Source: a virus
Virus record (IMG/VR): IMGVR_UViG_3300034069_000595
Coordinates: 27,478-91,477 of that record
Length of the DNA: 64,000 nt
Strand: one strand, 5' to 3'
The notes beneath the pieces are model-generated. The model had not been told where the DNA came from and made no database searches. It worked only from the letters and a program-made list of their open reading frames with translations. This document shows, in pieces, positions 1-64,000 of the stretch; the first letter of the stretch is position 1, and the number at the start of each line of letters is the position of its first letter. Made by a program: the position numbers and the translations under genes.

Positions 1-1
1 C

Positions 2-445
2 TGGCTGTGGAGCAACGACCGAGACGGTGCGATGGGCGATGAGCGAGGCTGGTGGCACGCGAATGCCCCGTTCGGGCTCGGCGCCGATCATTGGTTCTCG
101 CAGCTGGTGTGGCTGGCCTATCGCAACCCAGCGAACAACGCGCGGTTCACCCGCTTCATGGGGTGCCCCGTCACCGAGTGCAGCTACGAGTTCTTGGGTG
201 ATGCGGTGGTGAAGGACAAGCCAGGCCTCGGGGGTGCCCGGTTCCTCGTGGCGACGCACAAGGAAACAGGACGCCGCTATTTTGGCTTCTACGGCGTGAA
301 GACCTGGAGCGACGAGCGTGCTTTGGTAGTTCAGATAGGGTTCAAGGGTGAGCCGTCCGACTGGGCGGAGGACTATACGGGCGACGAGAGCCGCCAGTGG
401 AAAGGTCTGACCTGCGAGATCAACCCCTGGAAGAACATTGCGTAA
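2..445 (+). CDS. Hypothetical protein, 5'-truncated by window edge
   Basis: Frame is open from base 2 to TAA at 445 and is followed by a terminator; Trp/Tyr-rich, no family recognised. Confidence 0.6.
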   Translation, partial: WLWSNDRDGAMGDERGWWHANAPFGLGADHWFSQLVWLAYRNPANNARFTRFMGCPVTECSYEFLGDAVVKDKPGLGGARFLVATHKETGRRYFGFYGVKTWSDERALVVQIGFKGEPSDWAEDYTGDESRQWKGLTCEINPWKNIA

Positions 446-449
446 TGGG

Positions 450-474
450 ACGGGGCTTCGGCCCCGTTTTTATT
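450..474. terminator. Rho-independent terminator between convergent genes
   Basis: acggggc-ttcg-gccccgt followed by ttttattt. Confidence 0.8.
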
Positions 475-865
475 TGATGTCGGACACCATGAATGGGCCC
501 ATGTAGTTGCCCCACTCGGTGAAGCCCGCGAGTTTCTTGAAATTCCCCGCGTCAACCTTGGCGTAGTCGAACTGTCTGGTCTGCTCGTTCAGCGACGAAT
601 ATTCTACGGCGCCGTCCCGGTTCACCACCCAGCACCCAACGCTCGTGCGCTGAGTCGAATTGGGGTCGCCGACACGGGTGACCAGGATTCTGGCGGCGAG
701 CTTGCCGAACTTGCAGGCGGTGTAGGCGTCAGCCTTCTGATCGCTGAGCTGGAGCTTCACTTCGAAGCCGTTCTCGACGGTGGACACCTCGGCAATCGGG
801 CCGGCGGCAAAAGCTGAGCTGATGCCGGTGAGCATGAGTACGGCCAGGATAGCGATGCGCTTCAT
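470..865 (-). CDS. Secreted/periplasmic hypothetical protein (131 aa)
   Basis: GGAGG RBS before ATG 865; signal peptide MKRIAILAVLMLTGISSAFA; two Cys. Confidence 0.75.
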   Translation of the reverse strand: MKRIAILAVLMLTGISSAFAAGPIAEVSTVENGFEVKLQLSDQKADAYTACKFGKLAARILVTRVGDPNSTQRTSVGCWVVNRDGAVEYSSLNEQTRQFDYAKVDAGNFKKLAGFTEWGNYMGPFMVSDIK

Positions 866-942
866 AGAACCTCCAGAGTGGTGGACGTAGCGGGTCAGTG
901 ACCCGCTGTCGATGAGTTTAGCGTCACTTGGGTGTGGGCGGA

Positions 943-2754
943 TCAGGCGGCGACCACCGCCGCCTCCGGCTCGCTCATGTTTGCGCGTACCAGAGCAGCA
1001 GACAGCGGCGGGCAGACGCTGTTCCCGCACATGCGAACCTGCGAAGCCTTGCTGAGCGGCTTACCTGTGGCCGGGTTGGTGAAGTTGTGGATGTAATCTT
1101 TCGGGAAGCCCTGAGCAGCGAACAGCTCGTGAGGCTCAAGCATCCGCATGCCGATATCGACGATCTGCCACGGCTCGCCATGGATCAGCACCAGGCCAAA
1201 CCGCGGCTTGGATGTCACGGTATGCAATGGGTCGCTGAGATCCTGTCCGTCGACCGCGCTGCCGAAATATTTGATCAGGAAGGCGCGGACCTCGGCGAGG
1301 TGGTTACCCTGCGCGCTGATGGTTGCGGCCGGCTCGGTGACTGGCTGCCCGTCACGGCAGGTGCCGCGCAGTTTGACGAGGTTGCTGGAGACCAACGCGG
1401 CCTTGCCGCTACCGCCGGCTGTTATCGAGCCCAAAGGCTCATCAGCGCCATGGCCCACGCTCTTTCCAAAATCGCGCTGGATGTGTGCGGTAACCAGACT
1501 GTGGTGGTCGACGCTGGTCACGGTGCCGATCGGTGACTCCAGCTCGCTGCCGACCACGCCGGTGTAGTGTTTGGCGAGGAAGGCACCAACGAGCGCGGCT
1601 TTCCCCCCACCGGCGACGACTGTTCCCAGCGGCTTGTCGAGGCCTGGGACACGAGGCGCCTGGCCCTCACGCTCGCCGTAGCCGACCTGCACCAGCGTTG
1701 GTGACACCACGGCGAAGTGTCCTCCCTTCGTCTGGGCACAGATGGTCCGCAGCGGGTCGTCGGCGGCCATGTTGCGCTGGCTGCTGCCGTTCGCGTGCTC
1801 GGTGATGAATGGCGCAAGCTTCGGCACGATGACGCCAGTGCCAAGCTTGCTGGTGATGGTCTGCAGCGGCTCGTCGATCGGCTGACCGCGGAACGCATCG
1901 TAGCCGTGGTTCACCTTCACCAGGAATGGCGTCTCGGCATTGACCACGTAACGCATGATGCCAGCCGCGATCCGCCGCATCGTGTTGTCGGCGAGCGGTC
2001 TTTTCCGGTCGAAGATCGAGGGGCACGGCAGGGACCAGTCGATGATATCGGCGGCCGTCTTCCATGGCATCAACAGGCCGTCACGCACCGCCTGGCTGGT
2101 CGGTTTCCCGTGAGTCGGCTTCGGCCAGACAATCGGCAGGCCGTCGCGACGAGCTACCAGAAACAGGCGCTTACGGATGGTAGGCGCACCGTAGTCGCAG
2201 GCACGCAGCTCCTTCCACTCTACGGCGTAGCCATGGCGGCGGAGGGCGTTCACGAAGGAGTTGAAGGTGCGGCCCTTATTCTTCGGGCAAGGCCTGCCGT
2301 CGTCAGCGATCGGGCCCCAAGTGACGAACTCCTCGACGTTCTCCAGCATGATCACCCGCGGCGCCACGGTGGCCGCCCAGCGCAACGTGACCCATGCCAG
2401 GCCACGGATCAGTTTGTTGACCGGCTTGCCGCCCTTGGCCTTGCTGAAGTGCTTGCAGTCGGGGCTGAACCAGGCCAGTCCGACCGGACGCCCGCCAGTG
2501 ACCGCTACAGGGTCAATTTCCCACACGGACTCGCAGAAGTGCTTCGTGTGAGGATGGTTGATCTCGTGCATGCTGATGGCTTCGAGATCGTGGTTGATGG
2601 CGATATCAACGGGGCGGCCAAGGCCTTCCTCGATGCCGGTGCTGGCACCGCCGCCACCAGCGAAATTGTCGATGGCAAGTTCGTGGAAGTTGAAGCCGGC
2701 CTGCGGATGGATCCGGAAGCGGTTGTTGTCGTTCGCGTGAGTACGTGCCTTCAC
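943..2754 (-). CDS. DNA (cytosine-5) methyltransferase, phage Dcm-like
   Basis: Motif I FAGGGG, catalytic SPDC, ENV, RKRLF and C-terminal GNSV. Confidence 0.93.
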   Translation of the reverse strand: MKARTHANDNNRFRIHPQAGFNFHELAIDNFAGGGGASTGIEEGLGRPVDIAINHDLEAISMHEINHPHTKHFCESVWEIDPVAVTGGRPVGLAWFSPDCKHFSKAKGGKPVNKLIRGLAWVTLRWAATVAPRVIMLENVEEFVTWGPIADDGRPCPKNKGRTFNSFVNALRRHGYAVEWKELRACDYGAPTIRKRLFLVARRDGLPIVWPKPTHGKPTSQAVRDGLLMPWKTAADIIDWSLPCPSIFDRKRPLADNTMRRIAAGIMRYVVNAETPFLVKVNHGYDAFRGQPIDEPLQTITSKLGTGVIVPKLAPFITEHANGSSQRNMAADDPLRTICAQTKGGHFAVVSPTLVQVGYGEREGQAPRVPGLDKPLGTVVAGGGKAALVGAFLAKHYTGVVGSELESPIGTVTSVDHHSLVTAHIQRDFGKSVGHGADEPLGSITAGGSGKAALVSSNLVKLRGTCRDGQPVTEPAATISAQGNHLAEVRAFLIKYFGSAVDGQDLSDPLHTVTSKPRFGLVLIHGEPWQIVDIGMRMLEPHELFAAQGFPKDYIHNFTNPATGKPLSKASQVRMCGNSVCPPLSAALVRANMSEPEAAVVAA

Positions 2755-2828
2755 TTTCTTTCCTGAGCAGGGCGACGCCCCGCTGTAACGTGATCGTGGG
2801 ATGCCCGGCCGTGACCGGGCGGAATGGA

Positions 2829-3407
2829 TCAGGCCAGCACGACTTGAGGCTTGTGCTGGCGGGCGTAGTGGCGGATCAGCAGGGCGGTGATCAGGATGCC
2901 GCCGCCGATCGCGATAGCCACGATCAGGATCACTAGGGCGACCTTCTGATCATCCTTGTCGCCGCTGAACATATCGGACACCTTATCGAAGGCGTCAGGC
3001 ACGTCGCTGAAGGCGTTGTACAGGTTCATGCCACTGGCGAACGTGTTCCAGGCAGCAACGCCCATGTTTGCGATGCTGCGCTCACGCCACGCGGTGATGA
3101 GCGAGTGCACGGTGATGATCAGGCCGGTGCCGATCGCGGGGAAGACCACCAGCAGATACCAGAGGCTCGCGGCGCCATCGGCATACTTCACTGGCAGGTA
3201 GCCAGTCGCGTAGGCCGAAAACACCAGCAGCAGCATGATCACCGAGCTGAAGCCTACGGCCGCCTGTATGGCGCCGCACCAGGCAAGCGCTCGCATGAAG
3301 CCGCCCACGAATTTGCTCTCGTGCCAGATCGAGCCAACGACCCGACAGTTCCACCAGCTGATCACCAGGTTCAGCACAAGCAGGCCGAAGATAAGTATTG
3401 AGGTCAT
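2829..3407 (-). CDS. Multi-pass membrane protein
   Basis: About five hydrophobic segments; start placed at MTSIL, downstream of the AT-rich promoter region. Confidence 0.7.
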   Translation of the reverse strand: MTSILIFGLLVLNLVISWWNCRVVGSIWHESKFVGGFMRALAWCGAIQAAVGFSSVIMLLLVFSAYATGYLPVKYADGAASLWYLLVVFPAIGTGLIITVHSLITAWRERSIANMGVAAWNTFASGMNLYNAFSDVPDAFDKVSDMFSGDKDDQKVALVILIVAIAIGGGILITALLIRHYARQHKPQVVLA

Positions 3408-3464
3408 GGTTGAATCCACGTTATTGGCCGCGCTTCGGGGCGACTGTCCGTGGAGCAATAGTAA

Positions 3465-3504
3465 TTGATCATATTTGATTATTGCAACAGCAATATAAGA
3501 TCAA
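3465..3504. promoter_or_regulatory. Operator copy (TTGATC-N6-GATCAA family) plus half site in the early leftward promoter
   Basis: TTGATCATATTTGATTAT at 3465-3482 and GATCAA half site at 3499-3504. Confidence 0.6.
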
Positions 3505-3531
3505 TAAACGTGCCAGCATTTATCGTGCCAA

Positions 3532-3547
3532 GTCGTGATGAAAGGAT
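3532..3547 (+). promoter_or_regulatory. Late promoter motif variant
   Basis: GTCGTGAT-GAA-A-GGA-T upstream of the 3576 operon. Confidence 0.5.
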
Positions 3548-3575
3548 TATTTTACGAACCTTAGCAGCGTGCATC

Positions 3576-3848
3576 ATGAACTTCGGAAGCAAAACCATCC
3601 CTGCGGGACAGACCTTGACCATATCTGACGTCCCGGCCGGTACAGCGCTGGGCGTGAACCCGGGTCCAGGCGGGACAATGCGGGTGCAATATCGGATCAG
3701 CTCGAACGGGCAATTGTTCGACTGGCCATCGGGCCCGGTGACCGCGCAGATGTCTGACGTAACTGGATCGCCCTCATTCCAAGTCGTGTTCTCGGCGCTC
3801 GATGCGGACGGCTTCGCGGAATGGAACTCGCCGAAGCGGCGACCATAG
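3576..3848 (+). CDS. Small beta-rich virion accessory/adaptor protein
   Basis: ORF just downstream of the late motif; resembles small phage adaptor proteins (VNPGPGGTMRVQY..WPSG). Confidence 0.5.
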   Translation: MNFGSKTIPAGQTLTISDVPAGTALGVNPGPGGTMRVQYRISSNGQLFDWPSGPVTAQMSDVTGSPSFQVVFSALDADGFAEWNSPKRRP

Positions 3849-4087
3849 GAGGCAGACCCATACCAACAATATTTCAGCGCGGATCTGCCTCCCTCATGGG
3901 CGGCGCCTCCGCGAGCAAGCGCGGCATGTCAGGCGGCGTTCCGGCCCCGAGTGTCGGCGATCAAAACATGTTCCTCCGTGGCGATGGCACTTGGTCGCCA
4001 CCGCCAGCAGCTGATGCCGCCCTGAGTGTCGATGACCTATCCCTTCCCTTTGACCCCGTTGCAGCGTTCGAGAACGCCATAGGCTGA
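3821..4087 (+). CDS. Small fibre-like protein
   Basis: GGVPAPSVGDQNMFLRGDGTW is a motif typical of phage fibre proteins. Confidence 0.55.
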   Translation: MELAEAATIGGRPIPTIFQRGSASLMGGASASKRGMSGGVPAPSVGDQNMFLRGDGTWSPPPAADAALSVDDLSLPFDPVAAFENAIG

Positions 4088-4090
4088 CCC

Positions 4091-4585
4091 ATGTCTCTCG
4101 TTACCCAAGTCCAAAACCTGATCACCCGCACCGGCACCGAATTCAAGTCGGTGCGGGCGGCGATCGGCAATCTCGCCAATCTGACCACTTCGGCAAAAGG
4201 AGATGTGGTTACGGCAGTGAATGAGGTCCGCGCGCTGGCGAACAGTGCCGCTGGCATGATCAACGACTCGGCAGCCTCGACCGGGACAACGTACTCAAGC
4301 AGCAAGACCGACGCCCAGATCGCAGCAGCGCTCGCCGCCTTCACATCGGGAGCGCCGGCCGCGTTGGACACCTGGAACGAGTTGGTAGCCGAGCTGCAGA
4401 AAGATGCGACGGGCATCGCCGCGCTCACGGCAGCGCTGGGCAACCGTCTGGCGACAGATGCTGTGCAGACCCTCACGCCGCAACAGAAGGCTCAAGCCAT
4501 CGCGAACCTTGGCTCGATCGCAGCTGCTGATGTCGGCGACGTGACCACGGACTTTGTGGCTGCCTTCAATCAGGCCCTCCTGTGA
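4091..4585 (+). CDS. Head-fibre/collar-like coiled-coil protein
   Basis: MSL..R..TEFKSVR..IGNLANLTT.AK..VV.AVNE and APAALDTW.EL motifs of phage fibre/decoration proteins. Confidence 0.6.
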   Translation: MSLVTQVQNLITRTGTEFKSVRAAIGNLANLTTSAKGDVVTAVNEVRALANSAAGMINDSAASTGTTYSSSKTDAQIAAALAAFTSGAPAALDTWNELVAELQKDATGIAALTAALGNRLATDAVQTLTPQQKAQAIANLGSIAAADVGDVTTDFVAAFNQALL

Positions 4586-4995
4586 GCCTGGCCGGCGAGG
4601 TCGTTAAGGGTGTCCTGAGGATCGCAGCGGAGTTCAAATCAGTCAGGACCGCCCTGGCGAGCCGCGTGGCATGCTGGGACGCGCTCGGCCTTATGCCTGC
4701 TCCGGTGGAGTGGCAGGGGACGGCAACCTCTCTGTCGGATGGCACCTGGTCGGTGAGCTTTCCCGCGGGCCTGTTCACCAAGGCTCCGCTCGTGTTCACG
4801 CAGGCAATATCCCCCGATAAGACGGCAGCTGCCACCTATGTCGCTGCGCCATGGCCGTCCACAATCTCTGGCTGTAGCGGCCACGTAGTCACTGGCAACA
4901 TCGTCACCACGCTGCTGATCAACGCCGGCGCCAACGGCCTCAAACTGTCCGGCGCGGGGATCACGGTGAACGTCCTGGCGAAATCTGTGCGCTAG
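4582..4995 (+). CDS. Fibre-tip-like protein paralogous at its N-terminus to the 4091 gene
   Basis: GTGA overlap with the previous gene; MSLAGEV..RIAAEFKSVRTAL; C-terminal lectin/gp53-like beta domain (WSVSFPAGLFTKAPLVF). Confidence 0.55.
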   Translation: MSLAGEVVKGVLRIAAEFKSVRTALASRVACWDALGLMPAPVEWQGTATSLSDGTWSVSFPAGLFTKAPLVFTQAISPDKTAAATYVAAPWPSTISGCSGHVVTGNIVTTLLINAGANGLKLSGAGITVNVLAKSVR

Positions 4996-5086
4996 TCCTG
5001 CGACGCTTCGACTCCCGTGCAAAATGGCTATTCCCCAAAGTCGCTCATCGCAATAGGACGACACCGCTCTCACAAAGGAGTTGTGT

Positions 5087-5368
5087 ATGGGTATAGGTAA
5101 GCGACCGGGATGGACAGCCGCTGAGCTTGAGTTGCTTGGCGGGTTAGCCGCCCACTTTCCACCAGACACCTTGGGCGAGCAGGGCTGTACAGAGGAGGGA
5201 GATCCTTGGTTTGTCTTGGAGCGGCCTGACGGATCAGCTCTCGTGCACTTTGCTAAAATTGAAAAACGCTACGTCAGCGCGACATCGCAGGCCGGTGAGT
5301 TTGATGCTCACGATCAAATAGTGCCGCTGGTGCTGAGATTTCTCCGGCGCAACAACAAGACTGACTGA
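5087..5368 (+). CDS. Hypothetical protein with a TEEGDPWFV...VHFAKI motif
   Basis: AAGGAG RBS; visibly more A/T-ending codons than the structural genes. Confidence 0.6.
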   Translation: MGIGKRPGWTAAELELLGGLAAHFPPDTLGEQGCTEEGDPWFVLERPDGSALVHFAKIEKRYVSATSQAGEFDAHDQIVPLVLRFLRRNNKTD

Positions 5369-5394
5369 CTAGAAATGTAGACTTTCGAATATGG

Positions 5395-5420
5395 AAAACC
5401 CCGCCGGAGCGGGGTTTTTT
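5395..5420. terminator. Bidirectional terminator
   Basis: aaaaccccgc-cgga-gcggggtttttt between convergent genes. Confidence 0.85.
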
Positions 5421-5425
5421 GTGCC

Positions 5426-6016
5426 TTACAGAAGATTTCCGACGTAGGCGTTTGGGTCATCCAGAGCGGCTGCGCGCAGCATCGAGTTGATGTTGGCGTA
5501 GGTGCGGTTGATGAACTCCTGGCCCTCGCTGAAGGCGACGATGCAATTGGAGCGGGTCAGGGAGCCGCTGTCCAGCGCGGCGGTATAAGCTGCCAAGCCA
5601 CCAGCGTCTGGCGAGCGGCCGAGGACAACCTCGTACAGGATGGTGACGAAGGTGCTGTTCGACGAGCTGGGCGAGTAGACGGCCTGGAATTCGGCCGAGG
5701 TTGCCAGGGCGGCGGCAACAGCCTGCACCGCTGCGGTCTGATTTCCGAGGGCATTGCGGTTGGCGACCAGGCTCGCAGCCCAGCTGTCCAAGCCTGCGGT
5801 GTCTGGCTTGCGTCGGAACATTGCCTGGTAGAGGCGGCAGATCGGGCGGACGTTGGAATCCACTTCGCCCTGGCCGATCAACTCTTCCACCATAGTGGCA
5901 TAGGTCGTACCGCTGCCAAGCCGGACGTTGTAGGCCTCAAGGTAACCAGATGGAGCAGAGGGGGTGCGAACAGTCGCGTGCCAGGCTTTGTTAATTTGCG
6001 CGTCATAAACGCCCAT
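5426..6016 (-). CDS. Stand-alone DUF4214 / S-layer-anchor-like protein 1
   Basis: RLYQAMFRRKPDTAGLDSW and FVTILYEVVLGRSPDAGGL motifs; GAGGT RBS before ATG 6016. Confidence 0.75.
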   Translation of the reverse strand: MGVYDAQINKAWHATVRTPSAPSGYLEAYNVRLGSGTTYATMVEELIGQGEVDSNVRPICRLYQAMFRRKPDTAGLDSWAASLVANRNALGNQTAAVQAVAAALATSAEFQAVYSPSSSNSTFVTILYEVVLGRSPDAGGLAAYTAALDSGSLTRSNCIVAFSEGQEFINRTYANINSMLRAAALDDPNAYVGNLL

Positions 6017-6046
6017 GAAGCACCTCAGTACAATGGATGAGGGCAC

Positions 6047-6062
6047 ATGGTCAGGTCACGAC
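6047..6062 (-). promoter_or_regulatory. Late promoter motif
   Basis: GTCGTGAC-CTG-A-CCA-T on the minus strand. Confidence 0.7.
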
Positions 6063-6073
6063 AAATACGGCGC

Positions 6074-6103
6074 AAAAAAAGGCCCACCGAAGTGGGCCCT
6101 TTT
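6074..6103. terminator. Terminator
   Basis: aaaaaaa-ggcccac-cgaa-gtgggcc-ctttt. Confidence 0.8.
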
Positions 6104-6115
6104 ACTGGGTGCTGA

Positions 6116-6715
6116 TCAGGCGGCGACGTCGTGGTCCGTCACCTGGCGGGCATAGGCGTTCGGCACGTCGAAGAAAGCTTCCTTCAAGGTGCGCTCAAAC
6201 GAGGCGTCGAAGCGCCCGATGAACTCTGGCGAGCCGGCAAAGCGAGCCACGGTGCCCGGGCGGGTCCACTGACCGCTGTCAATCAGGTTGACGACATTGG
6301 TGATCTCGCTCGCCTCGCCAGGTCGACCAAGAAGGTCGGTGTACAGCTTCTGGACGAAAAAGATGGTGGTCATGGTCTGCGGAAAGCGAGCCAGGTACTC
6401 AGCCGTGTTCGCCCAGTACGTTTCCATGAAGTAAATGGTGTTCTGGTTCTGGATGCCCCGCAGGATCCCTGCCCACAAATCCAGCCCGGCAGAGTCGGCC
6501 GATCGACCGAATGCAGCTCGATAGAGACGCATCATTTGCAGCGTCTCCAGTTGCACGGTTGTTGCGCGGAACACGTTGCTGAGCACCTGGTCAAGCGGTG
6601 TTCCGGCGTTGAGCATATTGGTCAAGTAAGTTCGAAAATCGGCGGGAACCGTAGTCGAAGTCAGTCGGAAGTACACGGCGTAGATTTTGTTGATTGCAGC
6701 GTCGAATGAGACCAT
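6116..6715 (-). CDS. Stand-alone DUF4214 / S-layer-anchor-like protein 2
   Basis: RLYRAAFGRSADSAGLDLW and FVQKLYTDLLGRPG motifs; GAGGT RBS. Confidence 0.75.
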   Translation of the reverse strand: MVSFDAAINKIYAVYFRLTSTTVPADFRTYLTNMLNAGTPLDQVLSNVFRATTVQLETLQMMRLYRAAFGRSADSAGLDLWAGILRGIQNQNTIYFMETYWANTAEYLARFPQTMTTIFFVQKLYTDLLGRPGEASEITNVVNLIDSGQWTRPGTVARFAGSPEFIGRFDASFERTLKEAFFDVPNAYARQVTDHDVAA

Positions 6716-6741
6716 AGGCACCTCAATTGGGTTGAGGCTTT

Positions 6742-6757
6742 AGTCTGCTGTCACGCC
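6742..6757 (-). promoter_or_regulatory. Late promoter motif variant
   Basis: GGCGTGAC-AGC-A-GAC-T on the minus strand. Confidence 0.55.
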
Positions 6758-7005
6758 ACACATTGAGCCTCAACCTTTTGCGTTCGCGCGCGGTACTGAC
6801 GGGTCCGTTCAGCTTCACACGCACGGCACCAGCTTCGATAGTGACCGACTGACGGAATCCAGCCGAAGCAGGTCTCATCGTGCGGCCACCACTCACCGCA
6901 GCAAGGGCAGAGTTTTTCCCGCCCGTCTTCCCCTTGCCTTGTTGAAAGTTCTATCCAGTGTTGTTCCAGCTGGTTCCTATTTCTTTGCTTCAGTGCGAAT
7001 CTCAT
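6751..7005 (-). CDS. Small C4 zinc-finger protein
   Basis: CPCC..WWP and WCRACE cysteine pairs; basic C-terminal helix. Confidence 0.6.
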   Translation of the reverse strand: MRFALKQRNRNQLEQHWIELSTRQGEDGREKLCPCCGEWWPHDETCFGWIPSVGHYRSWCRACEAERTRQYRARTQKVEAQCVA

Positions 7006-7080
7006 TTTTCTGCATATTCTCCAATGATTGCTGGAGCATACATCAAATATGATCATAGCCTCAAGCGAGCCGCTGAAAAC

Positions 7081-7096
7081 GTCGTGACGGCACTAT
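7081..7096 (+). promoter_or_regulatory. Late promoter motif; predicted leaderless portal mRNA
   Basis: GTCGTGAC-GGC-A-CTA-T, 7 nt before ATG 7104; no SD. Confidence 0.75.
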
Positions 7097-7103
7097 CGCG
7101 GCT

Positions 7104-8744
7104 ATGACTGATATCGCCCTCGAAGTTGCGCACAACCCGAATGCTCCGAAAGATGAGCAGCAGGACGCTATGCGTATCGCGCAGAAAGCCGCGATGCCCT
7201 CGTCCGTCCCGGATATGCTCCCCCTTGTCCAGTACGTGGCCGAGCAGTACCGCGAGCAGGAGTTCGCCAAGTCGCTGTCGAAGCAGAACGTCATCCCCTT
7301 CCCGAGCCGCAGTGCCGAGATGGGCCAGATCGGTATGCAGTCGGTCTGGCTGGACGATCAGCGCACGAACATCCAGGGCGAATGGTACGAGCGGCCGACC
7401 GCATTCAGCTTCGACACCATGCGCACTATGGCGGATAACACCCCGATCCTGGCTTCGGTGATCATGACCCGGCAGCGCCAGATCAAGCGCTTCTGCCGCG
7501 CCAGCGCGGACGGCAAGGGGCCAGGTTTCCAGATCAAGCTGAAGGACGGCGGCGCCAAGGTTGGGGCCGAGGAGCAGAAGAACATTCAGCTCCTGCAGGG
7601 CTTCTTCACCAACTGCGGCTGGGAGAGCAAGCCACGCATCCGCCAACGCCTGCGCCGGGACAACTTCTCCGGCTTTATGGCGAAGCAGATCCGCGACAGC
7701 CTGATCATGGACAGCGCGCCGATCGAGATCGAGTGGAAGCGCGACAAGAGCAAGGGCATCGACGGCTTCTATGCCGTTGACGGCTCGACCATCAGGCTTT
7801 GCAACGAGGTTGGCTACCAGGGCGACGATGAGATCTACGCGCTCCAGGTGCTCGAAGGCCGCATTCGTGCCGCCTACACCTATGACGACCTGATCTACGT
7901 GCCTCGCAACCCGCGCTCCGATGTCCTGGCCGGCGGCTACGGCATGTCCGAGACCGAGCTGCTGATCAAGGTGGTGACGGGCTTCCTGAACGCTTTCACG
8001 TACAACACCAAATACTTCGACTCGAACGCCATCCCGAAGGGACTGTTGCACCTCACAGGCGACTACAGCCAGGAAGATCTGGCCGCGTTCAAGCGGCAGT
8101 GGAATGGGATGGTCAAAGGCATTAACAACGCCTGGACGATGCCGGTGATGGTCTCGAAGAACTCGGAGTCGAAAGTAGGTTTCGAAAACTTCAATGCCGA
8201 CGTGAACGAGATTATGTTCGGCAAGTGGATGACCTTCCTGACGTCAATCATCTGCGCCATTTACGGCATGGCGCCAGACGAAATCAACTTCGAAAGCTTC
8301 ACCACGGGTGCCAGTTCGCTCTCCGGAAGCGACACCGAGGAAAAGCTGATCAACTCGAAGGATAAGGGTCTACGCCCTCTCCTGTCCCACTACGAGGATC
8401 TGCTGAGCGACTACATCGTCGGGGAGTTTGGCGACAAGTACGTGTTCCGCTGGACCGGCCTCGACGAGAAGGATCCGAGTCAGCTCTGGGCTGAGGAAGT
8501 CGCCCTAAGCACCTGGAACGAAGGCCGAAAGGCGCGTGGCTGGGATGAGATCAAGGATGAGATCCTTGGCAATGCTCCGCTGAACCCGAACCTAATGGGC
8601 GTCTACATGCAGGCCAACATGCCTGATGCGGCGCCAGGTGACGATCAGGGTGACGGCGACGACAAGCCGCCGAAGCCGAAAAAGCCCGGCGATGACATGG
8701 CGAAGGCTTTCGGGCTGCCTCCCATCTACAAAGTCCAGCCGTAG
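7104..8744 (+). CDS. Phage portal protein
   Basis: HK97/Herelle-type portal features (VDGSTIR, RNPRSD..GYGMSETELL, F.SNAIPKGLL); first gene of the head module. Confidence 0.9.
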   Translation: MTDIALEVAHNPNAPKDEQQDAMRIAQKAAMPSSVPDMLPLVQYVAEQYREQEFAKSLSKQNVIPFPSRSAEMGQIGMQSVWLDDQRTNIQGEWYERPTAFSFDTMRTMADNTPILASVIMTRQRQIKRFCRASADGKGPGFQIKLKDGGAKVGAEEQKNIQLLQGFFTNCGWESKPRIRQRLRRDNFSGFMAKQIRDSLIMDSAPIEIEWKRDKSKGIDGFYAVDGSTIRLCNEVGYQGDDEIYALQVLEGRIRAAYTYDDLIYVPRNPRSDVLAGGYGMSETELLIKVVTGFLNAFTYNTKYFDSNAIPKGLLHLTGDYSQEDLAAFKRQWNGMVKGINNAWTMPVMVSKNSESKVGFENFNADVNEIMFGKWMTFLTSIICAIYGMAPDEINFESFTTGASSLSGSDTEEKLINSKDKGLRPLLSHYEDLLSDYIVGEFGDKYVFRWTGLDEKDPSQLWAEEVALSTWNEGRKARGWDEIKDEILGNAPLNPNLMGVYMQANMPDAAPGDDQGDGDDKPPKPKKPGDDMAKAFGLPPIYKVQP

Positions 8745-8776
8745 TCATCCGAACGTAAATTTCCAGCGAGGCAGAC

Positions 8777-9109
8777 ATGAGCGTCAAAATCAAAACCGTT
8801 ACAGGCCGGACTCAGGCGCAGGGCGTATTCGTCATTGCTCTCGACCGAAATCACTCATCCATCCAGATTGATGCCGAGACTTCCGCGAAGGCTCAAGGTG
8901 GAACGCTGAAGCTTCAGTTCGTCTCGCCAGGCATGTCGGTTGCGAAGGATTTTCTCGGCGCCACTGGATCCGCTGTTGTGATCGACCTAGCAAAACCTTA
9001 CCCAGTCGTATTCAAAGACCTTAGCGTAGATCAGCTAATCGTCACTCCGATCGGGTTCGATGCTGACAAGTCCTTCAGCGTTGGCATCGTACTCGGCGGG
9101 CAGCTCTGA
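8777..9109 (+). CDS. Small beta-sandwich virion protein
   Basis: ORF coupled to the downstream SGNH gene. Confidence 0.55.
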   Translation: MSVKIKTVTGRTQAQGVFVIALDRNHSSIQIDAETSAKAQGGTLKLQFVSPGMSVAKDFLGATGSAVVIDLAKPYPVVFKDLSVDQLIVTPIGFDADKSFSVGIVLGGQL

Positions 9110-10509
9110 TGGGTTTCGCTAATCAGCAGGCCTTTGGTGCGGACACGCCATTCGCCCTCAAACTGATCGCCGATGCGACGTCGGACCTCGGCACGGTCGG
9201 CGACTCGCGCATCGCTCAGCACTTCACCGGCACGGCACCGAACATCATCCGCGAGCACCGAGGCATTGCCTACTGGCTGGGCCTGCTCACGGATGGCGCC
9301 GTACAGGTCCAGCAGGCCTTCGCAGGTGGCGTCGGTGGTGACACCACTCCGATGTGCTTCGTGCGGACGCCAGCCCTGTCAGCGCTCAAATCTGGCACGG
9401 TCCTGTCGCGGTTCGGCACCAACGATCCGACCAGCTCGACCTACACCGCGAGCTGGACCGTGGACATGGCGATCGCAGCGTCGATCGAGTACATGACCGC
9501 CATCATCACCAACTTCCTCGACAACGGACACCCGGTTGTCCACGTCTCCCAGACCCCGCGTGGTGGCGTGGATGGCCCCGACAAGGAACTGACCGGCGAC
9601 AAGCTCAAGCACTTCCTCGGCATCCTGAATTGGGAGCTGAACGTGCTGCCGACGCTACGACTCGGGCGATATCAGCGTAGCGTGGATGGTGTCGGTAACG
9701 CCTGGAAGCTGTGGCTCGACCCAGCCTCAACGCCAGATCGCCCGCTGCCACTGCCAGGCCTGACCGTTGACGGGCTACACGACACCCACACGGGTGCCTT
9801 CCTGGCGACGCTGTCCGTGCTGCCGTTCTACAAGCGCCGCTACGCCACTAAGGCGCACTTGCCGAACACGCCATCTCGCAGCTTGGCCTATTCGAGCCTC
9901 GCCGCTACGCCTGTGCCGCTCGGCGTGCTGACCCGCAACCCGACTATGCTAGGCACCGCCGGCAACATTCCTGCGTCCGTGAACGCCCTGCCTAGCAGTG
10001 TGCTGCCCGATACCTGGAACGCGGTTGCCGCCAGCTTCACCGGTGTCAAAACCAAGTTCGATATCGTTGACACGCCGGCTGGCAAGGGCATCAAGGTGAC
10101 CTTCAGCGGTAACGCGACCACCGCAGGGGCTTACCTCTCGATCGAGCCAGCAGCGGTGGTTGCCCTGGCCGACGTCGTGGCAGGCGACAAGCTTGAGGCG
10201 ATCGGGTGGATGAAGGCCGAGGGCAAGCTGTCTGCCTGCCTGCAGGCGGCGCCGGAGATCCGCTTCGTCCGCGGCGGCACCACCTCCTATGTTCGCGACG
10301 GGAACAAGTACACCACCGTGGTGTGCCCGCTCCTGATGGATGCGTTCGTGGGCAGCGGTGTCTCCGGCGTAACGCGCACTCCAACACTGGCGGTCGATAA
10401 AACCGAAACCGAGATCAAGCAACGGTTCACGATCTACCTGCAAAACGGGGTCGATCTGAACTTCTCGGTGACCATTGCCGCACATGGAACGAGGAAGATC
10501 TATTCCTGA
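9109..10509 (+). CDS. SGNH/GDSL hydrolase with C-terminal beta domain (putative virion esterase)
   Basis: Block I GDS, block III GTND, block V DGLH. Confidence 0.75.
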   Translation: MGFANQQAFGADTPFALKLIADATSDLGTVGDSRIAQHFTGTAPNIIREHRGIAYWLGLLTDGAVQVQQAFAGGVGGDTTPMCFVRTPALSALKSGTVLSRFGTNDPTSSTYTASWTVDMAIAASIEYMTAIITNFLDNGHPVVHVSQTPRGGVDGPDKELTGDKLKHFLGILNWELNVLPTLRLGRYQRSVDGVGNAWKLWLDPASTPDRPLPLPGLTVDGLHDTHTGAFLATLSVLPFYKRRYATKAHLPNTPSRSLAYSSLAATPVPLGVLTRNPTMLGTAGNIPASVNALPSSVLPDTWNAVAASFTGVKTKFDIVDTPAGKGIKVTFSGNATTAGAYLSIEPAAVVALADVVAGDKLEAIGWMKAEGKLSACLQAAPEIRFVRGGTTSYVRDGNKYTTVVCPLLMDAFVGSGVSGVTRTPTLAVDKTETEIKQRFTIYLQNGVDLNFSVTIAAHGTRKIYS

Positions 10510-10516
10510 CGCCCAT

Positions 10517-10532
10517 GTCGTGACGTGAAGAT
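10517..10532 (+). promoter_or_regulatory. Late promoter motif
   Basis: GTCGTGAC-GTG-A-AGA-T. Confidence 0.7.
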
Positions 10533-10538
10533 TCAACT

Positions 10539-10788
10539 ATTCAAGCCCGTGTATTCCCTGAAGTCTGACAGGGCCGGTGGGGGCTAAGCCGCCGGATACT
10601 TTTCACCTTGCATCGCTCAAGGTGCTGCCATGGCAACATGGTGAGCCAGACAAAGCGGAGAGCGCAGCCCCTCTGTCCCTCGGGATAGTCGTAAGGGGGG
10701 AAGTCCGGATTGTCGGGCGGTGACCCCATACTCCCCGATGGGATCACCGCCCGGGGCGCATCCCTCCAACCTGATCTAGGATCTGGCA
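10539..10788 (+). ncRNA. Candidate structured ncRNA / long structured 5' leader
   Basis: At least seven helices including a GCAA tetraloop hairpin and a 10-bp GC stem; no convincing ORF; preceded by the late motif. Confidence 0.5.
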
Positions 10789-11943
10789 GTGTCCCTTCTC
10801 CTCGACATCACCCCTGTCAGTCAGCACGCTACCGACGCGGCTCTCGAATTCCTGTTCAAATCCACCCATGACCACGACAAGGGCATCTGGAACCCGCACG
10901 AGTCTGTGCTGATCCGGCGTCTGGTCGAGCTTTTCAGCGACCGCGGCCTCGATCGCCTCGAACACGTCAAACAGCAGATCATCGCGTGGGAGGCCGGTGA
11001 GCACCATAAGCCTGGCGCACCGGTGCCGACGAACGTTCCTGGCATGATGACGCGTTGGACCGAAGCCGAGCTTGGACTGGTCCGTGTCTACCTCGAAGCA
11101 CTCCCGCCAGGCGCATGGACCCTTGCCGACCACATGATGGCGGTCGACTACGTCGTGCAGCGTTACCTGCCGGCCGAGGAGATGAAGACCGAAGCCGAGT
11201 GGATGAGCACCCGAGCAGCGCTGATGGGCAAGGTGCAGGCCAACATGGCGGCCGCGGCCACCCCGCAGCAGGCGGACAAGATCCTCGCAGCCCTGCCTTC
11301 GACCGAAGCCGCGGCGAACCACCAGTTCAAGCTCAACGCGCAGCAGCAGTCGGTGATGGCGTTCGGCAACGCCCGGGCTGCCGAGAATGTGCGCGCCTTG
11401 GCCGAGGACGTTCGCCACCGGATGCGCAACACCATCATGCAGCACCTGGAGCAGCAGCAGACGTTGCCACCAGGCGTGCCCGGCGAGGCGCTACAGAGCA
11501 AGCTGGTCGATCAGTTCGGCACCCTGAACCGAGACTGGCGCAGGATCGCCGTCACTGAGGCTGGCGAGTGCCAGACACAGGGTTTCATCGCCAGCCTGAA
11601 GCCGGGCACGAAGGTCCGCCGCGTCGAGATGTACGCTACGGCGTGCAACTTCTGCAAAAAGATCCACGGCAAGATCGCTACCGTCGTCTCTCCGGACAAG
11701 CCCGATAAGGACTGGGAGAACGAGATATGGGTCGGCAAGAACAACATCGGCCGATCGGCATCGCCCCGCAAGCGCGTTGGCGATACGTTGGTCGATCGCG
11801 AGCCAGAGGAGATGTGGGCGCTTCCCGCCGGCCTGGCTCACCCACATTGCCGCGGGCGCTGGGTTCTGGTCGAAGAACTTGCTCAGGAAGGCGATGATCC
11901 CGACTTTGCGGCATGGCTTCGCGAGACGCTTGCCGGCGAATAG
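10789..11943 (+). CDS. Head morphogenesis protein, Mu gpF/SPP1 gp7-like
   Basis: RIAVTEAG, ACNFC and HPHCRG motifs; position between portal and protease. Confidence 0.8.
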   Translation: MSLLLDITPVSQHATDAALEFLFKSTHDHDKGIWNPHESVLIRRLVELFSDRGLDRLEHVKQQIIAWEAGEHHKPGAPVPTNVPGMMTRWTEAELGLVRVYLEALPPGAWTLADHMMAVDYVVQRYLPAEEMKTEAEWMSTRAALMGKVQANMAAAATPQQADKILAALPSTEAAANHQFKLNAQQQSVMAFGNARAAENVRALAEDVRHRMRNTIMQHLEQQQTLPPGVPGEALQSKLVDQFGTLNRDWRRIAVTEAGECQTQGFIASLKPGTKVRRVEMYATACNFCKKIHGKIATVVSPDKPDKDWENEIWVGKNNIGRSASPRKRVGDTLVDREPEEMWALPAGLAHPHCRGRWVLVEELAQEGDDPDFAAWLRETLAGE

Positions 11944-11980
11944 CTGCTATATTTGAGCAACCGCCTAACGAGTGCTCGCC

Positions 11981-12178
11981 ATGAAACTGCTATCCGCCTT
12001 TGCCCTGTCGCTTCTATCCCTGTCAGCAGCTGCCGCCGACTCCGGCAGTTGCTATGGCGTCAATGATGCCGATGCCCGCTCCTACTGTCTTGCCAAGGCT
12101 CACCAGGATCCGAGCGCCTGCTACACCATCCAGAACAGCGCCACTCGATCGATGTGTCTTGCAGAGGTGCGAAAATAG
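11981..12178 (+). CDS. Small secreted Cys-rich protein (moron-like)
   Basis: Signal peptide plus two repeats, SCYGVNDADARSYCLA and ACYTIQNSATRSMCLA. Confidence 0.7.
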   Translation: MKLLSAFALSLLSLSAAAADSGSCYGVNDADARSYCLAKAHQDPSACYTIQNSATRSMCLAEVRK

Positions 12179-12234
12179 ACGATATGCTGTCCGCCGGACT
12201 GATGGAGTTCCGTAGCCTGTAAAGGCACCATCAC

Positions 12235-12264
12235 AAAAAGCCGCCCTTCGAGGTGGCTTTTTTT
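12235..12264. terminator. Terminator
   Basis: aaaaagccgcc-cttcga-ggtggctttttt. Confidence 0.85.
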
Positions 12265-12289
12265 ATGCCTGCGGTTCGCCGCGCGAAGT

Positions 12290-12305
12290 GTCGTGACGGC
12301 ACTGT
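12290..12305 (+). promoter_or_regulatory. Late promoter motif; predicted leaderless protease mRNA
   Basis: GTCGTGAC-GGC-A-CTG-T; predicted +1 is the A of ATG 12312. Confidence 0.75.
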
Positions 12306-12311
12306 AGCGGC

Positions 12312-13196
12312 ATGAACCAAGACGAACAGCTTCTTGCTGACATCCCCGATTTCTTAAGCATCTCCGAGATGCTGAAAGCTACGCCTTCTGAGGAAGGTGG
12401 GGAGCGCTACATCTATCTGGAAGCCAGCAACGAGGGCGTCGACCAGCAGGGCGAGCGCGTTCTTGCCAAGGCACTGGAAGAAAGCGCGAGCCACTTCCTC
12501 AAGTTCGGCAACATCGACCTCGACCACTACACCATCATCGGTCAGCGGATGGGCCTGGCTAACCCCATGGCCTACGAGGTCGGCCGCCCGGTCGACGTGA
12601 CCGTTCGTGGTGATCGCACCTTCGTCAAGGCCCAGCTGTATCGCGGCACCGGCGAACTCGCGAAGAACGCGAACATGGTCTGGGAGTCGATGACTCAGAT
12701 CAGCCCGCCGGCGCGCTGGTATCCGTCCGTGGGCGGGTCAGTGCTGGCTAAGAGCGTGGCTGTTGACCCGAGCGGCGGCGGCAAGATCGGCGTCGTTACC
12801 AAGGTGCGCTGGACGAACATCGCCCTGAGCCGCACGCCGGTGAACCAACACCTGCCAGCTGCTGGCACTGTTCCCCTCGCCACGTTCGCCAAATCCTTCG
12901 GTGGCCTGGTGATGAACAAGTCCCTCGCTGCGGGCTACGGCTCCGACATGGCGACGCTGTTTGGTGGTGATGCGATCCGCATGCAGTCCCTGGATAGCAC
13001 ACCGCAAGGTTACTTCGAGTTTCGCGATGAGATCGCTGGCGCTGTCAGCAGTCGTGAAGCCAATAATCAGACCCGAGATGGTTTGATCGCGTTTTCAACG
13101 CACAAATTCAATCTGTCGGCTCCTGAAGCTGCGGAGTGGGTGGATCGCTTCCTGAGCGATTTGAAAAAACATCAATCTAACCGGAGCAATCCATGA
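12312..13196 (+). CDS. Prohead protease
   Basis: ASNEGVDQQGE, IDLDH, SVGG catalytic-Ser region, IALSRTPVN; canonical position. Confidence 0.85.
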   Translation: MNQDEQLLADIPDFLSISEMLKATPSEEGGERYIYLEASNEGVDQQGERVLAKALEESASHFLKFGNIDLDHYTIIGQRMGLANPMAYEVGRPVDVTVRGDRTFVKAQLYRGTGELAKNANMVWESMTQISPPARWYPSVGGSVLAKSVAVDPSGGGKIGVVTKVRWTNIALSRTPVNQHLPAAGTVPLATFAKSFGGLVMNKSLAAGYGSDMATLFGGDAIRMQSLDSTPQGYFEFRDEIAGAVSSREANNQTRDGLIAFSTHKFNLSAPEAAEWVDRFLSDLKKHQSNRSNP

Positions 13197-13852
13197 GCAA
13201 ATTCAACGAATTGCTCGCTGCTATCGATGCTGAAGCGGTAGAGCAGAGCGAACTCGCAAAATCCCTCCCAGCAGCTAACGCGAAGGATGATGCCACCATC
13301 GCCGCCGCTGCCGCTGATGGCACCAAGGTCGACGCCGAACTGACCGATGCCGAGAAGGCCGCGAAGGCCGGCGAAGCCGACCTGACCAAATCTCTGGGCG
13401 AAGGCGCTGGCGCCGTGGCCGACGAGAACGTCGAAGTCATTGAGGTCGACGAGCTGATCAAGTCGATGGGCGAGCTGAACCAGCGCTTCGATGAAAACGA
13501 AGGCCTGATGGCGAAGGCGCTCGGCAACACGCTGAACCTGGTGAAGACCCAGGGCGAGATGATCAAGTCTCAGAACGAGCTGATCAAGTCGCTGAGCACC
13601 CGCGTGGACGCCCTGGGCAGTCAAGGTGCCGGCCGCAAAGCGTTGCTGGTAGCTACCGAGCGCGCCCAGCCCGGCGAACATCTGGCGAAGTCGCTTCCTC
13701 AAGTGGACGCGCCGAAACCCCAAGAAATTCTTGCCAAGTGCCTGGATGCTCAGCGTGCCGGCAAGCTTACCGGTGGCGACGTTGCTCGCGCCGAATCTCA
13801 ACTGAACCACGGTGTTGCGATCGATCCGCGCATCCTGGCAGTCATTTCCTAA
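13193..13852 (+). CDS. Scaffolding protein
   Basis: Acidic coiled coil between protease and capsid genes with repeated hydrophobic-x-KS motifs. Confidence 0.75.
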   Translation: MSKFNELLAAIDAEAVEQSELAKSLPAANAKDDATIAAAAADGTKVDAELTDAEKAAKAGEADLTKSLGEGAGAVADENVEVIEVDELIKSMGELNQRFDENEGLMAKALGNTLNLVKTQGEMIKSQNELIKSLSTRVDALGSQGAGRKALLVATERAQPGEHLAKSLPQVDAPKPQEILAKCLDAQRAGKLTGGDVARAESQLNHGVAIDPRILAVIS

Positions 13853-13867
13853 GCCCCGGAGGCATCG

Positions 13868-15328
13868 ATGGACTTCCTCAACAACCCCAACACCTCCGGC
13901 GAAGGCATTGCCGGTGATATGGGCCAAGCGGACCTGGTAGCGCTGCAGAAGTCTCTGCAAGCGGGCTACGGCTCCGACATGAACGACCTGAGCGGTGGTT
14001 CGGCCCTGCGTATCCAGTCTCTGGATACCACCCTGCAGGCCACTGTGCAGGACAACCAGCACTTCGCGCTGTTCAACGCTCTGCCGAAGCCCAAGGCGAC
14101 TGCGGTGCTGGATGAATGGACCGAGCAGTCTGACATCGGCGGCTTCCTGGGCGACAGCTTCAACGACCAGGATGGTGCTGCGTCTGAGACCAATGGTCAG
14201 TACGACCGCCGCATCGGTCGTGTGAAGTACATGACCACCTACCGCAAAATCCCGATCGTTCTGCAAAGCCAGAACAACCTGGCCGACGCGGTTTCCCTGG
14301 AGACCATCAACGGCTCCAAGCAGCTGCTGTCCTCGATCGAGTTCAGCCTGTTCGAAGGTAACGATCAGGTCACCCCGAAATCCTTCGCCGGCATTCGCCA
14401 GCAGATCGAAAGCCTGGGCAGCCCCGACCACGTGATCGACATGCGCGGCTCGTCCCTGGACAGCGCCGATCCGATCATGAAGGCCGCTGAGACCGTGTTC
14501 GGCTTCGGCAACTTCGGCAAGCTGACCGACATCTACATGCCTCCGAGCGTGCAGAGCGACCTGAACACCAACCTCGACCCGGCTTTCCGTGTCGCGTTGG
14601 ACAACAGCCCGAACAGCATCTCGTACGGCACCCACGTCCGCGCGATCCGCACCTCCTGGGGTGACATCGCCACGAAGAACGACGTGTTCATCCGTGACGA
14701 GAAGATGCAGAAGCCGTTCGAGATCCGTAACGGGATCCACGCAGCTGCCGCTGTGGCGAACGCTGCGTACAAGCCTGTCGGCCTGACCGCTGTGGCTGCT
14801 GCTGGCCCTGCTGACTCGTACTGGGAAGCGTCTCACGCTGGTGCCTACGTGTACTACGTGACCGGCATCACCGAGAAGGGCGAGACTCAGGTCGTTGCGG
14901 CAACTGGCGGCGCTGTCACCGTCGCTGCTGGCGGCAAGGTCACCCTGTCCATCACCCCGTCTGCCTCCGGCATCGAGACTGGCTACGTGATCTATCGCGG
15001 TCGCAAGGATGGCACCGCTGCCCTGACCGACGTTCGCGAGATGGTTCGCGTGCCGAAGAACTCCGGCGGCAACACCGTGTACGTGGACCTCAACCGCGAG
15101 ATCCCTGGCACCACCTGCTCCTACGCCCTGAACCTGTCGGCCAGCGACCACGCCATTGCCTGGCGCCAGTACCTGCCGATGATGAAGATCCCGATGGCAG
15201 CGGTGAACAGCCCGATCATCCCTTGGCTGCAAATGATCTGCGGTTACCTGCGGATCACCAAGCGCAACCAGCACGTGGTTCTGAAGAACATCGTGCCTCG
15301 TGGCGCACTCTGGAAGCCTTTCGGCTGA
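13868..15328 (+). CDS. Major capsid protein (Herelleviridae-like)
   Basis: KSLQAGYG...GGSALRIQSLD resembles phage K-type KSFQTGYG...AGALRREILD; strongly biased codons. Confidence 0.92.
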   Translation: MDFLNNPNTSGEGIAGDMGQADLVALQKSLQAGYGSDMNDLSGGSALRIQSLDTTLQATVQDNQHFALFNALPKPKATAVLDEWTEQSDIGGFLGDSFNDQDGAASETNGQYDRRIGRVKYMTTYRKIPIVLQSQNNLADAVSLETINGSKQLLSSIEFSLFEGNDQVTPKSFAGIRQQIESLGSPDHVIDMRGSSLDSADPIMKAAETVFGFGNFGKLTDIYMPPSVQSDLNTNLDPAFRVALDNSPNSISYGTHVRAIRTSWGDIATKNDVFIRDEKMQKPFEIRNGIHAAAAVANAAYKPVGLTAVAAAGPADSYWEASHAGAYVYYVTGITEKGETQVVAATGGAVTVAAGGKVTLSITPSASGIETGYVIYRGRKDGTAALTDVREMVRVPKNSGGNTVYVDLNREIPGTTCSYALNLSASDHAIAWRQYLPMMKIPMAAVNSPIIPWLQMICGYLRITKRNQHVVLKNIVPRGALWKPFG

Positions 15329-15380
15329 TGAATGCGGGGGTGGCTTCGGCCACCCCTCTCCAGTTCAACGAGGAAACGAT

Positions 15381-15863
15381 ATGCCTATCCTAATTCGCGC
15401 TTTGCCCGGCCTGCTGACCCCCATCAATGGTGTGGCGTTCGCCGTTCATGAAGCTGGTTCGATCTCCGATGAAGTGGACGACGAGCTGGCTGAGCTGTTC
15501 CTGTCTGTCCCGAGCTTCCGCCTGGCGACCGATGCCGATCTGCCTGAGCCGGCTCCAGCTCCGGAGCCGCAAAAGAAGGACGAGCCGAAAAAGCCTGCTG
15601 AGACCGCGGCTCAGAAGAAGACCCGTGAAAAGCTTGAGGCTAAAAAGCTGGCTGATGACAAGGCCGAGCAGGAAGCTGCCGCCGCCGCGCAGGCCGAGCA
15701 GGACCGCTTAGCTGAAGAAGCTGAGGCGACTCAGAAGGCCGAGGAAGAACGCCTTGCCAATGAAGCCGAAGCTGCGCGCCTGGCGGACGCTGGCGAGCAG
15801 AGCGAGGACGAGCCGGAAAGCGACAAGCCGGAAAGCGAAGCCCCTACCGACAACGTTTTCTAA
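15381..15863 (+). CDS. Capsid-associated protein with low-complexity A/E/K/P tail
   Basis: GAGG RBS; directly follows the capsid gene. Confidence 0.65.
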   Translation: MPILIRALPGLLTPINGVAFAVHEAGSISDEVDDELAELFLSVPSFRLATDADLPEPAPAPEPQKKDEPKKPAETAAQKKTREKLEAKKLADDKAEQEAAAAAQAEQDRLAEEAEATQKAEEERLANEAEAARLADAGEQSEDEPESDKPESEAPTDNVF

Positions 15864-15872
15864 GGAGGCCAC

Positions 15873-16028
15873 ATGGCTGCCAAGACTCCGACCCCTGAGC
15901 AGATCGCGCATCTACTCAACAACATCAACATCGGTACGAACAAAGCAAAGATCGGCGATCTGATCGCTGCCTTGCTGGATCGCGTAGCCACGCTGGAAGT
16001 CGCCGTCAAAGCGCTCCAGACCCCCTGA
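15873..16028 (+). CDS. 51-aa coiled-coil protein (MAAKTPTPEQIAHLLNN...), below ORF-track cutoff
   Basis: AAGGAGG RBS; heptad pattern; followed by a terminator. Confidence 0.7.
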   Translation: MAAKTPTPEQIAHLLNNINIGTNKAKIGDLIAALLDRVATLEVAVKALQTP

Positions 16029-16059
16029 CCGCAGAACCAGTGCCGAGCTTCGGCGAACC

Positions 16060-16084
16060 AAAGGCCGCCTCGTGCGGCCTTTTT
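16060..16084 (+). terminator. Terminator ending the capsid operon
   Basis: aaaggccgc-ctcgt-gcggccttttt. Confidence 0.8.
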
Positions 16085-16093
16085 CATGAGTGA

Positions 16094-17191
16094 ATGACCA
16101 TGCCCACAATCGTAGCCGGCAGCCCGGCACAATTCGTCGTCAACGTGCAGCGCGATGGAAAACCTGTCCCGCTCGTTGGCGATGTCGCAATGCGCGTGCT
16201 CAGCATGGGCGGCCGGCAGACGCTGATCCAGCAGCGCACGCTGGACCCGGACCTGGCAGGCTCCGACTTCGCCAATGGGACCGTGGCGATCGAGCTGTCG
16301 GTTGAGGACACGAACAGCCTCCCGGGCGGTGACTCGCTGCTGGTGCTGTCCGGCGCCTTCGGCCTTCACCGCTTCAAGCTGTCCGTCGAGACGCTGTTCG
16401 AGGGAACGCGCAACTCGCTGTTCATTCGTGACCTGGTGATCGACGAGATCCGCGGTGACCGGCTGATGTCGGCCGCGGCCGGCGTCCTTCAGGGCATCAG
16501 CGTGTCAGATGACTATCTCTGGGAGAAGGTCAGGGCTGCGGAGTCGGAGATGTCCCACACGCTCCGCGTGCCGCTGGTCCCAACCCACTTCTTCGCGATC
16601 GACCCGACACCCGAGCAGATCGCCGAGCTGGATGGCATGGCCTGGGCGATCGACCCTGCCTACGACTACTCGCCCGATATGTTCCACGGCGAGAAGTGGG
16701 GCTTCATGATCACCCGCCAGCACCCGATCATCGACATTAAGCACCTGCGGTTCGCCTACCCAACGCCGGACAAGGGCTTCGTCGATATCCCCCACGACTG
16801 GATCCGCTACGACGCCAAATACGGCCACGTGCGCATCGTGCCGGCCTCGCCAGCCATTTTCCTACAGATGGACACCTTCATCATGACGGCCCTGACCGGT
16901 GGCCGATCGGTCCCATTCATGATGCAGCTCGAGTACACCGCCGGCCTGACCGACGTAGAGACCAACTTCCCCGAGCTGCTGGACGCCATCAAGAAAATGG
17001 CGGTGATGAAGATCGTGGGCGACGCCTTCCTCCCACAGTCGGGCTCGATCAGCGGAGACGGTCTGTCCGAGTCCATCTCGGTGGACCTGAGCAAGTACCA
17101 GGACATGGTCGATCACATCATCAACGGGCCGCCTGGCTCGAATGGCGGCCTGATGACCAAGATCAACGGCATTCGCATGCTGGTCATGTGA
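16094..17191 (+). CDS. Putative head-tail adaptor/neck protein
   Basis: Position; C-terminal Y.AG and SISGDGLSES motifs typical of adaptors. Confidence 0.55.
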   Translation: MTMPTIVAGSPAQFVVNVQRDGKPVPLVGDVAMRVLSMGGRQTLIQQRTLDPDLAGSDFANGTVAIELSVEDTNSLPGGDSLLVLSGAFGLHRFKLSVETLFEGTRNSLFIRDLVIDEIRGDRLMSAAAGVLQGISVSDDYLWEKVRAAESEMSHTLRVPLVPTHFFAIDPTPEQIAELDGMAWAIDPAYDYSPDMFHGEKWGFMITRQHPIIDIKHLRFAYPTPDKGFVDIPHDWIRYDAKYGHVRIVPASPAIFLQMDTFIMTALTGGRSVPFMMQLEYTAGLTDVETNFPELLDAIKKMAVMKIVGDAFLPQSGSISGDGLSESISVDLSKYQDMVDHIINGPPGSNGGLMTKINGIRMLVM

Positions 17192-17201
17192 GGGAGGCGG
17201 C

Positions 17202-17837
17202 ATGAGACTTAATCCAGGACACTTCAACCGCTTTCTCGGCAACATCGGCCAGCAGTTCCTATGGCGACGCGCCTACTCCTGCTCATGCTTCAATCCCGCA
17301 TCAGGAGCACCTGACACGAAGTGCACCTTCTGCCTTGGCAAGGGGCACCAGTGGGTTGAGCCCCTTCAGGCCTCTGCCGCATCGGCAGGGCAGAAGACGC
17401 AGGTCGCTTGGGCGCAGATGGGGCTGTACGAGCAGGGCGACATGGTCCTGACGGTTCCGGAGAATTCGCCGCTTTGGGATGCTGGCCAGTTCGACCGCGT
17501 GACCATGCTGAATGCTACCGATCGCTTCTCGATGCCGTTGACCCGTGGCGCTCCTACCGAAAAGGTCATGTTCACGGTCAAGAAAATCGATCGAGTGTTC
17601 TGGATTAATCAGAGCACGAAGTCGATCGTCGAGGGAGGCATTCCAACCATTGACGCGAACGGTCGCCCTGTGTGGACTGCAGGTGAACCGCCGCCAGGTA
17701 TGTCCTATTCGATATCAGGAACGCGCCTGTCGGAATATTTCATCTACATGGACCTGCCACGGAACCGGAACATGCACGATGGGGCGCGCCTGCCGAAACT
17801 GACGGTGCTGCGTCGCTGGGATCTGCTGGGGCGTTAG
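17202..17837 (+). CDS. Putative head-closure/neck protein
   Basis: WRRAYSCSC...CTFCLGKG metal motif; position. Confidence 0.5.
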   Translation: MRLNPGHFNRFLGNIGQQFLWRRAYSCSCFNPASGAPDTKCTFCLGKGHQWVEPLQASAASAGQKTQVAWAQMGLYEQGDMVLTVPENSPLWDAGQFDRVTMLNATDRFSMPLTRGAPTEKVMFTVKKIDRVFWINQSTKSIVEGGIPTIDANGRPVWTAGEPPPGMSYSISGTRLSEYFIYMDLPRNRNMHDGARLPKLTVLRRWDLLGR

Positions 17838-18691
17838 GACTTCTTCGCCAGCGTCCGCTTGATCGCCTCGGCGAAAGCGGCGTTGGCCTTGGGTTGGATG
17901 GCGTCTACGGTCTTCTTCGCCAGGAACAGGCCTGGCTGCGGAGGGATAACCCAGCCGGCCGAGCCCTCGATCATGATCCGGAACGTCAGGAACGCCGAGG
18001 ACTTCGCGCCACCTGGTGTGCTGGTGTCGAAGCGGTGCATGCCGGCCGCCCACTTCCGCGCCGCAGGGCTGATGCCCGCCTCCTTCATCGCGGTCTTCTT
18101 CAGCCGATCGCCCCACGCGTAGTTGTTCTTCGGCACCATCAGCGCCTGCTTCGTTTTCGGGTTCGACAAGAACGGCGTTTGGCTTTTGGACGGCGACATG
18201 CCCGACGTAGGCGACAGGTGGGTCACCTCTCCGCTCGGACGCTCACCCTGGCCGAGGATGGTCGAGGCGTTCAGCTCGGAGGCCATGCCGTAGACCCCGG
18301 CGTCTTCGAGCTTCTTCACGTTGTGGCGCATCGGGATCACCAGGAACCGGCGCCCGTCCTCTGTCCTTCGCACCTTCACGCTCGTGCCGAGCATCTTCTT
18401 GAGGTCGCGCGCCGGCCTGCCGCTCTCGATCTCCTGCGCGTAGCGGTAGTCCGACTCCACCAACGCGGTGAAATCGCCCGTCATCGACCACTTGATCGTT
18501 TTGGCGTAGGCGTCCTTTTCGCCCGACCAGAGCTTCGCCTGGTAGACGTTCGCCTGCCAGTTCGAGGCCGTTTGAGCGGCAACAGCCCTCACCGCCTGAT
18601 TGAGCAGCGGGAAGACTTGCTTGTTCACAATGCCTTGGACGTCGAGCGTGCTGCCGAGGTCAAAGCTGAATTTGATATTGAGGTCTGCCAT
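17834..18691 (-). CDS. Putative neck/tail-completion protein on the opposite strand
   Basis: Natural-looking ORF (YAQEIESG...DLKKML, RFLVIP); own late motif; position among neck genes. Confidence 0.6.
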   Translation of the reverse strand: MADLNIKFSFDLGSTLDVQGIVNKQVFPLLNQAVRAVAAQTASNWQANVYQAKLWSGEKDAYAKTIKWSMTGDFTALVESDYRYAQEIESGRPARDLKKMLGTSVKVRRTEDGRRFLVIPMRHNVKKLEDAGVYGMASELNASTILGQGERPSGEVTHLSPTSGMSPSKSQTPFLSNPKTKQALMVPKNNYAWGDRLKKTAMKEAGISPAARKWAAGMHRFDTSTPGGAKSSAFLTFRIMIEGSAGWVIPPQPGLFLAKKTVDAIQPKANAAFAEAIKRTLAKKS

Positions 18692-18698
18692 ACCATCC

Positions 18699-18746
18699 AG
18701 CATCGCGTCACGAGGGAGCGCCGACAAACCGTCGTGACGCCATCAT
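18699..18746. promoter_or_regulatory. Back-to-back divergent late promoters
   Basis: CTCGTGAC-GCG-A-TGC-T (minus, 18699-18714) and GTCGTGAC-GCC-A-TCA-T (plus, 18731-18746). Confidence 0.75.
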
Positions 18747-18752
18747 CGGCGC

Positions 18753-19577
18753 ATGATCTCAATTATCCGGCCGCTTCCGATCGGCAACGCGCTTCGAATC
18801 TTCGTCGAGCCCCCAGCAGGCGCGAAGTATTGGCGCGTCCTGCGCAAAGCCTCCGACACATTCGATGGTGGTCCGGACGATGACTACGCCCTGAAGGTCT
18901 ACGAGGGCGATGAGAAGTCGTTCGTGGATGCCGCCTCGCTGCCGAATGAGCAGATGGCGTTCTACAAGCCGTTCTACCGGATCGGCTCGGCATGGGTTCC
19001 TGGCGAAACAGGCTATGGAACGCCGGCCTCCACCTTCGAAGACCACAGCACAGATGTGATCGCCATTCTGCGCAGTCGCCTTGAGGCTGGCATGCGGGTC
19101 GAGTGTGAGCGCGGCAACTTCGCAACCGAGCTGGGCTACATCCAGGTGTTCACCGCGCCCCCCTCGCTGGGCAACGTCGAGCTGCCGGTAGTCACCGTCG
19201 AGCTGGACCATGCCGGCCCCGGCGATCGCGCGATCGGTGAGGACATCATCGGAGATGAGTTCGACGATGACGGCTGGATGGATTCCGAAGGCTGGCTGGA
19301 GAACGTCACCGCCACCATCGTGGCCTGGTCGCTGAACAGCGATGAGCGCATCGAGCTGAGAAAGGCGTTGCGCCGCATCCTTCTGGCGAATCTGCCGGTC
19401 CTCAATGACGCTGGTGTCCAGCAAGTAAGCTTCAGCTTTACAGATATGAATGCAGTCGGCGGCGAGTTTGACGCCCCGATGTACCAGGTCATCTGCAATT
19501 TCTCATGTATCGCACCAGCTCGCGTCAGTGGCCGCGTCGGTTCGATCGAGGATGTCGAGGTCACCGTTCGCGACTGA
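18753..19577 (+). CDS. Putative tail terminator / tail completion protein
   Basis: Position before the sheath; LPVVTVEL..., SLNSDERIELR pattern. Confidence 0.5.
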   Translation: MISIIRPLPIGNALRIFVEPPAGAKYWRVLRKASDTFDGGPDDDYALKVYEGDEKSFVDAASLPNEQMAFYKPFYRIGSAWVPGETGYGTPASTFEDHSTDVIAILRSRLEAGMRVECERGNFATELGYIQVFTAPPSLGNVELPVVTVELDHAGPGDRAIGEDIIGDEFDDDGWMDSEGWLENVTATIVAWSLNSDERIELRKALRRILLANLPVLNDAGVQQVSFSFTDMNAVGGEFDAPMYQVICNFSCIAPARVSGRVGSIEDVEVTVRD

Positions 19578-19628
19578 TCTCAACGTAACCCCGCCAGTGC
19601 GGCGGACAGCTTCAACAAAGGACCAATC

Positions 19629-19946
19629 ATGGCAACCACAAGCAACAAAGCAAGCAAGACGGCTGATGAATCGACAGAGGTTGCCGAAACTTCCTCCGCC
19701 GCACCGCTCGTCGAACAACCTCCACTCACTACTGCCGAGGACCAATCGATGTCGGCGAGTCCAGTGCAATCCGCGGTGCAGATCACCCTGCAGGAGTTCA
19801 TGCAGAAGCTTTCGCAGCGCGATAACCGTGTCGAATTGATCAACGGTTTCTACTTCACCGAACGTCAGCGTGGAACGATCAAGGACTACGAGTCCAACTT
19901 CCAGGCCCGGTTCATTGAGTTCACTCAACTCGTCATCGAGGACTAA
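19629..19946 (+). CDS. Small tail-associated protein
   Basis: AAAGGA RBS; disordered N-terminus and compact C-terminus; directly before the sheath. Confidence 0.6.
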   Translation: MATTSNKASKTADESTEVAETSSAAPLVEQPPLTTAEDQSMSASPVQSAVQITLQEFMQKLSQRDNRVELINGFYFTERQRGTIKDYESNFQARFIEFTQLVIED

Positions 19947-19951
19947 CAACG

Positions 19952-21670
19952 ATGTCCTATTTCTTCAACGGGCGGCTCTACACCACCCCAACGACCATGT
20001 CGAAGGTCGATGACTCTGCGTTGCAGAGCGCAAACCTCGGCGTTGGCAACTTCGCGGCCTTCGTTGGCAGCGCGACTGGCGGAAAGCCTAATACCGAACT
20101 GGCGTTCAGCTCGCCAGCTGAGGCGAAGGCGGTCCTGCGCAGCGGTCCGCTGCTGGATGCGATCACCAAGGCATTTGCGCCGAGCGCCGACACTGGCGGC
20201 CCGACCACCGTTTACGGTGTGCGCGTCAACCCTGCGCTCCAGGCTTCCCTCGTGCTGTCTGACGCAAACAGCAGCCCGTCGATCAACCTGCTGTCCACCG
20301 ACTACGGGCTCTGGACCAATCAGATCAAGATCAAGATCGAAGCTGGCACCGACGTAGGCCTGGCTGTCACCACCCAGTACCAGAGCGATTATTACAGCCA
20401 GGATAACATCGCCCGCGATGCACTCTCGGTGCAGTATGGCGGTGCGGCTGCGACTGCCACCATGTCCGTAACCGGCACCAGCATCGTGCTGCAGGCTCCG
20501 AGCGGTAGCACCGTCGCCACGGTAGATCTGAACGTCTACTCCACCTACTCGCAGGTGGTCGACTACATCAACACCGTGGCTGGCTTCTCCGCCATGATCG
20601 TTGATTCGCAGAACAGCGAGCTGGCGTCGCTGAATGGCTTGGACTTCCTGACCTCTGCGGACGTTAAGACCAACCCGGTCACCGTCACTGCGAACCTGCA
20701 AGCGGTCATCGACTGGTTCAACTCCACTGGCGAAGGCTTCGTCACGGCTGCGCGCGCGGCGGGTGCAGGTGCCATCCCAGCTCAGACCTCGCTCGTTTAT
20801 CTGAGCGGCGGCTCTGACGGTGTTACCAGCACCCCCGAGTGGTCTGCGGCCTTCAACACGCTCCAGTCCATCGACGCGCAGTGGATCTGCCCCGTCAGCA
20901 GCAACGCGGCGATCTGGGCCATGGCCGACTCGCACGTGCAGTTCATGTCTGGCGTAGGTCGCATGGAGCGCCGAGCGATCGTGGGCACGCCTGTCGGCAC
21001 CACTGACGCGGCTGCAATCGCGTTCGCCAAATCGTTGAACAGCGATCGCACCTCGCTCGTGCACCTCGGGTACTACGACTACAACGCAGCTGGGAAGCTG
21101 GTGCTGTTCGCCCCGATGTACATGGCAGCCCTGCTGACCGGCATGTTCTCCGGCGTCAACCCGGGCACCGCGCTGAGCAACAAAACGATCAGCGTCAGCG
21201 GCCTGGAACGCAAGCTGCGCAACCCGACCGACACCGATGCCCTGATCCGCGGCGGCGTGCTCTGCATCGAGGACACCAAAACCGGCTACAAGGTCGTTCA
21301 GTCGATCAGCACCTGGCTCAAGGACAAGAAGTTCAACAAGGTCGAGCAATCCTGCGGCTGGGCAACGGACTACACCGCCCGGATCGTTCGCGAAGCGCTG
21401 GATATCTTGCGCGGCGAGAAGAACAACCAGGTCAACATTGGTCGCGCCGCGAGCATTACCGAAACCGCCCTGAAGGCCCTGTCCGTTTCGGAGCCTGCTG
21501 GTCCAGGTGTGCTGGCCGGTGACAAGGACAACCCTCCGTTCAAGGGCATCACCGTGACCGCAAATGGCGACGTGCTCGCCGTGGCGTTCCAGTGCTCTCC
21601 GGTCATTCCTATCAACTACATCCCTGTGTCGATCTCGCTTCAGATCTTCACCGGCACTGCCTCGGCATAA
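19952..21670 (+). CDS. Contractile tail sheath protein
   Basis: GGKPNT...AK..LRSGPLLDAI resembles the phage K-type sheath; C-terminal sheath domain. Confidence 0.9.
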   Translation: MSYFFNGRLYTTPTTMSKVDDSALQSANLGVGNFAAFVGSATGGKPNTELAFSSPAEAKAVLRSGPLLDAITKAFAPSADTGGPTTVYGVRVNPALQASLVLSDANSSPSINLLSTDYGLWTNQIKIKIEAGTDVGLAVTTQYQSDYYSQDNIARDALSVQYGGAAATATMSVTGTSIVLQAPSGSTVATVDLNVYSTYSQVVDYINTVAGFSAMIVDSQNSELASLNGLDFLTSADVKTNPVTVTANLQAVIDWFNSTGEGFVTAARAAGAGAIPAQTSLVYLSGGSDGVTSTPEWSAAFNTLQSIDAQWICPVSSNAAIWAMADSHVQFMSGVGRMERRAIVGTPVGTTDAAAIAFAKSLNSDRTSLVHLGYYDYNAAGKLVLFAPMYMAALLTGMFSGVNPGTALSNKTISVSGLERKLRNPTDTDALIRGGVLCIEDTKTGYKVVQSISTWLKDKKFNKVEQSCGWATDYTARIVREALDILRGEKNNQVNIGRAASITETALKALSVSEPAGPGVLAGDKDNPPFKGITVTANGDVLAVAFQCSPVIPINYIPVSISLQIFTGTASA

Positions 21671-21683
21671 GGAGGGGTAGACC

Positions 21684-22106
21684 ATGAGACAAAATCGCAA
21701 GGTCAAGAGCGGCAACCGGATCGTCATCACTTACGATGGCTTTCAGGTTGGCCTGATCCAGTCGGTTCGCATGAACGACGACTACTCGCCAGAGCCGGCA
21801 TCGGGCATCGGTGACATCCATGTCGCCGAGTGGGTGCCGACCATGGCGCGTCACAGCCTGACCGTCAGCCGCATGATTCTGGAATCCGACAAGATGCGCG
21901 AGCGTGGCATCATGTCGGAGAACGGCGACGCGGTCCTGGAAGGCCTGGTGTTCGACATCGAGACCTACTCCAAGGACGACGGCACTCTGCTGCGCAAGTA
22001 CGTCGGCTGCTCCTACGCATCCGGCGACCTGGAAGTGTCCAAGCATCAGATCCTGATGGGTTCCGGGCAGTTCAACGCACTGGATGTGAGCGGCGGCGGC
22101 GCTTAA
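21684..22106 (+). CDS. Tail tube protein
   Basis: 140 aa after the sheath; KSGNRIVI...VGLIQS...GIGDIHVAEWV resembles the K-type tube. Confidence 0.85.
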   Translation: MRQNRKVKSGNRIVITYDGFQVGLIQSVRMNDDYSPEPASGIGDIHVAEWVPTMARHSLTVSRMILESDKMRERGIMSENGDAVLEGLVFDIETYSKDDGTLLRKYVGCSYASGDLEVSKHQILMGSGQFNALDVSGGGA

Positions 22107-22126
22107 CCGCCCCGACAGCAACACCG

Positions 22127-22168
22127 GAAAGCCCGCCTCGCGCGGGCTTTCTGTCGTGACGGGACAAT
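22127..22168 (+). promoter_or_regulatory. Terminator (22127-22151) directly followed by late promoter motif (22153-22168)
   Basis: gaaagcccgc-ctcgc-gcgggctttc then GTCGTGAC-GGG-A-CAA-T. Confidence 0.75.
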
Positions 22169-22203
22169 GGCTGAACAAGCCCATTCCCTGACCGAGAGCT
22201 GTT

Positions 22204-22587
22204 ATGACCAACGAGCAACGCGAGCTTCGCGCCCCCTCAACCTCCGACTTCCATCTCGACGTTGAGGGCGTCGGCACCTTCGTTTTCGCTCGGCGCACCA
22301 TGCGCGACGAGCTGCGGATCTCCGCCGAATACTCCCGCCTGACAGAGGGCGTGCTGACCCCGACCCCTTACCTCGACACCGTTGCCGGCTGGATGGCGAC
22401 GCTGAAGGTGCTGACCGTCAAGTGCCCGCACAACTGGGATCCAGAGACCATGGACCCGTTTGATACGGACACCGAGGAGAAAATCCTTAAGGTCTACGGT
22501 GCACTCCGCGTCAAGGAGGGCTCTTTTCGCAAAAAACCGCAAGTGGACAGCCAAGCAGAACGGCCGGGAACTGTCCCAGACGCTTAG
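22204..22587 (+). CDS. Tail assembly chaperone (G-like)
   Basis: Position between the tube and tape measure genes. Confidence 0.75.
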   Translation: MTNEQRELRAPSTSDFHLDVEGVGTFVFARRTMRDELRISAEYSRLTEGVLTPTPYLDTVAGWMATLKVLTVKCPHNWDPETMDPFDTDTEEKILKVYGALRVKEGSFRKKPQVDSQAERPGTVPDA

Positions 22588-22864
22588 CTTTTGGTACCGG
22601 CGAAAGTACAACTTGCCGCCGAATGACCCGGGCTTTTTGGACCTCACGCTCGAAGAAATCGAGACCGAGTATTGGGCAATCCACTACTTCGAGGAAGAAC
22701 CCGGCAAGAGTGAAGAATTCGAGGACGATGATTTCGACATGGATGCGGAGATCGCCGCAATCGAAGCAAGAGCCCTGGAAAAAGAACGCCAACGCGAGGC
22801 TGAGCAAGGCCCGCCGGACCCGGGTGACTGGGAAGACATCGAGAACGAGCAGCCCACGACATGA
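22526..22864 (+). CDS. Frameshift extension of the tail chaperone (GT-like), +1 frame
   Basis: Conserved-looking FWYRRKYNLPPNDP segment with no nearby start codon; overlaps the chaperone 3' end. Confidence 0.6.
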   Translation, partial: FAKNRKWTAKQNGRELSQTLSFWYRRKYNLPPNDPGFLDLTLEEIETEYWAIHYFEEEPGKSEEFEDDDFDMDAEIAAIEARALEKERQREAEQGPPDPGDWEDIENEQPTT

Positions 22865-25800
22865 CCGGCATCAAAATCCCCGTAAGCGCCGAGCTGAACC
22901 AGCAGGACATCCAGGCCCAGATCAAGCAGCTTGAGACCGCCCTGAATGACCTTGGCACAGTGGCCCAGAACGCAGGCAAGGTTCGGTTCTCGCCTATCAC
23001 GAAGACCACCGTCGACGACGTGAAGCGCATTCGGGCTGAGTTTGATGCCATGGTGCGCATGGCGCCTGGCCTGAAGCGTGCGCTTGAAGCGGGCGGGCAG
23101 GGCGGCAAAAAGTTCGACACCGTTGACTGGGGCAAGGTCTGGAGCGATCCGAACCAACGCGCTGGGCATGCGGCAACGATGCTGAAGCGCTTCAAGCCTG
23201 GCTCCGCTGAGATCCTTGTTCCGCCGGCTGAGAAGGTGCCTCCAACAACGCCTCCCACGCCTACGCCTTCTGGTGGGGGCGGTAGTCGTCGCCGCCGCCG
23301 TCGCCCGGCAAGCGAGGAGGGTGAAGACGATACCCCTCCAAGCGCTGGCGGTCGGTGGAAGCGGGCGGCCGCTGGCGGTATCGCCGGCATTGCAGGCGGC
23401 GTTGCCAGCCAGCTCGGCGGCGTTGCAGGCGGCGTTGCCACTGGCGCACTCTCAGGCGGCCTTGCGGGCGGCCCTATCGGCGCTGCGGTCGGCGGCCTTG
23501 CTGGTGCCATCACCAGCCTGCTGGGCTCCATTGGCGAGGCTCGGGACATCGCCATCAGCCTCGACACACTCAAGCGCACGCTCGGCGATACGAACGTGTC
23601 GTTCAGCAAGCTTCAGGACAACACGCATCGCCTGGCGGATGAGTTCAGCCTGACGGACGCTGAGGCCATTGGCCTGACCAAAAACTATTCCAACCTGTCG
23701 GGCCACGACAAGGATCTGCCCGGCCTGCGCGATGAGGTCGGCGTTGGTGTGGGCTTCTCCCGCTCGTTCGGTCTGGACCCTTCAGCCGGCGTCGGCTTCT
23801 TCGGGCAGATGCGCGGCATGGGCATCACCGGCAGCGCGGACGACAACAAGAAGCTCGCCCTGCTGATCGGCGAGAGCGTGGCTAAGGCCGGTGACCTGCC
23901 ACGGCTCGGTGACGTGCTGGCGGGTCTCACCCGCTATATGGAGGGCGCTGCACGGACCAGCCTGACCGCGCCGAACTCGGCTGCCTGGCTGTCGCGGTTC
24001 GCGGGCCTGGAGAAATCCGGCCTGGCGGGCATGGACCCCACCACGGCATCCAGCATCATCGGCAGCATCGACGGTTCGATCCGGCAGGGCGGCCTAAGCG
24101 AAGCCGGCAAGAACTTCATGTCCGGCGCCCTGCAAAAGGATCAGGGCCTGAACCCGATCCAGGCAGCCATCCAGCTGGAGGGCGGCGCGTTCGGCTCCGG
24201 TCGATCGACGTTCGGTCCTAACTCCCCGATGTCGCGCTTCTACTCCCGTTTCGGCGGTGGTTCGCCTCTCAGCTCGTGGTCGTCCGACGAGAGCAACGTC
24301 AGCGTGCTCCAGCGGAACCTGACCAAGCAGTACGGCAACAAGTCGCCTGACCTGATGCTGGATGCCTTCAAAAACACGTTCGGAACCAGCTACGGGCAGT
24401 CCGCTGCGTGGCTGGCGACCGACCCTGAGCAGAACGACAGCATGCTCAAGCGCATGCAGCGCCTGGGCCTGAACTGGAAGGACGTGAACGCCTCCGGTGT
24501 GTCGAAGCTCAGCCAGATCGAATCCGATGGCAGCCTGAGCGACGAGCAGAAGGACCAGATGGTCCGTGAGACCGCGTCCAAAAACCAGGAGGACACCATC
24601 GGCTCCGAGGCGCGCCGGGCATCCATTGACGGCAGCAACGCCATGGTGCGCCTGGCAGCTGAGGGCCTGCCGATGCTCAGCTCTATCCAGGCTGGCGTGC
24701 TGAAGCTTGCCGGTCTGGACCCAATGGGCCCGCAGAAGGCGAAGCTGAAGGAGGAGCACGAAGCAAACCTCCAGGCGATCGCAGCCGACCAGGGCGCGGT
24801 CCGTGACAAGGCTGTCGAGGCCTATAAGGCGATCACGCCATGGGCGAAGCGGGCAACCGGTCTCGGTCTGACCGAGGAGCAAGCCAAGGCCAAGGAGGCT
24901 GCCGATATCGCGGGCGGCAACCTGCGCACTGCCGAGCGGGCGGAGAACGACCGCTACGATACAGCCGTATCGGATCTCGACAAGAAAACCGGCCCTGCAC
25001 GCAGCCCGACGCCAGGCACCTCAACCAAGCCCCCGGAAGCTGCGCGCCAGATGGATAAGCAGCAGCAAAAGCTGCTGGCTGAAAACGACGCCAAGCATCA
25101 GACCGCCCTGAGCAAAATCAAGAGCGAACAGGGCGTTGCTATGGCGGAGGCGGTCCGCGACGCCTACAAGATCATGACCCCGGAGCAGCTTAAATCTGGC
25201 GGGCCGGATCTGTCCGATGACCAGCTGTTCGCAAAGGATCGGTTTGACGCGGCGAAGGACGACTACGACTCCGCGATCGCCGAGGCGAACGGCAGCTGGT
25301 CGTCCAAGCGCGAACAGCTGACAGCGCCGCCGTCTCCTGGAACGTCCAGCCAGCCAGTGGCGTCCGGCCTGCCTGGCAAGGCGAGTGGCGTAACCCCGGA
25401 ACTGCTCGCACGGGCGGCAGAGTCCGATCGCAAGGCCGGTCTACCCGAGGGCACGACTGCTGGGCTGATGATGCAGGAGAGTTCGTTCAACTCCGGCGCC
25501 GTCAGCAGCGCCGGAGCCCGCGGGCTGCACCAGCTCATGCCGGCGAACGTGAACACGTTCTCCCAGCGCGTTGGCCGCCGTCTCGACCCGACCAACACCG
25601 ATGATTCGTTCTACATGTACGACGAGCTGATGAAGGAGCGGAAGTCCAAGTACGGCGGCAACACCGACAAGATGCTGAAAAGCTACCACGGTGGCTATGA
25701 CGAGGATCAGTGGGGCCCGGTCAATGCCGACTACGTTCCGGCGATCGAGCGCCGCAAACGTGAGATGGCAGCAGCAGGCCAGACCGTGCAGCAAATGCAG

Positions 25801-25911
25801 CACAGCGTTGCGGTCGATGTCACCATGCGCGATCAATCCGGTAACCGCATCGAAGATGCGCAAATCAATACAACTGTCGGCAAGCCTGTCGCCAGTGGAG
25901 TACCCCAATGA
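22861..25911 (+). CDS. Tape measure protein with C-terminal lytic transglycosylase (SLT) domain
   Basis: 1016 aa, Ala/Gly-rich; MMQESSFN...GARGLHQLMP and SYHGG SLT motifs. Confidence 0.88.
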   Translation: MTGIKIPVSAELNQQDIQAQIKQLETALNDLGTVAQNAGKVRFSPITKTTVDDVKRIRAEFDAMVRMAPGLKRALEAGGQGGKKFDTVDWGKVWSDPNQRAGHAATMLKRFKPGSAEILVPPAEKVPPTTPPTPTPSGGGGSRRRRRRPASEEGEDDTPPSAGGRWKRAAAGGIAGIAGGVASQLGGVAGGVATGALSGGLAGGPIGAAVGGLAGAITSLLGSIGEARDIAISLDTLKRTLGDTNVSFSKLQDNTHRLADEFSLTDAEAIGLTKNYSNLSGHDKDLPGLRDEVGVGVGFSRSFGLDPSAGVGFFGQMRGMGITGSADDNKKLALLIGESVAKAGDLPRLGDVLAGLTRYMEGAARTSLTAPNSAAWLSRFAGLEKSGLAGMDPTTASSIIGSIDGSIRQGGLSEAGKNFMSGALQKDQGLNPIQAAIQLEGGAFGSGRSTFGPNSPMSRFYSRFGGGSPLSSWSSDESNVSVLQRNLTKQYGNKSPDLMLDAFKNTFGTSYGQSAAWLATDPEQNDSMLKRMQRLGLNWKDVNASGVSKLSQIESDGSLSDEQKDQMVRETASKNQEDTIGSEARRASIDGSNAMVRLAAEGLPMLSSIQAGVLKLAGLDPMGPQKAKLKEEHEANLQAIAADQGAVRDKAVEAYKAITPWAKRATGLGLTEEQAKAKEAADIAGGNLRTAERAENDRYDTAVSDLDKKTGPARSPTPGTSTKPPEAARQMDKQQQKLLAENDAKHQTALSKIKSEQGVAMAEAVRDAYKIMTPEQLKSGGPDLSDDQLFAKDRFDAAKDDYDSAIAEANGSWSSKREQLTAPPSPGTSSQPVASGLPGKASGVTPELLARAAESDRKAGLPEGTTAGLMMQESSFNSGAVSSAGARGLHQLMPANVNTFSQRVGRRLDPTNTDDSFYMYDELMKERKSKYGGNTDKMLKSYHGGYDEDQWGPVNADYVPAIERRKREMAAAGQTVQQMQHSVAVDVTMRDQSGNRIEDAQINTTVGKPVASGVPQ

Positions 25912-27410
25912 AGATGTCGGTTCACCAACCGCGCATTGAGGTCTCGCTGTTTAAGACCATCAAGCGCAGCACCACGAACGGGACTGAGCCGACGTCGTCG
26001 CGCTTCCAAGGCACCAAGCCCATCATCTCGCTGGGCCCATGGCTTGGCGAAGGGTCTTCGGTCAGCACGTCCAAAAACATCAACGCGGGAGCTGGTGGCT
26101 TCTCAATCACGCTGGTCGATAAGCCATACGACCGGGACGGGCTCGACAGCCTGTACGGGATCATCGAGCCGATGGACATCGTCACCATCCGTTTCCGGCA
26201 CGGAATGAACCCCACTGACGGCGATACGAGCATGCCGATCGTCATGCGCGGATTTGTATCGAACGTTTCCCGCAGCGAAAACATGTCGCCAGACGGAAAG
26301 CCTCAACGCACCGTGACCATTCAGGGTCAGGACTACGGGAAAATCTGGCAGATGCTCCAGATCTTCTACGGCCCGAACTACATCACCGGGGAGGACATCC
26401 TGTCGGCGTTCAAGCTGATGGATAAGTTCGGCGCCGGCTTCAAGGTTGCTCTGACCAATGTCGAATTCCTGAAGATCGCGATCGAGCAGATCGTCAACCC
26501 GTTCCTGAAACGACTGCTGCCTGATGGCGGGTATCTCCCGCAGATCACCCTCGACACGTCGCACGTTGTCGAGGCGGCTGTGGGTATCGCCGGCATCCAA
26601 TCTGCGGAGGGCAACATCTATGACCTGCTGCGCAGATACCTCGACACGGGGCCGTTCAACGAGCTGTTCCTGATGGATGACGAGGATACGGTTCGGTGCG
26701 TGTATCGGCAGAACCCGGCCTTGGGCCTGGACGCCTTACCGCTCGCGCCAAAGGTCACTGATGCTCCGAGTACCGATCGGGCTAAGGGCCGGGATGATGC
26801 CTCAGTGCTGACGCTCATCACCCTGAAGGATGAGGACATTCTGGGCATTGACGTGCAGCGCTCGGACTCGAACGTTGCCAACTATTACTGGGTCGCTGCG
26901 CCCGCGTTCAGCCTGAACAGCGACGTCCTGCAGCGGCAGATGGGGTACAGTGCGGCGGATCGCGCATCCACGGACCTGTCGGCCTACGACAACTGCGCCT
27001 CGAAGCTCTACGGCATGCGCCTCATGTGGCTGAACACCAGCCTCGGCGGCAAGGTGACCAACGTCAAATCCGGCCTCACAGAAGCCGAGCACGACCGCCG
27101 GGATGGCGACCTGAACGAGTGGATCCGCGATCGACGCGAGTTCGTGGTGGCCCAGAACCGGGACAACAGCATCCTGGAGCGCGGCTCGATCCGGATCTCC
27201 GGCAACGAAGGCATTCGCGCAGGCAACTACGTCCAGGTGGTGCGTGGTCGGTTCAAGTCGATCTACTACGTCGTGCAGGTTTCCCACCAGGTGATCCCTT
27301 TCCGCGGCATTTACACAACACTCCTGGTCGAGCGCGGGCTTGGCTTCGCAGACAGGATCAAAATGGGCGGCGGCGTCGACTCGCCTTACCTGAGCGAGTT
27401 GGCACGATGA
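25908..27410 (+). CDS. Baseplate hub protein
   Basis: Position after the TMP; TIQGQDYGKI motif. Confidence 0.65.
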   Translation: MKMSVHQPRIEVSLFKTIKRSTTNGTEPTSSRFQGTKPIISLGPWLGEGSSVSTSKNINAGAGGFSITLVDKPYDRDGLDSLYGIIEPMDIVTIRFRHGMNPTDGDTSMPIVMRGFVSNVSRSENMSPDGKPQRTVTIQGQDYGKIWQMLQIFYGPNYITGEDILSAFKLMDKFGAGFKVALTNVEFLKIAIEQIVNPFLKRLLPDGGYLPQITLDTSHVVEAAVGIAGIQSAEGNIYDLLRRYLDTGPFNELFLMDDEDTVRCVYRQNPALGLDALPLAPKVTDAPSTDRAKGRDDASVLTLITLKDEDILGIDVQRSDSNVANYYWVAAPAFSLNSDVLQRQMGYSAADRASTDLSAYDNCASKLYGMRLMWLNTSLGGKVTNVKSGLTEAEHDRRDGDLNEWIRDRREFVVAQNRDNSILERGSIRISGNEGIRAGNYVQVVRGRFKSIYYVVQVSHQVIPFRGIYTTLLVERGLGFADRIKMGGGVDSPYLSELAR

Positions 27411-28183
27411 GCGAGTTCAAGAAGGGGCGCGTTGTCGCCATCCACCCAGAAGATCACTCCTGCGATATCGTCATGCTGGGCGATGGCTCGCGCCTGGCCG
27501 GCGTGCAGATCCAGTCCCAGTCGGCCAGCACCAATACGGGCCTAAACGACCTGGTGGCTCCGGCTGCTGCGCCAGACGGCAATAAGTGGAACGCCAGCCA
27601 GAAGACTGGCCGCGATATCCTTGCCATCGTCGGGTGGTGCGAGGGCGTGCCGTTCGTGAACGGCTTCCTGTTCCCGCAAATCTGCCAGATGACCTTCCCC
27701 GAGGCGAACCGGAAGATCGATCGACACGCTTCGGACTTCTACCAAACGATCGATGCCAAGGGTAACGTCGAGTGGTCTCACCCGAGCGGCACCTACCTGC
27801 GCATTGGCGAGAGCCCTGCGCACGAGGATCTGACCGGCAAGGACTTCGACAAGAAGTGGGCCATCAAGAACAACACCGGGACGGCGCCGCACGTGCACCT
27901 GACGGTGGCCAGTGCCGGTTCGGTCGTCGCTACAATCGATATCGCACCATCTGGAGCCATCACGGTGACGGGCGCATCGCTGATGGCGACGCTCACCGGG
28001 GCAGCCACCTTGATCGCGCCTGGTGGGGTCACCGTCGATACGCCAGACGCGCACTTCACCGGCAACATCAAGGCCGATGGCAATATCACCGACCTGGTGC
28101 GCAGCATGGCGGCGGATCGCCTGATCTACAACAGCCACACCAACCCGAACGGCGGCAGCAGCGCGCCTCCGCAGCAGATGTGA
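27407..28183 (+). CDS. Baseplate spike (gpV/gp45-like)
   Basis: OB-fold N-terminus (KGRVVAIHPEDHSCDI), beta-helix repeats, C-terminal YNSHTN; ATGA overlap. Confidence 0.8.
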   Translation: MSEFKKGRVVAIHPEDHSCDIVMLGDGSRLAGVQIQSQSASTNTGLNDLVAPAAAPDGNKWNASQKTGRDILAIVGWCEGVPFVNGFLFPQICQMTFPEANRKIDRHASDFYQTIDAKGNVEWSHPSGTYLRIGESPAHEDLTGKDFDKKWAIKNNTGTAPHVHLTVASAGSVVATIDIAPSGAITVTGASLMATLTGAATLIAPGGVTVDTPDAHFTGNIKADGNITDLVRSMAADRLIYNSHTNPNGGSSAPPQQM

Positions 28184-28185
28184 TC

Positions 28186-28201
28186 GTCGTGACGCCATCA
28201 T
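28186..28201 (+). promoter_or_regulatory. Late promoter motif; predicted leaderless mRNA
   Basis: GTCGTGAC-GCC-A-TCA-T; predicted +1 is the A of ATG 28208. Confidence 0.75.
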
Positions 28202-28207
28202 GGCGTC

Positions 28208-29362
28208 ATGGACCTATCTACGCCTGCATCTCAGAAAGCCGAGGAGTGTCCCATCACCTTTGTGATGGATGACGACTCCGCCGGCACGTCCGAAGAAATG
28301 ACCCTCCTGATCCGTCCGGAGGAGCTTTCGATCGGGTTCCCAAGCCGCCTGTCTGTGAACCAGACGCTGGGCGGCGCGTGGGCGGACAGCTTCGGCGAAG
28401 GGCTTGAGGAGGGAACCTTCTCGGGCACCCTCGGGTGGCGCGCCACCAGCAACGACAGCGGCGGCACTGAGCGCCTGGTGAACCTGAAGAACTTCGCCTA
28501 CTCCGACTGGCATGCACGGCGAGCAGCTGCGGTGGCAAAGGGCAACGACCCGGCCATGGTGCGCTTGCAGCTGGTGGACACGCTGAACAACTACTCGCGG
28601 GTCATCGCGCCCCGGGTGTTCGAGCTGAAGCGCAGCAAGAGCCGGCCGCTGCTGGCGCAGTACCGGTTCAACTTCGTCATGCTGTCGCGCGACCTGACGG
28701 GCAAGGATCTGCTCCAGTCGGACAGCGCGCTCGGCGGCTTCCTCGGCACCATCGGCTCGTGGATCGACAGCTTTACCACCTCGATCAACAACATCACCGA
28801 CCGCATTCGGACCGCGTACCGCTGGATCGATAAGACCATCATCACGCCGGTCAAAGCCTTCGTGGCGAAAACGATGCAGATCTACAAAGCCGTCAACAAC
28901 CTGGTCACCGCGGGCGTCGGGATCATTCGGCAGGTCGGCAGCATTGCGACACTGGCTACCTCCGCAATTACGAACGTGCTGCGAACCGCTGCGCTGGCAG
29001 TCAACATCCCCAACATCGCCAAGGCGGCGATCATGAACGTCGTGCGTGAGTACACCAACATCTTCTGTCTGCTGCGCAACGCCCGCGGCCTGCTGAGCTA
29101 CGAGGATTATTCGGACATCTACGGCGCCTCGAACTGCTCCTCGACGTCGGGTGGTCGCTCGATCTCGATCTACTCAGGATCGACCAACAACACGTTTGCC
29201 GCCATCTCGAAGCAGGACGCCTCGCCGATCGTGGTCACTCAGGGCGCATCGAACAGCCTCAAATCACTCGCCAGCGCGGACCTGGTCACCACCAGCCTGT
29301 CCTCGACCACGATCAACGGAAACCTCTCGGTAGCGAACGCCGGTATCACGGTGACCGCATGA
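28208..29362 (+). CDS. Baseplate/tube-initiator protein
   Basis: LLIRPEEL...QTLGGAWADSFGEG motif of tube-initiator-type proteins. Confidence 0.6.
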   Translation: MDLSTPASQKAEECPITFVMDDDSAGTSEEMTLLIRPEELSIGFPSRLSVNQTLGGAWADSFGEGLEEGTFSGTLGWRATSNDSGGTERLVNLKNFAYSDWHARRAAAVAKGNDPAMVRLQLVDTLNNYSRVIAPRVFELKRSKSRPLLAQYRFNFVMLSRDLTGKDLLQSDSALGGFLGTIGSWIDSFTTSINNITDRIRTAYRWIDKTIITPVKAFVAKTMQIYKAVNNLVTAGVGIIRQVGSIATLATSAITNVLRTAALAVNIPNIAKAAIMNVVREYTNIFCLLRNARGLLSYEDYSDIYGASNCSSTSGGRSISIYSGSTNNTFAAISKQDASPIVVTQGASNSLKSLASADLVTTSLSSTTINGNLSVANAGITVTA

Positions 29363-29982
29363 CGGACTTCACCAAGGAGATATCAGGGTTCCGCTACGCC
29401 AAAACGCGGCGTGGGGACACTCTGCAGCTGATCGCATACCGCGAGCTGGGCGATGCAACCAAGTGGGCGACGTTGGCGTGGTTCAACAACCTGGTGTCGC
29501 CGTTCATCACCGACGATGAGGCGCTATCCAGCGATCGCGTGCTGCTGACCGGTACGCCGATCAAGGTGCCTGCAACCGTTGCAGAATCGGAGCCGACCAA
29601 TAACGAGGCCACCAACGTCCTACTGACCGACTGCCGGCTCAGCCAGGGCAAGCTCACGGTGGACGCTGCGACTGGCGACCTCACGGTCGTCACGGGGCGC
29701 GATAACCTCAAACAGGCCATCGTGCACCGCATCGTCACGGACCGAGGCGAGCTGATCTACCACCCTGAGTACGGGTGCAAAATTCAGCGGAGGAAGGGCT
29801 CGAAGAACACACCGGTCGCCTTGCTGCTCGGGCGAAGCGATATCCAGGACGCCCTGGAGCAAGAAAACCGCCTCAAGCGCATCAACAAAATCACCACCAC
29901 CAGCAGCGGCGATGTTTTGGCGGCTCAAGTGGATGTCACCCCTATTTCAGGCGACTCAGTACAAGTCGACGCGAGCGTATAA
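29359..29982 (+). CDS. LysM + gp25-like baseplate wedge protein
   Basis: RGDTLQLIAYRELGD..KW..LA..N (LysM); GRDNLKQAI..R..T.RGEL..HPEYG (gp25). Confidence 0.8.
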   Translation: MTDFTKEISGFRYAKTRRGDTLQLIAYRELGDATKWATLAWFNNLVSPFITDDEALSSDRVLLTGTPIKVPATVAESEPTNNEATNVLLTDCRLSQGKLTVDAATGDLTVVTGRDNLKQAIVHRIVTDRGELIYHPEYGCKIQRRKGSKNTPVALLLGRSDIQDALEQENRLKRINKITTTSSGDVLAAQVDVTPISGDSVQVDASV

Positions 29983-31097
29983 TGGCATTTCAGGTAAAGG
30001 ACTTTATCTCGATCGTCGCATCGATGCTCAACTGGTCGAAAGCGAGCACCAACAAGATCAGCGATTACAACGTCGGATCGGTGGCGCGAACGCTGATGGA
30101 GGCTCCTGCCGCCGAGATCGATGAGTTGTATCAGCAGATGTTCATCGGGATCAAAGAAGCGATCCCCGTGGCAACTTACAACAGCTTCGATTTCGGCAAA
30201 CTGGATGCTATCAGCGCAGGCGGTCTGATCCGCGTGCAGATCACTCCAGCGGCCACTGGAACCGTCATTCAGGCCGGCACGACCTTCGCGGCGCCAGGCC
30301 TCGCATCCACTTACACTTCCATCCAGGACACCACGATCCCGGCTGGTTCGTCGTTCATGGACATCAGCGTCAAGGCCGACACGCCTGGCACGGCCGGCAA
30401 CATCGCTGCTCAGCAGGCCTTCACGCTCACACCGTCGCCGAGCAACTTCGTCAGCGCGTCCAACCTGTCCGCGTTTGCATCAGGTCAGGATGTCGAGAGC
30501 GATGATGAGCGCAAGCTTCGATTCGCCGCCTACATCAGCTCGATTAGCCGCGCCACCAACGCGGCAATCCGGTACGGCCTCAGTACGGTCGCCATCCGGG
30601 ATGCGGCAGGCAACATCACCGAGCGCGTCGCGACGGGCATCACCATCGAACCCTACCTGGCGGACCCGAACCAACCGATCGCGCTGGTGGAGTGCTACAT
30701 CCACAACGGCGTAGGCGGAACGTCCGCGGCGCTCGTCGCGGAGGCCACGAAGGTCATCAACGGCTATTACGACGTGAATGGCGTGGCCGTGCCTGGCTAC
30801 AAAGCGGGCGGCATTCCAACCCCTGTGTATGCCGCTACCGAGGTCGTCGTGAACGTAACCGCGGCGCTGACCGCGCTGGATGGGTATGACGAGCCAACGC
30901 TGATCAACGACGCAACGCTGGCGATCTTCGCCTACATCCAAGGGCTTCAGATTGGCGCGCCCGCGATCGTCTCGGAAATCATCCGGCGGGTTAAAGACCT
31001 TGAAGGCGTTTACGACTTCATCCCGAGTGCTCCGACCGTGAACGTGTCCGTGTCCGGCAAGCAAAAACTGATGCCGGGGAGCATTTCTATCACATGA
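29982..31097 (+). CDS. Baseplate J-like wedge protein
   Basis: DYNVGSVARTLMEA, G.AGNIAA, G.DVESDDERK.RF motifs. Confidence 0.88.
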   Translation: MAFQVKDFISIVASMLNWSKASTNKISDYNVGSVARTLMEAPAAEIDELYQQMFIGIKEAIPVATYNSFDFGKLDAISAGGLIRVQITPAATGTVIQAGTTFAAPGLASTYTSIQDTTIPAGSSFMDISVKADTPGTAGNIAAQQAFTLTPSPSNFVSASNLSAFASGQDVESDDERKLRFAAYISSISRATNAAIRYGLSTVAIRDAAGNITERVATGITIEPYLADPNQPIALVECYIHNGVGGTSAALVAEATKVINGYYDVNGVAVPGYKAGGIPTPVYAATEVVVNVTAALTALDGYDEPTLINDATLAIFAYIQGLQIGAPAIVSEIIRRVKDLEGVYDFIPSAPTVNVSVSGKQKLMPGSISIT

Positions 31098-32194
31098 GAC
31101 TGACCCAGAAGCTCCTCGGCCTTCTCCATCGTGTGTTCGATCCAGATCCGGATCGTTTCATAGCGCTGCGCATTCGGTACGGCGGCGGACTGGTCTGGAC
31201 CGTGTCGGAAGGCGTGCTGACCACGACAGTTTCCGGTGGCATCGGCAGCAATTTGACCATCAACCTGGTCAACTACACGATCAGACAGCTGATCAATTTC
31301 CTGTCGCAGCAGCCAGGGTACTCGGTCACCAGCGCCGCCAGCAGCGAGCAGATGTCGCTGTCCGCCAGGATCCTGATCGATGGCACTGGAAACATTGCAG
31401 CATCCAATGGTGATCGCCTATTCGCCTACACCAGCCTGGTTTGGGTCTACCTGGAGTCGGTCGGTGTCGAGTTGCGGGCGGCCAAGGCGCAGATCCCGCA
31501 AGCCCTGAACCAGATGAGCATTCCGACAGCGTCGGATGACTGGATCGACGAGCTGGGCGCCTATTACGGCGTGCCGCGTCTTCAGGGTGAGAACGACGCG
31601 AGCTACGGTGCCCGGATCATCGCCGAGGTGGTTCGGCCACGCTCGAACAACGTCGCCATGGAAGCAGCCATCAGCTACTACACCGGGCAGAAGACAAAAG
31701 TCACAGACGTCACGGTCTATGGCGACCAGTTTCCGAAGTACAACGGGGCAATCACGCGCAACAGTGCCTACAAGTACCAGACCCAGAGCACGCCTAGGTA
31801 TGGCTTGTTCGACGTCCAGTACGGCTACGACCTTCTGGGCGGCCAGGATCCGAGCACGTTTGCCTCAACGGTGGCAGGTATCATCGATCGCCTACGGGCT
31901 GCTGGCACACACCTGCGCGCCCTGTCGCTTCAAGCAGGCACCATCTCGGACGATTTCACGCCACCTACTGATGGCGACCTGCCGATCACCGTGACGCCGA
32001 TATTGTCCGACAGCTTCACGGCGCCGGCCGATGTAGAGCCAACTTTGATCGCGACCATCGGCGAAATGTCGGACCCGCTCGACGCGCCAGCAGATACCTT
32101 CGCCGGCTCGATCGCGTACGCCTACAAATACAACAGCACGAGGACTCGCAACAGCGCCATCACCTATGCGGGCGGGACCACAGCCGCCCTATAA
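31094..32194 (+). CDS. Baseplate wedge protein (gpI-like)
   Basis: TASDDWIDELGAYYGVPRLQGENDASY motif. Confidence 0.75.
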   Translation: MRLTQKLLGLLHRVFDPDPDRFIALRIRYGGGLVWTVSEGVLTTTVSGGIGSNLTINLVNYTIRQLINFLSQQPGYSVTSAASSEQMSLSARILIDGTGNIAASNGDRLFAYTSLVWVYLESVGVELRAAKAQIPQALNQMSIPTASDDWIDELGAYYGVPRLQGENDASYGARIIAEVVRPRSNNVAMEAAISYYTGQKTKVTDVTVYGDQFPKYNGAITRNSAYKYQTQSTPRYGLFDVQYGYDLLGGQDPSTFASTVAGIIDRLRAAGTHLRALSLQAGTISDDFTPPTDGDLPITVTPILSDSFTAPADVEPTLIATIGEMSDPLDAPADTFAGSIAYAYKYNSTRTRNSAITYAGGTTAAL

Positions 32195-32202
32195 GCTGTT
32201 TC

Positions 32203-32218
32203 GTCGTGACGCCATGCT
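32203..32218 (+). promoter_or_regulatory. Late promoter motif
   Basis: GTCGTGAC-GCC-A-TGC-T. Confidence 0.7.
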
Positions 32219-32245
32219 TCCGAGAGGTTTCTTGGAGCACGGCGC

Positions 32246-32701
32246 ATGTCCGGTCTAAATATTACTGACAATTATGAGGAGGCCCCCAGTGGCCTTTTCC
32301 TGCTGCGCGTTTTCCGCGGCGATGAGCTGATCGAGGTCTTCGAAGAAAAGAACCTGATCGTCAACGGCTCCAAACAGATCCACGCCCTTCTGCTCGGCGG
32401 CTCGGTGGCGAACCAGAGCGTGACGAAGATTGGCTACGGCACGAACACAACTGCGCCCGCAGTCGGAAACACATCTCTGACCGGCGCCTACATGAAAGCG
32501 CTTGACGGGGTCACGTTCCCAGCAACGAACCAGGTGTCGTTCCAGTTTTCGCTCGGCCCCACTGAGAACAACGGCGTTTCCATTGGAGAGTTCGGCCTGT
32601 TCACTGCGGGGAACGTTCTCTACGCGCGCAAGACGCGCACGACCGCAATTCCTAAAGCGTCCGATTTGTCCTTCTCGGGCTCTTGGATCATTTCTTTCTG
32701 A
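32246..32701 (+). CDS. Tail-fibre attachment (collar) protein
   Basis: NLIVNG, IGYGT, IGEFGLF, LYARK motifs. Confidence 0.75.
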   Translation: MSGLNITDNYEEAPSGLFLLRVFRGDELIEVFEEKNLIVNGSKQIHALLLGGSVANQSVTKIGYGTNTTAPAVGNTSLTGAYMKALDGVTFPATNQVSFQFSLGPTENNGVSIGEFGLFTAGNVLYARKTRTTAIPKASDLSFSGSWIISF

Positions 32702-32712
32702 GGCCCTGAGTA

Positions 32713-34833
32713 ATGGCTAACCAACCCGAAGTCACCAGCTATGATGCTGGCGTCTACCAGCTTGAGATTACAGACCCGGTCGACGGTGGCGTCGGAGCGG
32801 TATCTAACGCCCCCTTGCTCGCCCTGGCGAACCGCACAAACTATCTGAAAAAACACTTGGACGACCTGGAGTCCGGTACAACCATTCCAGCTGGGATCGC
32901 GCGAATTGCCTCTCCTGCTTTTACTGGGTCGCCGACCGCACCTACGCAGGCAGCTGGTGACAACTCCACGAAGCTGGCTACCGATCAGTTCGTGCAGACT
33001 GCCGTGAACGGCATTGTGGTGGTGGACATTTCGGGTGCGGCGACCACCACGCTTACGCAAGCGCAGTGGGGTACCGCAATCATTGTGCTGACCGGCGCAG
33101 TTACAGCCAACAAGGCTGTAGTGTTCCCCGCTCAATCGGGGCACTGGCAAGTCGTAAACAGCACTACCGGGAACTTCACGGTTACCTTGAAGACCGCAGC
33201 AGGCGCTGGGGTGGATATCACTCGCGGACGCTCGTCGAACATCTATTGCGATGGCAATGGTGTCAGCCTCCAGCAAACTGACTTTGTCAGTCCAGCACTT
33301 ACCGGTTCGCCAACTACGCCGACGCCCACGGTCGGCGCGAACAACACTTTGATCGCGAATATGGCCGCCCTTCTACAGGGTATGGCGGCATTCGGGATCG
33401 GAGCTGTCAACGGGCCACAGGTGACAGATCTCAATGCGTTGAGCGCTGGCGGGATGTACTACGCAACGTCTTCTGCCAATGGGCTCCCAATCGCTGCAAA
33501 TTCGTCAATAGCGCACCTTCCGTACAGCGACGGCAGCGCGGCGTTGCAGATTTGCAGTACCTTGGCGGTGCCAGTTCGTATTTATTATCGGACACGCGCA
33601 TCGGGCACATGGAACCCGTGGGACGAGTTTGGCAAGCTGAATTCGCCTGCCTTCACCGGCGCTCCTACCACGCCCACTCCAAGCTTGGGCGACACATCAA
33701 CCAAAGTCGCAAACATGGCCGCATTAGCGCAAGCGCTTACCGCGCGCAGTCGAGCTTATGCCTCGGGCGTCCCAACCGTTACTGCTGACACGACATTACT
33801 TCCTTCCGGAGTTGGTCTTGCCTATCGGATCAACGGCGCAAGCGCGCTGACTGTCACTTTGCCCAGCCCAGCCGATGTCACATCCGGCTGCAGCTACACC
33901 ATTCGCAATGAAAGCCTTTTCCCGGTTACGGTCACCACGCCTGTTGGCAACATTTTCTCAGCTTACGCCGCGCAGGCCACTTCTCTGGTGCTGGCGAGCA
34001 ACGAATGGATTGAAATCCAGGCGTCAGGTACAGGAGCCTGGGTGGTTGATACCCGCGGCAAGCTCAGCGAAACAGCTGCGATCAACTCCCCATCTTTCAC
34101 GGGCGCTCCAACCGCTCCAAGCTTAGCTCGTTTCACCGCTGGTAGTGGCTTGGTAAACGCCGACACACTGAAAGCTTCCGGCATCCAGGCCAACACATTC
34201 CGTAGCGTAGACCTGTCTGTCGCCACCGTTAACCTGGCAGCCTCAGACGCCGGCTCGGTCATTGCTATCACCGGATCTGGTGGCGGCACCCTCGTACTGC
34301 CAGCGGCAAACGCTGTACCAGCAGGGGCGTTGATCACGATCCGATGCAATAACACCGGGGTTTCGACGAACACCCTAAAGGGCTCGGGCACAAATACGAT
34401 CGGCGGCGAAGTGGGTGCCGGAGCGAACACAGCATTGTTGATTTCCGGCGATTGCATGGTGCTCGTGTCGGATGGCGTATCGAAGTGGGATGTTGCTGTC
34501 GAGGCGACAGCGGCTTTCGTAGCCAACCTGTTCACGACTAACCAGCAACTGACCGCCAATGGATATCAGAAGCTTCCCGGCGGATTGATCATGCAGTGGG
34601 GAGGCGCTCAAACATCTGCATCTGGCGTTGTATTGGTTGTTATGCCGGTGACTTTCACGAACCCCCCGAGAAGCATCGTTGCAACCGTTGCGAACAGTGC
34701 TGCTAACAACGTTTCCGTTGCAGTCAACGTTGTGACTAACGGCTCCTTCAGAGGGTACACTACTGCCGGGTCTTCTGGCTCAGTCGGTACGGCCGGACCT
34801 CTGGCATTCAACTGGTTAGCGATCGGATATTAA
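32713..34833 (+). CDS. Tail fibre protein
   Basis: YQLEITDPVDGG..NAPLLALANRT.YLK N-terminus; four SP(A/S)(F/L)TG.PT(A/T)P repeats; C-terminal GYQKLPGGLIMQWG domain. Confidence 0.92.
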   Translation: MANQPEVTSYDAGVYQLEITDPVDGGVGAVSNAPLLALANRTNYLKKHLDDLESGTTIPAGIARIASPAFTGSPTAPTQAAGDNSTKLATDQFVQTAVNGIVVVDISGAATTTLTQAQWGTAIIVLTGAVTANKAVVFPAQSGHWQVVNSTTGNFTVTLKTAAGAGVDITRGRSSNIYCDGNGVSLQQTDFVSPALTGSPTTPTPTVGANNTLIANMAALLQGMAAFGIGAVNGPQVTDLNALSAGGMYYATSSANGLPIAANSSIAHLPYSDGSAALQICSTLAVPVRIYYRTRASGTWNPWDEFGKLNSPAFTGAPTTPTPSLGDTSTKVANMAALAQALTARSRAYASGVPTVTADTTLLPSGVGLAYRINGASALTVTLPSPADVTSGCSYTIRNESLFPVTVTTPVGNIFSAYAAQATSLVLASNEWIEIQASGTGAWVVDTRGKLSETAAINSPSFTGAPTAPSLARFTAGSGLVNADTLKASGIQANTFRSVDLSVATVNLAASDAGSVIAITGSGGGTLVLPAANAVPAGALITIRCNNTGVSTNTLKGSGTNTIGGEVGAGANTALLISGDCMVLVSDGVSKWDVAVEATAAFVANLFTTNQQLTANGYQKLPGGLIMQWGGAQTSASGVVLVVMPVTFTNPPRSIVATVANSAANNVSVAVNVVTNGSFRGYTTAGSSGSVGTAGPLAFNWLAIGY

Positions 34834-34845
34834 GGCGAGATCCCA

Positions 34846-35274
34846 ATGATTTTATACAGCGCGTCAACTGGCCTTTTTTACGATACCGATTTAGGCGCGG
34901 AAACCCCGTCCGACGTGGTTGAAGTCTCCCGCGAAGATCATCAGAAATTGCTCGACGGGCAGACCGATGGGAAGGTTATTTCCTCGTCCGCCGATGGTCA
35001 GCCCGTACTGATCGAGCGGCCTCCGCTGACGGTCGAGGAGCTGACCGCGATGGCCTTTGGCAGTCGCGACAACATGCTTTCGTTTTCCGCCATTCGCATC
35101 GCGCCACTGCAGGATGCGGTAGATATGGATCAGGCCAGCGATGAGGAAGTTGCGAGCCTGGCGACGTGGAAGCAATATCGGATTGATCTGAACCGGATCC
35201 ATCTCCAGAAGGGATTTCCGGAGAAGATTAAGTGGCCCGCATCGCCTGAAGAATTGGCCGCAACTGTCTCGTGA
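34846..35274 (+). CDS. Tail fibre assembly chaperone
   Basis: IAPLQDAVD...WKQYRIDLNRI...WP motif, typical of Pseudomonas prophage fibre chaperones. Confidence 0.88.
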   Translation: MILYSASTGLFYDTDLGAETPSDVVEVSREDHQKLLDGQTDGKVISSSADGQPVLIERPPLTVEELTAMAFGSRDNMLSFSAIRIAPLQDAVDMDQASDEEVASLATWKQYRIDLNRIHLQKGFPEKIKWPASPEELAATVS

Positions 35275-35284
35275 CGCACATAAT
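35268..35284 (+). promoter_or_regulatory. Late promoter motif (N4 spacer variant)
   Basis: CTCGTGAC-GCAC-A-TAA-T. Confidence 0.6.
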
Positions 35285-35307
35285 CTGCTGCTGCAATCCG
35301 CAGTGTC

Positions 35308-35994
35308 ATGAGCGTTTCATATATGCCAGCGATCGGCCCGTTTGAAAAAGTCAGCTTTACCACCTACGCCAATATTCGCGCAGGGAACAATGGCTCTGTC
35401 GTCATCACTACCGGTGACGATAGCGCTCCTGGCGCAGAATTTATCCTCGGCACTGATGGCAGCCTGCTCTCCAACGGGGTTGCATTCAGCAAAGGCGGTG
35501 GCAGTGCGCCTACTGGCGGCGCAACTGAGCAGTACGTCGATGAATCGATCGCTGCCGCCGTGGATGGCCTGGCGAGCGAAGCCTACGTTGCCGACCAGAT
35601 CCAGGCGGCTGTCGGCGCCGGCAGCGGCTCTCCGAGTGCCGTTCCGGCCTGGACTAAGCCGGCGCTGCTGAACAACTGGCGTGCGCACCCGGATGGCCCA
35701 ATTGTAGCGATGGAGCGTCCAGGCTTCCGCAAGGTCGGCCACCGCGTCGAGTTCACCGGTTCGCTGGCTGGTGGTGAGGTCGTAGGTGCGGGGCTCCAGC
35801 CTGGTCATACCTGCGTGATCTTCCGCCTCCCGGTCGGCTATCGCCCGTTGGTAGGTCAGAAGACGCTACTGGTATCGGCACCAGGCAACACCGTGGGCAC
35901 CATCAAGGTTTTCCCTGATGGACAGGTCGTCTACATCGCTGGCGCAATGCAAGGCGAGATCTCGCTGCACGGCGTTTCGTTTCCCCTCGACTGA
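35308..35994 (+). CDS. Accessory receptor-binding-like protein A
   Basis: C-terminal LLNNW...RK...VEFTG.LAGG...IFRLPVGYRP phage RBP head domain. Confidence 0.65.
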   Translation: MSVSYMPAIGPFEKVSFTTYANIRAGNNGSVVITTGDDSAPGAEFILGTDGSLLSNGVAFSKGGGSAPTGGATEQYVDESIAAAVDGLASEAYVADQIQAAVGAGSGSPSAVPAWTKPALLNNWRAHPDGPIVAMERPGFRKVGHRVEFTGSLAGGEVVGAGLQPGHTCVIFRLPVGYRPLVGQKTLLVSAPGNTVGTIKVFPDGQVVYIAGAMQGEISLHGVSFPLD

Positions 35995-36010
35995 TCTTTG
36001 CAGCTGTAAC

Positions 36011-36040
36011 AAGCGCGCCCTACGGGGCGCGTTTCTATTT
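36011..36040 (+). terminator. Terminator
   Basis: aagcgcgccc-tacg-gggcgcgtttctattt. Confidence 0.75.
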
Positions 36041-36065
36041 GCACATCTAATCCGCAAAATGTGTC

Positions 36066-36081
36066 GTCGTGACTGAACAAT
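36066..36081 (+). promoter_or_regulatory. Late promoter motif
   Basis: GTCGTGAC-TGA-A-CAA-T. Confidence 0.7.
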
Positions 36082-36118
36082 CTCTTTGCTGCAATCCGTA
36101 GCGATAGAGATCTTCCTG

Positions 36119-36640
36119 ATGTCCGATATTGGCCCATTCGATCACATTTTTCTCAATGACACCGCAAACCTGGAAGCGCAGCCTGATGGCGCTGTGGTCC
36201 TGTATACCGGCGGCGATGGTGTCTCCGGAAGCCAGTTCACCTTCACGGCCGAAGGCAAGATCCTGGTTGATGGCAGCGAGTACGCTGGTCCGGCCCCGGC
36301 GGCGCCCGCAGTGCCTGCTTTCATCGCTCCGATACTCCTGAACAGCTGGAAGAATCACGGCGATACGGCCAACTACAAGCAATCGGTGGCTGGCTATCGC
36401 AAGCACGCTGACGGCACCGTTGAGCTGACTGGCCTGGTGGATGGTGGGGCTGTTGGCACCAACATTTTCAACCTGCCAGCCGGCTACCGTCCTGCCAACC
36501 AGAAGGCCTTTGCGGTCTGCTGTGCCGCGAGCGGCGACACCATTGCCTTCATCAAGATCCAGCCTAACGGCAACGTGCTGTTCTCCACCGGCACGCCAAA
36601 CTCGGTCTTCTTGACTGGCGTTCGCTTCCCACTGGCTTGA
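36119..36640 (+). CDS. Accessory receptor-binding-like protein B (paralog of A)
   Basis: IGPF N-terminus shared with A; LLNSW...RK...VELTG.VDGG...IFNLPAGYRP. Confidence 0.65.
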   Translation: MSDIGPFDHIFLNDTANLEAQPDGAVVLYTGGDGVSGSQFTFTAEGKILVDGSEYAGPAPAAPAVPAFIAPILLNSWKNHGDTANYKQSVAGYRKHADGTVELTGLVDGGAVGTNIFNLPAGYRPANQKAFAVCCAASGDTIAFIKIQPNGNVLFSTGTPNSVFLTGVRFPLA

Positions 36641-36652
36641 TCCAGACGTAGC

Positions 36653-36681
36653 AAAAAATGCGCCTTCCGGGGCGCATTTTT
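36653..36681. terminator. Terminator
   Basis: aaaaaatgcgcc-ttccgg-ggcgcattttt. Confidence 0.8.
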
Positions 36682-36717
36682 GTTTCCGCCTGTCTGATCG
36701 GCGATTTGCCAGCAGCC

Positions 36718-36733
36718 GTCGTGACATCAGCCT
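36718..36733 (+). promoter_or_regulatory. Late promoter motif for the lysis operon
   Basis: GTCGTGAC-ATC-A-GCC-T. Confidence 0.7.
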
Positions 36734-36764
36734 CTGCTTTGTACTCACACAAAGCGGAACACCC

Positions 36765-37073
36765 ATGACTTCCTTCAAACGTACCAAGGCCCTTGCCGAT
36801 AAGTCGGCCTGGCTGCTCATGCTCCCCTCAATCGTTGCGCTGTGTTTCATCGACCTGTCGATGCTCAAGACGCTGCTCCAGTGGCTCGTCTTCGCCCCAG
36901 TCCTGGCCGGTGTGGCGGTCATCGTCAGCCGCATCGTGTTCCCCCAGATCCATCTCAGCGACCTGGTTGATCAGACCGAGCAGGGCAACACGGCCTCCGC
37001 CATCCTGGCGTCCGCTCTGGTGATTTTCGTGGCTCTTGTGGTGCTCGCCCTGGTCATGTGGGCGAAGGCGTAA
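36765..37073 (+). CDS. Putative holin
   Basis: 102 aa, three hydrophobic segments, directly upstream of the endolysin. Confidence 0.6.
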   Translation: MTSFKRTKALADKSAWLLMLPSIVALCFIDLSMLKTLLQWLVFAPVLAGVAVIVSRIVFPQIHLSDLVDQTEQGNTASAILASALVIFVALVVLALVMWAKA

Positions 37074-37786
37074 TGAAGCGCCTCCTGCTCGCCCTCATCG
37101 TCCAGGCGATCCTGTCTGTCCCGGCGGCTGCCGCGGACGCAGTGCCAGCCCGGGCGGCTCAGTACCTGCCGACCCTGGTGGGTGCCCAGCGTTCGATCTG
37201 GCCGGGCGCACCTATGCCGTCCTTCCTGGCCGCTCAGGTCGAGCAGGAAAGCTGCATCACGCTCAAGCACTCCAAGTGCTGGAACCCGACAGCCCAGCTC
37301 AAAACCTCGCGCGAGTGGGGCCGCGGACTGGGCCAGGTCACCACGGCCTACCGCACAGACGGCTCGGTGCGCTTCGACAAGCAGGAGGAGCTGCGCCAGC
37401 AGTTTCCCTCGCTGCGAGGCTGGACCACTGCCAGGTGGTCGGACCCAACCTACCAGCTGACCGCCATCGTCGAGATGGACAAGTCGATCTACGGGCGCCA
37501 GCGCGACGCGGCCGATCCGATCGAGCAGCTGAAGTTCACGCTGTCAGCCTATAACGGCGGCGAGGGTGGCGTGCTCCAGGACCGCCGGCTCTGCGCGAAC
37601 ACGAAGGGTTGTGACCCTTCGCGCTGGACTGGACACGTCGAGCGCACAAGCCTGAAAAGTAAAATCGCCTCGAAGGGCTACGGAAAGTCCTTCTTCGCAA
37701 TAAACCGGGAGTACGTCACCAATATTCTGGATGTACGTCGGCCCAAATACGAACGATTTTTCAGGGCCACATCCGATGTCAATTGA
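37073..37786 (+). CDS. Endolysin, lytic transglycosylase (SLT) family with N-terminal signal
   Basis: AAQVEQES catalytic Glu, GRGLGQ, LSAYNGGEG. Confidence 0.85.
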   Translation: MKRLLLALIVQAILSVPAAAADAVPARAAQYLPTLVGAQRSIWPGAPMPSFLAAQVEQESCITLKHSKCWNPTAQLKTSREWGRGLGQVTTAYRTDGSVRFDKQEELRQQFPSLRGWTTARWSDPTYQLTAIVEMDKSIYGRQRDAADPIEQLKFTLSAYNGGEGGVLQDRRLCANTKGCDPSRWTGHVERTSLKSKIASKGYGKSFFAINREYVTNILDVRRPKYERFFRATSDVN

Positions 37787-38000
37787 ACGCGAGGAATTTC
37801 GCGAGTTGGAAAAGGCGGTCGATGCGGTCGATCGCAACACCATCCGCCTGCAAGAGCAGGTGAGTAGCATGCAGAAGAAGATCGACGACCTTGTGTCCCG
37901 AGCTGAATTTGCTCCCGTCAAACTGATCGCTTACGGGCTCGCAACTGCCGTTGGCTCATCGGTTATCATGGCGATCCTCGCCAAGGTGATCATCAAATGA
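37776..38000 (+). CDS. Coiled-coil plus C-terminal TM lysis-associated protein
   Basis: 74 aa with a single C-terminal TM segment, inside the lysis cassette. Confidence 0.55.
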   Translation: MSIEREEFRELEKAVDAVDRNTIRLQEQVSSMQKKIDDLVSRAEFAPVKLIAYGLATAVGSSVIMAILAKVIIK

Positions 38001-38455
38001 ACCTCGATCTCAGCTTCAGAGACCGCGCCTTTATTGGCGCGGCTCTCTACCTCGGTTTCCTGTTCGTCTCGATGATCACGCTGTATTGGCTGATCCTCAT
38101 CGGCGGCAACCCGATGACGGTCACCAACGTCGGGATCGTCAGCGCAACGGGGTTCCCGAACGATCGATTCCACGCAGGCGATGTTGTCGGCATCAAGCGT
38201 CAGCTCTGCTCGAAGCACGAGTTGGCGGTGCAGTTCTTCCCGTCTCTGGTCGATTCACGCGGATACAGGTTCCCGCTGCCTGGCGGCATGGCTGAAGTCC
38301 AGGAGGGCTGCCACACGACCACCTACGGGTTCGTCGTCCCTGACCTGCCGGCCGGCGAATACACCTACTCGAACGCCGTCCGCTTCCAGAACAACCTGGT
38401 GGGCCGCGACGAGGCCGCAACCTTTCCCCCGCTGCGCATAAGGATCATGAGATGA
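37997..38455 (+). CDS. Membrane-anchored periplasmic protein (antiholin-like?)
   Basis: N-terminal TM and beta-rich domain with two Cys; ATGA overlaps. Confidence 0.5.
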   Translation: MNLDLSFRDRAFIGAALYLGFLFVSMITLYWLILIGGNPMTVTNVGIVSATGFPNDRFHAGDVVGIKRQLCSKHELAVQFFPSLVDSRGYRFPLPGGMAEVQEGCHTTTYGFVVPDLPAGEYTYSNAVRFQNNLVGRDEAATFPPLRIRIMR

Positions 38456-38889
38456 GCATTGTTACCGATCTGGCGCTGGGCACAGCATCGTCCGCCGTCA
38501 AGCGCTCCCTTCTTCCCTGGTTCCTCGTGGCCGCCATGCTGGCCCTCGGCTCTGCTGGCGCAGCTGGCATGTACGGCGGCTATGAGATCGCCAACGCCCG
38601 CTACGCCAAGGAGCGCGCTGCACTGCAGGACGCACAGCTCGAAGCATTGAAAGCCAAGGGCGAGGCGCTGGCAGAGGCGACCAAGCGCGGCGATGAGGTC
38701 GCAGGCAATTTCCTTGCTGCGCTGAAGGACATGAAGATCGTGAACACCACGATCAACAACGAGGTGCGCAAGGAGACTGAGAAGCTGGTCTACACCGACT
38801 GCAAGCTCCCCGACAGCGGCGCTGACCTGCTCAAGAAGAACGTGGACGCGGTCAACCTGCGTCTGCTTGGGAAGGGGAAAACGAAGTGA
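38452..38889 (+). CDS. i-spanin (Rz-like)
   Basis: TM anchor, coiled coil, C-terminal YTDCKLPD. Confidence 0.7.
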   Translation: MSIVTDLALGTASSAVKRSLLPWFLVAAMLALGSAGAAGMYGGYEIANARYAKERAALQDAQLEALKAKGEALAEATKRGDEVAGNFLAALKDMKIVNTTINNEVRKETEKLVYTDCKLPDSGADLLKKNVDAVNLRLLGKGKTK

Positions 38890-39140
38890 GATATCTGGCA
38901 CTGGCCATCGCCCTGATGCTGGGCGGCTGCGGCACAACTTATGAGTTCAGGGTTGATGCCGATCAGGCAAAGGCCGATCGAGCGCTGACAGAGACTTGCG
39001 ACATCGTGCCGGACCCGCCGTCCCGTGGATCGTCGTTCGGAACGGTCTATGAGTTCGGCAACAAAATGGTCGGGCTGTACGGTGAGTGCGCGGTACGTGA
39101 CCGCGCGAAGTACGATTACATCAAGAGCCAGGGGCACTAA
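38886..39140 (+). CDS. o-spanin (Rz1-like lipoprotein)
   Basis: LGGC lipobox; YGECAVR motif. Confidence 0.7.
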   Translation: MRYLALAIALMLGGCGTTYEFRVDADQAKADRALTETCDIVPDPPSRGSSFGTVYEFGNKMVGLYGECAVRDRAKYDYIKSQGH

Positions 39141-39367
39141 GCCCGCTGGGCCGCGGCCTTCTCCTGGAGCGTCTTGCACCCGACGCAGATGCGAAAACCG
39201 TGGGACCGCCTGGCGTCCGGCATGTCATCGCCGCAGCTGTCAACGACGCAGAACTCCGGACCGTAGCCGGGCTCACCAGGTGCATATTTCACGGGCGCCG
39301 GCCGCGACCGGTTGTTGCGTTCCCACTCCAGCAGCTCGACCGCCTGCGTTTGATCTTCCAAAGACAT
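39137..39367 (-). CDS. TraR/DksA C4-type zinc-finger protein
   Basis: C..C.DDMPDARR....ICVGCK; 76 aa. Confidence 0.75.
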   Translation of the reverse strand: MSLEDQTQAVELLEWERNNRSRPAPVKYAPGEPGYGPEFCVVDSCGDDMPDARRSHGFRICVGCKTLQEKAAAQRA

Positions 39368-39419
39368 CCTGTGTTCCTCGCATAAAAATGGCCCCGGGTT
39401 CGTTCCGGGGCCTGTTGTC

Positions 39420-39435
39420 ATTCTGGTGTCACGCC
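39420..39435 (-). promoter_or_regulatory. Late promoter motif variant for the TraR-like gene
   Basis: GGCGTGAC-ACC-A-GAA-T. Confidence 0.5.
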
Positions 39436-39438
39436 GCC

Positions 39439-40749
39439 TCAGGCAGCGAGCTTGAACGCCATGGCCGCCGGGGCTTTCGCCTCGACGTTATCCGCCAGCC
39501 AGGCGGACCACTTATCCATCGCGGCAGTCATCTCGGGCAGGTAGTCGGCCCTGTCGTAGTTCTTCGAGCCGGTGTCGTTCTTCGCGTGCTGCTGGATCAG
39601 GTCGCGGGTGAAGCGATCGACACCAGCGTCATGGGCACGCGACTTCCAGGTTCGTCGGATGTCGCGGGTCTGGAAGTGGTCGAGCTTGCAGCCCTCGCTG
39701 TCCAACCAGCGGGTGATGGCGCGCCCTACCAGCCTGAAGTCCATCATCTCGCCCTGACCGTTGTTGAACAGGGGCCCGTCGCCAAATTGCATAATCAGCT
39801 CGCGCAGCGGCTCGATCGCCTGCGTCGGCAGCGGGATCGTATGGGCGCGCTTGCGGCCCTTCGTTTTCTCTTTGGGCATCTTCCACAAGCCGTTCAAGAG
39901 GTCGATGTCGGCGCCGTCGATCCGCAGCGTCTCCTGCACGCGCTGCCCGCAGCAGATGAGCATGCGGATGCAGATCGCAATCTTCTGGTTGAACACCTCG
40001 GCACCCGGGTCGCTGGCTTTCCAAAGGATCTTCAGCTCGGCGGCATCGAGGTTCCGGTCGCGGGTTCCGACTGCCTCGGGATCTCGTGCGACGTCGGCGG
40101 CCGGGTTGCGGGTCAAGGTCCAGGTGTACTGCACCTTCGCCGTGTAGTCGTTCGTGGACCGGATCGCCCAGTTGTAGGCCGAGGAGATGTAGCCGCGCTG
40201 CTTGTCGGCTGCTCCACGGTGGCCCCTTTGGAAGAACTCGGCCACGTGGGCGACCACGTCCTTCGGCTGCACGTCAGCCGCCGGCGTATCACGCCCGAAG
40301 GCCTTCGCCGCTGCGTACCTGCCCGTCAGCAGCGCGCGCTCGACGTTGATGGCGCTGGCCTTGCCCTTGGCCCGCATGTGGGCCACGTAGCCCTCGAACA
40401 CCTCCGCAACTGATCCAGGCTTGGCGAGGTTCGGATCGACCGGCTCGCCCTGATCGGCTGCCTTGACGGGCTTCAGGGCAAGGGCAGGGTCATGGCCCTG
40501 AGCAATCTCGGCGAACTTGGTGCGGGCCAGGTCGCGGGCCTTCTCGGGCGGCATGTCGGAGGTCCGGCACAGGCTCAGTTTGCGCGCTGTCCGTTCGGCC
40601 GTCTTGGTCCGATATCGGATCACATAGGCCTTCCGGCCGCTAGCCTGGACACGGACGCCGAAGCCCTCCAGCTCGCTGTCCCAGTGGCACACGTAGCCCG
40701 TCGCGGGGGCTGCCAGCTTATCCACAAACGCCTTCGTCAGTTTCGGCAT
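39439..40749 (-). CDS. int: Tyrosine integrase with arm-binding N-terminal domain
   Basis: KLTKAFVD...WDSELEGFGVRV arm domain; CGQR, RDIRRT, H and YDRADY catalytic motifs. Confidence 0.93.
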   Translation of the reverse strand: MPKLTKAFVDKLAAPATGYVCHWDSELEGFGVRVQASGRKAYVIRYRTKTAERTARKLSLCRTSDMPPEKARDLARTKFAEIAQGHDPALALKPVKAADQGEPVDPNLAKPGSVAEVFEGYVAHMRAKGKASAINVERALLTGRYAAAKAFGRDTPAADVQPKDVVAHVAEFFQRGHRGAADKQRGYISSAYNWAIRSTNDYTAKVQYTWTLTRNPAADVARDPEAVGTRDRNLDAAELKILWKASDPGAEVFNQKIAICIRMLICCGQRVQETLRIDGADIDLLNGLWKMPKEKTKGRKRAHTIPLPTQAIEPLRELIMQFGDGPLFNNGQGEMMDFRLVGRAITRWLDSEGCKLDHFQTRDIRRTWKSRAHDAGVDRFTRDLIQQHAKNDTGSKNYDRADYLPEMTAAMDKWSAWLADNVEAKAPAAMAFKLAA

Positions 40750-40956
40750 GATGGTCTCTTTTGTCGGTCGTCCGGTGCTCGATCGCGATCGAACTCCTTG
40801 GGTTGCACGCCGGAGAAAGCTGGGCCCAATCGGGCCCCGACTTTCGCGACATGGCAGTGAATTTACGGGGTGCAACGGCGGGCCGAAACCCTGTTAAGCC
40901 GTTGATGCAATGATCATAAATGATCAATCGGTAATTGGCGAGATTTTTCCGAAAGC

Positions 40957-41003
40957 GACTACGAATCTGGGGGTCAGAGGTTCGAATCCTTTCGGGCGCG
41001 CCA
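40957..41003 (+). other. attP core: 3' half of tRNA-Arg(ACG)
   Basis: GACT-ACG-AATCTGG GGGTC AGAGG-TTCGAAT-CCTTT CGGGCGC G CCA: anticodon loop, T-arm and CCA present, 5' half absent; beside int. Confidence 0.88.
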
Positions 41004-41208
41004 GTTTCTTCCCTGTAAATTCACTTACAGGTCAACGACTTGCACAGCGGTGAATCCGCTGTCAATGAGGCCCCCTTGCGGGGCCTTTTTCGTTCGGGCC
41101 CCTCATGGGCCTCAAGTCGTATCGGGATGGGCCGTGATGAGGCCCACTTTCGGGGCCCATTGCGTGAACTCGCGGGGGTGCGACGTTCTGTCAAAGCAGG
41201 CTTGAGGT

Positions 41209-42117
41209 CTACCATATCTGGGGGGCGGACACGGCAACTGGCATGTCGCCCGGCACCGGCTCGACACCCTCCTTGCTCATGTCTTGAACCCGCCGGAAAA
41301 AGTCGCGAAGGCGTTGCACCTCGCGGTCTCCCTCGATGCGTCGGGCCGCCCCGCGCATCGCGGCTGCCAGCTCCGCTGTTGAAGCTTCGGGCGGCAACCC
41401 CAGCACCCTTGCCAGCTCCAGCTGAGCCTCGTTGATGCGGGCGGCCTCGCGGTCCAGGGCATCCTTACGCCATTGGATCTCGCGAAGGACTTCGGCATGC
41501 GTGCCTTGGCGGATCTCGTCGCGCTCGCGCTGCGCTGCCTCATTGGCCGTCTTCAGAGAGTCGGCGCTGAGGTAAGCGGTTCGGACGAGCCCTCCCAGCT
41601 CATCGCCCAGCTTCTTGCGAAGCGCTGTGTCGGCAGCCCAGATCGACCCCTCGCCACGCGACTGGATCCGCGCTCGGGTCGTCTCGCGATCGATGCCGTC
41701 CATGAGCAGCTTGAGCCAGGCGTCACGTGGCAGGTTACCGAGGTTGCCCAGCGTCGGGCCCTTGGCGACCTTCCAGCCGCTTTCATGGCGAATGATCAGG
41801 CCGCACCCGTTCGGGATATCGGCCTTGGTGATCAGCCCGGCCGGCGCGGCGAACACAACGGCGCTGGCGAACTGCAGGTAGGTCTGCCATTTGCCGGCGG
41901 TCACATCCCGGCGGAAATCCGCGATCGAGATCTTGGCCTCGTAGGCGATCGGCGCGAATCGGCTGAAGCTCTTTTTGACCGCGTACACGTCAGGACGCGG
42001 CGAGCCGGAAGGCCCGAGCTGCATGTTCTCCCACGCCATGACATCGGACGTGGTGCGCAGGTGATTCGCGAGGTCGGTTGCCAGCTCGTCATGGCCCCAC
42101 TTCCGCGGGGCGCTCAC
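41209..42117 (-). CDS. MmcB-like PD-(D/E)XK nuclease with C-terminal coiled coil
   Basis: RPDVY...YEAKISIADFRRD..KWQTY motif. Confidence 0.7.
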   Translation of the reverse strand: MSAPRKWGHDELATDLANHLRTTSDVMAWENMQLGPSGSPRPDVYAVKKSFSRFAPIAYEAKISIADFRRDVTAGKWQTYLQFASAVVFAAPAGLITKADIPNGCGLIIRHESGWKVAKGPTLGNLGNLPRDAWLKLLMDGIDRETTRARIQSRGEGSIWAADTALRKKLGDELGGLVRTAYLSADSLKTANEAAQRERDEIRQGTHAEVLREIQWRKDALDREAARINEAQLELARVLGLPPEASTAELAAAMRGAARRIEGDREVQRLRDFFRRVQDMSKEGVEPVPGDMPVAVSAPQIW

Positions 42118-42626
42118 ACGGCCACCAGCGGCAGCAGTGGCGTCGTGTACGGCAGGAACAGCGGGTGCTTCGGGTCACCGCCATCGGTCGAGCCGAAGTG
42201 GAGCACCGGTTTGCCGCTACGATGCAGCCAGGCCAGCAGCAGATCGAGCTGTGGACGCAGGTTTTTCGGCACCTTGTCGCGACCGCCCCAGCAAGGGACC
42301 AGCACGTCAGCCTCGGCGATGATTCGCTCCAGGTGCGTAAAGTGCTGCGGGCCCTGCGGGAACGGCACCTTGCCGATCTGCTTCACGTCGGTCGCCCGGT
42401 AGCTGAACACGTTGCCGACGATGAAGCGGTGCCCGCCGTTGCGCTGGGTGAAGCCGATCCACTTGCGAACGGTAGGGTCGTCGAGCATGGCGTCAGCGGT
42501 CGACGGGTTGATCCCGAAGTAGGCGAACACCTTGCTGTCTTCGTCGTATTCAGCGGGGATCAACCCCTCACAGCTCCGATCGAGGCGATAGCGGTACAAG
42601 CCGCACTCGCTGATCACAGCGCTCAC
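42114..42626 (-). CDS. DUF1643 family protein
   Basis: YRYRL, GINPSTADA..DDPTVR, GNVFSYRAT, PKHPL. Confidence 0.85.
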   Translation of the reverse strand: MSAVISECGLYRYRLDRSCEGLIPAEYDEDSKVFAYFGINPSTADAMLDDPTVRKWIGFTQRNGGHRFIVGNVFSYRATDVKQIGKVPFPQGPQHFTHLERIIAEADVLVPCWGGRDKVPKNLRPQLDLLLAWLHRSGKPVLHFGSTDGGDPKHPLFLPYTTPLLPLVAV

Positions 42627-43837
42627 GGATGCACCGCCGGGTCGGTCAGGCGGTAGGCTACAACGCGGGTACGGCCCATCTCTGGCTCATGGCGCCAATC
42701 CCAGCGCGAGGCGTAGCCAGGCCGTCCGAACGTCGTTGGAGCGTCGCCCTCAAGACGCACCCAGATCATGGCATCCAGATCCGCAACGGGGCACAGGCCA
42801 CCCGTCCACTCTATCCAGCCATCATCGGCAGCCTTCGGCAGGTAGGCCACCACCTGGCAATGGCGGAAGCTGTCTGACTGCGGCGCCCAGTTCACTCCGC
42901 TGACGGAGGTGGTCTCGTCGCCATTCTGGAAGCGGACCTTTGCCACGTTCTCGGGGCGCGGCCCGCAAGCGTCAGCGTTCCACTCGATCCAGCCGTCATC
43001 GGACGGCGCTGGGCGCTTAGCGATCACGGTCCACATGCTTTGCGGGCTGTCCAGAGCCGCAGTCTGCGAACTTCCGGCTGGTCGCCGATCAAATTCAACC
43101 GCCAGGACGCCTGTGGTGGCGCAATCCAACTCCGGCACCCAGACAAGAAGCCGTCGCTCTGGATCTTCAGTGCTGGTCGTGCCTGCGATTAGCGCGATCG
43201 CATCGGCCGGCGCGACATCCCAGGTCAGGCCATGGGGCAGCTCCCCGGCAGGCTCGAAGCCAGCTTGCAGCATGGCGGCATCAGCCAGGCCCTTGCTCAG
43301 CTCCCGATCCAGACGCTCGATCTCGGCGAGGATCAGCGCTCCGGCTTTGACCAGGTTGCGGCGTGGGGTGCCGAGCTTGAACCACTTCGCTTCCCACGGC
43401 CACCAAGCCGGCGTGCCGTCTAAAGTGGCAGCATCGTAGGCGTGCAACGCGTAGGTGCCGGCGGCTTCCGCCAAGTCGCCTTGGGCATATTTGTCGTCAT
43501 GCTCTGGCGTCCGGCCTTCCACTTCAACCTGGCGCCGCCGCTCTATCAGCACGTCACGGGAGGCATCGGTCCGCCACTCGGACGCATGGATATCGATCAG
43601 AGCGTCGCAGGCCACGAGCGTCTGGCCCTTCGCGTCCTCAAGCCTGGCCCGTAAATCCTCAAGCTGCCGACCCGTCAACGATGGGTCTATCGTGATGAAT
43701 TGAGGTTCTTCAAAACTGGTATTCAGCAGGGCGGCAGTGATCTCGCCCATTGCTGTCGCACCATCGGTGGTCTGATCTGTCAGCCAGTTGCTGGCTACCT
43801 TGCGGATCTTCTCGACCGCTTCACGTACTGAGTTCAC
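42623..43837 (-). CDS. Multidomain phage protein
   Basis: ERRRQ..EG.TPEHDD...RRNLVKAGALILAEIERLDR domain plus two DDGWIEW repeats; GTG start with GGAAGG RBS. Confidence 0.65.
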   Translation of the reverse strand: MNSVREAVEKIRKVASNWLTDQTTDGATAMGEITAALLNTSFEEPQFITIDPSLTGRQLEDLRARLEDAKGQTLVACDALIDIHASEWRTDASRDVLIERRRQVEVEGRTPEHDDKYAQGDLAEAAGTYALHAYDAATLDGTPAWWPWEAKWFKLGTPRRNLVKAGALILAEIERLDRELSKGLADAAMLQAGFEPAGELPHGLTWDVAPADAIALIAGTTSTEDPERRLLVWVPELDCATTGVLAVEFDRRPAGSSQTAALDSPQSMWTVIAKRPAPSDDGWIEWNADACGPRPENVAKVRFQNGDETTSVSGVNWAPQSDSFRHCQVVAYLPKAADDGWIEWTGGLCPVADLDAMIWVRLEGDAPTTFGRPGYASRWDWRHEPEMGRTRVVAYRLTDPAVHP

Positions 43838-43912
43838 CTTCCTTCCCCTTGCCGTGCTGATCACGGCCATGCGCATAAAAAAATGGCGGGACGCTAGGCC
43901 CCGCCGTTTTGA

Positions 43913-44185
43913 TCAGTTGATGCCGTCTTTCAGGACTTTGCCAGCGACGAACTTCGCCACCTTCTTCGCCTCGATCGGCACTGGCGCCCCGGTTGCTGGG
44001 TTGCGGGCGACGCGGGCGGCGCGGTCGATCCCTTTGAATTTGCCGAGGCCTGGCAGAGGCACTTCCTCACCGTTGCGCAGCAGGGCGATGGTTTCATGCG
44101 CCAGCGCGTCCAGGACGCGGGTGACAGTGGCCTGGCTCTCGTTGGTGCGGGTAGCGATGCTGGCGATCAGGGAATGTTTGCTCAT
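43913..44185 (-). CDS. HU/IHF-family DNA-binding protein
   Basis: GLGKF...RAAR.ARNPATG..V.I...VAKFVAGK.LKD. Confidence 0.92.
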   Translation of the reverse strand: MSKHSLIASIATRTNESQATVTRVLDALAHETIALLRNGEEVPLPGLGKFKGIDRAARVARNPATGAPVPIEAKKVAKFVAGKVLKDGIN

Positions 44186-44214
44186 GATGCTCCAATGTAT
44201 GCGGTCAGGCCGCG

Positions 44215-44433
44215 TCAGTTTGATGCTTGATATTCGCAGGTGCCGCCCACGGTGCGGGCGTTTTCGTAGCTGTTGATATCCTCAACACGGTAAGCAACTC
44301 GCCCACCGATTTTGATGTAGCGGGGGCCTGTTGACGTGGATCTCCAATTCGCCAGGGTCCGAGTGGTGATTCGGTTATCCCAGCGCTCAACCAGTTCCAC
44401 GGGGCTCAGGTAACGCTTCCCTGCGTCGTTCAT
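44215..44433 (-). CDS. Excisionase-like winged HTH
   Basis: YLSPVEL.ERW...TLANWR...GPRYIKIGGRVAY. Confidence 0.8.
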   Translation of the reverse strand: MNDAGKRYLSPVELVERWDNRITTRTLANWRSTSTGPRYIKIGGRVAYRVEDINSYENARTVGGTCEYQASN

Positions 44434-44451
44434 CGGTCCTAATCTTTCTTG

Positions 44452-45540
44452 TTAAAAAACGTCTTCTACCGCGCCGTCCGCCTTCGGATCGGTGTCGGAT
44501 TGCTCGGGCGTATCAACTGCATCGGCCTTGTCGTCTTCGGCTTTAGCCTCGGTATCCGCCTCGACCGCGGTGACTTCTGGCTTGGCGGTTTCTACGGGTT
44601 CAGCCTTCTTCCCGGCTTCCACGTTTTTGCTGTCCTTGTTCTCGGTTTTGCCCTTTGCACCGGCGGCCGGGCCGTTCTTTTTGGCACCCTCCTTGGCGGT
44701 CTCGGTGATAGCTGTTGAAGTTTTCGCCGCGGCGCCGTCGTCGTCCTCGGAAGCGCCGAAGTGGTCAGCGATCTTGTCGCCGCCCTTGATGGCGTTGTAG
44801 ATCGCGATCAGGTCGGTCAGCTCGTCGACGTTGGTGCTGTCCAGGGCGTGCCCGAGGTGCGTTTTCAGGATCTCGGTGGTGACGCCCATTTTCGCGAAGG
44901 CGTCAGTCATCTTCTCGACGCGCTGTTTCAGCGATACGCCGTTGCCGCCTGCGATGGTCAGCTTGCAGCGGGCGATCGCGGCCTCGGTGAACGACTTCGG
45001 CACCAGGGCCAGGATCGCACCACGCATCTGCTTGGACGCAACGTTGGCGATCTTGTCGTCGATGTCCTTGCTGTCGCGCAGCTTCTGCGGACCGTTTTTC
45101 GTGTCGCGGAAGTGGTCGACGGTGATCTGGCGGATGCGGCGGTTGTTCTTCTGCTTGTCCCAGGCGTAAACCTCGACCTCGGACTTCCCGTCGCCGCGGG
45201 ACAGCTCACGGTGGCCCCACTCCATGTGCCCATAGGCGCTCGCCACGGCCTCAGCCAGGCGGATGCTCGGGCCGGTGACGGTGCCACCAGCGCGCGGCAC
45301 GGCGTAGGAGGCGACCACCGCGAACTCGTACACGTCGCACTCAGCCATCAGTTCAAGGCGGGCGGCTGCCACGTCACGCGGGAACATCTGCGCGACTTGG
45401 ATCTGACCGCGCGCCTCGGCGATCGCACGCTCCGACTCAATCGCTACAGCGCCAGCGTTCAGGTTGACTGATGGGGAGCGCCCTTGCGCGGCAAGCAGAT
45501 GACCCTGTTGTGCCGTCTGCTGGATTACTTCTTGAGACAT
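44452..45540 (-). CDS. Putative single-strand annealing/recombination protein
   Basis: Y.VPRAGGTVTGPSIRLAE motif; acidic tail; next to a RecE-like exonuclease. Confidence 0.55.
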   Translation of the reverse strand: MSQEVIQQTAQQGHLLAAQGRSPSVNLNAGAVAIESERAIAEARGQIQVAQMFPRDVAAARLELMAECDVYEFAVVASYAVPRAGGTVTGPSIRLAEAVASAYGHMEWGHRELSRGDGKSEVEVYAWDKQKNNRRIRQITVDHFRDTKNGPQKLRDSKDIDDKIANVASKQMRGAILALVPKSFTEAAIARCKLTIAGGNGVSLKQRVEKMTDAFAKMGVTTEILKTHLGHALDSTNVDELTDLIAIYNAIKGGDKIADHFGASEDDDGAAAKTSTAITETAKEGAKKNGPAAGAKGKTENKDSKNVEAGKKAEPVETAKPEVTAVEADTEAKAEDDKADAVDTPEQSDTDPKADGAVEDVF

Positions 45541-45579
45541 GTTTTCACCTTCATTTATTGGTGCGTTGATTATAAATGA

Positions 45580-46965
45580 TTATTCAGCGCTGTCGGTAGC
45601 CTGAATGTTAAAGTCTTCGCCGCTGACTGTAGTGACGAACAACTGCAGCCCGGACTCAAGGATCTGTCTGCGGAATTCGTCGAACGCCTCAGGATCCAGA
45701 CACTCAAGGCGGTCTACGCAGCAGATGCCCAGCTCACCGGCGCGCAACTTGGCGATCTCGACCGCGATCTGGACCTGCTGGGCGGTGTTGAGGCGGTCGA
45801 ACACCACGCCATCGCGGTAGATCTCGCCGTCGATGATTTCCACGCCAGGGATCGGCAGCGACTTCAGCAGCTCCAGCTTGTAGGCGTCGATGTCGTTCAG
45901 CGCCTTCGTCTGGGCCTCTACGTCGCTCTGCAACTCCTCCAGCTCGGACTCCATCTGTTTGACTGTCTCCAGAGCCTGCTCACGCTTGGCATGGGCGCTG
46001 CGATTGGTCTTGATCGACTCCAGCGTCTGGTTCAGCGGCGTGACCTTGTCGGTATGCGCCTGGATGGTCTTCTCGCGCTGAATGCCTGCCTTGCCCTCGA
46101 ACTCAGTGAACGCCTTGTTCAGGGCGTCAACCTCGGCAGTGGACGCAGCCTTGGCCTCATCGATCTCAGCCTGAGCCTTTGCGCGGATGGCGTCGATCGT
46201 CTCCTGCAGGGTGGCGCGCAGGACATCGACCTTTCCCTGGTTCTCGGCGCGCAGACCGTCGAGCTTGTCGCGGACGCGGTTCAGCTCCTTGTCCTTGGCG
46301 ATCGTGGCTGCCTCGACCTGCGCCCGCAGCTCATCCTCGTTCCCCTCGGCGCCACCAGGCACATCGGGCATCGCCAGGCGCAGCTGGTTGATCGTGCTGT
46401 CCTTCTCCTTGACGGCGCGGTTCGTGCCGGTGCGCTCGTCGAACACCTCCTTGCGAACGAAATCGATCAGGGCCAGCCCGCCGATCGAATCGTCCTGGAA
46501 TGGGGGTCGACCGCTGATCTCCTCCAGGCGCTTCAGGTCGACGTTGATCGGCATTGCTTCGAGCAATACCTTCACGCGGTCCTTCTTCGGCGCATCCAGG
46601 AACTCGATCGGGTTCACGCTCAGGGTGTCGGTCAGCTGCTGGATGAACTCGCCCGGCTTGCCGACCTTCTTGCCATCGGCGTCGGTCACGTCCGTGGTGC
46701 TACGGGCCTCGGCGATGCGCTTCTTGATCTCGGAGCCGTCGTCCAGCACCAGCACGATCTCGCCCTTGGTCTCACCCTTGCGCAGCAGCGTGGCGTCATG
46801 ACCCTTGCCGGTCGCCGCCTTGATGGCTTCGAGGACGCTGGTCTTGCCGGTGCCGTTCTTGCCGCGAATGTCGTTGAAGCCGGCCGGGCTAAACTCCAGC
46901 TCGTCAATGCCGAGGATGTTGGAGATTTTCAGGTGCGCAATGCGCAAGTGGTTTTCGGTGGTCAT
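45580..46965 (-). CDS. SbcC/SMC-like AAA ATPase
   Basis: Walker A GKNGTGKTS, long coiled coil, degenerate signature LNTAQQ and Walker B CVDRLE. Confidence 0.85.
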   Translation of the reverse strand: MTTENHLRIAHLKISNILGIDELEFSPAGFNDIRGKNGTGKTSVLEAIKAATGKGHDATLLRKGETKGEIVLVLDDGSEIKKRIAEARSTTDVTDADGKKVGKPGEFIQQLTDTLSVNPIEFLDAPKKDRVKVLLEAMPINVDLKRLEEISGRPPFQDDSIGGLALIDFVRKEVFDERTGTNRAVKEKDSTINQLRLAMPDVPGGAEGNEDELRAQVEAATIAKDKELNRVRDKLDGLRAENQGKVDVLRATLQETIDAIRAKAQAEIDEAKAASTAEVDALNKAFTEFEGKAGIQREKTIQAHTDKVTPLNQTLESIKTNRSAHAKREQALETVKQMESELEELQSDVEAQTKALNDIDAYKLELLKSLPIPGVEIIDGEIYRDGVVFDRLNTAQQVQIAVEIAKLRAGELGICCVDRLECLDPEAFDEFRRQILESGLQLFVTTVSGEDFNIQATDSAE

Positions 46966-46991
46966 GCCTTTTCTTCCTGATTTGATTGGAG

Positions 46992-47957
46992 TTAAGCGGC
47001 TTCTTCGAAGTCGCGATATGCGTAAGGGGGGAGCTGTGCCTGGATGACTTTCCCGCCATCGGCGCCAGGCCAGATGTCGTGCGCCTCGCACCACAGCAGA
47101 CGAGCCAAGTCGCGCTGATACGTCCGGCGGCCGAGTTCGATCTGGTCTGCGGTGAGGAAGTGAACTGCTACGTCGTGCGGGCGCGCCTTCTGAGCAGCAA
47201 CAAACGCGAAGATCTCCGGCGCATCTTTGCCGTAGAGCCCGTAGAGAATGTCCAGATACCAGGCGGCCTGTACGTGGTATCGACGCTGGAAGATCGTGCG
47301 ACCGAAGCCGACCTCGCTGACATCTTCAGTCGTCTTCAGGTCCGGAATGACCAGCCCGTTGGCGCTGATGGCGTCTGTACGGCATTTGCGCAGAACGCCC
47401 TGATCGTCACGCCAGTAGAACGATTGCTCAGTTGCAGCGCCTTTGAGGAGCCCGCCAGCGGTATGGTGGCGCTCGACTGAGCGGAGCATGCCGAGCATGT
47501 TCTTATAGTCGCTCGCAGGGATAGCGATCTTGCCCGCCATCTTTGCCTCATGGTCCTGCTTGAGCAGCATCATGATCTTTTCGCGAGGGTAGCCGGCCTC
47601 CTCGATGAGGCGGCGAGACAGCTCAGCCTTCGTACCGCTGGTAACCAGCATCTCTCTGGCGAGCGCCTGCTTCAGATCGTCAGCGCTATCCAGCGCATTA
47701 GGATGCGCCGAACGATCGAAACCGACCGCGTAGGTCTGCTCGAACGTGCCGGGCTCCAGGATGATCTTGTGCGTGCCGTCACCTACGGCGAAAGCGTGCT
47801 TGTATTCACGTTCTTCGCGGTTCGGATTGACGTATTGATCCCAGTAATTCAGGCCGCTGATCGCGATGGCGTCGAGCTTACTCTTACTGATACCTGGTCC
47901 CGCGTGATACTGCTCGTTGGTTTGCTCAACCAAGCCGAGCGGATGGTCATCGCTCAC
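46992..47957 (-). CDS. RecE/exonuclease VIII-like PD-(D/E)XK nuclease with inserted SAP motif
   Basis: YHAGPGISKSKL, KCRTD, PDLKTT, YHVQAAWY. Confidence 0.85.
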   Translation of the reverse strand: MSDDHPLGLVEQTNEQYHAGPGISKSKLDAIAISGLNYWDQYVNPNREEREYKHAFAVGDGTHKIILEPGTFEQTYAVGFDRSAHPNALDSADDLKQALAREMLVTSGTKAELSRRLIEEAGYPREKIMMLLKQDHEAKMAGKIAIPASDYKNMLGMLRSVERHHTAGGLLKGAATEQSFYWRDDQGVLRKCRTDAISANGLVIPDLKTTEDVSEVGFGRTIFQRRYHVQAAWYLDILYGLYGKDAPEIFAFVAAQKARPHDVAVHFLTADQIELGRRTYQRDLARLLWCEAHDIWPGADGGKVIQAQLPPYAYRDFEEAA

Positions 47958-48100
47958 TGGTGTTTGCCTCGGTGGATGGGTGTGAGGCAAAGGATAGCGT
48001 CAAATTTGAATAACGCGCAAGCATTTACAGGCGCTTTTCACGCGAAGTACCTGAATTGACCGACAGTTACTTGCGATTACCTATAAAAGCTTTCACCCCA

Positions 48101-48118
48101 TTGATCAAATAAGATAAA
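48101..48118. promoter_or_regulatory. Operator copy in the divergent promoter region
   Basis: TTGATCAAATAAGATAAA, 17/18 to the perfect copies. Confidence 0.7.
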
Positions 48119-48149
48119 CTGGCCCGACATTCACTTGGCTGAGACCACC

Positions 48150-48488
48150 ATGAGCGGGCAGAAAACGACAGAAAATAACGGCGCTGAACCACAGGGCTTC
48201 CAGGCGCTCTTTTATGGGCACCTCGATGCTCTGGAGCAGCGCGCTCACGCGGTAGGTCTGACCCTCACCGATATGTGCCGTGACGCCGATGTGGCGCGGG
48301 CGACCCCGGATCGCTGGCGCAAGAAGCTCCCGAAGACGATCCAGAACGTCTGCGACCTGGAAGCCGTCGTGGTGAAGGCCGAGCGCGAGGATGCGAAGGA
48401 CGCCGCGAGGCTCGAAGCCCGCGACCCTGACCAGCCGCCCGCGCCGGACACCCGAGCTGCGCTGCTGGCGGCACGCGCCCGCAACTGA
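48150..48488 (+). CDS. Cro/XRE-like HTH regulator
   Basis: LTLTDMCRDADVARATPDRW helix-turn-helix; first gene of the rightward operon. Confidence 0.6.
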   Translation: MSGQKTTENNGAEPQGFQALFYGHLDALEQRAHAVGLTLTDMCRDADVARATPDRWRKKLPKTIQNVCDLEAVVVKAEREDAKDAARLEARDPDQPPAPDTRAALLAARARN

Positions 48489-48522
48489 CCCCGGTCAACA
48501 TCGACTTTCAAGGTTTTGACCG

Positions 48523-50163
48523 ATGAAAATTACGCCCCGCGACTATCAGCAAGAGCTGATGGATAAAGTGCTGTCGTCATTCCGCTCCGGGAAGCGCTCT
48601 CCGCTTGTTGTTGCGGCGACCGGCGCTGGCAAAACGGTTGTATTCAGTGCCATTGCTTCAAGGGCTGCCAGTAAAGGCAATAAGGTTCTAATCCTTGCCC
48701 ACCGTGACACCCTAATCAAACAGGCCAGCAGCAAGCTGAAGGACTACGAGGTAGGCCACGGCATCATCATGGCGAGCTACACGCCGGATGCCCTCGCCAA
48801 GGTGCAGGTGGCATCGGTTCAGACCCTGGTGCGCCGCCTCGGCAAGATGCGGTTCGTTCCCGACCTGATCATCATCGACGAGGCCCATCTGTCGGCCGCG
48901 AAGTCGTACCTGGCGATCCTCGCGCACTTCGCGAAGGCGCTGGTGATCGGCTTCACCGGTTCGCCCTGCCGTCTCGACAACAAGCCGCTCGGGAAGGAAT
49001 CCGGCGGGATCTACGACGACCTGATCCAGGCCATTTCGATCCGCCAGCTCATTGATCGCGGGTTCCTGGTGCAGCCGACCGTATTCGGCGCCGAGGAAGC
49101 GCTGGATCTGTCCGGCATCAAAAAGAGCATGGGCGACTACAACACCGAGGAGCTGGCGGCGGTCGTCGATAAGCCGAAAATCACCGGTGACGCGGTCAAG
49201 CAGTACCAGAAGATCTGCCCGGGCGCCCCGGCCGTCGCCTGGTGCGTGACCGTCGAGCACGCCCAGCACGTAGCGGACGCCTTCAACGCCAACGGCATCA
49301 AGGCCGTCATGCTGTGTGGCGAGCACGACACCGCGTATCGGGACAAGACGCTGAAGGGGCTGGAGACCGGCGAGGTCCAGATCGTCACCTTCGTCGGCAT
49401 CCTGATCGAGGGCGTGGATTGCCCGGCGATCAGCGCCATCATCCTCCTGCGCCCGACCATGTCACTCGCCAGCTACTTGCAGGTGATCGGCCGTGGCCTG
49501 CGCCCGTACACGCTCCCGAGCGGCGAGAAGAAGTCGGTCTGCTACGTGCTCGACCACGCGGATCTCTGGCGCAAGCACGGGTTCGCGGACGAGGAGCGCG
49601 AGTGGGATCTGAACGGCGAGGTCAAAAAGAAGGGCAAGAAGAAGGACAAGGAGCCCACGGTCGATTTGATCCAGTGCCGCGGCTGCTTCGCGGTGTTCAG
49701 CCCCACCGCCGCTGCCGAAGCGGGCCAGAAGCATGACCTGGCCGGCGAGAAGCGTGGCCCGTGCTGCCCGAACTGCGGCAAGGCGATCGAGGTCAAGGTT
49801 CGCAAGCTGGAGCAGGTCGACGGCGAGCTGACCCAGATCACGCCCGAGATGGTCGAGGCGATGCGCAAGGATACCCGCCGCGAACAGGGTAGCGCACAGA
49901 CGCTAGAGGATCTGAAGGCGCTGGGCGCCAAGCTGGGCCGGTCGCCCAAGTGGGCCGAGCACGTGTTCAACGCTCGCCAGACCAAAAAGCCCAAGCCGAA
50001 ACGCCTGACGGCGCCGCCTCAGATCGAGCTGCCACCGGTACCCACCGATATCGAATTGAACAGCATGACGCTGGAGGAGCTGGAAGGCGTCCGCCTGGCG
50101 CAAGGTTGGCCGCTGTCGTGGCCGGTCGAATACTACAACCAACTTCGCGGCAACGCGTCGTGA
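48523..50163 (+). CDS. SF2 (DEAD/DEAH-like) helicase with C-terminal Zn finger
   Basis: ATGAGKT, DEAH, TGSP, QVIGRGLR; CRGC...CPNC. Confidence 0.92.
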   Translation: MKITPRDYQQELMDKVLSSFRSGKRSPLVVAATGAGKTVVFSAIASRAASKGNKVLILAHRDTLIKQASSKLKDYEVGHGIIMASYTPDALAKVQVASVQTLVRRLGKMRFVPDLIIIDEAHLSAAKSYLAILAHFAKALVIGFTGSPCRLDNKPLGKESGGIYDDLIQAISIRQLIDRGFLVQPTVFGAEEALDLSGIKKSMGDYNTEELAAVVDKPKITGDAVKQYQKICPGAPAVAWCVTVEHAQHVADAFNANGIKAVMLCGEHDTAYRDKTLKGLETGEVQIVTFVGILIEGVDCPAISAIILLRPTMSLASYLQVIGRGLRPYTLPSGEKKSVCYVLDHADLWRKHGFADEEREWDLNGEVKKKGKKKDKEPTVDLIQCRGCFAVFSPTAAAEAGQKHDLAGEKRGPCCPNCGKAIEVKVRKLEQVDGELTQITPEMVEAMRKDTRREQGSAQTLEDLKALGAKLGRSPKWAEHVFNARQTKKPKPKRLTAPPQIELPPVPTDIELNSMTLEELEGVRLAQGWPLSWPVEYYNQLRGNAS

Positions 50164-50219
50164 ACACAAACTGAACCCCACGCCATTTGGCGATGAGTGG
50201 AATAACCGAGGAATAAGCA

Positions 50220-50714
50220 ATGGCTCGTGGTGTAAACAAGGTGATTTTGGTCGGTACGTGCGGCCAGGATCCAGAGGTGAAGTACCTCCCCAACGGCAAC
50301 GCAGTGACCAACCTCAGCCTCGCAACCAGCGAGTCGTGGAAGGACAAGCAGAGCGGGGAGAAGGTCGAGAAGACCGAATGGCACCGCGTGTCGATGTTCG
50401 GCAAGGTCGCCGAGATCGCTGGCGAGTACCTGCGCAAGGGCTCCCAGGTCTACATCGAGGGCAAGCTACAGACCCGCGAGTGGGAGAAGGACGGCATCAA
50501 GCGCTACACGACCGAGATCGTCGTGGACATGCAGGGCACCATGCAGCTGCTCGGCGGCCGGCAGGACAATAACGGCGGCCAGGGTCGTGACAGCAACAAT
50601 CAGCCCTCACAGCGCCCGCAGCAACAGTCGCGCCCGCAGCAGCAAGCTCGGCCACAGCAGCCGCAGAACCCGGCCCCAGACTTCGACAGCTTTGACGACG
50701 ACATTCCGTTCTGA
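50220..50714 (+). CDS. ssb: Single-stranded DNA-binding protein
   Basis: [20 protein letters not shown]...FDDDIPF; closely resembles Pseudomonas SSB. Confidence 0.97.
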
Positions 50715-50769
50715 CGGGCTGCGCGGGAAAGGATGATGACCAATATCAATGTTGTTGAGGGCGGTACAA

Positions 50770-51216
50770 ATGGCCTCTGAAGGCGCAGTACAAAAGACGA
50801 TCTGGCTCGGCCTCGGCGTGCTCTCCCGCCTGTTCCGACTCAATAGCGGGAAGGCTTACCTCTCGAACCTCGGCCCGGCCGGCGTACAGCGCCTTCAGGA
50901 TGGATCCGTCCTGATCAGGTCGGCGAGAACGGTCAGCCTCGGGATCGCGCTTCCATCTGGAGATCCGGTCAACGGGCAGAGTGACCTGGCTGGCTGGACC
51001 AGCGTCGTCATCACACCCGAGATGGTCGGCAAACGCGTCGCCGTCTTCACCGCCATCGAAACTAAACGATCGAAGGGTGGCAAGATCTCCAGCGACCAGG
51101 TGAACTTTGTGACGCAGGTGGCGGAGCAAGGCGGAATTGCGGGAATCGCCAATAGCTTGGATGCGGCCCGTAAAATTTTTGATGAATGGGCCAACAAAAT
51201 CGGGGCGGTCTTGTAG
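50770..51216 (+). CDS. VRR-NUC nuclease
   Basis: SDLAG, AIETK, Q.NF motifs. Confidence 0.8.
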   Translation: MASEGAVQKTIWLGLGVLSRLFRLNSGKAYLSNLGPAGVQRLQDGSVLIRSARTVSLGIALPSGDPVNGQSDLAGWTSVVITPEMVGKRVAVFTAIETKRSKGGKISSDQVNFVTQVAEQGGIAGIANSLDAARKIFDEWANKIGAVL

Positions 51217-51299
51217 TATCATTTCAACACCGTTTCGACTTTCAAAGAATTAATTGAGTTACAGACTGCAGCATTTCCCGTGCTGTAGTCTCTGAGTTT

Positions 51300-51356
51300 G
51301 GGCTAGGAACAGGTTAGCTACCTGTTCCGAAAAGCGTCTTCTGCGGGCGCCTGCCC
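51300..51356 (+). ncRNA. C4-antisense-like structured RNA
   Basis: GGGCTAGG...TAGCT...CCGAAAAG...CCTGCCC closing stem with two inner hairpins. Confidence 0.5.
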
Positions 51357-51425
51357 ATTTTTTCTATTACGCAGATCGGACAGAGCAGGGTCGGAAAATG
51401 ACAAAGCAACGTGGCAGCGTCGCGT

Positions 51426-54278
51426 ATGAGTGACCACGCCGTTATCCAACAGTTCCTCAAAGCAATGTCAGATCAGGACATCGTTCCTGGCGACAATCTC
51501 AATTTCGACGGCACTCTTGAGCGTTTTTTCGTCGAGGGTGATCGTAAAGGCAGCAAAAACGGTTGGGCCATCCTGCACATCGACAAGAGCCCTGTAGGGC
51601 AGTTCGGCTGCAACAAGCGCTATGGCGACCACAAGTTCGTCTGGAAGGGCGATCGCGACACCAAGCCCATGAGCCCGGCCGAGCGCAAGTCGCAGCAGGA
51701 CGAGTGGGACCGCAAGAAGGCCGAGAAGGCTGCCACCGAGCGCAAGCGTCACGCTGATGCGGCGGCCCGAGCGCAATCGACGTGGGCCGCTTCGGCGCCA
51801 GCGACCAACGACCATCCTTACCTGGTTCGCAAGGGCGTCAAGGCCCATGGGCTGCGCGTGGGTAAGTGGGAGTTCATCAACGATGAGACCGGCGAGATCT
51901 GGAACCTCACCGACAACGCGCTGCTGGTGCCGCTGTGCGACAAGACCCGGGCGATTCACAGCCTGCAGGGCATTTTCCCAGGCAAGATCCTTGGCAAGGG
52001 CGACGGCGCCCGCGACAAGGATTTCCTCAAGCACGGGGCGAAGATCGGCCTGTTCCACGTCATCGGGAAGCCGCAGACGGTCGATGACTGCCTGGTGTTC
52101 ATCCTGTGCGAGGGCTACGCGACGGGCGCCAGCATCCACGAGGCCACAGGCCACTGCGTGCTGGTGTGCTTCGACACGAGCAATCTGCTGCCCGTCGCGG
52201 ACGCGATCCGCGAGAGCAAGCCCGAGGCGATCATCGTCCTGGCGGCCGACAACGACCAATGGACCAGCAAGCCAGTCCAGAACCCCGGCGTGCATTTCGC
52301 CAGCAGAGCAGCTGCGGCTGTCGGTGGGCTCCTGGCCGTTCCCCAGTTCCCCTCAGACCACCCTGACCAGCCTACCGACTTCAACGACCTGGCTGCTCTC
52401 ATGGGGAATGAGGTGGTTGCCGACGTCATTCACGAGGTCATCGCCGCCAACAAGGTCGCTCAGGATGAGCCTGAGCCGGCCGCTGAGGTCATGCCGTGGG
52501 AAGATGGGCCGCCATCGCACCACGAGGACATCCCGCTCCCTGGTGGCTACGACAGCGAACCAGCGGTGCAGCCAGATCCTGAGCCATCGCCAGCCGCTGC
52601 CGTGCCGCCGTCGAAGCCGCTCGATCCGAGCGATGAGCATGATGATGACGAGCTGACCAACAACGGCTACTTCACCATCCTCGGCTACGATCAGGACGAC
52701 TACTTCTTTTTCCAGCACGAGAAACGGCAGGTGCTCGCCCGCAAGTCGGGCCAGTTCAGCGAACCCGGCCTGCAGGAGCTGGCGCCGATCAACTGGTGGG
52801 AGACCTACTTCCCGAGCGAGAAGGGTTTCAGCCGCAAGCAGGCGTTGGAGTTCATTTTCCGCACGGCGAACCGCCGCGGCATCTATGACCCATCCAAGGT
52901 GCGCGGGCGCGGTGCCTGGACTGACAAGGGGCGCGCTGTCTACCACCACGGCGACTACCTTACCGTCGATGGCGTCGAGACGGCGCTGACCAAGATCAAG
53001 TCGGGCTACGTGTACCCGATGGGTCGCAGCATGCCGAGCCTAGCCGATCAGCCCATGAGTGACGAGGAAGGCGGCCACCTGGTGGACGTGGCGAGCTTGG
53101 TTCGATGGAGTACGCCCGGCAGCGCGGCCCTGATGGCTGGCTGGGTCATCCTCGCACCGATATGCGGCGCCCTTGGCTGGCGCCCACACATCTGGCTCAC
53201 CGGCGCGGCCGGCAGCGGTAAATCGACCGTCCAGGGCAAATACTGCGCCGCTCTGGTACGCAACATCGGCCACTACTACTCCGGTGACAGCACCGAGGCC
53301 GGCATCCGGCAGGATCTGAAGGCGGACGCATTGCCGGTGCTCATCGATGAGGCGGAGAGCAACAACGAGCGGGACAAACAGCGCGTCGAGAGCGTCATCG
53401 GCCTGATCCGGAAGACCTCGACCGAGTCGCAGATGAAGACCGCCAAGGGCACTGTGTCCGGCACAAGCCAGCAGTACCAGATCCGGTCCATGTTCTGCCT
53501 GGCCTCGATCAACGTGAACCTGCCCACCAAGGCGGACATCGACCGTCTGACCAAACTGGTCATCAAGGCCCCCAAGGATGTTGGCGAAGACCACTGGCCA
53601 CAGCTGGAAGCCGAGCTGAACAGGATTGATCTGGACGACACCATCTCCAGCCGCTTGCTGGCGCGCTCCCTTCACATGATGCCCACGATCCTGGAGACCG
53701 TGAAGGTGTTCCGGAAGGTGGCGGCGAAGCACTTCGGCAGTCAGCGCGACGGCGACCAGTACGGCACGCTGCTGGCTGGCTGCTGGTGCCTGCAAAAGAG
53801 CTACGTCCCGAGCGATCTGGAGGCCATGGTCCTGATCAAGGGCTACGACTGGAGCGAGCACACTGAGGATGCCGATCAGGACGAAAGCACCAAGGCGATC
53901 GGAGCGCTGCTCAGCGCGAAGATCCGCATGGGCGGCGGCGCTCCGGACCAGACCATCTTCGACCTGGTGCGCGACGCGACCACCTCGTACGGGACCGGGA
54001 AGACCAAGCTCGATGATGCGGTCGACATCCTTCGCCAGCACGGGATCATCGTCGATGCCACGTCCGACAAGCTGATCTTCGGCACCAGCCAACCGAACCT
54101 GACCGCGCTGATCGAGAAGATGTCAGCTATCACCGACCTCCGCGGGCAGCTGCTGCGCGTGAACGGCGCCGAGCGGATGGCTTCCAAGAGCTTCAACGGC
54201 GCGAAGTCGAAGTGTGTATCCATCCCCCTCTCGCCGATCCTTGGCGACCTGAAAGAGCGAGAAGACGAGCCATTCTGA
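51426..54278 (+). CDS. Primase-helicase (Toprim plus P-loop NTPase)
   Basis: CEGYATGAS, AADND, TDFNDL (Toprim); GAAGSGKST and IDEAE (NTPase). Confidence 0.9.
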   Translation: MSDHAVIQQFLKAMSDQDIVPGDNLNFDGTLERFFVEGDRKGSKNGWAILHIDKSPVGQFGCNKRYGDHKFVWKGDRDTKPMSPAERKSQQDEWDRKKAEKAATERKRHADAAARAQSTWAASAPATNDHPYLVRKGVKAHGLRVGKWEFINDETGEIWNLTDNALLVPLCDKTRAIHSLQGIFPGKILGKGDGARDKDFLKHGAKIGLFHVIGKPQTVDDCLVFILCEGYATGASIHEATGHCVLVCFDTSNLLPVADAIRESKPEAIIVLAADNDQWTSKPVQNPGVHFASRAAAAVGGLLAVPQFPSDHPDQPTDFNDLAALMGNEVVADVIHEVIAANKVAQDEPEPAAEVMPWEDGPPSHHEDIPLPGGYDSEPAVQPDPEPSPAAAVPPSKPLDPSDEHDDDELTNNGYFTILGYDQDDYFFFQHEKRQVLARKSGQFSEPGLQELAPINWWETYFPSEKGFSRKQALEFIFRTANRRGIYDPSKVRGRGAWTDKGRAVYHHGDYLTVDGVETALTKIKSGYVYPMGRSMPSLADQPMSDEEGGHLVDVASLVRWSTPGSAALMAGWVILAPICGALGWRPHIWLTGAAGSGKSTVQGKYCAALVRNIGHYYSGDSTEAGIRQDLKADALPVLIDEAESNNERDKQRVESVIGLIRKTSTESQMKTAKGTVSGTSQQYQIRSMFCLASINVNLPTKADIDRLTKLVIKAPKDVGEDHWPQLEAELNRIDLDDTISSRLLARSLHMMPTILETVKVFRKVAAKHFGSQRDGDQYGTLLAGCWCLQKSYVPSDLEAMVLIKGYDWSEHTEDADQDESTKAIGALLSAKIRMGGGAPDQTIFDLVRDATTSYGTGKTKLDDAVDILRQHGIIVDATSDKLIFGTSQPNLTALIEKMSAITDLRGQLLRVNGAERMASKSFNGAKSKCVSIPLSPILGDLKEREDEPF

Positions 54279-54296
54279 CCATCGGCCAGATATGAC

Positions 54297-54320
54297 AAAG
54301 CCCGCAGATGCGGGCTTTTT
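54297..54320. terminator. Bidirectional terminator
   Basis: aaagcccgc-agat-gcgggcttttt. Confidence 0.85.
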
Positions 54321-54333
54321 GCTGGGCAGCGGT

Positions 54334-54513
54334 TCAATCGTTGGGCGTGTGCTTCACGATCCCAAAATCGGCATAGAGATCTTCACGCAGGCCGCAGCAC
54401 GCGCACTCGCGCATGTTCCAGGTGTGGTAAATCACCCATGGGTGCCGCTCGCCAGGTGTGCAGACGCCATCCGGCCGCCACTCCCAGATATCGATATCGT
54501 CGACCGCTTCCAT
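54334..54513 (-). CDS. 59-aa Cys/His protein (MEAVDDIDIWEW...ECACCG)
   Basis: GAGGGG RBS; manually translated. Confidence 0.55.
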   Translation of the reverse strand: MEAVDDIDIWEWRPDGVCTPGERHPWVIYHTWNMRECACCGLREDLYADFGIVKHTPND

Positions 54514-54583
54514 AATCCCCTCGCATAAAAAAGCCCGGTCAGTGCCGGGCGGGTTGATTGGTTCATGGTGGCATCACTAGTGA

Positions 54584-54748
54584 TTAGCGTGGCAACCTGG
54601 TCAGCTCGATGTCGCAATCGTTCCAGCCTGCCAGCCACCAGGCCCAAAGCCGGGTCATGGGCTTGTGGGGCACAGTGTCTTTGGCCTGGTTACGCCTGCG
54701 CTCGCTTTTACCGTCGTAATAGGCGCCGGGCAGCTGCTGGTTACTCAT
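54584..54748 (-). CDS. Rmf/CrpP-fold-like 54-aa protein
   Basis: AYYDG...P...R..WWLAGWND; manually translated. Confidence 0.55.
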   Translation of the reverse strand: MSNQQLPGAYYDGKSERRRNQAKDTVPHKPMTRLWAWWLAGWNDCDIELTRLPR

Positions 54749-54875
54749 GGACGCGCATCCTTTCCACGAACACCGTCCAGCGCTCGAAGGAATTAATCGG
54801 GCTGCTGCCGAATGAGTGAAGGCCCAGGCCCGCGCATTCCCACAGGCCTTTCCAGTATTTTATGTGAGGTTTCAT
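54741..54875 (-). CDS. 44-aa hypothetical protein (MKPHIKYWKGLWEC)
   Basis: ATGA overlap with the upstream ORF. Confidence 0.5.
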   Translation of the reverse strand: MKPHIKYWKGLWECAGLGLHSFGSSPINSFERWTVFVERMRVHE

Positions 54876-55033
54876 CGCGGCCACGCCTTGTGCGAGGTGT
54901 AGTTGTGGAAGCGCATCGACCAGTTGCTGTAGCCGCTCAGGGCCATGGCTGGATGTGCGACCAGATCGTGCAGGATGGCCCACAGCCGGCGCTCGCCTGT
55001 GTTCTTGCAGGCCTTGTTCGGGTCGGTTTTCAC
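54872..55033 (-). CDS. 53-aa hypothetical protein (KTDPNKACKN...LHDLVAHP)
   Basis: GTGA overlap, coupled in the operon. Confidence 0.55.
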   Translation of the reverse strand: MKTDPNKACKNTGERRLWAILHDLVAHPAMALSGYSNWSMRFHNYTSHKAWPR

Positions 55034-55389
55034 GGCTCACCGCCTTGCGCAGCCGCCGCCGCGGCGCTGTATCCGGCCATTACGGTGTCGAGATCCGCCA
55101 TGTTGCGGTCGGACACAGATGCGTAGACCTTGGCTGCAGGAACCCCCCGAGCAAACAGCCTGGCGCCTTCCTGCTCAGGCGTCTCTAGCTTGGGTTTACC
55201 CTCCTGGCGACGCTCATAATCCTTCCAGTTCGCGCACGCCAACCAGCCGTAGAAGCGGCGGTTTAGACTGGCGTCACGGAACCGACGCATGTTCGGGTTG
55301 TTCGTCATGCCCTTAGCAAACTGAGGCTTGAAGCGATCGCCACAGTTGGCAATAAAGTCTCTCAGCTCCTTTTCTTCATCGACAGCCAT
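55030..55389 (-). CDS. Hypothetical early protein
   Basis: Overlap-coupled ORF in the leftward operon. Confidence 0.6.
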   Translation of the reverse strand: MAVDEEKELRDFIANCGDRFKPQFAKGMTNNPNMRRFRDASLNRRFYGWLACANWKDYERRQEGKPKLETPEQEGARLFARGVPAAKVYASVSDRNMADLDTVMAGYSAAAAAAQGGEP

Positions 55390-56171
55390 TATTCACCATC
55401 CTTCATGGCTGGCTTCAGCTTCAGATTGCAGCGAGTGCAGGCCGCTGAATGTCCGCCTTGGGTGATTACGCGAGGGTTGCCTGGCTCTAATACGCATTGG
55501 CAGAGCTTTGCGGTCTCCTTAGCCTTGAGCCATTCCTTGAAATCAGCCCATTCTTCGACCGATACGCCCAGTTCTTCGCGCAGGGTCTTTCCAGGGGTGG
55601 CTGGCACAGATTTGGGGGCGAGGTACTGCTTAACGTCGGTGCTCAGGTCAGGGAATCGACCGAAAGCGCCTGCCAGATCGCCTCTCTCAATCAGCTCCCG
55701 CGCCTTGGTCAGTTCGGATTGCAGGTTTTCAGCGTAGTCCTGCGCCTCGATGCAGAGGTTCTTCTGATGCGTGAGTTCGTCGTTGTGGGCATCGCGAGCC
55801 AACGAGGCGAGATGAAGATCGGCGGTCAGGCGGGTGACGTGGATGCGGTCTATCAGTTCGACAACCTCAACAGCGCGGCCGAATCTAGCATGATGCTTCA
55901 GCGCGTCCTCTACGAGTACCGCATGTTCGTGGTACTTCGTTGAGTGGCCTTCGACAGCTACACGCCACGCCAGCACTTCCACATCGCCAGCAGGCGGCAC
56001 AGTCGCACCGCTCGACGCCGCGTAACCGACGTTGGTGTCTTTGAGGATCGTCGGCTTGACGACCGCGGCGCTCGGTTTTCCAGCGCCGAAGCGACCAGGG
56101 CAATCAGTAGCATGCCACTCGGGCGCAGCGCTGAAGCCGGCCAGGCAGTTGCAAAGGGTGAAGCGGCTCAT
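55389..56171 (-). CDS. Hypothetical early protein with coiled coil and Cys motifs
   Basis: Overlap-coupled; Ead/Ea22-like mosaic character. Confidence 0.55.
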   Translation of the reverse strand: MSRFTLCNCLAGFSAAPEWHATDCPGRFGAGKPSAAVVKPTILKDTNVGYAASSGATVPPAGDVEVLAWRVAVEGHSTKYHEHAVLVEDALKHHARFGRAVEVVELIDRIHVTRLTADLHLASLARDAHNDELTHQKNLCIEAQDYAENLQSELTKARELIERGDLAGAFGRFPDLSTDVKQYLAPKSVPATPGKTLREELGVSVEEWADFKEWLKAKETAKLCQCVLEPGNPRVITQGGHSAACTRCNLKLKPAMKDGE

Positions 56172-56755
56172 ACCGCACCGCCATCAGCAGCCGGCGCGGG
56201 TTGGAACTCGATCGCCTTGCACAGCTTCCGAGCATGATCGAGAAGTGGCGCCGACCAGTCGCGACCAACGCCGTCGTCAAAGGCGAACAGCATGCCGCCT
56301 AGAGCAGTTTCCAGCTCGGCGACCCGTTCCAGCAGCGCAACCTCGCGGCGCTCCGCATCATTGCAGTCGGCCACGGCCACGTCGGCACGGACGCGTTCTG
56401 GCGCGCTGGCCGCTTCGAGCAGCTGATCGCTTTGAGCCCTCAGCGCCGCCAATGCCCACGCCATCAGGCCCGTGGTGTTGCCAGGGCGAATGGCGCGGGC
56501 GTTGCCGACCAGCCAGCTTTGCAGCTCGGCGGCCTCGGCATTGTCGTCGTGGCGACGCTGCTGGGGAGTGACGGGCGCGCGCAACGGCTGGCGCGCTGCG
56601 GCGTCGTCAGCGATCACGGCACTGACAGGATCATCGCCGCGGCAGAAAGCCAGGCGTTCGGTTGGGTTCATGTTGCTGTAGTCGATCTGGCGGACTGTCG
56701 CGCACGAGCAGGTCAAGCGTCCTTGGTTGCAGTCACACATTTTCGCTGCGTTCAT
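56168..56755 (-). CDS. Hypothetical early protein
   Basis: CDCNQGRLTCSC N-terminus; GAGG RBS; directly after the operator/promoter. Confidence 0.6.
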   Translation of the reverse strand: MNAAKMCDCNQGRLTCSCATVRQIDYSNMNPTERLAFCRGDDPVSAVIADDAAARQPLRAPVTPQQRRHDDNAEAAELQSWLVGNARAIRPGNTTGLMAWALAALRAQSDQLLEAASAPERVRADVAVADCNDAERREVALLERVAELETALGGMLFAFDDGVGRDWSAPLLDHARKLCKAIEFQPAPAADGGAV

Positions 56756-56800
56756 TTCCCTTTCCTCGGTGTGTTGTTTGATGCCCAAATAATAGCGCCG

Positions 56801-56818
56801 TTGATCAAATAAGATCAA
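56801..56818. promoter_or_regulatory. Operator, perfect copy, overlapping a leftward sigma70-like promoter
   Basis: TTGATCAAATAAGATCAA; on the minus strand TTGATC-N18-TATTAT. Confidence 0.8.
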
Positions 56819-56851
56819 CGGCGCAGGTAGAACTGTTTGGAATAAGGAAAG

Positions 56852-57040
56852 CTATTTACAAGCAAATTCCTTGTGCTTCTGCGGGTACTGCTCGGGCGGC
56901 AGCAGCAAGCCCTTGTCATCGGCGAACGCCTTACGAACGATCATGCACTGATGCAGTGTGGTCTTCGCCGGCAGTTTGACTTCCATGGTGGTGCAGTCGA
57001 GTTTCGCCGCGCTGGCGCACAGCAGGATTTCAAGGATCAT
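56852..57040 (-). CDS. 62-aa Cys-containing protein
   Basis: ATGA overlap. Confidence 0.5.
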   Translation of the reverse strand: MILEILLCASAAKLDCTTMEVKLPAKTTLHQCMIVRKAFADDKGLLLPPEQYPQKHKEFACK

Positions 57041-57669
57041 GGTCGGTTGTCCTGGCCGCAGTTGCGGCAGTCGTATTGGAAGCGCTGGCGATCGGAGACG
57101 AAGCGTCCGCAACCGCCGCAGTTGAACACCATCTCGCGGGCGCGCTGAGGTCTGGGAAGCTTGATGCCGGTGCCGAGCAGGGCCTGCCTCAGATCAACAT
57201 CTTGGCGGTGAACCAGCCGGCGGCGGATTGCGTCGATATAGTCGGCAGACCAGATCTTGCGGCTCCCTCCCATGAGGCCTCCGGCGAACTGCTTCCTGGC
57301 GTCCTCGATCGACAGGTGCGCTGCCCGTCCGAGATCTTCGGTCACCTGCCCCTTGTTCCAGCCGATCCAGTAGACGTCGTTACCGTTCCAGTCGCCTGGC
57401 ACATGCACGTAGACGCGACAGCCTGGCATCAGCAGCGCATCGCTCGCGGCCTCATCCATAACCTGGTGGTCGACGCCGTAATGCGCCCGAGCGTCGATGT
57501 AGTCCTTCGGCCACGGGACATCGGTGTCGCGGTGGCTGGAGGCCTGCTCGGCGGTGAACAGCTCGGCGCCGTCGAGATCCGTGACGTAGCCGCGGCGATC
57601 TTTGCCCCAGAACTGCAAGCCGTCGCCAACATGGCTGCGGCTGTCCTGCAGGTAGAACAGGCGGGTCAC
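57037..57669 (-). CDS. Conserved prophage protein with duplicated domain and C-terminal Zn ribbon
   Basis: FYLQDSRS.VGD...FW...GY.TDL; CGGC...CRNC. Confidence 0.7.
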   Translation of the reverse strand: MTRLFYLQDSRSHVGDGLQFWGKDRRGYVTDLDGAELFTAEQASSHRDTDVPWPKDYIDARAHYGVDHQVMDEAASDALLMPGCRVYVHVPGDWNGNDVYWIGWNKGQVTEDLGRAAHLSIEDARKQFAGGLMGGSRKIWSADYIDAIRRRLVHRQDVDLRQALLGTGIKLPRPQRAREMVFNCGGCGRFVSDRQRFQYDCRNCGQDNRP

Positions 57670-58283
57670 ACAGCACCGCCTGCGGCTGTTACGGCATCGA
57701 TCTCCTCAGATTCCTTCTCGATCTGCCAGCGTTTCACCTCGGTCCAGCCGGCCGGAACCTCCCAGAGCAGGTGATCCAGTTCGCGATCGAAAGTGGTTTT
57801 GGCTGCCCGGTCGACTTTGTACTGCGCGAGCTTTTCGGGATCGACGTCCTTCCACGGAACGCTGACGTACCAGATGGGCGTCGGCTCGCTGAAGCCCCAC
57901 ACCGTGGGCGCATACCATCGATTGCCGTGAGTGAGGCAAGGCAGGCCCGGCGTCAGCTCTACTAGCTTGAGCGCATTTTCGATCGGCTCAGGGCGCGGCA
58001 GTGAGTCGATTTCCTTCCAGATCTCAGCACCTGGCCCACGGCGGCGTGGCACCCACATGCGGTGCTTCTGGATCAAGCGATAGACCGTGGTGTCTGGGCG
58101 CTCCTTGAAGATAAAGCCGGCGAACTGACCAGTGTGGTCGTAGTTGTTGACCTGGCTGGCGCCGTACTTGTCGCCCAGCTCCTTGAACAATTTCCCGGCA
58201 GCGTTGCGCAGCTCGAACAGGCGAGCGATTTCGTCAACAACAGGCCCTTCGGTGATGCGGAAATAGCGTTGATATACGGACAT
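57666..58283 (-). CDS. Hypothetical early protein
   Basis: Overlap-coupled ORF, natural composition. Confidence 0.65.
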   Translation of the reverse strand: MSVYQRYFRITEGPVVDEIARLFELRNAAGKLFKELGDKYGASQVNNYDHTGQFAGFIFKERPDTTVYRLIQKHRMWVPRRRGPGAEIWKEIDSLPRPEPIENALKLVELTPGLPCLTHGNRWYAPTVWGFSEPTPIWYVSVPWKDVDPEKLAQYKVDRAAKTTFDRELDHLLWEVPAGWTEVKRWQIEKESEEIDAVTAAGGAV

Positions 58284-58293
58284 AGGTAGGGTC

Positions 58294-58440
58294 TCAGTTC
58301 AGGTGGTAGCCGCCGCACTTGGTGCAGCGCTTCGGGGTCACAGTGACGCGATCGCGCCGGTAGATCGCAGACGCCGCTGCGGTCGCGCTCTCGACACTGG
58401 CGAAACGCTTGCGGGGGTGGCAGGCGTGGCGCTCTGGCAT
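58294..58440 (-). CDS. 48-aa zinc-finger-like protein (C..RKRF...RCTKCGGYHL)
   Basis: GGAG RBS; manually translated. Confidence 0.55.
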   Translation of the reverse strand: MPERHACHPRKRFASVESATAAASAIYRRDRVTVTPKRCTKCGGYHLN

Positions 58441-58484
58441 GGCGATGCACTCCAGGATGGGCGCCGGAGCGCCCGGGTGGGGGA

Positions 58485-59606
58485 TCAGATGTGGCAGTCG
58501 TAGACCGACAGCAGGGTTTCATCCGGCAGGCCATCGAGCAGCTTGCCCAGCTCTGTCAGCCAGGTGTTGTCGTCCTTCTCGTCGGCGACCATGCCCCACC
58601 AGCCCATCGAGCCACGCTCGTGCCAGACGCCGTCCTTCAGGATCGCGAAGGTCGAGGCTGACTTCAGACCGGAGAGGCGGATGTAGGTCTCGCGATCGAC
58701 CAGGAATTCGTCCGGGCCTTCCCAGCTGCGCGTCGCTTCCTTGTAGGCCAGCACGCCAGCCTGAGCGTGGTAGACGTCGCGAGCAGCATTAATTCCGCCG
58801 GGCAGCTCAGGGGTCTCGCCGAGGTATTTGGCGCGCAAGGTTACCCAGTCGGCGACCTGCGGATGCAGCGCCAGGATCGCGGCAGCGCGATCATATTGTT
58901 CGGCGGCCTTCACTTCGGCATCGACGCGCATTCCGTCAAAGTCGATGTCGAGCTTGAACGCTTGGTCGGCGGTACCCTCAGGAGCGCCCGAGGTCATCAA
59001 GCCAGGCTTGCCGGTGATACCGTTGGTGCGTGGCTTCATCTTGAAGAAGCCTGACCAGCGACCGCCCAGCTGATGCCAGTCCCACTTGCGGTTCGGGTTG
59101 GTGCGGCGGACAACCTTGGTGACTTCGCCGCCTTCCGTCAGCACGTAGCCGTATTTGTGATCGCCCTCGATGTCGATCGGGGTATCTTCGTTGGCTTCGC
59201 TCATGCCGTGGTAATCGCACAGATGCTCGCGCAACGTCATGATTTCTGGAGTCGGGATCTCCAGCTCGACGTAACCGTCAGGAATATTATGAACGGTACG
59301 GTTGGACATGATATCGCCGGGCTTGTACTCGGGATTTGGAACCTGGAAAAGATTCGACCATTTGCGGATGAGTGCGCCGTGCACGGGGTGGATCACTACT
59401 TCCTTCTGCTGCTCGCCGTTCATCAGCGTGCCTTCGGGAATCTGCACCATCGACATGGTGTCGTTCGCGTATTCGGTGCGCTTTTCTTCGGTCTCGTCGA
59501 GGTCTTGAACGTAGCGGTCGTTTGTGCCGGTGCATTCAAACTCGTGGAACGGTGCCAGTTGCTTTTCTGGATCCTGGCCGATGACCAGAACTGTGAAGTG
59601 GCTCAT
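58485..59606 (-). CDS. Conserved phage protein (MSHFTVLVIG family)
   Basis: NPNRKWDW..LGGRWSG and GEWHE.G.MGWWG-like motifs; AAAGGA RBS. Confidence 0.75.
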   Translation of the reverse strand: MSHFTVLVIGQDPEKQLAPFHEFECTGTNDRYVQDLDETEEKRTEYANDTMSMVQIPEGTLMNGEQQKEVVIHPVHGALIRKWSNLFQVPNPEYKPGDIMSNRTVHNIPDGYVELEIPTPEIMTLREHLCDYHGMSEANEDTPIDIEGDHKYGYVLTEGGEVTKVVRRTNPNRKWDWHQLGGRWSGFFKMKPRTNGITGKPGLMTSGAPEGTADQAFKLDIDFDGMRVDAEVKAAEQYDRAAAILALHPQVADWVTLRAKYLGETPELPGGINAARDVYHAQAGVLAYKEATRSWEGPDEFLVDRETYIRLSGLKSASTFAILKDGVWHERGSMGWWGMVADEKDDNTWLTELGKLLDGLPDETLLSVYDCHI

Positions 59607-59692
59607 ATCCTTTCTCTCTTGAGTGCCAGCAGCGGGCTGGCTCCGTTACCGCGAAACCCCGCACTCGGCGGGGTTCGTTGATAGGGTGAGGG

Positions 59693-59860
59693 TTAGCGGA
59701 GGCTGGCGACCTGGGCGCGAGCATCGCTGTCATCAAGCTGACGCTGCTTGGTGAGCTTCGCCAGCATCGGGGATACCGGGGTCGCGGCGCGCACGCGTGC
59801 TTTGCTGTGCTTCTCGATCAGATCAGCCGCGGATGGGCGTTTCGGTTGAGGATGGGACAT
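59693..59860 (-). CDS. 55-aa basic protein
   Basis: GGAG RBS; followed by a GC hairpin. Confidence 0.55.
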   Translation of the reverse strand: MSHPQPKRPSAADLIEKHSKARVRAATPVSPMLAKLTKQRQLDDSDARAQVASLR

Positions 59861-60023
59861 TGTGTTGCTCCTTGGTGGCGTGGTTACCGGTCTGAGTTAC
59901 CGGCACGGTTACGGTTGATTGGGTCGGCTTGCTGAACGTCCAAGCCAGGCACAGAGCCAGCAGCACCACACCAGCCCACAGACCGAAGTCATCAACGTTT
60001 TTGCGGGGCTGTTTGTCTGTCAT
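59823..60023 (-). CDS. Small single-TM protein
   Basis: AGGAG RBS; one hydrophobic segment. Confidence 0.6.
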   Translation of the reverse strand: MTDKQPRKNVDDFGLWAGVVLLALCLAWTFSKPTQSTVTVPVTQTGNHATKEQHNVPSSTETPIRG

Positions 60024-60067
60024 GCTGCTTGCTCCTGTGTGCTTTTGTTGGAGCAATTATTGCTCTA

Positions 60068-60085
60068 TTGATCAAATAAGATCAA
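60068..60085. promoter_or_regulatory. Operator, perfect copy
   Basis: TTGATCAAATAAGATCAA, identical to 56801-56818. Confidence 0.8.
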
Positions 60086-60111
60086 TCGAATGCTTAGAAC
60101 GGTTTGGAATA

Positions 60112-60759
60112 TCAGAAAGGAAGACCTCCGTTGTAAACGCATATGGCGTTGCCTGATGGATCGCGCCCGGTGCCGTCGCAGCACCAGCACTCTGGGTCGT
60201 GGCAGCGTCGATCTGCATCAGCCACCGGCTCGGCAATCTCGCTCCATGGTGCTGGTAGCGGTGTGATCGCCCCGGCCTTCATCGACGCATCCATGTCGAT
60301 GCCGAGCATGGCAGCACGGTTGCGAGCACGGTTGCCGTTGCCTGGCGAGAAGTCGGGGATGTCATCAGCGTCGGTGGCGGTCCCTGGCGGATTGTCTGGG
60401 GCATACATCCAGCCAGTGACGGTGACCGTGTCCGGGATGTTGAACCAGGAGCCGCCGTAGCAATAGCGATCGACAATCCCACCGCAGCCCAGGCCAGGCC
60501 AGAACCCGTCGAACTTCATGATGACGACGTGCATGTCTGGCGGCAGGCTGTCCGTGATCCACCCGTGCGCAGCTTGCAGCGCCTCGATCGCGCCCACCAG
60601 ATCGGCGACGTGATCGAGCAGCGTGTCATCGCAATACGAGTGGCGAGCGATGAGCCATTGCCCATCGGCCTCGAACTCCCACTGCCAGCCTTCGGGCCGA
60701 GCTGGGTTGCGGCGGAACTGGACGCCGGGGAACAGCTCGATGATGGGGAGGTCGCTCAT
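60112..60759 (-). CDS. Mosaic hypothetical protein (DUF551-like segment, Cys-rich tail)
   Basis: WITDSLPP...VTGWMYAPDNP; IPDFSPGNGNRAR. Confidence 0.6.
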   Translation of the reverse strand: MSDLPIIELFPGVQFRRNPARPEGWQWEFEADGQWLIARHSYCDDTLLDHVADLVGAIEALQAAHGWITDSLPPDMHVVIMKFDGFWPGLGCGGIVDRYCYGGSWFNIPDTVTVTGWMYAPDNPPGTATDADDIPDFSPGNGNRARNRAAMLGIDMDASMKAGAITPLPAPWSEIAEPVADADRRCHDPECWCCDGTGRDPSGNAICVYNGGLPF

Positions 60760-60986
60760 ACCGACGCCTCCATCACCACGATCGGGTCGTACCACTCGGC
60801 GCAGAACAGGACGCGAGCACGCTTGTGTCCGCCATCGATCATGGCTTTCACGGCGATCGACGCGGCCAGGGCCTTGTCATCGTAGGCCTCGATCGCGCTG
60901 TCAGCCGCTTGCCAGGTGCGGCAGCCGCGACCGCGCACCTGTGGATGGTAGAGGCCTTTTGGAGCGTGGATGTGCAGGCCGGTCAT
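60756..60986 (-). CDS. 76-aa hypothetical protein
   Basis: Coupled through the shared junction motif. Confidence 0.6.
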   Translation of the reverse strand: MTGLHIHAPKGLYHPQVRGRGCRTWQAADSAIEAYDDKALAASIAVKAMIDGGHKRARVLFCAEWYDPIVVMEASV

Positions 60987-61447
60987 GGTTGCACCGCCTG
61001 CATCAGCTCGGCCGGGACGCTGACGGTTTCGCCGAACGACCAGCACACAATGCAGCGCATCGCGGCTACCAGCGGCTCATCAGGATGGTTGTGGGCTTTG
61101 CGACGGTGTTCGCCCTTGCGGAAGATGGTCGCTCCCCAGTAACCGCTTTCGCGCCAGCCAGCGTTCGGACCGCCGTGCACGTGGATCAGGGCTTCCTTTG
61201 GCGAAAGCAGGACGCCGTATTTCTGGACCAGTGGGCCGCCCTGAGCCCAGTCGGTGGAAGGGGAGTAGCTGGATTTGAGCCAGGACTGCGGATCAGCGGC
61301 GTCGTGCGCGATGCCGATCACCCAGCAGCCGATATCGGCGGTGGCGTCGCGCAGTACGAAGCCTTCCGGTTTTTCGATCTGCGCGACAGCCCAGTCCAGC
61401 GGGCGCCCGACCAAGTCCGCGACGCGCACCTCTATAAGCGCGGTCAC
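60983..61447 (-). CDS. DUF2591/NinX-like protein
   Basis: L.GRPLDWAVA...YSPSTDWAQGGPLVQKY. Confidence 0.75.
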   Translation of the reverse strand: MTALIEVRVADLVGRPLDWAVAQIEKPEGFVLRDATADIGCWVIGIAHDAADPQSWLKSSYSPSTDWAQGGPLVQKYGVLLSPKEALIHVHGGPNAGWRESGYWGATIFRKGEHRRKAHNHPDEPLVAAMRCIVCWSFGETVSVPAELMQAVQP

Positions 61448-62010
61448 GATTGCACCGCCTGGACCAACTCGACGGGAACGCTGACGACTTCGCCCAGCGC
61501 TGCCCGCACTATGAGGCGGCAGGCTGCAATGAGGTGGGTGGGACCGACGCCCTGTTGCTCCTCATCCGCAGGGGCGGCGAAGGCGAGCCAGTTGTCAGCG
61601 TCTTTGCCGACGAACCCGATGGCGTGCTTGGCGATCAGCGGGCCGCCGATGTCCCAATCGATGTCCGGTCGGTAGCAGCCCCAGTCGTCGGTCCAGATAT
61701 TGCCGAACTTGCCCGAGCCATCGTGGCGGCAGCACCACTCAACCGTTTCGGCCGAGCCCTCTGCCACCGCAACAGCGTAGGCCAGCAACGGGCCAGCCAG
61801 GTCCGCGACGCGCAGTTCGACGAGGGCAGTCAGCGGAGCTGGCGAGAGTTCGTGATCCTCAATGCCGCCTTCGATCCCGTCCTTATAGCGGACCTCGTAA
61901 TTAGTGCGGCCTTCAAAGCCATCATCGTCCACGCTGGACACGGTCGCAGGTTTGCCTCGGTAGATCACGGACTGGTTACGCTGAAATCTTGGCGCGCCTG
62001 GAGTGCTCAC
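61444..62010 (-). CDS. DUF2591/NinX-like paralog with extra N-terminal SH3-like domain
   Basis: LAGPLLAYAVA...YRPDIDWDIGGPLIAKH. Confidence 0.7.
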   Translation of the reverse strand: MSTPGAPRFQRNQSVIYRGKPATVSSVDDDGFEGRTNYEVRYKDGIEGGIEDHELSPAPLTALVELRVADLAGPLLAYAVAVAEGSAETVEWCCRHDGSGKFGNIWTDDWGCYRPDIDWDIGGPLIAKHAIGFVGKDADNWLAFAAPADEEQQGVGPTHLIAACRLIVRAALGEVVSVPVELVQAVQS

Positions 62011-62444
62011 GATTGCACCTCGTTTTCGTATGGAGGCAGGTTCTCCGGCTTGCGCGGCTCAAGGAACATCGCGTGTTCGCCTGCCGTGACGTAAGCCGGG
62101 ATGTTCAGGATGTGCGAATCCCAAGTCGCATGGGCGTGATCGCGATACGGTGTTTCGATGCTCTTATGGTCAAGCCAGACCACTGGTGACTTGCCACTAA
62201 ACCTGCGAACGGTGCAGCCCAGCTCTGTTTCCTTGCGGTCGCGCACCTGCTCGCCTTCCGCATCCTCGCGCCGGATATCCCACTTGGTGAGCGGAACAAC
62301 GAGCAGGTAGCGGCAGCACTTAGCGCCGGCCGAGTAACCCTCTGGCGGCTCGGCACCTTCGGGATCCCAGCGCAGTTCGAGGCGCGGCATCGGCAGTTCG
62401 CTGGCTTTGAGCAGTGGCGGGTTGGGGGTATTGGTGGTGCTCAC
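62007..62444 (-). CDS. Hypothetical early protein
   Basis: GTG start within the junction motif. Confidence 0.6.
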   Translation of the reverse strand: MSTTNTPNPPLLKASELPMPRLELRWDPEGAEPPEGYSAGAKCCRYLLVVPLTKWDIRREDAEGEQVRDRKETELGCTVRRFSGKSPVVWLDHKSIETPYRDHAHATWDSHILNIPAYVTAGEHAMFLEPRKPENLPPYENEVQS

Positions 62445-62986
62445 GATTGCACCTCCGGGACCGCCGTGAACATCCATGGCTCGGTGCGGAACGTCTTGAT
62501 CCGCTTTCCGTCGACAACCGGCTCAAGTATCAACGAGGTGGTAGTCACGGCCGGGCCTTCGAGGAACAGCACTACGGCATCTCGCGAAAAGACGATCGAA
62601 TGCACTTGGTCATGAGTCATGCCGTACCAGTCGCCTGCCCGGTAGCAGTGGCGATATCCCTCCCACCGGCTGACGGTCATGCTCTCCGTTTCGTACTGCC
62701 CAGGAGCCCCGCCGTATTCCATAGCGGTTAGGCAGAATTCATCACCAGCTTCAATCTCCTGGAAGACGATGTTCGTCACTTCGCCTCGCAGTACCAGGCA
62801 CTGGAAGTCGAAGCGGTGGCTGTGCGGGGTGATGTGTTCGTACTGCCGGCGACTATTGATGAACAGGCGCGCGACGCCCTGATCCGACTTGGCCGCAAGC
62901 AAACTGCTCGTCAGCCCTGGGATTATGTAGTTTTGCAGCGGCGAGTGCGACAAGCGCAGCAGCTGCTCCAGATCCAGTCCGTTCAT
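62441..62986 (-). CDS. Cupin-like metal-binding protein
   Basis: PHSHRFDF..LVL.G and HDQVHSI motifs; AAAGGA RBS. Confidence 0.6.
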   Translation of the reverse strand: MNGLDLEQLLRLSHSPLQNYIIPGLTSSLLAAKSDQGVARLFINSRRQYEHITPHSHRFDFQCLVLRGEVTNIVFQEIEAGDEFCLTAMEYGGAPGQYETESMTVSRWEGYRHCYRAGDWYGMTHDQVHSIVFSRDAVVLFLEGPAVTTTSLILEPVVDGKRIKTFRTEPWMFTAVPEVQS

Positions 62987-63029
62987 TCCTTTCTCCAGGC
63001 CCCGCAGGGCCGGTCGGTGGGTGGTGGGT

Positions 63030-63434
63030 TCAGTAGCGGGCGCCGCAGTCGTGGACGCGCTGGCGTTTCTCCAGTGGGCGCTGGGCTTCCAAGGCTGCTT
63101 GGCTCTCGCGGTGACGGGCCTCATCAATCTCCCATGGCGGCCGGCAGTTGGTGGGCAGCTTCTCGCCAGTTTCCACCAGGCGGCGGATCTCGGCGACCAG
63201 GGCTTTGGTGTCCAGCAGACGCTCGAACTTGCGACCGAGCGGGCGTGCTGGCTGATCGAAGATGTCCGAGTCGTGTTCGAACAGCGTCCAGCCGGAGCAG
63301 CTGCGGCCCATCGCGTAGAAGTAGCGGCCTTCGAGCGTGCAGCTGCGCTCGCGGCTGCTGTGCACGGTGAATTCAAGGCCGGCGACGCGAACGATCTTGC
63401 GCTCGCGGGCTGGCTGGGTGGTGGTGTCGGTCAT
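63030..63434 (-). CDS. Hypothetical early protein
   Basis: AAAGGA RBS. Confidence 0.55.
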   Translation of the reverse strand: MTDTTTQPARERKIVRVAGLEFTVHSSRERSCTLEGRYFYAMGRSCSGWTLFEHDSDIFDQPARPLGRKFERLLDTKALVAEIRRLVETGEKLPTNCRPPWEIDEARHRESQAALEAQRPLEKRQRVHDCGARY

Positions 63435-63480
63435 GTCCTTTCTCCGGGCCTAAAAAAGCCGGTCACGAGTTGTTGGGTTT

Positions 63481-63999
63481 TCAGAAATCATCCAGACCAA
63501 GGCGCAGCACGTTGCCGGCCAGGTCGATGATCGTTGCGTGAGGTTTATCGCTGGCGGCTATCGCATCGCGGCGCTGGTCAGATGTCAGGGTGCGGTGGCC
63601 CTTCGGGAACCGCGGCGTCAGTCCGATCGATACCTGCTGCATGAATTTGGTTCGGCTGCGCGTTGGGTTGGCAATGATCACGGCATCCACCTCGGGCCAT
63701 CGGATGCCCGTCAGCAGCACAGCGACGTTGACCAAAACCTTCAGATCTCCGGACAGGAAGCATTCAATGTTCGCTGTCCGCTCGGCTTGGTTTTGGCTGC
63801 CGAGAAGGGTTGCGGCGCGGATGCCTGCGTTTTCGAACAGTGCGCAGGTGCGCTCGGCGTGCTCGACGGTGATGCAGAACACGATCGCCTTCTTGCCGTC
63901 GCAGTGCTTGCGGTACTGGTCAATTGGCGAGCCGATGTGCAGATCGTTGAACTCGTCGGCGGTCACGAAAAACTTCGGCTGACAGACGCGGCCATCCTC
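63481..63999 (-). CDS. Second SF2 helicase, C-terminal part (5'-truncated by window edge)
   Basis: IVFCITVEHA, VLLTG...PEVD, PTRS...QQV; frame open to the window end. Confidence 0.8.
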   Translation of the reverse strand, partial: EDGRVCQPKFFVTADEFNDLHIGSPIDQYRKHCDGKKAIVFCITVEHAERTCALFENAGIRAATLLGSQNQAERTANIECFLSGDLKVLVNVAVLLTGIRWPEVDAVIIANPTRSRTKFMQQVSIGLTPRFPKGHRTLTSDQRRDAIAASDKPHATIIDLAGNVLRLGLDDF

Positions 64000-64000
64000 G

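What the first reader, a model, noticed from the sequence alone, without database searches (positions are those of the whole stretch)
7081..28210. Five structural genes predicted to be translated from leaderless mRNAs
Taking the conserved T as -7, the predicted +1 falls on the A of the start codon for the protease (12312), 18753 and 28208 genes. It falls one base before the ATG for the portal (7104) and the inverted neck gene (18691). None of these five has a Shine-Dalgarno sequence. Leaderless initiation is rare in Gammaproteobacteria (lambda cI is the classic case) and commoner in Alphaproteobacteria and Actinobacteria. It may set the low stoichiometry of portal and protease, or let late mRNAs escape host or phage translation shut-off (inference).
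Basis: partly seen in the sequence, partly recalled or inferred. Interest (0 to 1): 0.8.

Follow-up and report, generated by a model that had tools for sequence, protein, structure and literature searches.

The report
Leaderless late genes in a phage
Five virion genes of this ~94-kb temperate phage start 6-7 bases after the -10 element of a conserved phage late promoter, so their messages should begin at the AUG with no ribosome-binding leader; the same layout holds across a wide phage clade, but no RNA 5' end has been mapped.

Summary
The window is part of a 93.6-kb IMG/VR phage related to Pseudomonas phages Touem01 and Dolphis and Bordetella phage PHB04.

A motif, GTCGTGAYG-n-cAnnaT, occurs 16 times in the genome against about 1 expected. 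At 7104, 12312, 18691(-), 18753 and 28208 an ATG lies 6-7 nt after the motif's last T, and none has a Shine-Dalgarno sequence.

The A and T of the -10-like part are conserved without being required by the search (90% and 91% of 149 copies). There is no -35 element, and C(-1)/A(+1) is preferred.

The motif-to-ATG spacing is kept at the orthologous genes:
- portal: 29 of 30 phage or IMG/VR loci and 14 of 15 prophages in Alpha-, Beta- and Gammaproteobacteria;
- protease: 13 of 13;
- 18753 gene: 7 of 7;
- 18691 gene: 7 of 7;
- 28208 gene: 10 of 10.

All 126 ORFs opening at this position start with ATG, never GTG or TTG.

Enterobacterial relatives keep the box but insert SD-containing leaders for portal, protease and the 18691 homologue. 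This marks the motif as a promoter, not a translation element.

No sigma, phage RNA polymerase or P1 Lpa homologue was found, and no usable RNA data exist. Leaderless translation is therefore a strong, untested prediction.

The scan had already noted the same GTCGTGAY box on other genomes. The functional ideas (stoichiometry, escape from shut-off) remain inference.

The parts
7081..7096 (+). Late promoter of the portal gene: box GTCGTGACG 7081-7089, -10-like CACTAT 7091-7096. Predicted +1 is 7103 or 7104.
   Evidence: Box and spacing are conserved in 29 of 30 phage or IMG/VR loci and 14 of 15 prophages.
7104..8744 (+). Portal gene (546 aa). The ATG lies 7 nt after T(-7), with no SD (-2.1 kcal/mol).
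   Evidence: Pfam Phage_portal E=1.2e-17. The N-terminus MTD..A is conserved from the first codon.
12235..12265 (+). Intrinsic terminator hairpin with a T-run, 24 nt upstream of the protease promoter box.
   Evidence: Fold -23 kcal/mol, z -2.9. The same terminator-then-box layout is seen in Touem01, Dolphis, PHB04 and IMG/VR relatives.
12290..12305 (+). Late promoter of the protease gene: box 12290-12298, -10-like CACTGT 12300-12305. Predicted +1 is 12312.
   Evidence: 13 of 13 orthologous loci keep the box and an in-frame ATG at 5-7 nt.
12312..13196 (+). Prohead protease homologue (294 aa), named from the annotations of relatives. The ATG is at predicted +1, with no SD (-2.4).
   Evidence: Annotated as capsid or head maturation protease in Dolphis, ST4, PHB04 and Yen8-01. 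No Pfam hit.
17834..18691 (-). The ATG at 18691 lies 7 nt after T(-7), with no SD.
   Evidence: phrog_16819. The upstream in-frame TTG at 18727 lies beyond the box, and relatives differ by a 2-nt indel there, so it is not coding. 7 of 7 orthologues keep the box and ATG (four were scored by eye because the box starts with A).
18699..18714 (-). Late promoter of the minus-strand gene: box CTCGTGACG 18714-18706, -10-like GATGCT 18704-18699. Predicted +1 is 18692 or 18691.
18731..18746 (+). Late promoter of the 18753 gene: box 18731-18739, -10-like CATCAT 18741-18746. Predicted +1 is 18753. It lies back to back with the minus-strand promoter in a 61-bp intergenic region.
18753..19577 (+). Gene of 274 aa, annotated 'head-to-tail adaptor' in Dolphis and ST4. 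The ATG is at predicted +1, with no SD. It is the only one of the five that stays leaderless in the enterobacterial relatives as well.
   Evidence: annotation; 7 of 7; ECML-606-1, Yen8-01, Mecenats66.
28186..28201 (+). Late promoter of the 28208 gene: box 28186-28194, -10-like CATCAT 28196-28201. Predicted +1 is 28208. It starts 2 nt after the stop codon of the upstream gene.
28208..29362 (+). Tail-tube-initiator or baseplate-hub-like gene (384 aa). The ATG is at predicted +1, with no SD at this ATG.
   Evidence: Pfam Phage_tail_tube_init E=7.8e-9. The N-terminus MDL(S/T)TPASQKA is conserved, with synonymous changes, in 8 relatives, and a diverged N-terminus (MFTSAPSSQKA) follows the box in PHB04; counting Dolphis, all 10 carry the box and an ATG 5-6 nt after T(-7).
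22153..22204 (+). For contrast, the same promoter with a 29-nt leader before ATG 22204. A terminator abuts the box at 22125-22152.
32203..32246 (+). For contrast, the same promoter with a 21-nt leader that carries a GGAG SD before ATG 32246.
6016..6062 (-). For contrast, the same promoter on the minus strand (box 6062-6054) with a 24-nt leader carrying GAGG before ATG 6016. A terminator lies just upstream at about 6070-6098.

Best explanation
GTCGTGAYG-n-cAnnaT is the late promoter of this phage clade. It has a sigma-70-type -10 element (A-11, A-8, T-7), no -35 element, and a phage-specific 8-9-bp box at -22 to -14. The box is presumably read by host RNA polymerase together with an unidentified phage factor.

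At five transcription units the ATG lies where this promoter should start RNA synthesis, 6-7 nt after T(-7) and preceded by a pyrimidine. The mRNAs for portal, protease, the 18691 gene, the 18753 gene and the 28208 gene would then begin with AUG or have a 1-nt leader. They would be translated by the leaderless pathway, in which a 70S ribosome or fMet-tRNA complex binds a 5'-terminal AUG without SD pairing.

Shown here: the motif, its statistics, its conservation, the true start codons and the absence of an SD.
Inferred: the exact 5' end, the polymerase form and the translation pathway.

The leaderless genes are first in their units and encode low-copy parts. The high-copy capsid and tube genes downstream have strong SDs. 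Setting low translation yields is therefore the most plausible role, though this is inference.
For: - Motif count is 16 against 0.98 expected.
- Five of 13 copies carry ATG at +1 or +2, P=7e-6.
- When only GTCGTGAY is searched, A-11 is present in 90% and T-7 in 91% of 149 copies. Nothing upstream of -23 is conserved, and C(-1) and A(+1) are preferred (64% and 66%; 60% and 61% when only the box is searched).
- Across 153 copies the distance from T(-7) to the ATG peaks sharply: 70 at 6 nt, 17 at 7 nt, 3 at 5 nt.
- Orthologous genes keep the box and an in-frame ATG: portal 29/30 and 14/15, protease 13/13, 18753 gene 7/7, 18691 gene 7/7, 28208 gene 10/10. GC content ranges from 38% to 70%, and the 6-7 nt between T(-7) and ATG vary freely.
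- 126 of 126 ORFs (80 codons or more) opening at this position use ATG, against roughly 64% ATG among SD-led starts.
- Terminators lie directly upstream of the boxes at 12290, 22153 and 6062(-).
- The 18691/18753 pair shares a 61-bp intergenic region made up of two back-to-back promoters.
- Other copies of the same motif have 21-30-nt leaders, several with an SD.
- E. coli phage ECML-606-1, Yersinia phage Yen8-01 and Morganella phage Mecenats66 keep the box but insert SD leaders for portal, protease and the 18691 homologue.
- The first 45 nt of the five mRNAs fold weakly (mean -5.9 against -9.7 kcal/mol for all ORFs).
- Precedent: late mRNAs of Thermus phages YS40 and Lalka27a are leaderless (bioRxiv 10.64898/2026.04.20.719267).
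Against: - No RNA 5' end is available. Two run searches and one read lay gave nothing usable.
- The factor that reads the box is unknown. No sigma r2 or r4_2 domain, T7-type polymerase or Lpa was detected. The assumption that start-site geometry follows sigma-70 rules is therefore unverified.
- -12 is C, not T, and the box position matches no described element.
- In P. aeruginosa only 55 of 2,187 TSSs are leaderless (PMC8244752), so efficient leaderless translation in a Pseudomonas-like host is not a given.
- The host of this phage is unknown.
Confidence: 0.75

Rival explanations
1. The motif is a promoter, but transcription starts several bases earlier. This could happen if the GTCGTGAY box itself acts as the melting element for a divergent phage sigma-like factor. 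The result would be 6-9-nt leaders without an SD rather than true leaderless mRNAs.
For: The box is the most invariant part of the motif. No known factor was found, so non-canonical geometry cannot be excluded. The box lies closer to the -10 element than in any described class.
Against: - A-11 and T-7 are conserved at about 90% without being required by the search, and C(-1)/A(+1) is preferred.
- The ATG is locked to 6-7 nt after T(-7).
- ATG is used exclusively, 126 of 126, which is expected for a 5'-terminal AUG but not for a short leader.
- In ECML-606-1 the 18691 homologue's GGAGG begins at predicted +2. This fits either start and does not favour the rival.
Confidence: 0.13
2. The motif is an RNA-level element, such as a translational operator or SD substitute, inside leaders of transcripts that start further upstream.
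For: The spacing to the ATG is fixed at five genes. The 28208 box lies inside a co-directional gene array and could be co-transcribed.
Against: - Intrinsic terminators lie directly upstream of three copies.
- The divergent pair leaves only 61 bp.
- Other copies lie 21-37 nt from their ATG with an ordinary SD in between.
- Enterobacterial relatives insert SD leaders between the motif and the ATG.
- The sequence pattern is that of a -10 element, and the motif forms no conserved hairpin.
Confidence: 0.05
3. The start codons are mis-set. The proteins really begin at downstream in-frame starts with SDs, and the ATG next to the motif is coincidental.
For: GenBank annotators chose downstream starts for several orthologues: Dolphis gp15 and gp25, PHB04 gp14, ST4 portal and gp71, Yen8-01 portal. 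A GTG at +54 of the 28208 gene has an SD-like GAGGAG.
Against: - Protein conservation starts at the first codon, with synonymous third-position changes, in all five genes.
- The ATG is kept in frame in 70 or more orthologous loci.
- No in-frame alternative with a good SD exists within 80 codons for portal, protease, the 18691 gene or the 18753 gene (best -2.9 to -4.2 kcal/mol).
Confidence: 0.03

Closest known systems
Bacteriophage P1 late promoters (LP; '-22 box' plus -10, activated by Lpa with host SspA)
   Same: Both have a sigma-70-like -10 hexamer, no -35 element, and a conserved roughly 9-bp box with a GTGAY core just upstream of the -10. Both occur many times in front of the late operons of a temperate myophage of about 94 kb.
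   Different: The P1 box is AAGTGAYTT, 4 bp from the hexamer. Here the box is GTCGTGAYG, 1 bp from it, so it lies 3-4 bp closer. No Lpa homologue was found by protein search or by Pfam PF25716. Among the ORFs called here, only the SSB matched the part of P1 that was searched (bases 1-50,000 plus the lpa region). The six P1 late promoters read here are followed by at least 19 nt before any ATG, so their genes are not leaderless.
Leaderless middle and late mRNAs of Thermus phages phiYS40 and Lalka27a
   Same: These are phage late promoters with a distinctive -10 region and no -35 element. The A or G of the start codon is the 5' end of most transcripts (bioRxiv 10.64898/2026.04.20.719267). A short stretch of capsid-gene nucleotide similarity to the Lalka phages exists.
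   Different: The motif differs (TAGGGT plus C at -25). The host phylum is one where leaderless mRNAs are the norm. In Thermus the 5' ends were mapped; here they are only predicted. Here only a defined subset of late genes is leaderless.
Lambda cI mRNA from PRM, the classic proteobacterial leaderless message (own knowledge)
   Same: A 5'-terminal AUG, no SD, and a temperate phage of a proteobacterium.
   Different: That is a single regulatory gene expressed in the lysogen, not a conserved set of virion genes under a dedicated late promoter.
Sigma-70 extended -10 (TGn) promoters
   Same: No -35 element, with extra conserved bases upstream of the -10.
   Different: Here TG lies at -18/-17, not -15/-14, and the conserved element is 8-9 bp long.

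Membership tests
Leaderless mRNA (class) | Transcript 5' end at the start codon, or within a few nt of it | not testable with these tools
   No RNA run holds the sequence in usable form. This is predicted from promoter geometry only.
Leaderless mRNA (class) | No Shine-Dalgarno sequence upstream of the start | tested here: met
   Pairing energies are -2.1 to -3.1 kcal/mol, against a median of -6.4. The upstream 22 nt are occupied by the promoter.
Leaderless mRNA (class) | -10 element placed so that +1 falls on the start codon | tested here: met
   T(-7) lies 6-7 nt before the A of the ATG at all five genes. The same holds at 90 of 153 motif copies in relatives.
Leaderless mRNA (class) | The start codon is AUG. 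The need for a 5'-terminal AUG in proteobacteria is from my own knowledge. | tested here: met
   126 of 126 are ATG, with no GTG or TTG.
P1 Lpa-dependent late promoters | -10 hexamer without a -35 element | tested here: met
   No conservation upstream of -23. A-11, A-8 and T-7 are conserved.
P1 Lpa-dependent late promoters | 9-bp box AAGTGAYTT, 4 bp upstream of the hexamer | tested here: not met
   Six annotated P1 late promoters were read. Here the box is GTCGTGAYG and lies 1 bp from the hexamer. Only the GTGAY core is shared.
P1 Lpa-dependent late promoters | The phage encodes Lpa (Pfam PF25716) | tested here: not met
   No match in the whole 93.6-kb genome to the P1 Lpa protein or to PF25716 at E<=10. 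A divergent analogue cannot be excluded.
P1 Lpa-dependent late promoters | Dependence on host SspA | not testable with these tools
   This needs genetics or in vitro transcription.
Promoters of a phage-encoded sigma factor or single-subunit RNA polymerase | The phage encodes a sigma-70-family protein or a T7-type RNA polymerase | tested here: inconclusive
   No hit to Sigma70_r2, Sigma70_r4_2 or RNA_pol (PF00940). The PF00940 control matched nothing anywhere, and a gp55-like minimal sigma would escape these models.
Extended -10 promoters | TG at -15/-14 | tested here: not met
   -15 is C or T and -14 is mostly G. TG is at -18/-17.

The most novel reading that the evidence does not exclude
The gene-specific leaderless design, kept across a phage clade spanning Alpha-, Beta- and Gammaproteobacteria, could be part of an active translational programme. 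Late in infection the phage would change the host translation or transcription machinery so that 5'-AUG messages are favoured or protected while SD-led host messages are shut down. Candidate tools would be its large virion-associated ADP-ribosyltransferase-like protein, its DksA-like zinc-finger protein or an unknown box-binding factor. The box-binding factor would be a new kind of RNA-polymerase specificity factor acting at -22 to -14.
Probability: 0.12. Interest if true: 0.8.

Novelty: new variant of a known kind. Interest (0 to 1): 0.55.

Why it matters
If the 5' ends map as predicted, this is a large, culturable group of proteobacterial phages whose key virion genes are expressed from leaderless mRNAs. 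The group includes phages of Pseudomonas, Bordetella and Aeromonas and many prophages of Alpha- and Betaproteobacteria. In their hosts such messages are a small minority: 55 of 2,187 TSSs in P. aeruginosa (PMC8244752).

The group offers a natural comparison. Enterobacterial members carry the same promoter but have SD leaders on three of the genes.

It also points to an undescribed promoter-specificity element at -22 to -14 whose reader is unknown.

There is a practical consequence. Gene callers mis-place these starts: at least six GenBank annotations in relatives are truncated by 3 to about 75 codons.

Tried and rejected
- **RNA evidence.** Two searches of public runs and one read lay gave only DNA-like contigs and spurious short matches from one metatranscriptome. 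No 5' ends were obtained.
- **Reader of the box.**
  - No sigma r2 or r4_2 domain, T7-type polymerase or Lpa was found.
  - Pfam and PHROGs scans of conserved non-structural proteins gave only an AraC-family regulator (genome 8735-9607), a DksA-like zinc-finger protein (window 39137-39421, minus strand) and DNA methylases.
  - Atlas look-ups of two small conserved proteins were uninformative.
  - No candidate is supported.
- **Sixth 'leaderless' case.** The case at genome 1321-1343 was rejected because its motif overlaps a strong GGGAGG SD before a methylase gene.
- **Conserved hairpin before the ATG.** A perfect 8-bp palindrome exists only at 28190-28206 and is not shared by the other sites, so this was rejected.
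- **Sigma-54, RpoH, ECF and FliA-type readings.** These were considered by eye and rejected because spacing and key bases do not fit (own knowledge).
- **Consensus terminator scan.** It missed the obvious terminators, so these were folded directly instead.
- **Literature.** Searches found no paper describing this promoter or leaderless genes in this clade.


Full report
**What the window is.** The window is bases 27,478-91,477 of a 93,589-bp IMG/VR phage record with 61.7% GC. Its nearest cultured relatives are listed here:
- Pseudomonas phage Touem01, at 76.6% nucleotide identity over the head module;
- Pseudomonas phages Dolphis and Jeremy;
- Aeromonas phage ST4;
- Bordetella phage PHB04;
- more distantly, E. 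coli phage ECML-606-1, Yersinia phage fHe-Yen8-01 and Morganella phage Mecenats66.

All are myophages of about 86-96 kb, and those examined encode an integrase. Prophage relatives of the portal gene occur in the following hosts:
- Alphaproteobacteria: Microvirga, Mesorhizobium, Geminicoccus, Azospirillum, Novacetimonas, Phenylobacterium;
- Betaproteobacteria: Caballeronia, Paraburkholderia, Nitrosomonas;
- a Gammaproteobacterium: Methylomarinum.

The host of this phage is not known.

**Check of the observation.** The sequences upstream of the five starts are as described. A box, GTCGTGACG (CTCGTGACG on the minus strand), is followed by N2-A-N3-T and then by 6 or 7 nt before the ATG. With the last T as -7, +1 is the A of the ATG at 12312, 18753 and 28208. 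At 7104 and 18691(-) it is the base before the ATG.

Anti-SD pairing upstream of these starts is -2.1 to -3.1 kcal/mol. The median for the best start of all ORFs is -6.4. The values are -9.5 for the capsid gene, -11.4 for the 17202 gene and -12.7 for the tail tube gene.

The motif TCGTGAY-N3-A-N3-T occurs 16 times in the genome against 0.98 expected, with a maximum of 5 in 100 simulations. The chance that 5 of 13 copies carry ATG at these two offsets is 7e-6.

**Is the motif a promoter?**
- *Sequence pattern.* I searched 149 non-identical copies of GTCGTGAY in this genome and its relatives without requiring anything downstream. A is present at -11 in 90% and T at -7 in 91%. A is favoured at -8, C at -12 and G at -14. 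Nothing is conserved upstream of -23. C is preferred at -1 and A at +1 (64% and 66% in the 143 copies; 60% and 61% here). This is the signature of a sigma-70-type -10 element and start site with an extra upstream box and no -35.
- *Terminators.* Strong intrinsic terminators lie directly upstream of the boxes at 12290, 22153 and 6062(-). The same terminator-then-box layout precedes the protease gene in Touem01, Dolphis, PHB04 and several IMG/VR relatives.
- *Divergent pair.* The 18691(-) and 18753(+) genes are divergent and only 61 bp apart. That interval consists of two back-to-back copies of the motif.
- *Leadered copies.* Other copies of the same motif lie 21-37 nt from their ATG, several with an ordinary SD in between (32203, 6062-, 6757-, 22153, 36718). 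The motif therefore does not need to abut a start codon.
[quoted passage not shown] The one exception (50584) lies inside the SSB gene, has N4 rather than N3 spacing to the -10-like part, and is conserved there in relatives.

**Are the start codons right?** For each gene the ATG next to the motif is conserved in frame in every orthologue examined. Protein similarity starts at codon 1, and the differences there are largely synonymous.

| Gene | Loci with box and in-frame ATG 5-7 nt after T(-7) |
|---|---|
| Portal | 29 of 30 phage or IMG/VR loci; 14 of 15 prophages (GC 38-70%) |
| Protease | 13 of 13 |
| 18753 gene | 7 of 7 |
| 18691 gene | 7 of 7 (four scored by eye; their box begins with A) |
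| 28208 gene | 10 of 10 |

The 6-7 nt between T(-7) and the ATG vary freely between relatives, and none resembles an SD. The in-frame TTG at 18727 lies beyond the box. It is not preserved either, because relatives differ by a 2-nt indel in between. No in-frame alternative start with a good SD exists near the 5' end of four of the genes. The GTG at +54 of the 28208 gene is ruled out by conservation of the first 18 codons.

**Two further signatures of leaderless initiation.**
- Among 261 non-identical motif copies, 126 open an ORF of at least 80 codons 5-7 nt after T(-7). All 126 start with ATG and none with GTG or TTG. About a third of SD-led starts in this genome are GTG or TTG by a crude call.
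- The first 45 nt of the five predicted mRNAs are less GC-rich and fold weakly, with a mean of -5.9 against -9.7 kcal/mol for all ORFs.

**A natural comparison.** In the enterobacterial relatives the promoter box is kept, but the junction differs.
- *Portal.* It has a leader of about 23 nt in ECML-606-1 and about 36 nt in Yen8-01, with a purine-rich SD-like stretch (AAAGG in ECML-606-1; weaker in Yen8-01).
- *Protease.* In both phages the predicted +1 carries ATG-TTT-TGA, a two-codon ORF. AAAGGG follows, and the real ATG lies 22 nt downstream in another frame.
- *18691 homologue.* It has an 11-nt leader that begins with GGAGG.
- *28208 homologue.* It is SD-led and has no promoter.
- *18753 homologue.* It remains leaderless in all three phages.

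This pattern shows that the box works upstream of an SD and at variable distance from the ATG, as a promoter would. It also suggests that the leaderless junction was replaced in hosts where such messages are poorly translated. That last point probably rests on a single evolutionary event and is inference.

**How it most likely works.** Host RNA polymerase with its primary sigma recognises the A-11/T-7 element. The box at -22 to -14 supplies late specificity through an unidentified phage factor. A temperate phage cannot leave its virion promoters constitutively on, so some such factor is expected. Transcription would start at the A of the ATG or one base before it, and the message would be translated without SD pairing.

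The leaderless genes are the first gene of their unit and encode low-copy parts: portal, protease, a connector-region protein and a tube-initiator or hub-like protein (and relatives' annotations). The capsid, tube and other abundant proteins further down the units have the strongest SDs. I found nothing that bears on escape from shut-off.

**The factor.** The genome gave no match to Sigma70_r2, Sigma70_r4_2 or T7-type RNA polymerase. Proteins conserved with Dolphis and PHB04 include the following:
- an AraC-family regulator;
- a DksA-like zinc-finger protein next to the integrase;
- several DNA methylases;
- a 1,261-aa protein that relatives annotate as an ADP-ribosyltransferase.

None can be tied to the box.

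**Comparison with what is known.** Earlier notes of this scan on other genomes had already seen the GTCGTGAY box. They named P1 late promoters as the closest known system, so I tested that.
- The six annotated P1 late promoters read AAGTGAYTT-N4-TAnnnT. They share the GTGAY core and the overall design of a box plus a -10 with no -35.
- The P1 box lies 3-4 bp further from the -10 than the box here.
- In the six promoters read, the nearest ATG lies at least 19 nt beyond the -10 hexamer, so P1 late genes are not leaderless.
- This phage has no Lpa homologue by protein search or by Pfam PF25716.
- Among the ORFs called here, only the SSB matched the part of P1 that was searched (bases 1-50,000 plus the lpa region).

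This phage therefore works like P1's late promoters but is not a member of that system.

Leaderless late messages are documented for Thermus phages YS40 and Lalka27a, with a different motif and in a host phylum where leaderless mRNAs are common. In P. aeruginosa only 55 of 2,187 mapped TSSs are leaderless, and phage phiKZ has none (PMC8244752). I found no paper describing this promoter or leaderless genes in the Dolphis/PHB04 group.

**Verdict.** The leaderless reading is the best explanation, at about 0.75, but it rests on sequence and comparative evidence only. It is a new variant of known kinds (P1-like late promoter design, Thermus-phage-like leaderless late genes). It is not a new principle, and this scan has met the same box before on other DNA.

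Noticed in passing
L010 (Dolphis) gp15 and gp25; L011 (PHB04) gp14; L044 (ST4) portal ST4_092 and ST4_071; L045 (Yen8-01) portal: GenBank start codons of these orthologues are set 3 to about 75 codons too far downstream. The conserved N-terminus starts at an ATG right after the promoter box, or after a short leader in Yen8-01. Gene callers seem to miss SD-less starts.
   Followed up: partly
L042:23132-23176 (ECML-606-1) and L045:3726-3770 (Yen8-01): At the protease promoter of the two enterobacterial phages, the predicted +1 carries ATG-TTT-TGA, a two-codon ORF. AAAGGG follows, and the real protease ATG lies 22 nt downstream in another frame. This may be a relic of the leaderless start or a ribosome-loading mini-ORF.
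   Followed up: no
window 10539-10565 and 22175-22195: The transcripts predicted from the promoters at 10517 and 22153 both begin with CAAGCCC ... ATTCCCTGA. The CAAGCC part is also kept after the box in Touem01 and IMG/VR relatives. It may be a shared 5' leader element. The 10517 unit has about 250 nt with no ATG before the GTG at 10789.
   Followed up: no
window 35285-35305 and 36082-36105: The leaders downstream of the promoter copies at 35268 and 36066 share GCTGCAATCCG(C/T)AG. This looks like a second conserved leader motif.
   Followed up: no
window 39383-39435 (minus strand): A variant box (GGCGTGAC-N3-AGAAT) is followed within about 10 nt by a GC-rich hairpin and a T-run, in front of the DksA-like zinc-finger gene next to the integrase. 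It could be an attenuator or a very short transcript.
   Followed up: no
window 16040-16094: The 16094 gene (head-to-tail adaptor homologue) has neither an SD nor a promoter box. A terminator-like hairpin with a T-run ends 9 nt before its ATG. How this gene is expressed is unclear.
   Followed up: no
G000 genome 1320-1345 (L066): A perfect copy of the motif overlaps a GGGAGG SD in front of a DNA methylase gene (N6_N4_Mtase). It mimics the leaderless spacing but has a strong SD.
   Followed up: yes
G000 genome 8735-9607 and 14903-18688 (L066); window 39137-39421 (minus strand): Three conserved non-structural proteins might act on transcription or translation: an AraC-family regulator, a 1,261-aa protein that relatives annotate as an ADP-ribosyltransferase, and a DksA-like zinc-finger protein.
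   Followed up: partly
L046-L062 (genome contigs): Prophage relatives with the same portal promoter-ATG junction occur in Alphaproteobacteria (Microvirga, Mesorhizobium, Geminicoccus, Azospirillum, Novacetimonas, Phenylobacterium), Betaproteobacteria (Caballeronia, Paraburkholderia, Nitrosomonas) and a Methylomarinum MAG with 38% GC. The clade's host range is very wide.
   Followed up: partly

Follow-up and report, generated by a model that had tools for sequence, protein, structure and literature searches.

Comparative evidence identifies a structured RNA on the + strand of a 94-kb phage genome as real, and as belonging to a previously uncatalogued, new RNA family, about 170-240 nt long and folded with two or three pseudoknots. 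The window analyzed is a stretch of 64,000 nt of that genome, and all coordinates refer to it. The RNA resides in a 279-nt gap (10510-10788) which separates an SGNH/GDSL lipase-like ORF (9109-10509; PHROG lipase match, E 1e-48) from the ORF of a virion protein of 384 aa. A highly structured RNA had been proposed for this gap in a first-pass annotation made from the letters of the window, a view strengthened, and extended to conservation, by the covariation found among 27 distinct homologues. The elements of the locus are the following.

10517-10524, + strand: GTCGTGAC, a repeated, late-promoter-like motif 22 nt 5' of the RNA core (enrichment, position)
10539-10706, + strand: conserved RNA core, span of the covariance models (163 bits here by models R1 and R2)
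10544-10548, + strand: 5' strand AGCCC of the probable pseudoknot PK3, the partner being the H2 loop at 10581-85 (86% of cells paired)
10556-10573, + strand: hairpin H1, CCCUG/CAGGG, 10556-60/10569-73 (5/5 pairs change on both sides, 94.6% of cells paired)
10574-10595, + strand: hairpin H2, 7-bp stem, 10574-80/10589-95 (6/7 pairs change on both sides, 99.5% of cells paired)
10604-10624, + strand: hairpin H3, caccttg/caaggtg, 10604-10/10618-24 (7/7 pairs change on both sides)
10627-10642, + strand: hairpin H4, 10627-32/10637-42, with a GCAA (GNRA) tetraloop at 10633-36 (6/6 pairs change on both sides)
10647-10658, + strand: docking single strand, CAGAC 10647-51 (PK1), AA, and AGCGG 10654-58 (PK2) (covariation)
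10663-10666, + strand: unpaired, near-invariant CGCA (at least 90% identity, 26 distinct sequences)
10668-10699, + strand: helix P5 (10668-72/10695-99) around the variable hairpin P6 (10675-79/10682-86) (covariation)
10703-10759, + strand: terminal hairpin P7, 10-bp stem 10714-23/10744-53 with a GUCC/GGGC extension (hairpin in 28/28 members)
10778-10791, + strand: AGGA Shine-Dalgarno-like (SD) sequence and GTG start of the 384-aa virion protein gene (10789-11943, ORF listing)

Covariation shows the RNA to consist of hairpins H1 to H4 in series, a docking strand engaged in pseudoknots PK1 and PK2, the P5/P6 helices with their bulge, and P7. The H1 loop (GUCUG, 10563-67) pairs with residues 10647-51 in PK1 (5/5 pairs change on both sides, 91.1% of cells paired), and the H3 loop (UCGCU, 10613-17) with residues 10654-58 in PK2 (5/5 pairs, 94.5% of cells). 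The covariance model used for alignment excluded the PK1 and PK2 pairs, so that the alignment was not fitted to them, and 0 out of 10000 permutations were as good as the cognate pairing, for each of the two, when cognate and non-cognate duplexes were compared. The pairing of residues 10544-48 with the H2 loop as a third pseudoknot, PK3, is probable, being mostly invariant, with one pair changed on both sides, and 286 out of 10000 permutations as good in the same test. The H2 loop GGGCUAAG houses, besides the PK3 strand, an invariant AA at 10586-87. A GNRA tetraloop caps H4 in the majority of members, the ST4 subclade having another loop in its place. Changes on both sides were monitored in 5/6 P5 pairs and 3/3 pairs at the base of P6, a hairpin ranging in length from about 10 to about 45 nt across members. 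A conserved 3' bulge, UAGUCG (10686-91), lies within P5, residues G10688, C10690 and G10691 being near-invariant. AA, CGCA and G.CG make up nine almost invariant, unpaired nucleotides. A strong hairpin follows the core in 28/28 members examined, its sequence differing in each, its flank having a free energy between -15 and -36 kcal/mol; the 10-bp stem cgggcggtga/tcaccgcccg noticed at the first pass is the hairpin found at this same place in the window.

In the set of 27 distinct sequences, 91.3% of the cells are paired (69.8% in shuffles), and two-sided changes are seen in 43 of 49 pairs. Covariation scores 0.574, vs. 0.196 in shuffled alignments; 0/500 shuffles attain the former value, and slid controls do not exceed 0.129. 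Helix cells include 108 G-U and 29 A-C combinations, an asymmetry which assigns the RNA to the + strand. The folding of the single sequence is unexceptional (z of -1.74 for the + and -1.69 for the - strand); values close to -1.7 on both strands are uninformative, and the support for the RNA therefore comes from comparison and not from folding energy.

Most helices drawn from the single sequence at the first pass are upheld by covariation in the 27 distinct homologues, as for ccctg/caggg, ccggtgg/ccgccgg, caccttg/caaggtg, ccatg-GCAA-catgg and cccct/agggg; the pseudoknots PK1 and PK2 had escaped that first pass. The helix placed inside the latter exists, but its register had been misjudged, the conserved pairing being GUCCC/GGGAU (10675-79/10682-86) and not ctgtcc/ggatag. 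The gtat/atac helix, thought to close H1 and H2, has 34/104 cells paired, which is the chance level. The long-range gccaga/tctggc pairing has to be abandoned as well, cognate and non-cognate duplexes having similar energies (-6.4 vs. -6.2 kcal/mol) and 3296 out of 10000 permutations being as good; its 5' half is already used by PK1. Two pairings suggested by RNAalifold for the 5' GCCC, with CGGG of P6 or with the GG past P7, were discarded, larger alignments showing that P6 is a local hairpin and that GGGGC pairs locally at the P7 base. A scan of all column pairs for extra covarying helices yielded nothing beyond the noise that conserved G and U columns produce.

Models R1 and R2 detected the RNA in about 30 other loci, with scores of 57-171 bits and one copy per genome. 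The carriers are some 30 related phages and prophages, with isolates on Pseudomonas, Aeromonas, Yersinia, Enterobacter and E. coli, and by these searches the family is limited to a single clade of proteobacterial phages and prophages, myovirus-like and roughly 85-95 kb in size. The RNA is absent from PHB04, Mecenats66 and more distant relatives. Distant members were sought with model R2 in 87 loci lacking the RNA; matches of 13 bits found in three of them (L072, L079, L108) miss the H1 and H2 loops, and were judged spurious. A pattern scan of IMG/VR for other gene contexts returned 30 stretches, of which 8 were true and only 2 new; 8/8 true stretches feature the RNA between the portal gene and the 384-aa gene. 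Divergent members had no blastn match among cultured phages, nor did the copy from the E. coli phage have one in 5,426 genomes of E. coli. Full-text literature searches by phage names and topic returned no description of the RNA, which may be included in a survey of 10,006 IMG/VR candidates (PMC10690425).

None of the 4227 covariance models of Rfam 15 matched the whole window at gathering thresholds. At E <= 10, the 10300-11000 interval gave only fragments over the P7 hairpin (Ms1, 18.4 bits vs. a gathering threshold of 162; mir-8799, 22 vs. 46 bits), and at E <= 1 the loci of eleven relatives gave only tRNAs and unrelated weak matches. In the window ARAGORN called neither a tRNA nor a tmRNA gene, and Rfam tmRNA models gave no match there; both tools detected the tmRNA present at the same site in L058, used as positive control. 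An echo of RNase P RNA had been heard at the first pass. CCAGAC and GGAAGUCCGG do resemble the 5' part of M1 RNA, and long-range pseudoknots are found in both molecules, yet the P4 partner strand is missing here and the partner of CCAGAC is the H1 loop. Conservation across the family does not extend to the CR-I-like AAGUCC; it pairs locally at the P7 base, and GCACC is found instead in L013, L015, L018, L020 and L043. Rfam models of RNase P have no match on the + strand, the only match being RNaseP-T on the - strand, over the P7 hairpin (11.6 bits, E 5.5), and the resemblance is not sustained.

All members found have the RNA immediately 5' of the 384-aa gene and in the same orientation, a constant position which would fit a cis role too. 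Homologues of the 384-aa protein, 33-90% identical, are encoded by more than 100 loci; the homologue of Yersinia phage fHe-Yen8-01 is labelled 'particle associated protein' in its record, and that of Mecenats66 'putative minor head protein'. The gpF-like nature earlier assigned to the protein finds no backing in Pfam (zero matches at E <= 10), in PDB sequences (nothing better than E 0.09), or in the comparison by Foldseek of its AlphaFold model (pLDDT 75.5) with PDB folds (no match at E <= 0.001). The gene is present without the RNA in PHB04 (whole genome searched), in L019 (no significant match) and in about 60 more distant loci. On the other side, the RNA starts a few nt after the portal stop codon in Jeremy, ST4 and L010, which have no upstream promoter motif, and is preceded by inserted accessory genes in the window, Touem01 and L006, where the promoter motif is its own. 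Being adjacent to the portal gene in some members, and behind accessory genes with its own promoter motif in others, the RNA is independent of the upstream gene.

The site of the RNA is a stable-RNA slot, holding tRNA or tmRNA genes in related phages. Relatives lacking the RNA carry here a tRNA-Arg (L017), a tRNA-Glu (L031), tRNA-Pro and tRNA-Gly (L035), a tRNA-Met (L076), or a permuted tmRNA (L058; Rfam RF04321, 154.8 bits). In two members tRNA genes are located between the RNA and the 384-aa gene, tRNA-Met in L016, tRNA-Met and tRNA-Pro in L036.

A late-type promoter had been assigned to the RNA at the first pass, and a suitable motif is in place. GTCGTGAC occurs 11 times in the window vs. 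3.05 expected, a number reached by 0/100 shuffles; 10 of the 11 copies are on the + strand, and most are intergenic or just past terminators. The portal gene (7081) and the protease gene (12290), as well as two genes at 18731 and 28186, have a copy 14-15 nt ahead of their ATG. Enrichment and position qualify GTCGTGAC as a putative promoter. A copy of the promoter-like motif is found 21-26 nt 5' of the RNA in nine relatives (L006, Touem01, L007-9, L021, L013, L018, L020). In seven members (Jeremy, Dolphis, L023, L018, L034, L036, L016) a GTCGTGA motif is found between the RNA and the 384-aa gene, about 14 nt before the ATG. P7 is followed by a U-run, and is terminator-like, in at least eight members (Touem01, L012, L013, L015, L018, L034, L036, L016). 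Upstream motif and terminator are both clear in L013, L018 and Touem01, L020 having the motif and a weaker U-run; the window has the upstream motif and no U-tract after P7. About half of the members, including the window, have no terminator, SD and start codon being directly 3' of the RNA, which is there physically a 5' leader. In a groundwater metatranscriptome, one contig of 214 nt, 98% identical, covers residues 10452-10665, and nothing else matched in the 1.7 kb examined. The contig, a contig-level datum, begins 5' of the promoter motif, could derive from DNA carry-over, and is weak evidence.

The RNA is regarded, with moderate confidence, as a free-standing, discrete, stable late RNA which acts in trans, and not as a switch on the downstream gene, since relatives have either a true terminator after it, or a late-promoter motif or tRNA genes between RNA and gene. 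A free phage RNA had been one of the two options raised at the first pass. The intervening GTCGTGA motif, terminators and tRNA genes, as the existence of the gene without the RNA, mark the latter as independent of the gene it precedes. Late transcription of the RNA would start from the GTCGTGAC motif at 10517-24. In the window phage transcription probably continues into the 384-aa gene, because no U-tract follows P7; in relatives the RNA would be a separate unit closed by a terminator. The rigid, pseudoknotted core would expose its invariant nucleotides for a partner to contact, the likeliest candidate being a phage or host protein, and P7 may serve as terminator or as 3'-end protector. That the partner is a protein is a guess, and the annotation of phage Jeremy lists no gene for RNA binding or RNA modification.

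Much less likely is that the RNA is a riboswitch-like or protein-binding leader, acting in cis on the 384-aa virion-protein gene by setting either read-through at P7 or translation start, with an expression platform varying from a terminator to an SD-proximal hairpin. The fixed association with the gene noted above is what such a leader would display, and only P7 and an SD precede the start codon in the window, L006, L007-9, ST4, L027, L024, L028, L043, and the enterobacterial phages. Ligand pockets typically show near-invariant unpaired nucleotides in a pseudoknotted core, and the variation of P7 between terminator and plain hairpin recalls that of expression platforms within riboswitch classes. 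Nothing should uncouple a leader from its gene; in 7 members, however, a promoter motif comes between the two, placed 14 nt ahead of the ATG, and in 2 members tRNA genes do so, the conservation of the RNA being no poorer there than in the rest of the family. Nor is the 384-aa gene in need of the RNA in PHB04 and many relatives. Inspection of the P7 flanks by eye revealed no consistent alternative pairing of the core with P7, a possible anti-terminator being seen in L034 only, and not in L013, L016 or the window. The translational switch envisaged at the first pass relied on pairing of the spacer between SD and GTG, which does not covary and is absent even in the closest relative, L006 (-4.5 vs. 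-10.8 kcal/mol in the window); this pairing not being conserved, the proposed switch is removed.

That the RNA represents a new functional class, either a new ribozyme or a self-assembling RNA with intermolecular 'pseudoknots', rather than a passive stable RNA, is quite unlikely. The self-assembling version, if true, would mean a multimer that, late in infection, works with the portal or the virion or serves as an anti-defence decoy. It is very unlikely that the RNA is catalytic, by self-cleavage or otherwise, cutting the late transcript between portal (or accessory) and head genes, or acting on another RNA. With its several pseudoknots, about 170 nt and few invariant unpaired nucleotides, the core would suit a catalyst, glmS-type ribozymes being in a comparable range of size and complexity, and processing would be useful in Jeremy, ST4 and L010, where the RNA adjoins the portal stop codon and an upstream promoter motif is missing; but no ribozyme family of Rfam 15 matches, no candidate cleavage site is found, and nothing in the data requires catalysis.

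More improbable still is an RNA for assembly or packaging akin to phi29 pRNA, its loop-strand pairings being intermolecular and building a ring or multimer on the portal or the prohead. Both are small structured phage RNAs with covarying loop pairings, and the gene of the RNA described here adjoins the portal gene, in the head module and under late control. The covariation in PK1 and PK2 is blind to whether pairing is intra- or intermolecular, and the phi29 pRNA 'pseudoknot' proved intermolecular. Homo-oligomers are described for GOLLD and ROOL, two large phage-associated RNAs, in a preprint (bioRxiv 10.1101/2024.12.08.627333). Yet the Rfam pRNA model has no match, by sequence or structure, to the RNA locus, and PHB04 and Mecenats66, both closely related, build their heads without this RNA. 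The pRNA gene of phi29 is early and sits at the genome end. Moreover phi29-like phages are small podoviruses, whereas those under study are roughly 90 kb and of the myovirus type, with annotated tail sheath and large terminase; the terminase is an ordinary one, according to the annotation of Jeremy and to the report on Mecenats66 (PMC9503643).

It is hardly credible that the region hosts no functional RNA, and either a small protein gene on one of the strands or DNA-level signals only: although Touem01 has an annotated 81-aa ORF, and the window a 68-aa ORF, on the - strand over the RNA, ORFs of the homologues agree neither in frame nor in extent or strand and are missing in L026, peptide matches are short and local (58% over 71 aa between the window and L006), no peptide is conserved across homologues that could explain the region, in line with the earlier remark that no convincing ORF is present, and both the compensatory changes in 43 pairs and the G-U excess speak for a + strand RNA.

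As a putative free-standing RNA, the molecule is best compared with GOLLD and ROOL, which are also encoded by phages or prophages, adopt intricate, pseudoknotted folds supported by covariation, contain no ORF, and have a function not known. GOLLD and ROOL are often found beside tRNA genes. They are larger (about 580-800 vs. about 170-240 nt), come mostly from Firmicutes, rumen and lake samples and not from proteobacterial phages, and their Rfam models have no match here; oligomerisation has been shown for them. T4 species 1 and 2 (rnaC, rnaD) are stable non-coding RNAs clustered with phage tRNA genes, kept among these with a function not known, and resemble in this the occupants of a slot holding tRNA or tmRNA genes in relatives; the RNA analyzed is more elaborately folded, with 2-3 pseudoknots, and homology is not expected.

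RNA folds this complex, combining four hairpins, pseudoknotted loops, a conserved bulge and invariant unpaired bases, are rarely newly found. Comparable discoveries of the past were eventually recognised as ribozymes, riboswitches or RNA-protein machines. As the cultured phages carrying the RNA infect E. coli, Yersinia, Enterobacter, Aeromonas and Pseudomonas, direct deletion, probing and pull-down are possible. Residing in a slot occupied by tRNA or tmRNA genes in sister phages, the RNA offers a testable case on why phages carry stable RNAs beyond tRNAs, a question which stands also for GOLLD, ROOL and the T4 species 1 and 2 RNAs. GenBank records leave the RNA region unannotated or mis-annotated, and the ORF called over the RNA in Touem01 is probably spurious.

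The RNA resides in the head module of a 93.6-kb IMG/VR virus record, the parent of the window. Features of the neighborhood, in window positions, are:

7104-8744, portal gene
9109-10509, GDSL/SGNH lipase-like ORF (PHROG lipase, E 1e-48), upstream of the gap
10510-10788, gap of 279 nt between ORFs
10539-10706, plus strand, core of the RNA
10789-11943, 384-aa ORF, GTG start at 10789, downstream of the gap
12312-13196, protease gene
13868-15328, major head protein gene

By blastn, the region is present in the Pseudomonas phages Touem01, Jeremy and Dolphis and in the Aeromonas phage ST4. In each, a gap of 224-279 nt lies 5' of the homologue of the 384-aa gene, and is kept whether the portal gene or an inserted accessory gene sits upstream. 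Loci were gathered through their homologues of the 384-aa protein (15 from IMG/VR, 80 from metagenomes, 15 from genomes). Covariance model R1, built from 16 sequences, scores the RNA at 57-171 bits in 28 of these loci; model R2 adds two phages, fHe-Yen8-01 of Yersinia (92.6 bits) and phiT5282EW of Enterobacter (71.4 bits). ECML-606-1, a phage of E. coli, is laid out alike and, judged by sequence rather than by a model score, evidently carries the RNA too. The RNA was undetectable in about 60 loci with more distant 384-aa homologues. Every genome searched has one copy, except that of Bordetella phage PHB04, which has none, and only 21 nt at the gap position.

Neither the whole window, searched at gathering thresholds against Rfam, as the first-pass annotation had proposed, in its release 15, nor eleven divergent members of the family match an Rfam family; at E <= 10, hits to the RNA region are fragments over one hairpin only. 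The single-sequence fold is unremarkable (z about -1.7), plus and minus strands being alike. The case for the RNA therefore rests on comparison with relatives. Full-text literature searches found the RNA undescribed; the 10,006 candidate structured RNAs surveyed in IMG/VR in 2023 (PMC10690425) might include it. The RNA is thus classed as a new family.

Alignment A5 to the model features six nested helices. Comparison upholds five helices drawn in the first-pass annotation, and its terminal stem is right; P7, a strong hairpin 3' of the core, is found in 28 of the 28 members examined. The inner helix placed in the 10668-98 element exists, in a register about two bases away from that proposed. 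The gtat/atac helix is not upheld, pairing in just 34 of 104 cells. As spotted by eye, the loop of hairpin H1 (10563-67) can pair with a strand some 75 nt further 3', and the loop of H3 (10613-17) with a stretch two nucleotides beyond the H1-loop partner. Both complementarities, PK1 and PK2, covary between phages. H1 loop/strand pairs are GUCUG/CAGAC, GCCUG/CAGGC, UCCUG/CAGGA, ACCCG/CGGGU, GCCUU/AAGGC, GCUGU/ACAGC, GCCCAC/GUGGGU and GCCUC/GAGGC; H3 pairs include UCGCU/AGCGG, CGGCU/AGCUG, CGCUGGU/ACCAGCG, GCCAUU/AAUGGC and UUGCC/GGCAG. Duplex energies are -8.2 (cognate) vs. -5.2 (non-cognate) kcal/mol for PK1, and -6.8 vs. -4.5 kcal/mol for PK2, 0 of 10000 permutations being as good in either case. 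This support is no fitting artefact, because PK1 and PK2 lie outside the model that made the alignment. A probable PK3, joining a 5' AGCCC to the GGGCU of the H2 loop, is nearly invariant, and its covariation is slight (286 of 10000 permutations as good, one pair with both sides changed). The long-range pairing claimed between gccaga and the SD-GTG spacer is about as stable in non-cognate as in cognate duplexes (p about 0.33) and missing from the nearest relative; its 5' half belongs to PK1.

Covariation, also named earlier as a check, is borne out over the whole structure: among 27 distinct sequences, 43 of 49 pairs changed on both sides, and 91.3% of cells are paired, vs. 69.8% in shuffled sequences. 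The covariation score is 0.574 vs. 0.196 in shuffles, none of 500 reaching 0.574; sliding the partners by 1-3 columns leaves 0.129 at most. The helices hold 108 G-U cells vs. 29 A-C cells, and the RNA is therefore read from the plus strand. Identity is 90% or higher at nine unpaired positions:

H2 loop, AA
10663-66, CGCA
10688, 10690 and 10691, G, C and G in the bulge UAGUCG

ORFs across the element conserve neither frame nor extent among homologues, and peptide conservation is absent over the region, in agreement with the earlier reading that no convincing ORF is present. Touem01_00051 (L001:3088-3333, minus strand), annotated as an 81-aa hypothetical protein antisense over the RNA, is probably a spurious call.

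The window has 11 copies of the motif GTCGTGAC vs. about 3 expected, 10 of them on the plus strand. Typical sites lie directly after terminator-like hairpins, or 14-15 nt 5' of an ATG lacking a Shine-Dalgarno, as in:

7081-7103, portal gene
12290-12311, protease gene
18731-18755 and 28186-28210, two other genes

In the window and nine relatives, a copy precedes the RNA core by 21-26 nt. Of the late promoter assigned earlier to the RNA, the enriched upstream motif stands; enrichment and position fit a late promoter giving very short leaders. If the motif is a -10-like late promoter, the late mRNAs of the portal, protease and two other genes would have leaders shorter than 10 nt, these messages being nearly leaderless. 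In the groundwater metatranscriptome X5, one 214-nt contig, 98% identical to 10452-10665, runs from the end of the lipase gene through the promoter motif into the RNA, of which it covers two thirds; no other assembled contig was found in the 1.7 kb examined, the flanking genes being bare. As a sign of expression the contig is suggestive but weak: it begins 5' of the motif, and may derive from DNA.

P7 lacks a U-tract in the window and its closest relatives, in the ST4 group and in the enterobacterial phages; the SD and start codon come next, so that there the RNA physically forms the leader of the 384-aa gene. A leader acting in cis, or an element akin to a riboswitch, would fit this layout and is unlikely nonetheless, as motif, terminator or tRNA genes separate RNA and gene in other members. 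A GTCGTGA motif lies 3' of the RNA, about 14 nt 5' of the ATG, in Jeremy, Dolphis and two further loci (L023, L018). A U-run follows P7 in Touem01, L013, L015, L018, L012, L034, L036 and L016, where the hairpin looks like a true terminator, and tRNA genes intervene in L016 and L036. Conservation in these uncoupled phages equals that in others, which argues that the conserved function is not cis control of the downstream gene. Nor is the RNA tied to the portal gene, because in the window group the two are set apart by accessory genes and a new promoter motif. In relatives lacking the RNA, the same slot hosts tRNA-Arg, tRNA-Glu, tRNA-Pro plus tRNA-Gly, tRNA-Met, or a permuted tmRNA. Read most simply, the locus is a free-standing gene for a stable RNA, and the slot one that collects such genes. 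The tRNA genes found between portal and 384-aa genes are:

L017:65-141, Arg
L031:828-903, Glu
L035:1083-1299, Pro plus Gly
L076:1103-1178, Met
L036:1175-1896, Met plus Pro, alongside the RNA
L016:2346-2421, Met, alongside the RNA

The rigid multi-pseudoknot core and the few invariant unpaired bases suggest recognition of a specific partner. On balance, the function favored is that of a stable RNA acting in trans, most probably by binding a protein. The annotation of Jeremy, a temperate phage of roughly 95 kb, includes large terminase, tail sheath and integrase, and neither an RNA polymerase nor an RNA-processing enzyme hinting at the partner. A ribozyme is quite improbable, a pRNA-like multimer slightly more so; phi29 pRNA, GOLLD and ROOL are among the closest analogues in kind, and not relatives. 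The T4 stable RNAs are likewise analogous and probably unrelated. That the locus has no functional RNA is hardly credible in the face of the comparison.

The slot has further contents. In L058:13-408 (contig JACCDN010248741.1), a permuted betaproteobacterial-type tmRNA (Rfam RF04321, 154.8 bits; RF01850, 136.3 bits; ARAGORN tag ANDDVFAVRLAA) resides about 110-170 nt 5' of the 384-aa homologue. Past the RNA terminator, L034:1400-2000, L036:900-1170 and L016:2100-2340 share more sequence that is conserved yet non-coding, has a GCCGGATAGCGTAACCGGC hairpin, and may encode further small RNAs; L034:1920-1980 matches an anti-hemB sRNA model below threshold (40 bits vs. a gathering score of 49.5).

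The 384-aa protein matches no Pfam family and has no sequence relatives in the PDB; its model, a long bundle of helices with a small beta domain (pLDDT 75.5), has no Foldseek matches. More than 100 loci conserve this virion protein, in which C..C and H.P.CRG are invariant near the C-terminus. The annotation of homologues reads 'particle associated protein' in fHe-Yen8-01, and 'minor head protein' in both Mecenats66 and Thermus phages; the name 'gpF-like' is plausible by position. In fHe-Yen8-01 (L155:2484-2503) and ECML-606-1 (L157:2484-2505), the conserved N-terminus of the homologue starts 5' of the annotated ATG, in a stretch devoid of in-frame ATG, GTG or TTG, and ATT or ATC codons lie 6-8 nt past a strong SD (AGGAGA or AAGGAGA). 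The arrangement suggests that translation starts at a non-canonical AUU/AUC and that the annotation is truncated.

Follow-up and report, generated by a model that had tools for sequence, protein, structure and literature searches.

The prohead protease encoded by this phage carries, in a linker predicted to be disordered, a copy of the site at which the major capsid protein is cut and of the ~25 residues with which the cut capsid chain begins. The copy is found in a stretch of 64,000 nucleotides, here called the window, from the virus record IMGVR_UViG_3300034069_000595 of IMG/VR (positions 27,478 to 91,477). In related phages, the copy is retained even where the lysine adjacent to it has been lost, and it is kept matched to the capsid arm of the same phage at the level of the protein and not of the codons. 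The best explanation, which we offer tentatively, is a module that combines self-cleavage with mimicry of the capsid arm and serves both the recruitment and the release of the protease. No description of the motif shared by the two proteins was found in the literature searched.

The copy lies on the + strand at 12918..12995 (protease residues 203-228) and is identical to capsid residues 28-53 (13949-14026) at 19 of 26 positions. The coordinates, residues and degree of identity given in the preliminary description proved exact. Direct comparison of the two proteins by BLASTP extends the match to protease residues 199-232 (12906-13007) and capsid residues 24-57, with 21/34 identities and E = 2e-9. 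The genes are 670 bp apart, and the identical run of 21 bp described earlier, gcgggctacggctccgacatg, is present in both. When a profile of the motif was run against all six frames of the 93.6-kb genome, just two copies were recovered (E 2.6e-16 and 1.2e-15), the next match having E 4.9. A general head-targeting tag carried by other proteins is ruled out by this absence of a third copy from the genome.

The protease gene (12312..13196, + strand) encodes a serine protease of 294 aa. Its identity as a capsid maturation enzyme, previously proposed, is borne out by the match of residues 8-292 to the head maturation protease profile phrog_1028 (E 4.4e-31) and by its predicted fold: the best structural match of the AF2 model, via the catalytic domain, is T4 gp21 [pdb:5jbl; E 7e-5, probability 1.0], followed by the proteases of HCMV, KSHV, EBV and PrV. 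Pfam gave no match for any of six head-region proteins, the protease included. As modelled, the protein is a catalytic domain of the T4-gp21/assemblin fold, a disordered linker and a small helical C-terminal domain. The catalytic domain spans about residues 1-180, with a confident core at residues 22-175 (12375..12836, + strand; block pLDDT about 76-96) that forms the part aligning to gp21 and to the assemblin folds. H72 and S139, the candidate catalytic residues, are invariant in 59 homologues. The arm copy sits in the linker, residues 183-228, where pLDDT is <50; the AF2 monomer model docks the linker on neither domain and does not place it in the active-site groove. The C-terminal domain (residues 234-292; 13011..13187, + strand) is predicted to consist of three helices, 234-246, 255-265 and 270-292, with a block pLDDT of 85-92. 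Residues 229-294 do not resemble the scaffold (best E 3.3 by BLASTP), and an ESM Atlas feature search with them returned unnamed clusters only. A GGTGG lies 7 nt upstream of the codon for M201; a nested gene starting there, after the fashion of lambda C/Nu3 and herpes UL26.5, was rejected since Met201 occurs in just 26 of 79 homologues.

The genes around the protease are arranged as expected for a head cluster of this group. An open reading frame of 546 aa at 7104 precedes the genes for protease, scaffold and capsid, and the gene upstream of the protease is annotated as a portal protein in Touem01, ST4, Dolphis and fHe-Yen8-01. The same order of portal, protease, scaffold and major capsid protein is annotated in SPO1, CP-51 and others. 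The scaffolding protein gene (13193..13852, + strand; 219 aa) lies between those of the protease and capsid, and the SPO1 gene in the equivalent position is annotated as a head scaffolding protein. The scaffold has a conserved C-terminal block, GKLTGxDV...LNxG, and is predicted to be cut at seven conserved positions of the type hydrophobic-x-K↓S/A (the arrow marks the bond cut): K23, K66, K90, K108, K132, K166 and K182 are invariant or nearly so in 51 homologues, and S, A or C follows each of them. The major capsid protein gene (13868..15328, + strand; 486 aa) encodes a protein of the HK97 fold, and the earlier assignment is upheld by its match to the major head protein profile phrog_752 (E 1.8e-79). 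Its relatives of known structure include SPO1 Gp6.1 [pdb:9vel; E 2.7e-35] and the phi812-type major capsid protein [pdb:5lii, E 2.4e-16; pdb:9row, E 4.2e-15]. The spine helix is predicted at residues 137-163, and residues 1-62 are flexible in the AF2 monomer (pLDDT <50).

The capsid protein of A511 is reported to lose its N-terminus. The mature phi812-type chain of 439 aa in 9row starts at a serine that aligns with S29 of the window capsid, and the mature chains deposited as 9rox and 9roz start at the same place. Alignment thus supports a maturation cut after K28, which would leave serine as the new N-terminus and remove a propeptide of residues 1-28 (13868..13951, + strand). K28 is invariant in 61 homologues, as are L30, A32, G33, Y34, G43, G44, A46 and R48-D53 in the N-terminal arm, where the retained part of the protein begins (13952..14038, + strand). 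The protease carries two predicted self-cleavage sites, FAK↓SF at K194-S195 (12885..12899, + strand) and MNK↓SL at K203-S204 (12912..12926, + strand), the second of which aligns with K28-S29 of the capsid. K194 is invariant in 59 homologues, and neither K203 nor L205 varies in any of the 79 paired genomes. Judged by sequence, these two sites share one consensus with LQK↓SL of the capsid and with six scaffold sites such as LAK↓SL. Among the + strand open reading frames of the window, 12 of the 19 matches to hydrophobic-x-K-[SA]-hydrophobic fall in the portal, protease, scaffold and capsid proteins, which make up 9% of the residues. Cleavage between K and S, as assumed in the preliminary description, is therefore supported by homology: by the chain starts in 9row, 9rox and 9roz, by the concentration of the motif in head genes and by the seven scaffold positions. 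The fragment of 91 aa that autolysis was then expected to release is right as arithmetic (294-203), but one of 100 aa would be equally possible given the invariant K194-S195 site 9 residues upstream.

The preliminary description named absence of the segment from homologous proteases as grounds for refutation; the duplication is instead clearly conserved, from this clade to the Herelleviridae and Thermus phages. The motif is present in both protease and capsid in 78/78 related metagenomic phage loci from IMG/VR, and it is found again in phages of Aeromonas, Yersinia, Bordetella and Thermus as well as in SPO1, CP-51, K/phi812 and P100/A511. All 15 isolated phages have the arm copy, with LE1 showing it weakly, and a strict pattern finds it in at least 46 of 117 full-length representatives at 50% identity. 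Its deeply conserved core is GG-x-A-L-R-x-Q/E-S-L. When the phi812 and SPO1 proteases were compared with the whole PDB, the N-termini of their own capsid proteins were the sole match (E 1e-6 and 2.4e-6, respectively).

The copy is also matched to the capsid of its own phage. It resembles the own capsid at 64% and foreign capsids from other clades at 41%. In an exact permutation of eight clade representatives, an equally good score was reached by just 2 of the 40320 arrangements (p = 5e-5). Within the close clade, there are just 1-4 state changes on the capsid tree, too few for a phylogenetically corrected test of covariation, so that covariation of copy and arm rests on about eight deep lineages. 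When positions 204/29, 208/33, 210/35, 223/48 and others were compared by phylogenetically independent pairs, 1-9 changes were counted on a capsid-body tree of 78 rows, which puts significance out of reach. The raw residue tables are concordant (R/G 73 versus 6) but confounded by descent. The matching is not strict, as the R/G position disagrees in 6/79 genomes, and change has been faster in the protease copy than in the capsid arm.

The matching has left little trace in the codons. In the window, the same codon is used at 13/18 identical residues against 8.8 expected (z = 2.0), whereas Touem01, the closest relative, has 7/20 against 8.8 expected and the 15 phages together have 123 against 119.6 expected. 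With no excess of synonymous identity, recent gene conversion is rejected as the source of the match, and the 21 identical bases are, on this codon comparison, no evidence of a recent duplication of DNA. Ancient, episodic gene conversion, the synonymous sites having since become saturated, may nevertheless have produced the matching.

The module that we favour would work as follows. At K194-S195 and K203-S204, the linker would present two sites that fit the cutting preference of this phage, hydrophobic-x-K↓S, with the copy of the first ~25 retained capsid residues directly after the second. We infer two jobs for it. One would be to provide a self-cleavage point separating the catalytic domain from the C-terminal module, with the specificity of capsid maturation and probably also its timing. 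The other would be to bind, through the arm-like stretch, whichever partner the real capsid arm has in the prohead; candidates are the coat-binding C-terminus of the scaffold, an adjacent capsid subunit and an exosite on the protease. Such binding would bring a limited number of enzyme copies into the shell during its assembly, and cleavage would then release the catalytic domain, which would digest the scaffold and trim the capsid and portal. Tethering or recruitment by the arm copy is plausible. Both the linker and the true capsid arm are disordered in the monomer models, as would be expected of segments that fold on binding. Mecenats66 and L097 lack lysine at the start of the arm copy and keep the arm-like part, which in L097 is still 17/22 identical to that of its own capsid, while the scaffold sites share just a short motif of 4-5 residues with no long arm-like stretch. 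Together these observations argue for a role of the arm beyond the scissile bond. A predicted complex of capsid, scaffold and protease residues 196-294 scored 0.00 in a run without controls and speaks neither for nor against binding. The more specific proposal, that encapsidation proceeds by mimicry, with the protease or its C-terminal fragment of 91-100 aa occupying the arm site on scaffold or capsid neighbours, is possible if somewhat doubtful.

The copy could instead be a pure extended substrate site, needed for efficient self-cutting by an enzyme that recognizes a long P'-side sequence, with no role in recruitment; the self-cutting would then serve activation or self-destruction. That the copy begins exactly at K↓S in most lineages and that K203 and L205 never vary in the paired genomes fit this well. 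The deep conservation of GG-x-A-L-R-x-Q/E-S-L would likewise suit a partner as conserved as the catalytic domain, and if the protease simply recognized an extended sequence, this could account for P'-side conservation with no tether at all. However, the seven scaffold sites and the K194 site of the protease itself have only the motif of 4-5 residues, and so a long stretch is not needed for a candidate site. Moreover, in Mecenats66 and L097 the arm-like part persists although the only K↓S site ahead of it is of the K194 type, 9-10 residues upstream, and AF2 leaves the linker outside the active-site groove, for what this weak evidence is worth. On balance, an extended site with no further role is rather unlikely.

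A second alternative is that the linker acts as a pseudosubstrate, filling the substrate or arm site in cis or in trans and keeping the zymogen quiet until the densely packed real capsid arms inside the prohead displace it. Prohead proteases such as T4 gp21 and HK97 gp4 must remain inactive until assembly, and a substrate-like sequence tethered beside the catalytic domain would be well placed to ensure this; the matching to the own capsid arm would be explained too. Against it, the monomer model predicts no docking of the linker, all of residues 183-228 having pLDDT <50, and we regard autoinhibition as an unlikely account of the copy.

The preliminary description also raised the idea that the C-terminal fragment of 91 aa remains in the virion, where it would be docked via its capsid-like arm and act as a minor capsid protein. 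The C-terminal domain is modelled as a well-folded helical unit, and the protease does appear in virions of relatives: it was found by mass spectrometry in purified virions of the Kayvirus fRuSau02 (PMC5618024) and, with 4 peptides and 29.5% coverage, in those of the P100-like phage CKA15 (PMC12282133). The annotation of fHe-Yen8-01 marks its protease as particle-associated. Yet the virion-proteome papers ascribe the signal to residual enzyme (PMC5618024, PMC12282133), and the supplements of the two papers examined hold no peptide-level data for the protease. Nor did a PDB search with the phi812 and SPO1 proteases reveal any chain derived from the protease in the capsid structures 5lii, 9row/9rox/9roz and 9vel. 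An ordered protein docked in the lattice is thus not supported, and retention as a minor capsid protein is very improbable. Finally, a non-functional relic of some early duplication or recombination event involving adjacent head genes, to which the distance of 670 bp and the single identical run of 21 bp in the window might point, is strongly disfavoured by a motif with invariant positions in hundreds of lineages, from phages of Pseudomonadota to those of Staphylococcus, Bacillus and Thermus, by its retention in a linker otherwise free to vary and by the lack of excess synonymous identity.

The self-cleavage and mimicry module has partial parallels in well-studied systems. One is the herpesvirus pUL26-type precursor, in which an N-terminal serine protease of the assemblin fold is likewise followed by a linker and a C-terminal module. 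In herpesviruses, the R site of self-cleavage shares a short consensus with the M site cut during maturation inside the shell, and it is through the C-terminal module that the enzyme enters the procapsid. A single consensus for the release site and the maturation site is a further likeness, read here from sequence. The herpesvirus module differs in being the scaffold itself, a capsid-binding protein with its own nested in-frame gene, whereas the C-terminal region of this phage's protease has no similarity to its scaffold and the duplicated part is the retained arm of the capsid protein, that is, of the substrate. T4 gp21, a zymogen in the prohead core, trims scaffold, capsid and itself at L/I-x-E, a specificity different from the P1 lysine found here, and we know of no capsid-arm copy in it. 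For HK97 gp4, work by Duda, Oh and Hendrix in 2013 is said to have found that encapsidation depends on a short C-terminal segment that is not part of the catalytic domain. A C-terminal segment outside the catalytic domain acting as a targeting element is what the two systems would have in common. The gp4 tail binds the scaffold (delta) domain fused to the HK97 capsid protein and, as far as we know, copies no capsid segment; in this phage, the scaffold is a separate protein. About 60-90 copies of the HK97 protease are present per prohead (PMC12749128). Phage 80alpha also has a separate scaffold, the C-terminal helix-and-hook of which is bound to the capsid N-arm in the procapsid (PMC5644958), and this docking is the kind of interaction that a protease copy of the arm could borrow. 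It differs in that a host protease does the cutting and a phage protease with an arm copy plays no part.

These comparisons bear on how the enzyme gets into the shell. The entry of a protease into the procapsid is known for few systems: in lambda and herpesviruses the protease shares sequence with the scaffold, and in T4 it is built into the scaffold core. To our knowledge, no mechanism has been described for the large SPO1/Twort-like group, to which the therapeutic Kayviruses of Staphylococcus and the Listeria phages P100/A511 belong, or for their Gram-negative relatives with genomes of 90 kb. A conserved arm copy matched to the own capsid offers a concrete hypothesis for these phages that can be tested by mutation. 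The motif is also of use in annotation: with no more than the sequence, it allows the maturation sites in capsid, protease, scaffold and portal to be predicted and a protease to be assigned to the capsid gene that belongs with it. If encapsidation by mimicry is true, occupancy of the arm site would set the number of enzyme copies in the prohead and would explain the persistence of protease peptides in virions across this clade of Pseudomonas, Thermus, Bacillus, Listeria and Staphylococcus phages, and the motif could be attached to cargo as a portable tag that directs it into such capsids.

The prohead protease carries a segment that resembles the major head protein's N-terminal arm, residues 203–228 of the protease (12918–12995) being similar to residues 28–53 of the capsid protein (13949–14026). 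The residues, coordinates, 19/26 identities and 21-bp identical run reported in the preliminary description all proved exact on re-checking. BLASTP of the protease against the capsid protein gives 21/34 identities (protease 199–232, capsid 24–57; E = 2e-9), and a motif profile run in six frames over the whole 93.6-kb genome recovers both copies (E 2.6e-16 and 1.2e-15) and no third, the next match having an E of 4.9. The similarity is thus confirmed and is far beyond chance.

The ORF map shows a head module of the standard type on the + strand: an ORF of 546 aa in the portal position (7104–8744; a portal is annotated at this position in four relatives), the head maturation protease (12312–13196, 294 aa; PHROG profile E 4.4e-31), the scaffold, which is the ORF between the protease and capsid genes (13193–13852, 219 aa), and the major head protein (13868–15328, 486 aa; PHROG profile E 1.8e-79). 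A Pfam search gave no match for the protease or the capsid protein. Just upstream of the protease lies a 68-aa ORF (11972–12178) whose start resembles a signal peptide and which contains repeated units with Cys; after it come a GC-rich hairpin and T run of terminator-like appearance (12236–12266).

An AlphaFold2 model of the protease from 59 homologues has a confident catalytic domain (residues 22–175), a disordered stretch (183–228, pLDDT below 50) and a C-terminal part of three confident helices (234–292). The best Foldseek match of the catalytic domain is T4 gp21 (5jbl, E 7e-5), with herpesvirus proteases next, and H72 and S139 are invariant in the 59 homologues. In the PDB, the capsid protein is homologous to SPO1 Gp6.1 (9vel, E 2.7e-35) and to the phi812-type major capsid proteins 5lii and 9row. 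Its own structure model is disordered over residues 1–62 and has a long spine helix at 137–163, which places the shared stretch at the start of an HK97-fold N-terminal arm. As modelled, the motif is a flexible segment in both proteins and of a type that would gain structure only upon binding.

Among isolates, Pseudomonas phage Touem01 is closest (82% DNA identity). Protein searches tie the module to 86–96-kb phages of Aeromonas, Pseudomonas putida, Escherichia, Enterobacter, Yersinia, Bordetella and Morganella, to Thermus phages and, among the Herelleviridae, to SPO1, CP-51, K/phi812, the P100/A511 type and Lb338-1. When the protease from each of 15 annotated genomes was compared with its own capsid protein, the same pair of segments was the best or only local match in 14 (E 1e-4 to 1e-11), Leptospira LE1 being the sole doubtful case. 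The consensus in both proteins is K-[S/A]-L/F ... G/S-Y ... D ... G-G-x-A-L/F-R-x-Q/E-S-L-D/E. The only matches of the phi812 and SPO1 proteases among all PDB sequences are the N-termini of their own capsid proteins (E 1e-6 and 2.4e-6). The motif is present in both proteins at all 78 metagenomic viral loci carrying both genes, and, of 117 full-length sequences representing protease clusters at 50% identity, at least 46 match a strict pattern. Conservation of the segment in homologous proteases, whose absence the preliminary description had named in what would refute its proposal, is therefore clear. Homologues of the protease, scaffold and capsid protein (P0013, P0133 and P0246; 73%, 48% and 83% identical) are recorded from a Kaistia sp. 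32K contig of 5.35 Mb, which suggests that a relative of the 90-kb phages has integrated there or has been assembled into the chromosome. Directly downstream of its capsid gene, Thermus phage Lalka27b has an annotated CRISPR repeat region and an annotated TnpB-family gene (L009 9207–10561).

Cleavage of the capsid protein between Lys and Ser, as proposed earlier, is supported by homology: the 439-residue chain of 9row/9rox/9roz starts at the Ser after Lys24 of a 463-residue precursor, this Ser aligns with S29, and K28 is invariant in 61 homologues, making K28|S29 the predicted maturation site. Of 19 occurrences of the motif hydrophobic-x-K-[S/A]-hydrophobic among the window's 69 long + strand ORFs, 12 fall within the portal-position ORF, protease, scaffold and capsid protein, which hold 9% of the residues. 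In the scaffold, K23, K66, K90, K108, K132, K166 and K182 are invariant or nearly so in 51 homologues, the remainder averaging 35% column identity; each of the seven precedes Ser, Ala or Cys in these otherwise divergent proteins. In the portal-position ORF, the motif is matched by FAKSL (residue 54) and MAKAF (residue 532), so the portal may be trimmed at both ends. Two self-cleavage sites are predicted in the protease linker, FAK|SF at the invariant K194 and MNK|SL at K203, which is kept in 79/79 paired genomes. The 91-residue C-terminal fragment envisaged in the preliminary description could thus arise at K203, and one of 100 residues at K194. A third match, LAKAL (residues 51–55; 12462–12476), falls within the catalytic domain, about where helix 52–65 begins; it could be inaccessible or could serve for self-inactivation.

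In Morganella phage Mecenats66 and a metagenomic locus (L097), the arm copy has no Lys at its head, and the nearest K|S is 9–10 residues upstream, at the invariant K194-type site. The arm-like part is nevertheless retained, with 17/22 residues identical to the phage's own capsid protein in L097, and scaffold sites have just the 4–5-residue motif in common. Conservation of the ~20 residues after the cut therefore appears to have a cause besides, or in place of, their fit to the active site. We tentatively favour, at a little under an even chance, a combined module for self-cleavage and for recruitment and release through mimicry of the arm, in a protease laid out as catalytic domain, flexible linker with predicted cut sites and C-terminal module. 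An arm copy that is purely an extended substrate site would account for the K|S at its head and is rather unlikely, given the arm kept without it; pseudosubstrate autoinhibition, in which the copy would serve as a mock substrate, is improbable.

In an attractive version of the recruitment model, the scaffold would bind the arm copy as it would capsid arms, and scaffold oligomers would recruit the two together; as partner, the capsid body or the protease itself, through a conserved site, is just as compatible with the data. In phage 80alpha, the capsid N-arm is the docking site for scaffold C-termini (PMC5644958). The scaffold of the window ends in a conserved GKLTGxDV...LNxG block, a candidate coat-binding end, which is found again in degenerate form in the SPO1/CP-51 and Thermus-phage scaffolds and is not evident in those of phi812, P100 or Lb338-1. 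The herpesvirus protease precursor likewise has a catalytic domain, a linker with cut sites and a C-terminal module; its release and maturation sites share one consensus, and the enzyme is brought into the procapsid by its C-terminal part. In the present phage, however, no relatedness was found between the protease C-terminal region and the scaffold, and it is from the capsid protein that the duplicated element derives.

Mass spectrometry of purified virions has detected the protease in fRuSau02 (PMC5618024) and CKA15 (4 peptides, 29.5% coverage; PMC12282133), in both cases taken by the authors as residual enzyme, and the fHe-Yen8-01 record marks it as particle-associated. A PDB sequence search found no protease-derived chain in the capsid structures solved for phi812-type phages and for SPO1, so the minor capsid role suggested earlier is unlikely as far as an ordered lattice component is concerned; a disordered or sub-stoichiometric remnant is possible. 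Retention as a minor capsid protein is, overall, quite improbable as the explanation of the arm copy.

Mere divergence from an old duplication should leave the protease copy equally like foreign and own capsid arms. Identity instead averages 64% for own pairs and 41% for cross-clade pairs; with eight clade representatives, 2 of 40320 arrangements equal the true pairing (exact permutation, p = 5e-5), and the own capsid is the best match for 6/8 proteases. Simple divergence does not fit this, and a relic is scarcely credible. Recent gene conversion is rejected as well, since codon sharing at identical residues does not exceed the level expected from codon usage (123 observed, 119.6 expected in 15 phages; 13/18 in the window, 7/20 in Touem01). 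The simplest reading is selection acting on the protein; gene conversion long ago, with silent sites since saturated, is possible. Matching is not strict, protease and capsid disagreeing at one R/G position of the arm in 6/79 genomes. In the close clade, most informative positions of the capsid arm show only 1–4 state changes (one shows up to 9), so a phylogenetically corrected test has no power there.

Full-text literature searches found no description of the shared motif. New here are the PDB-based mature N-terminus, the genome-wide uniqueness, the codon and exact permutation tests, the 78-locus survey, the domain model and the lineages keeping the arm without the adjacent Lys. In several close relatives, e.g. 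Touem01 (L001 4001–4885) and ECML-606-1 (L004), the protease has no annotation beyond hypothetical protein; the arm motif and K|S sites would let such proteases, and their cut sites, be annotated from sequence. The finding makes the question of how the protease is encapsidated and released directly testable in well-studied phages.
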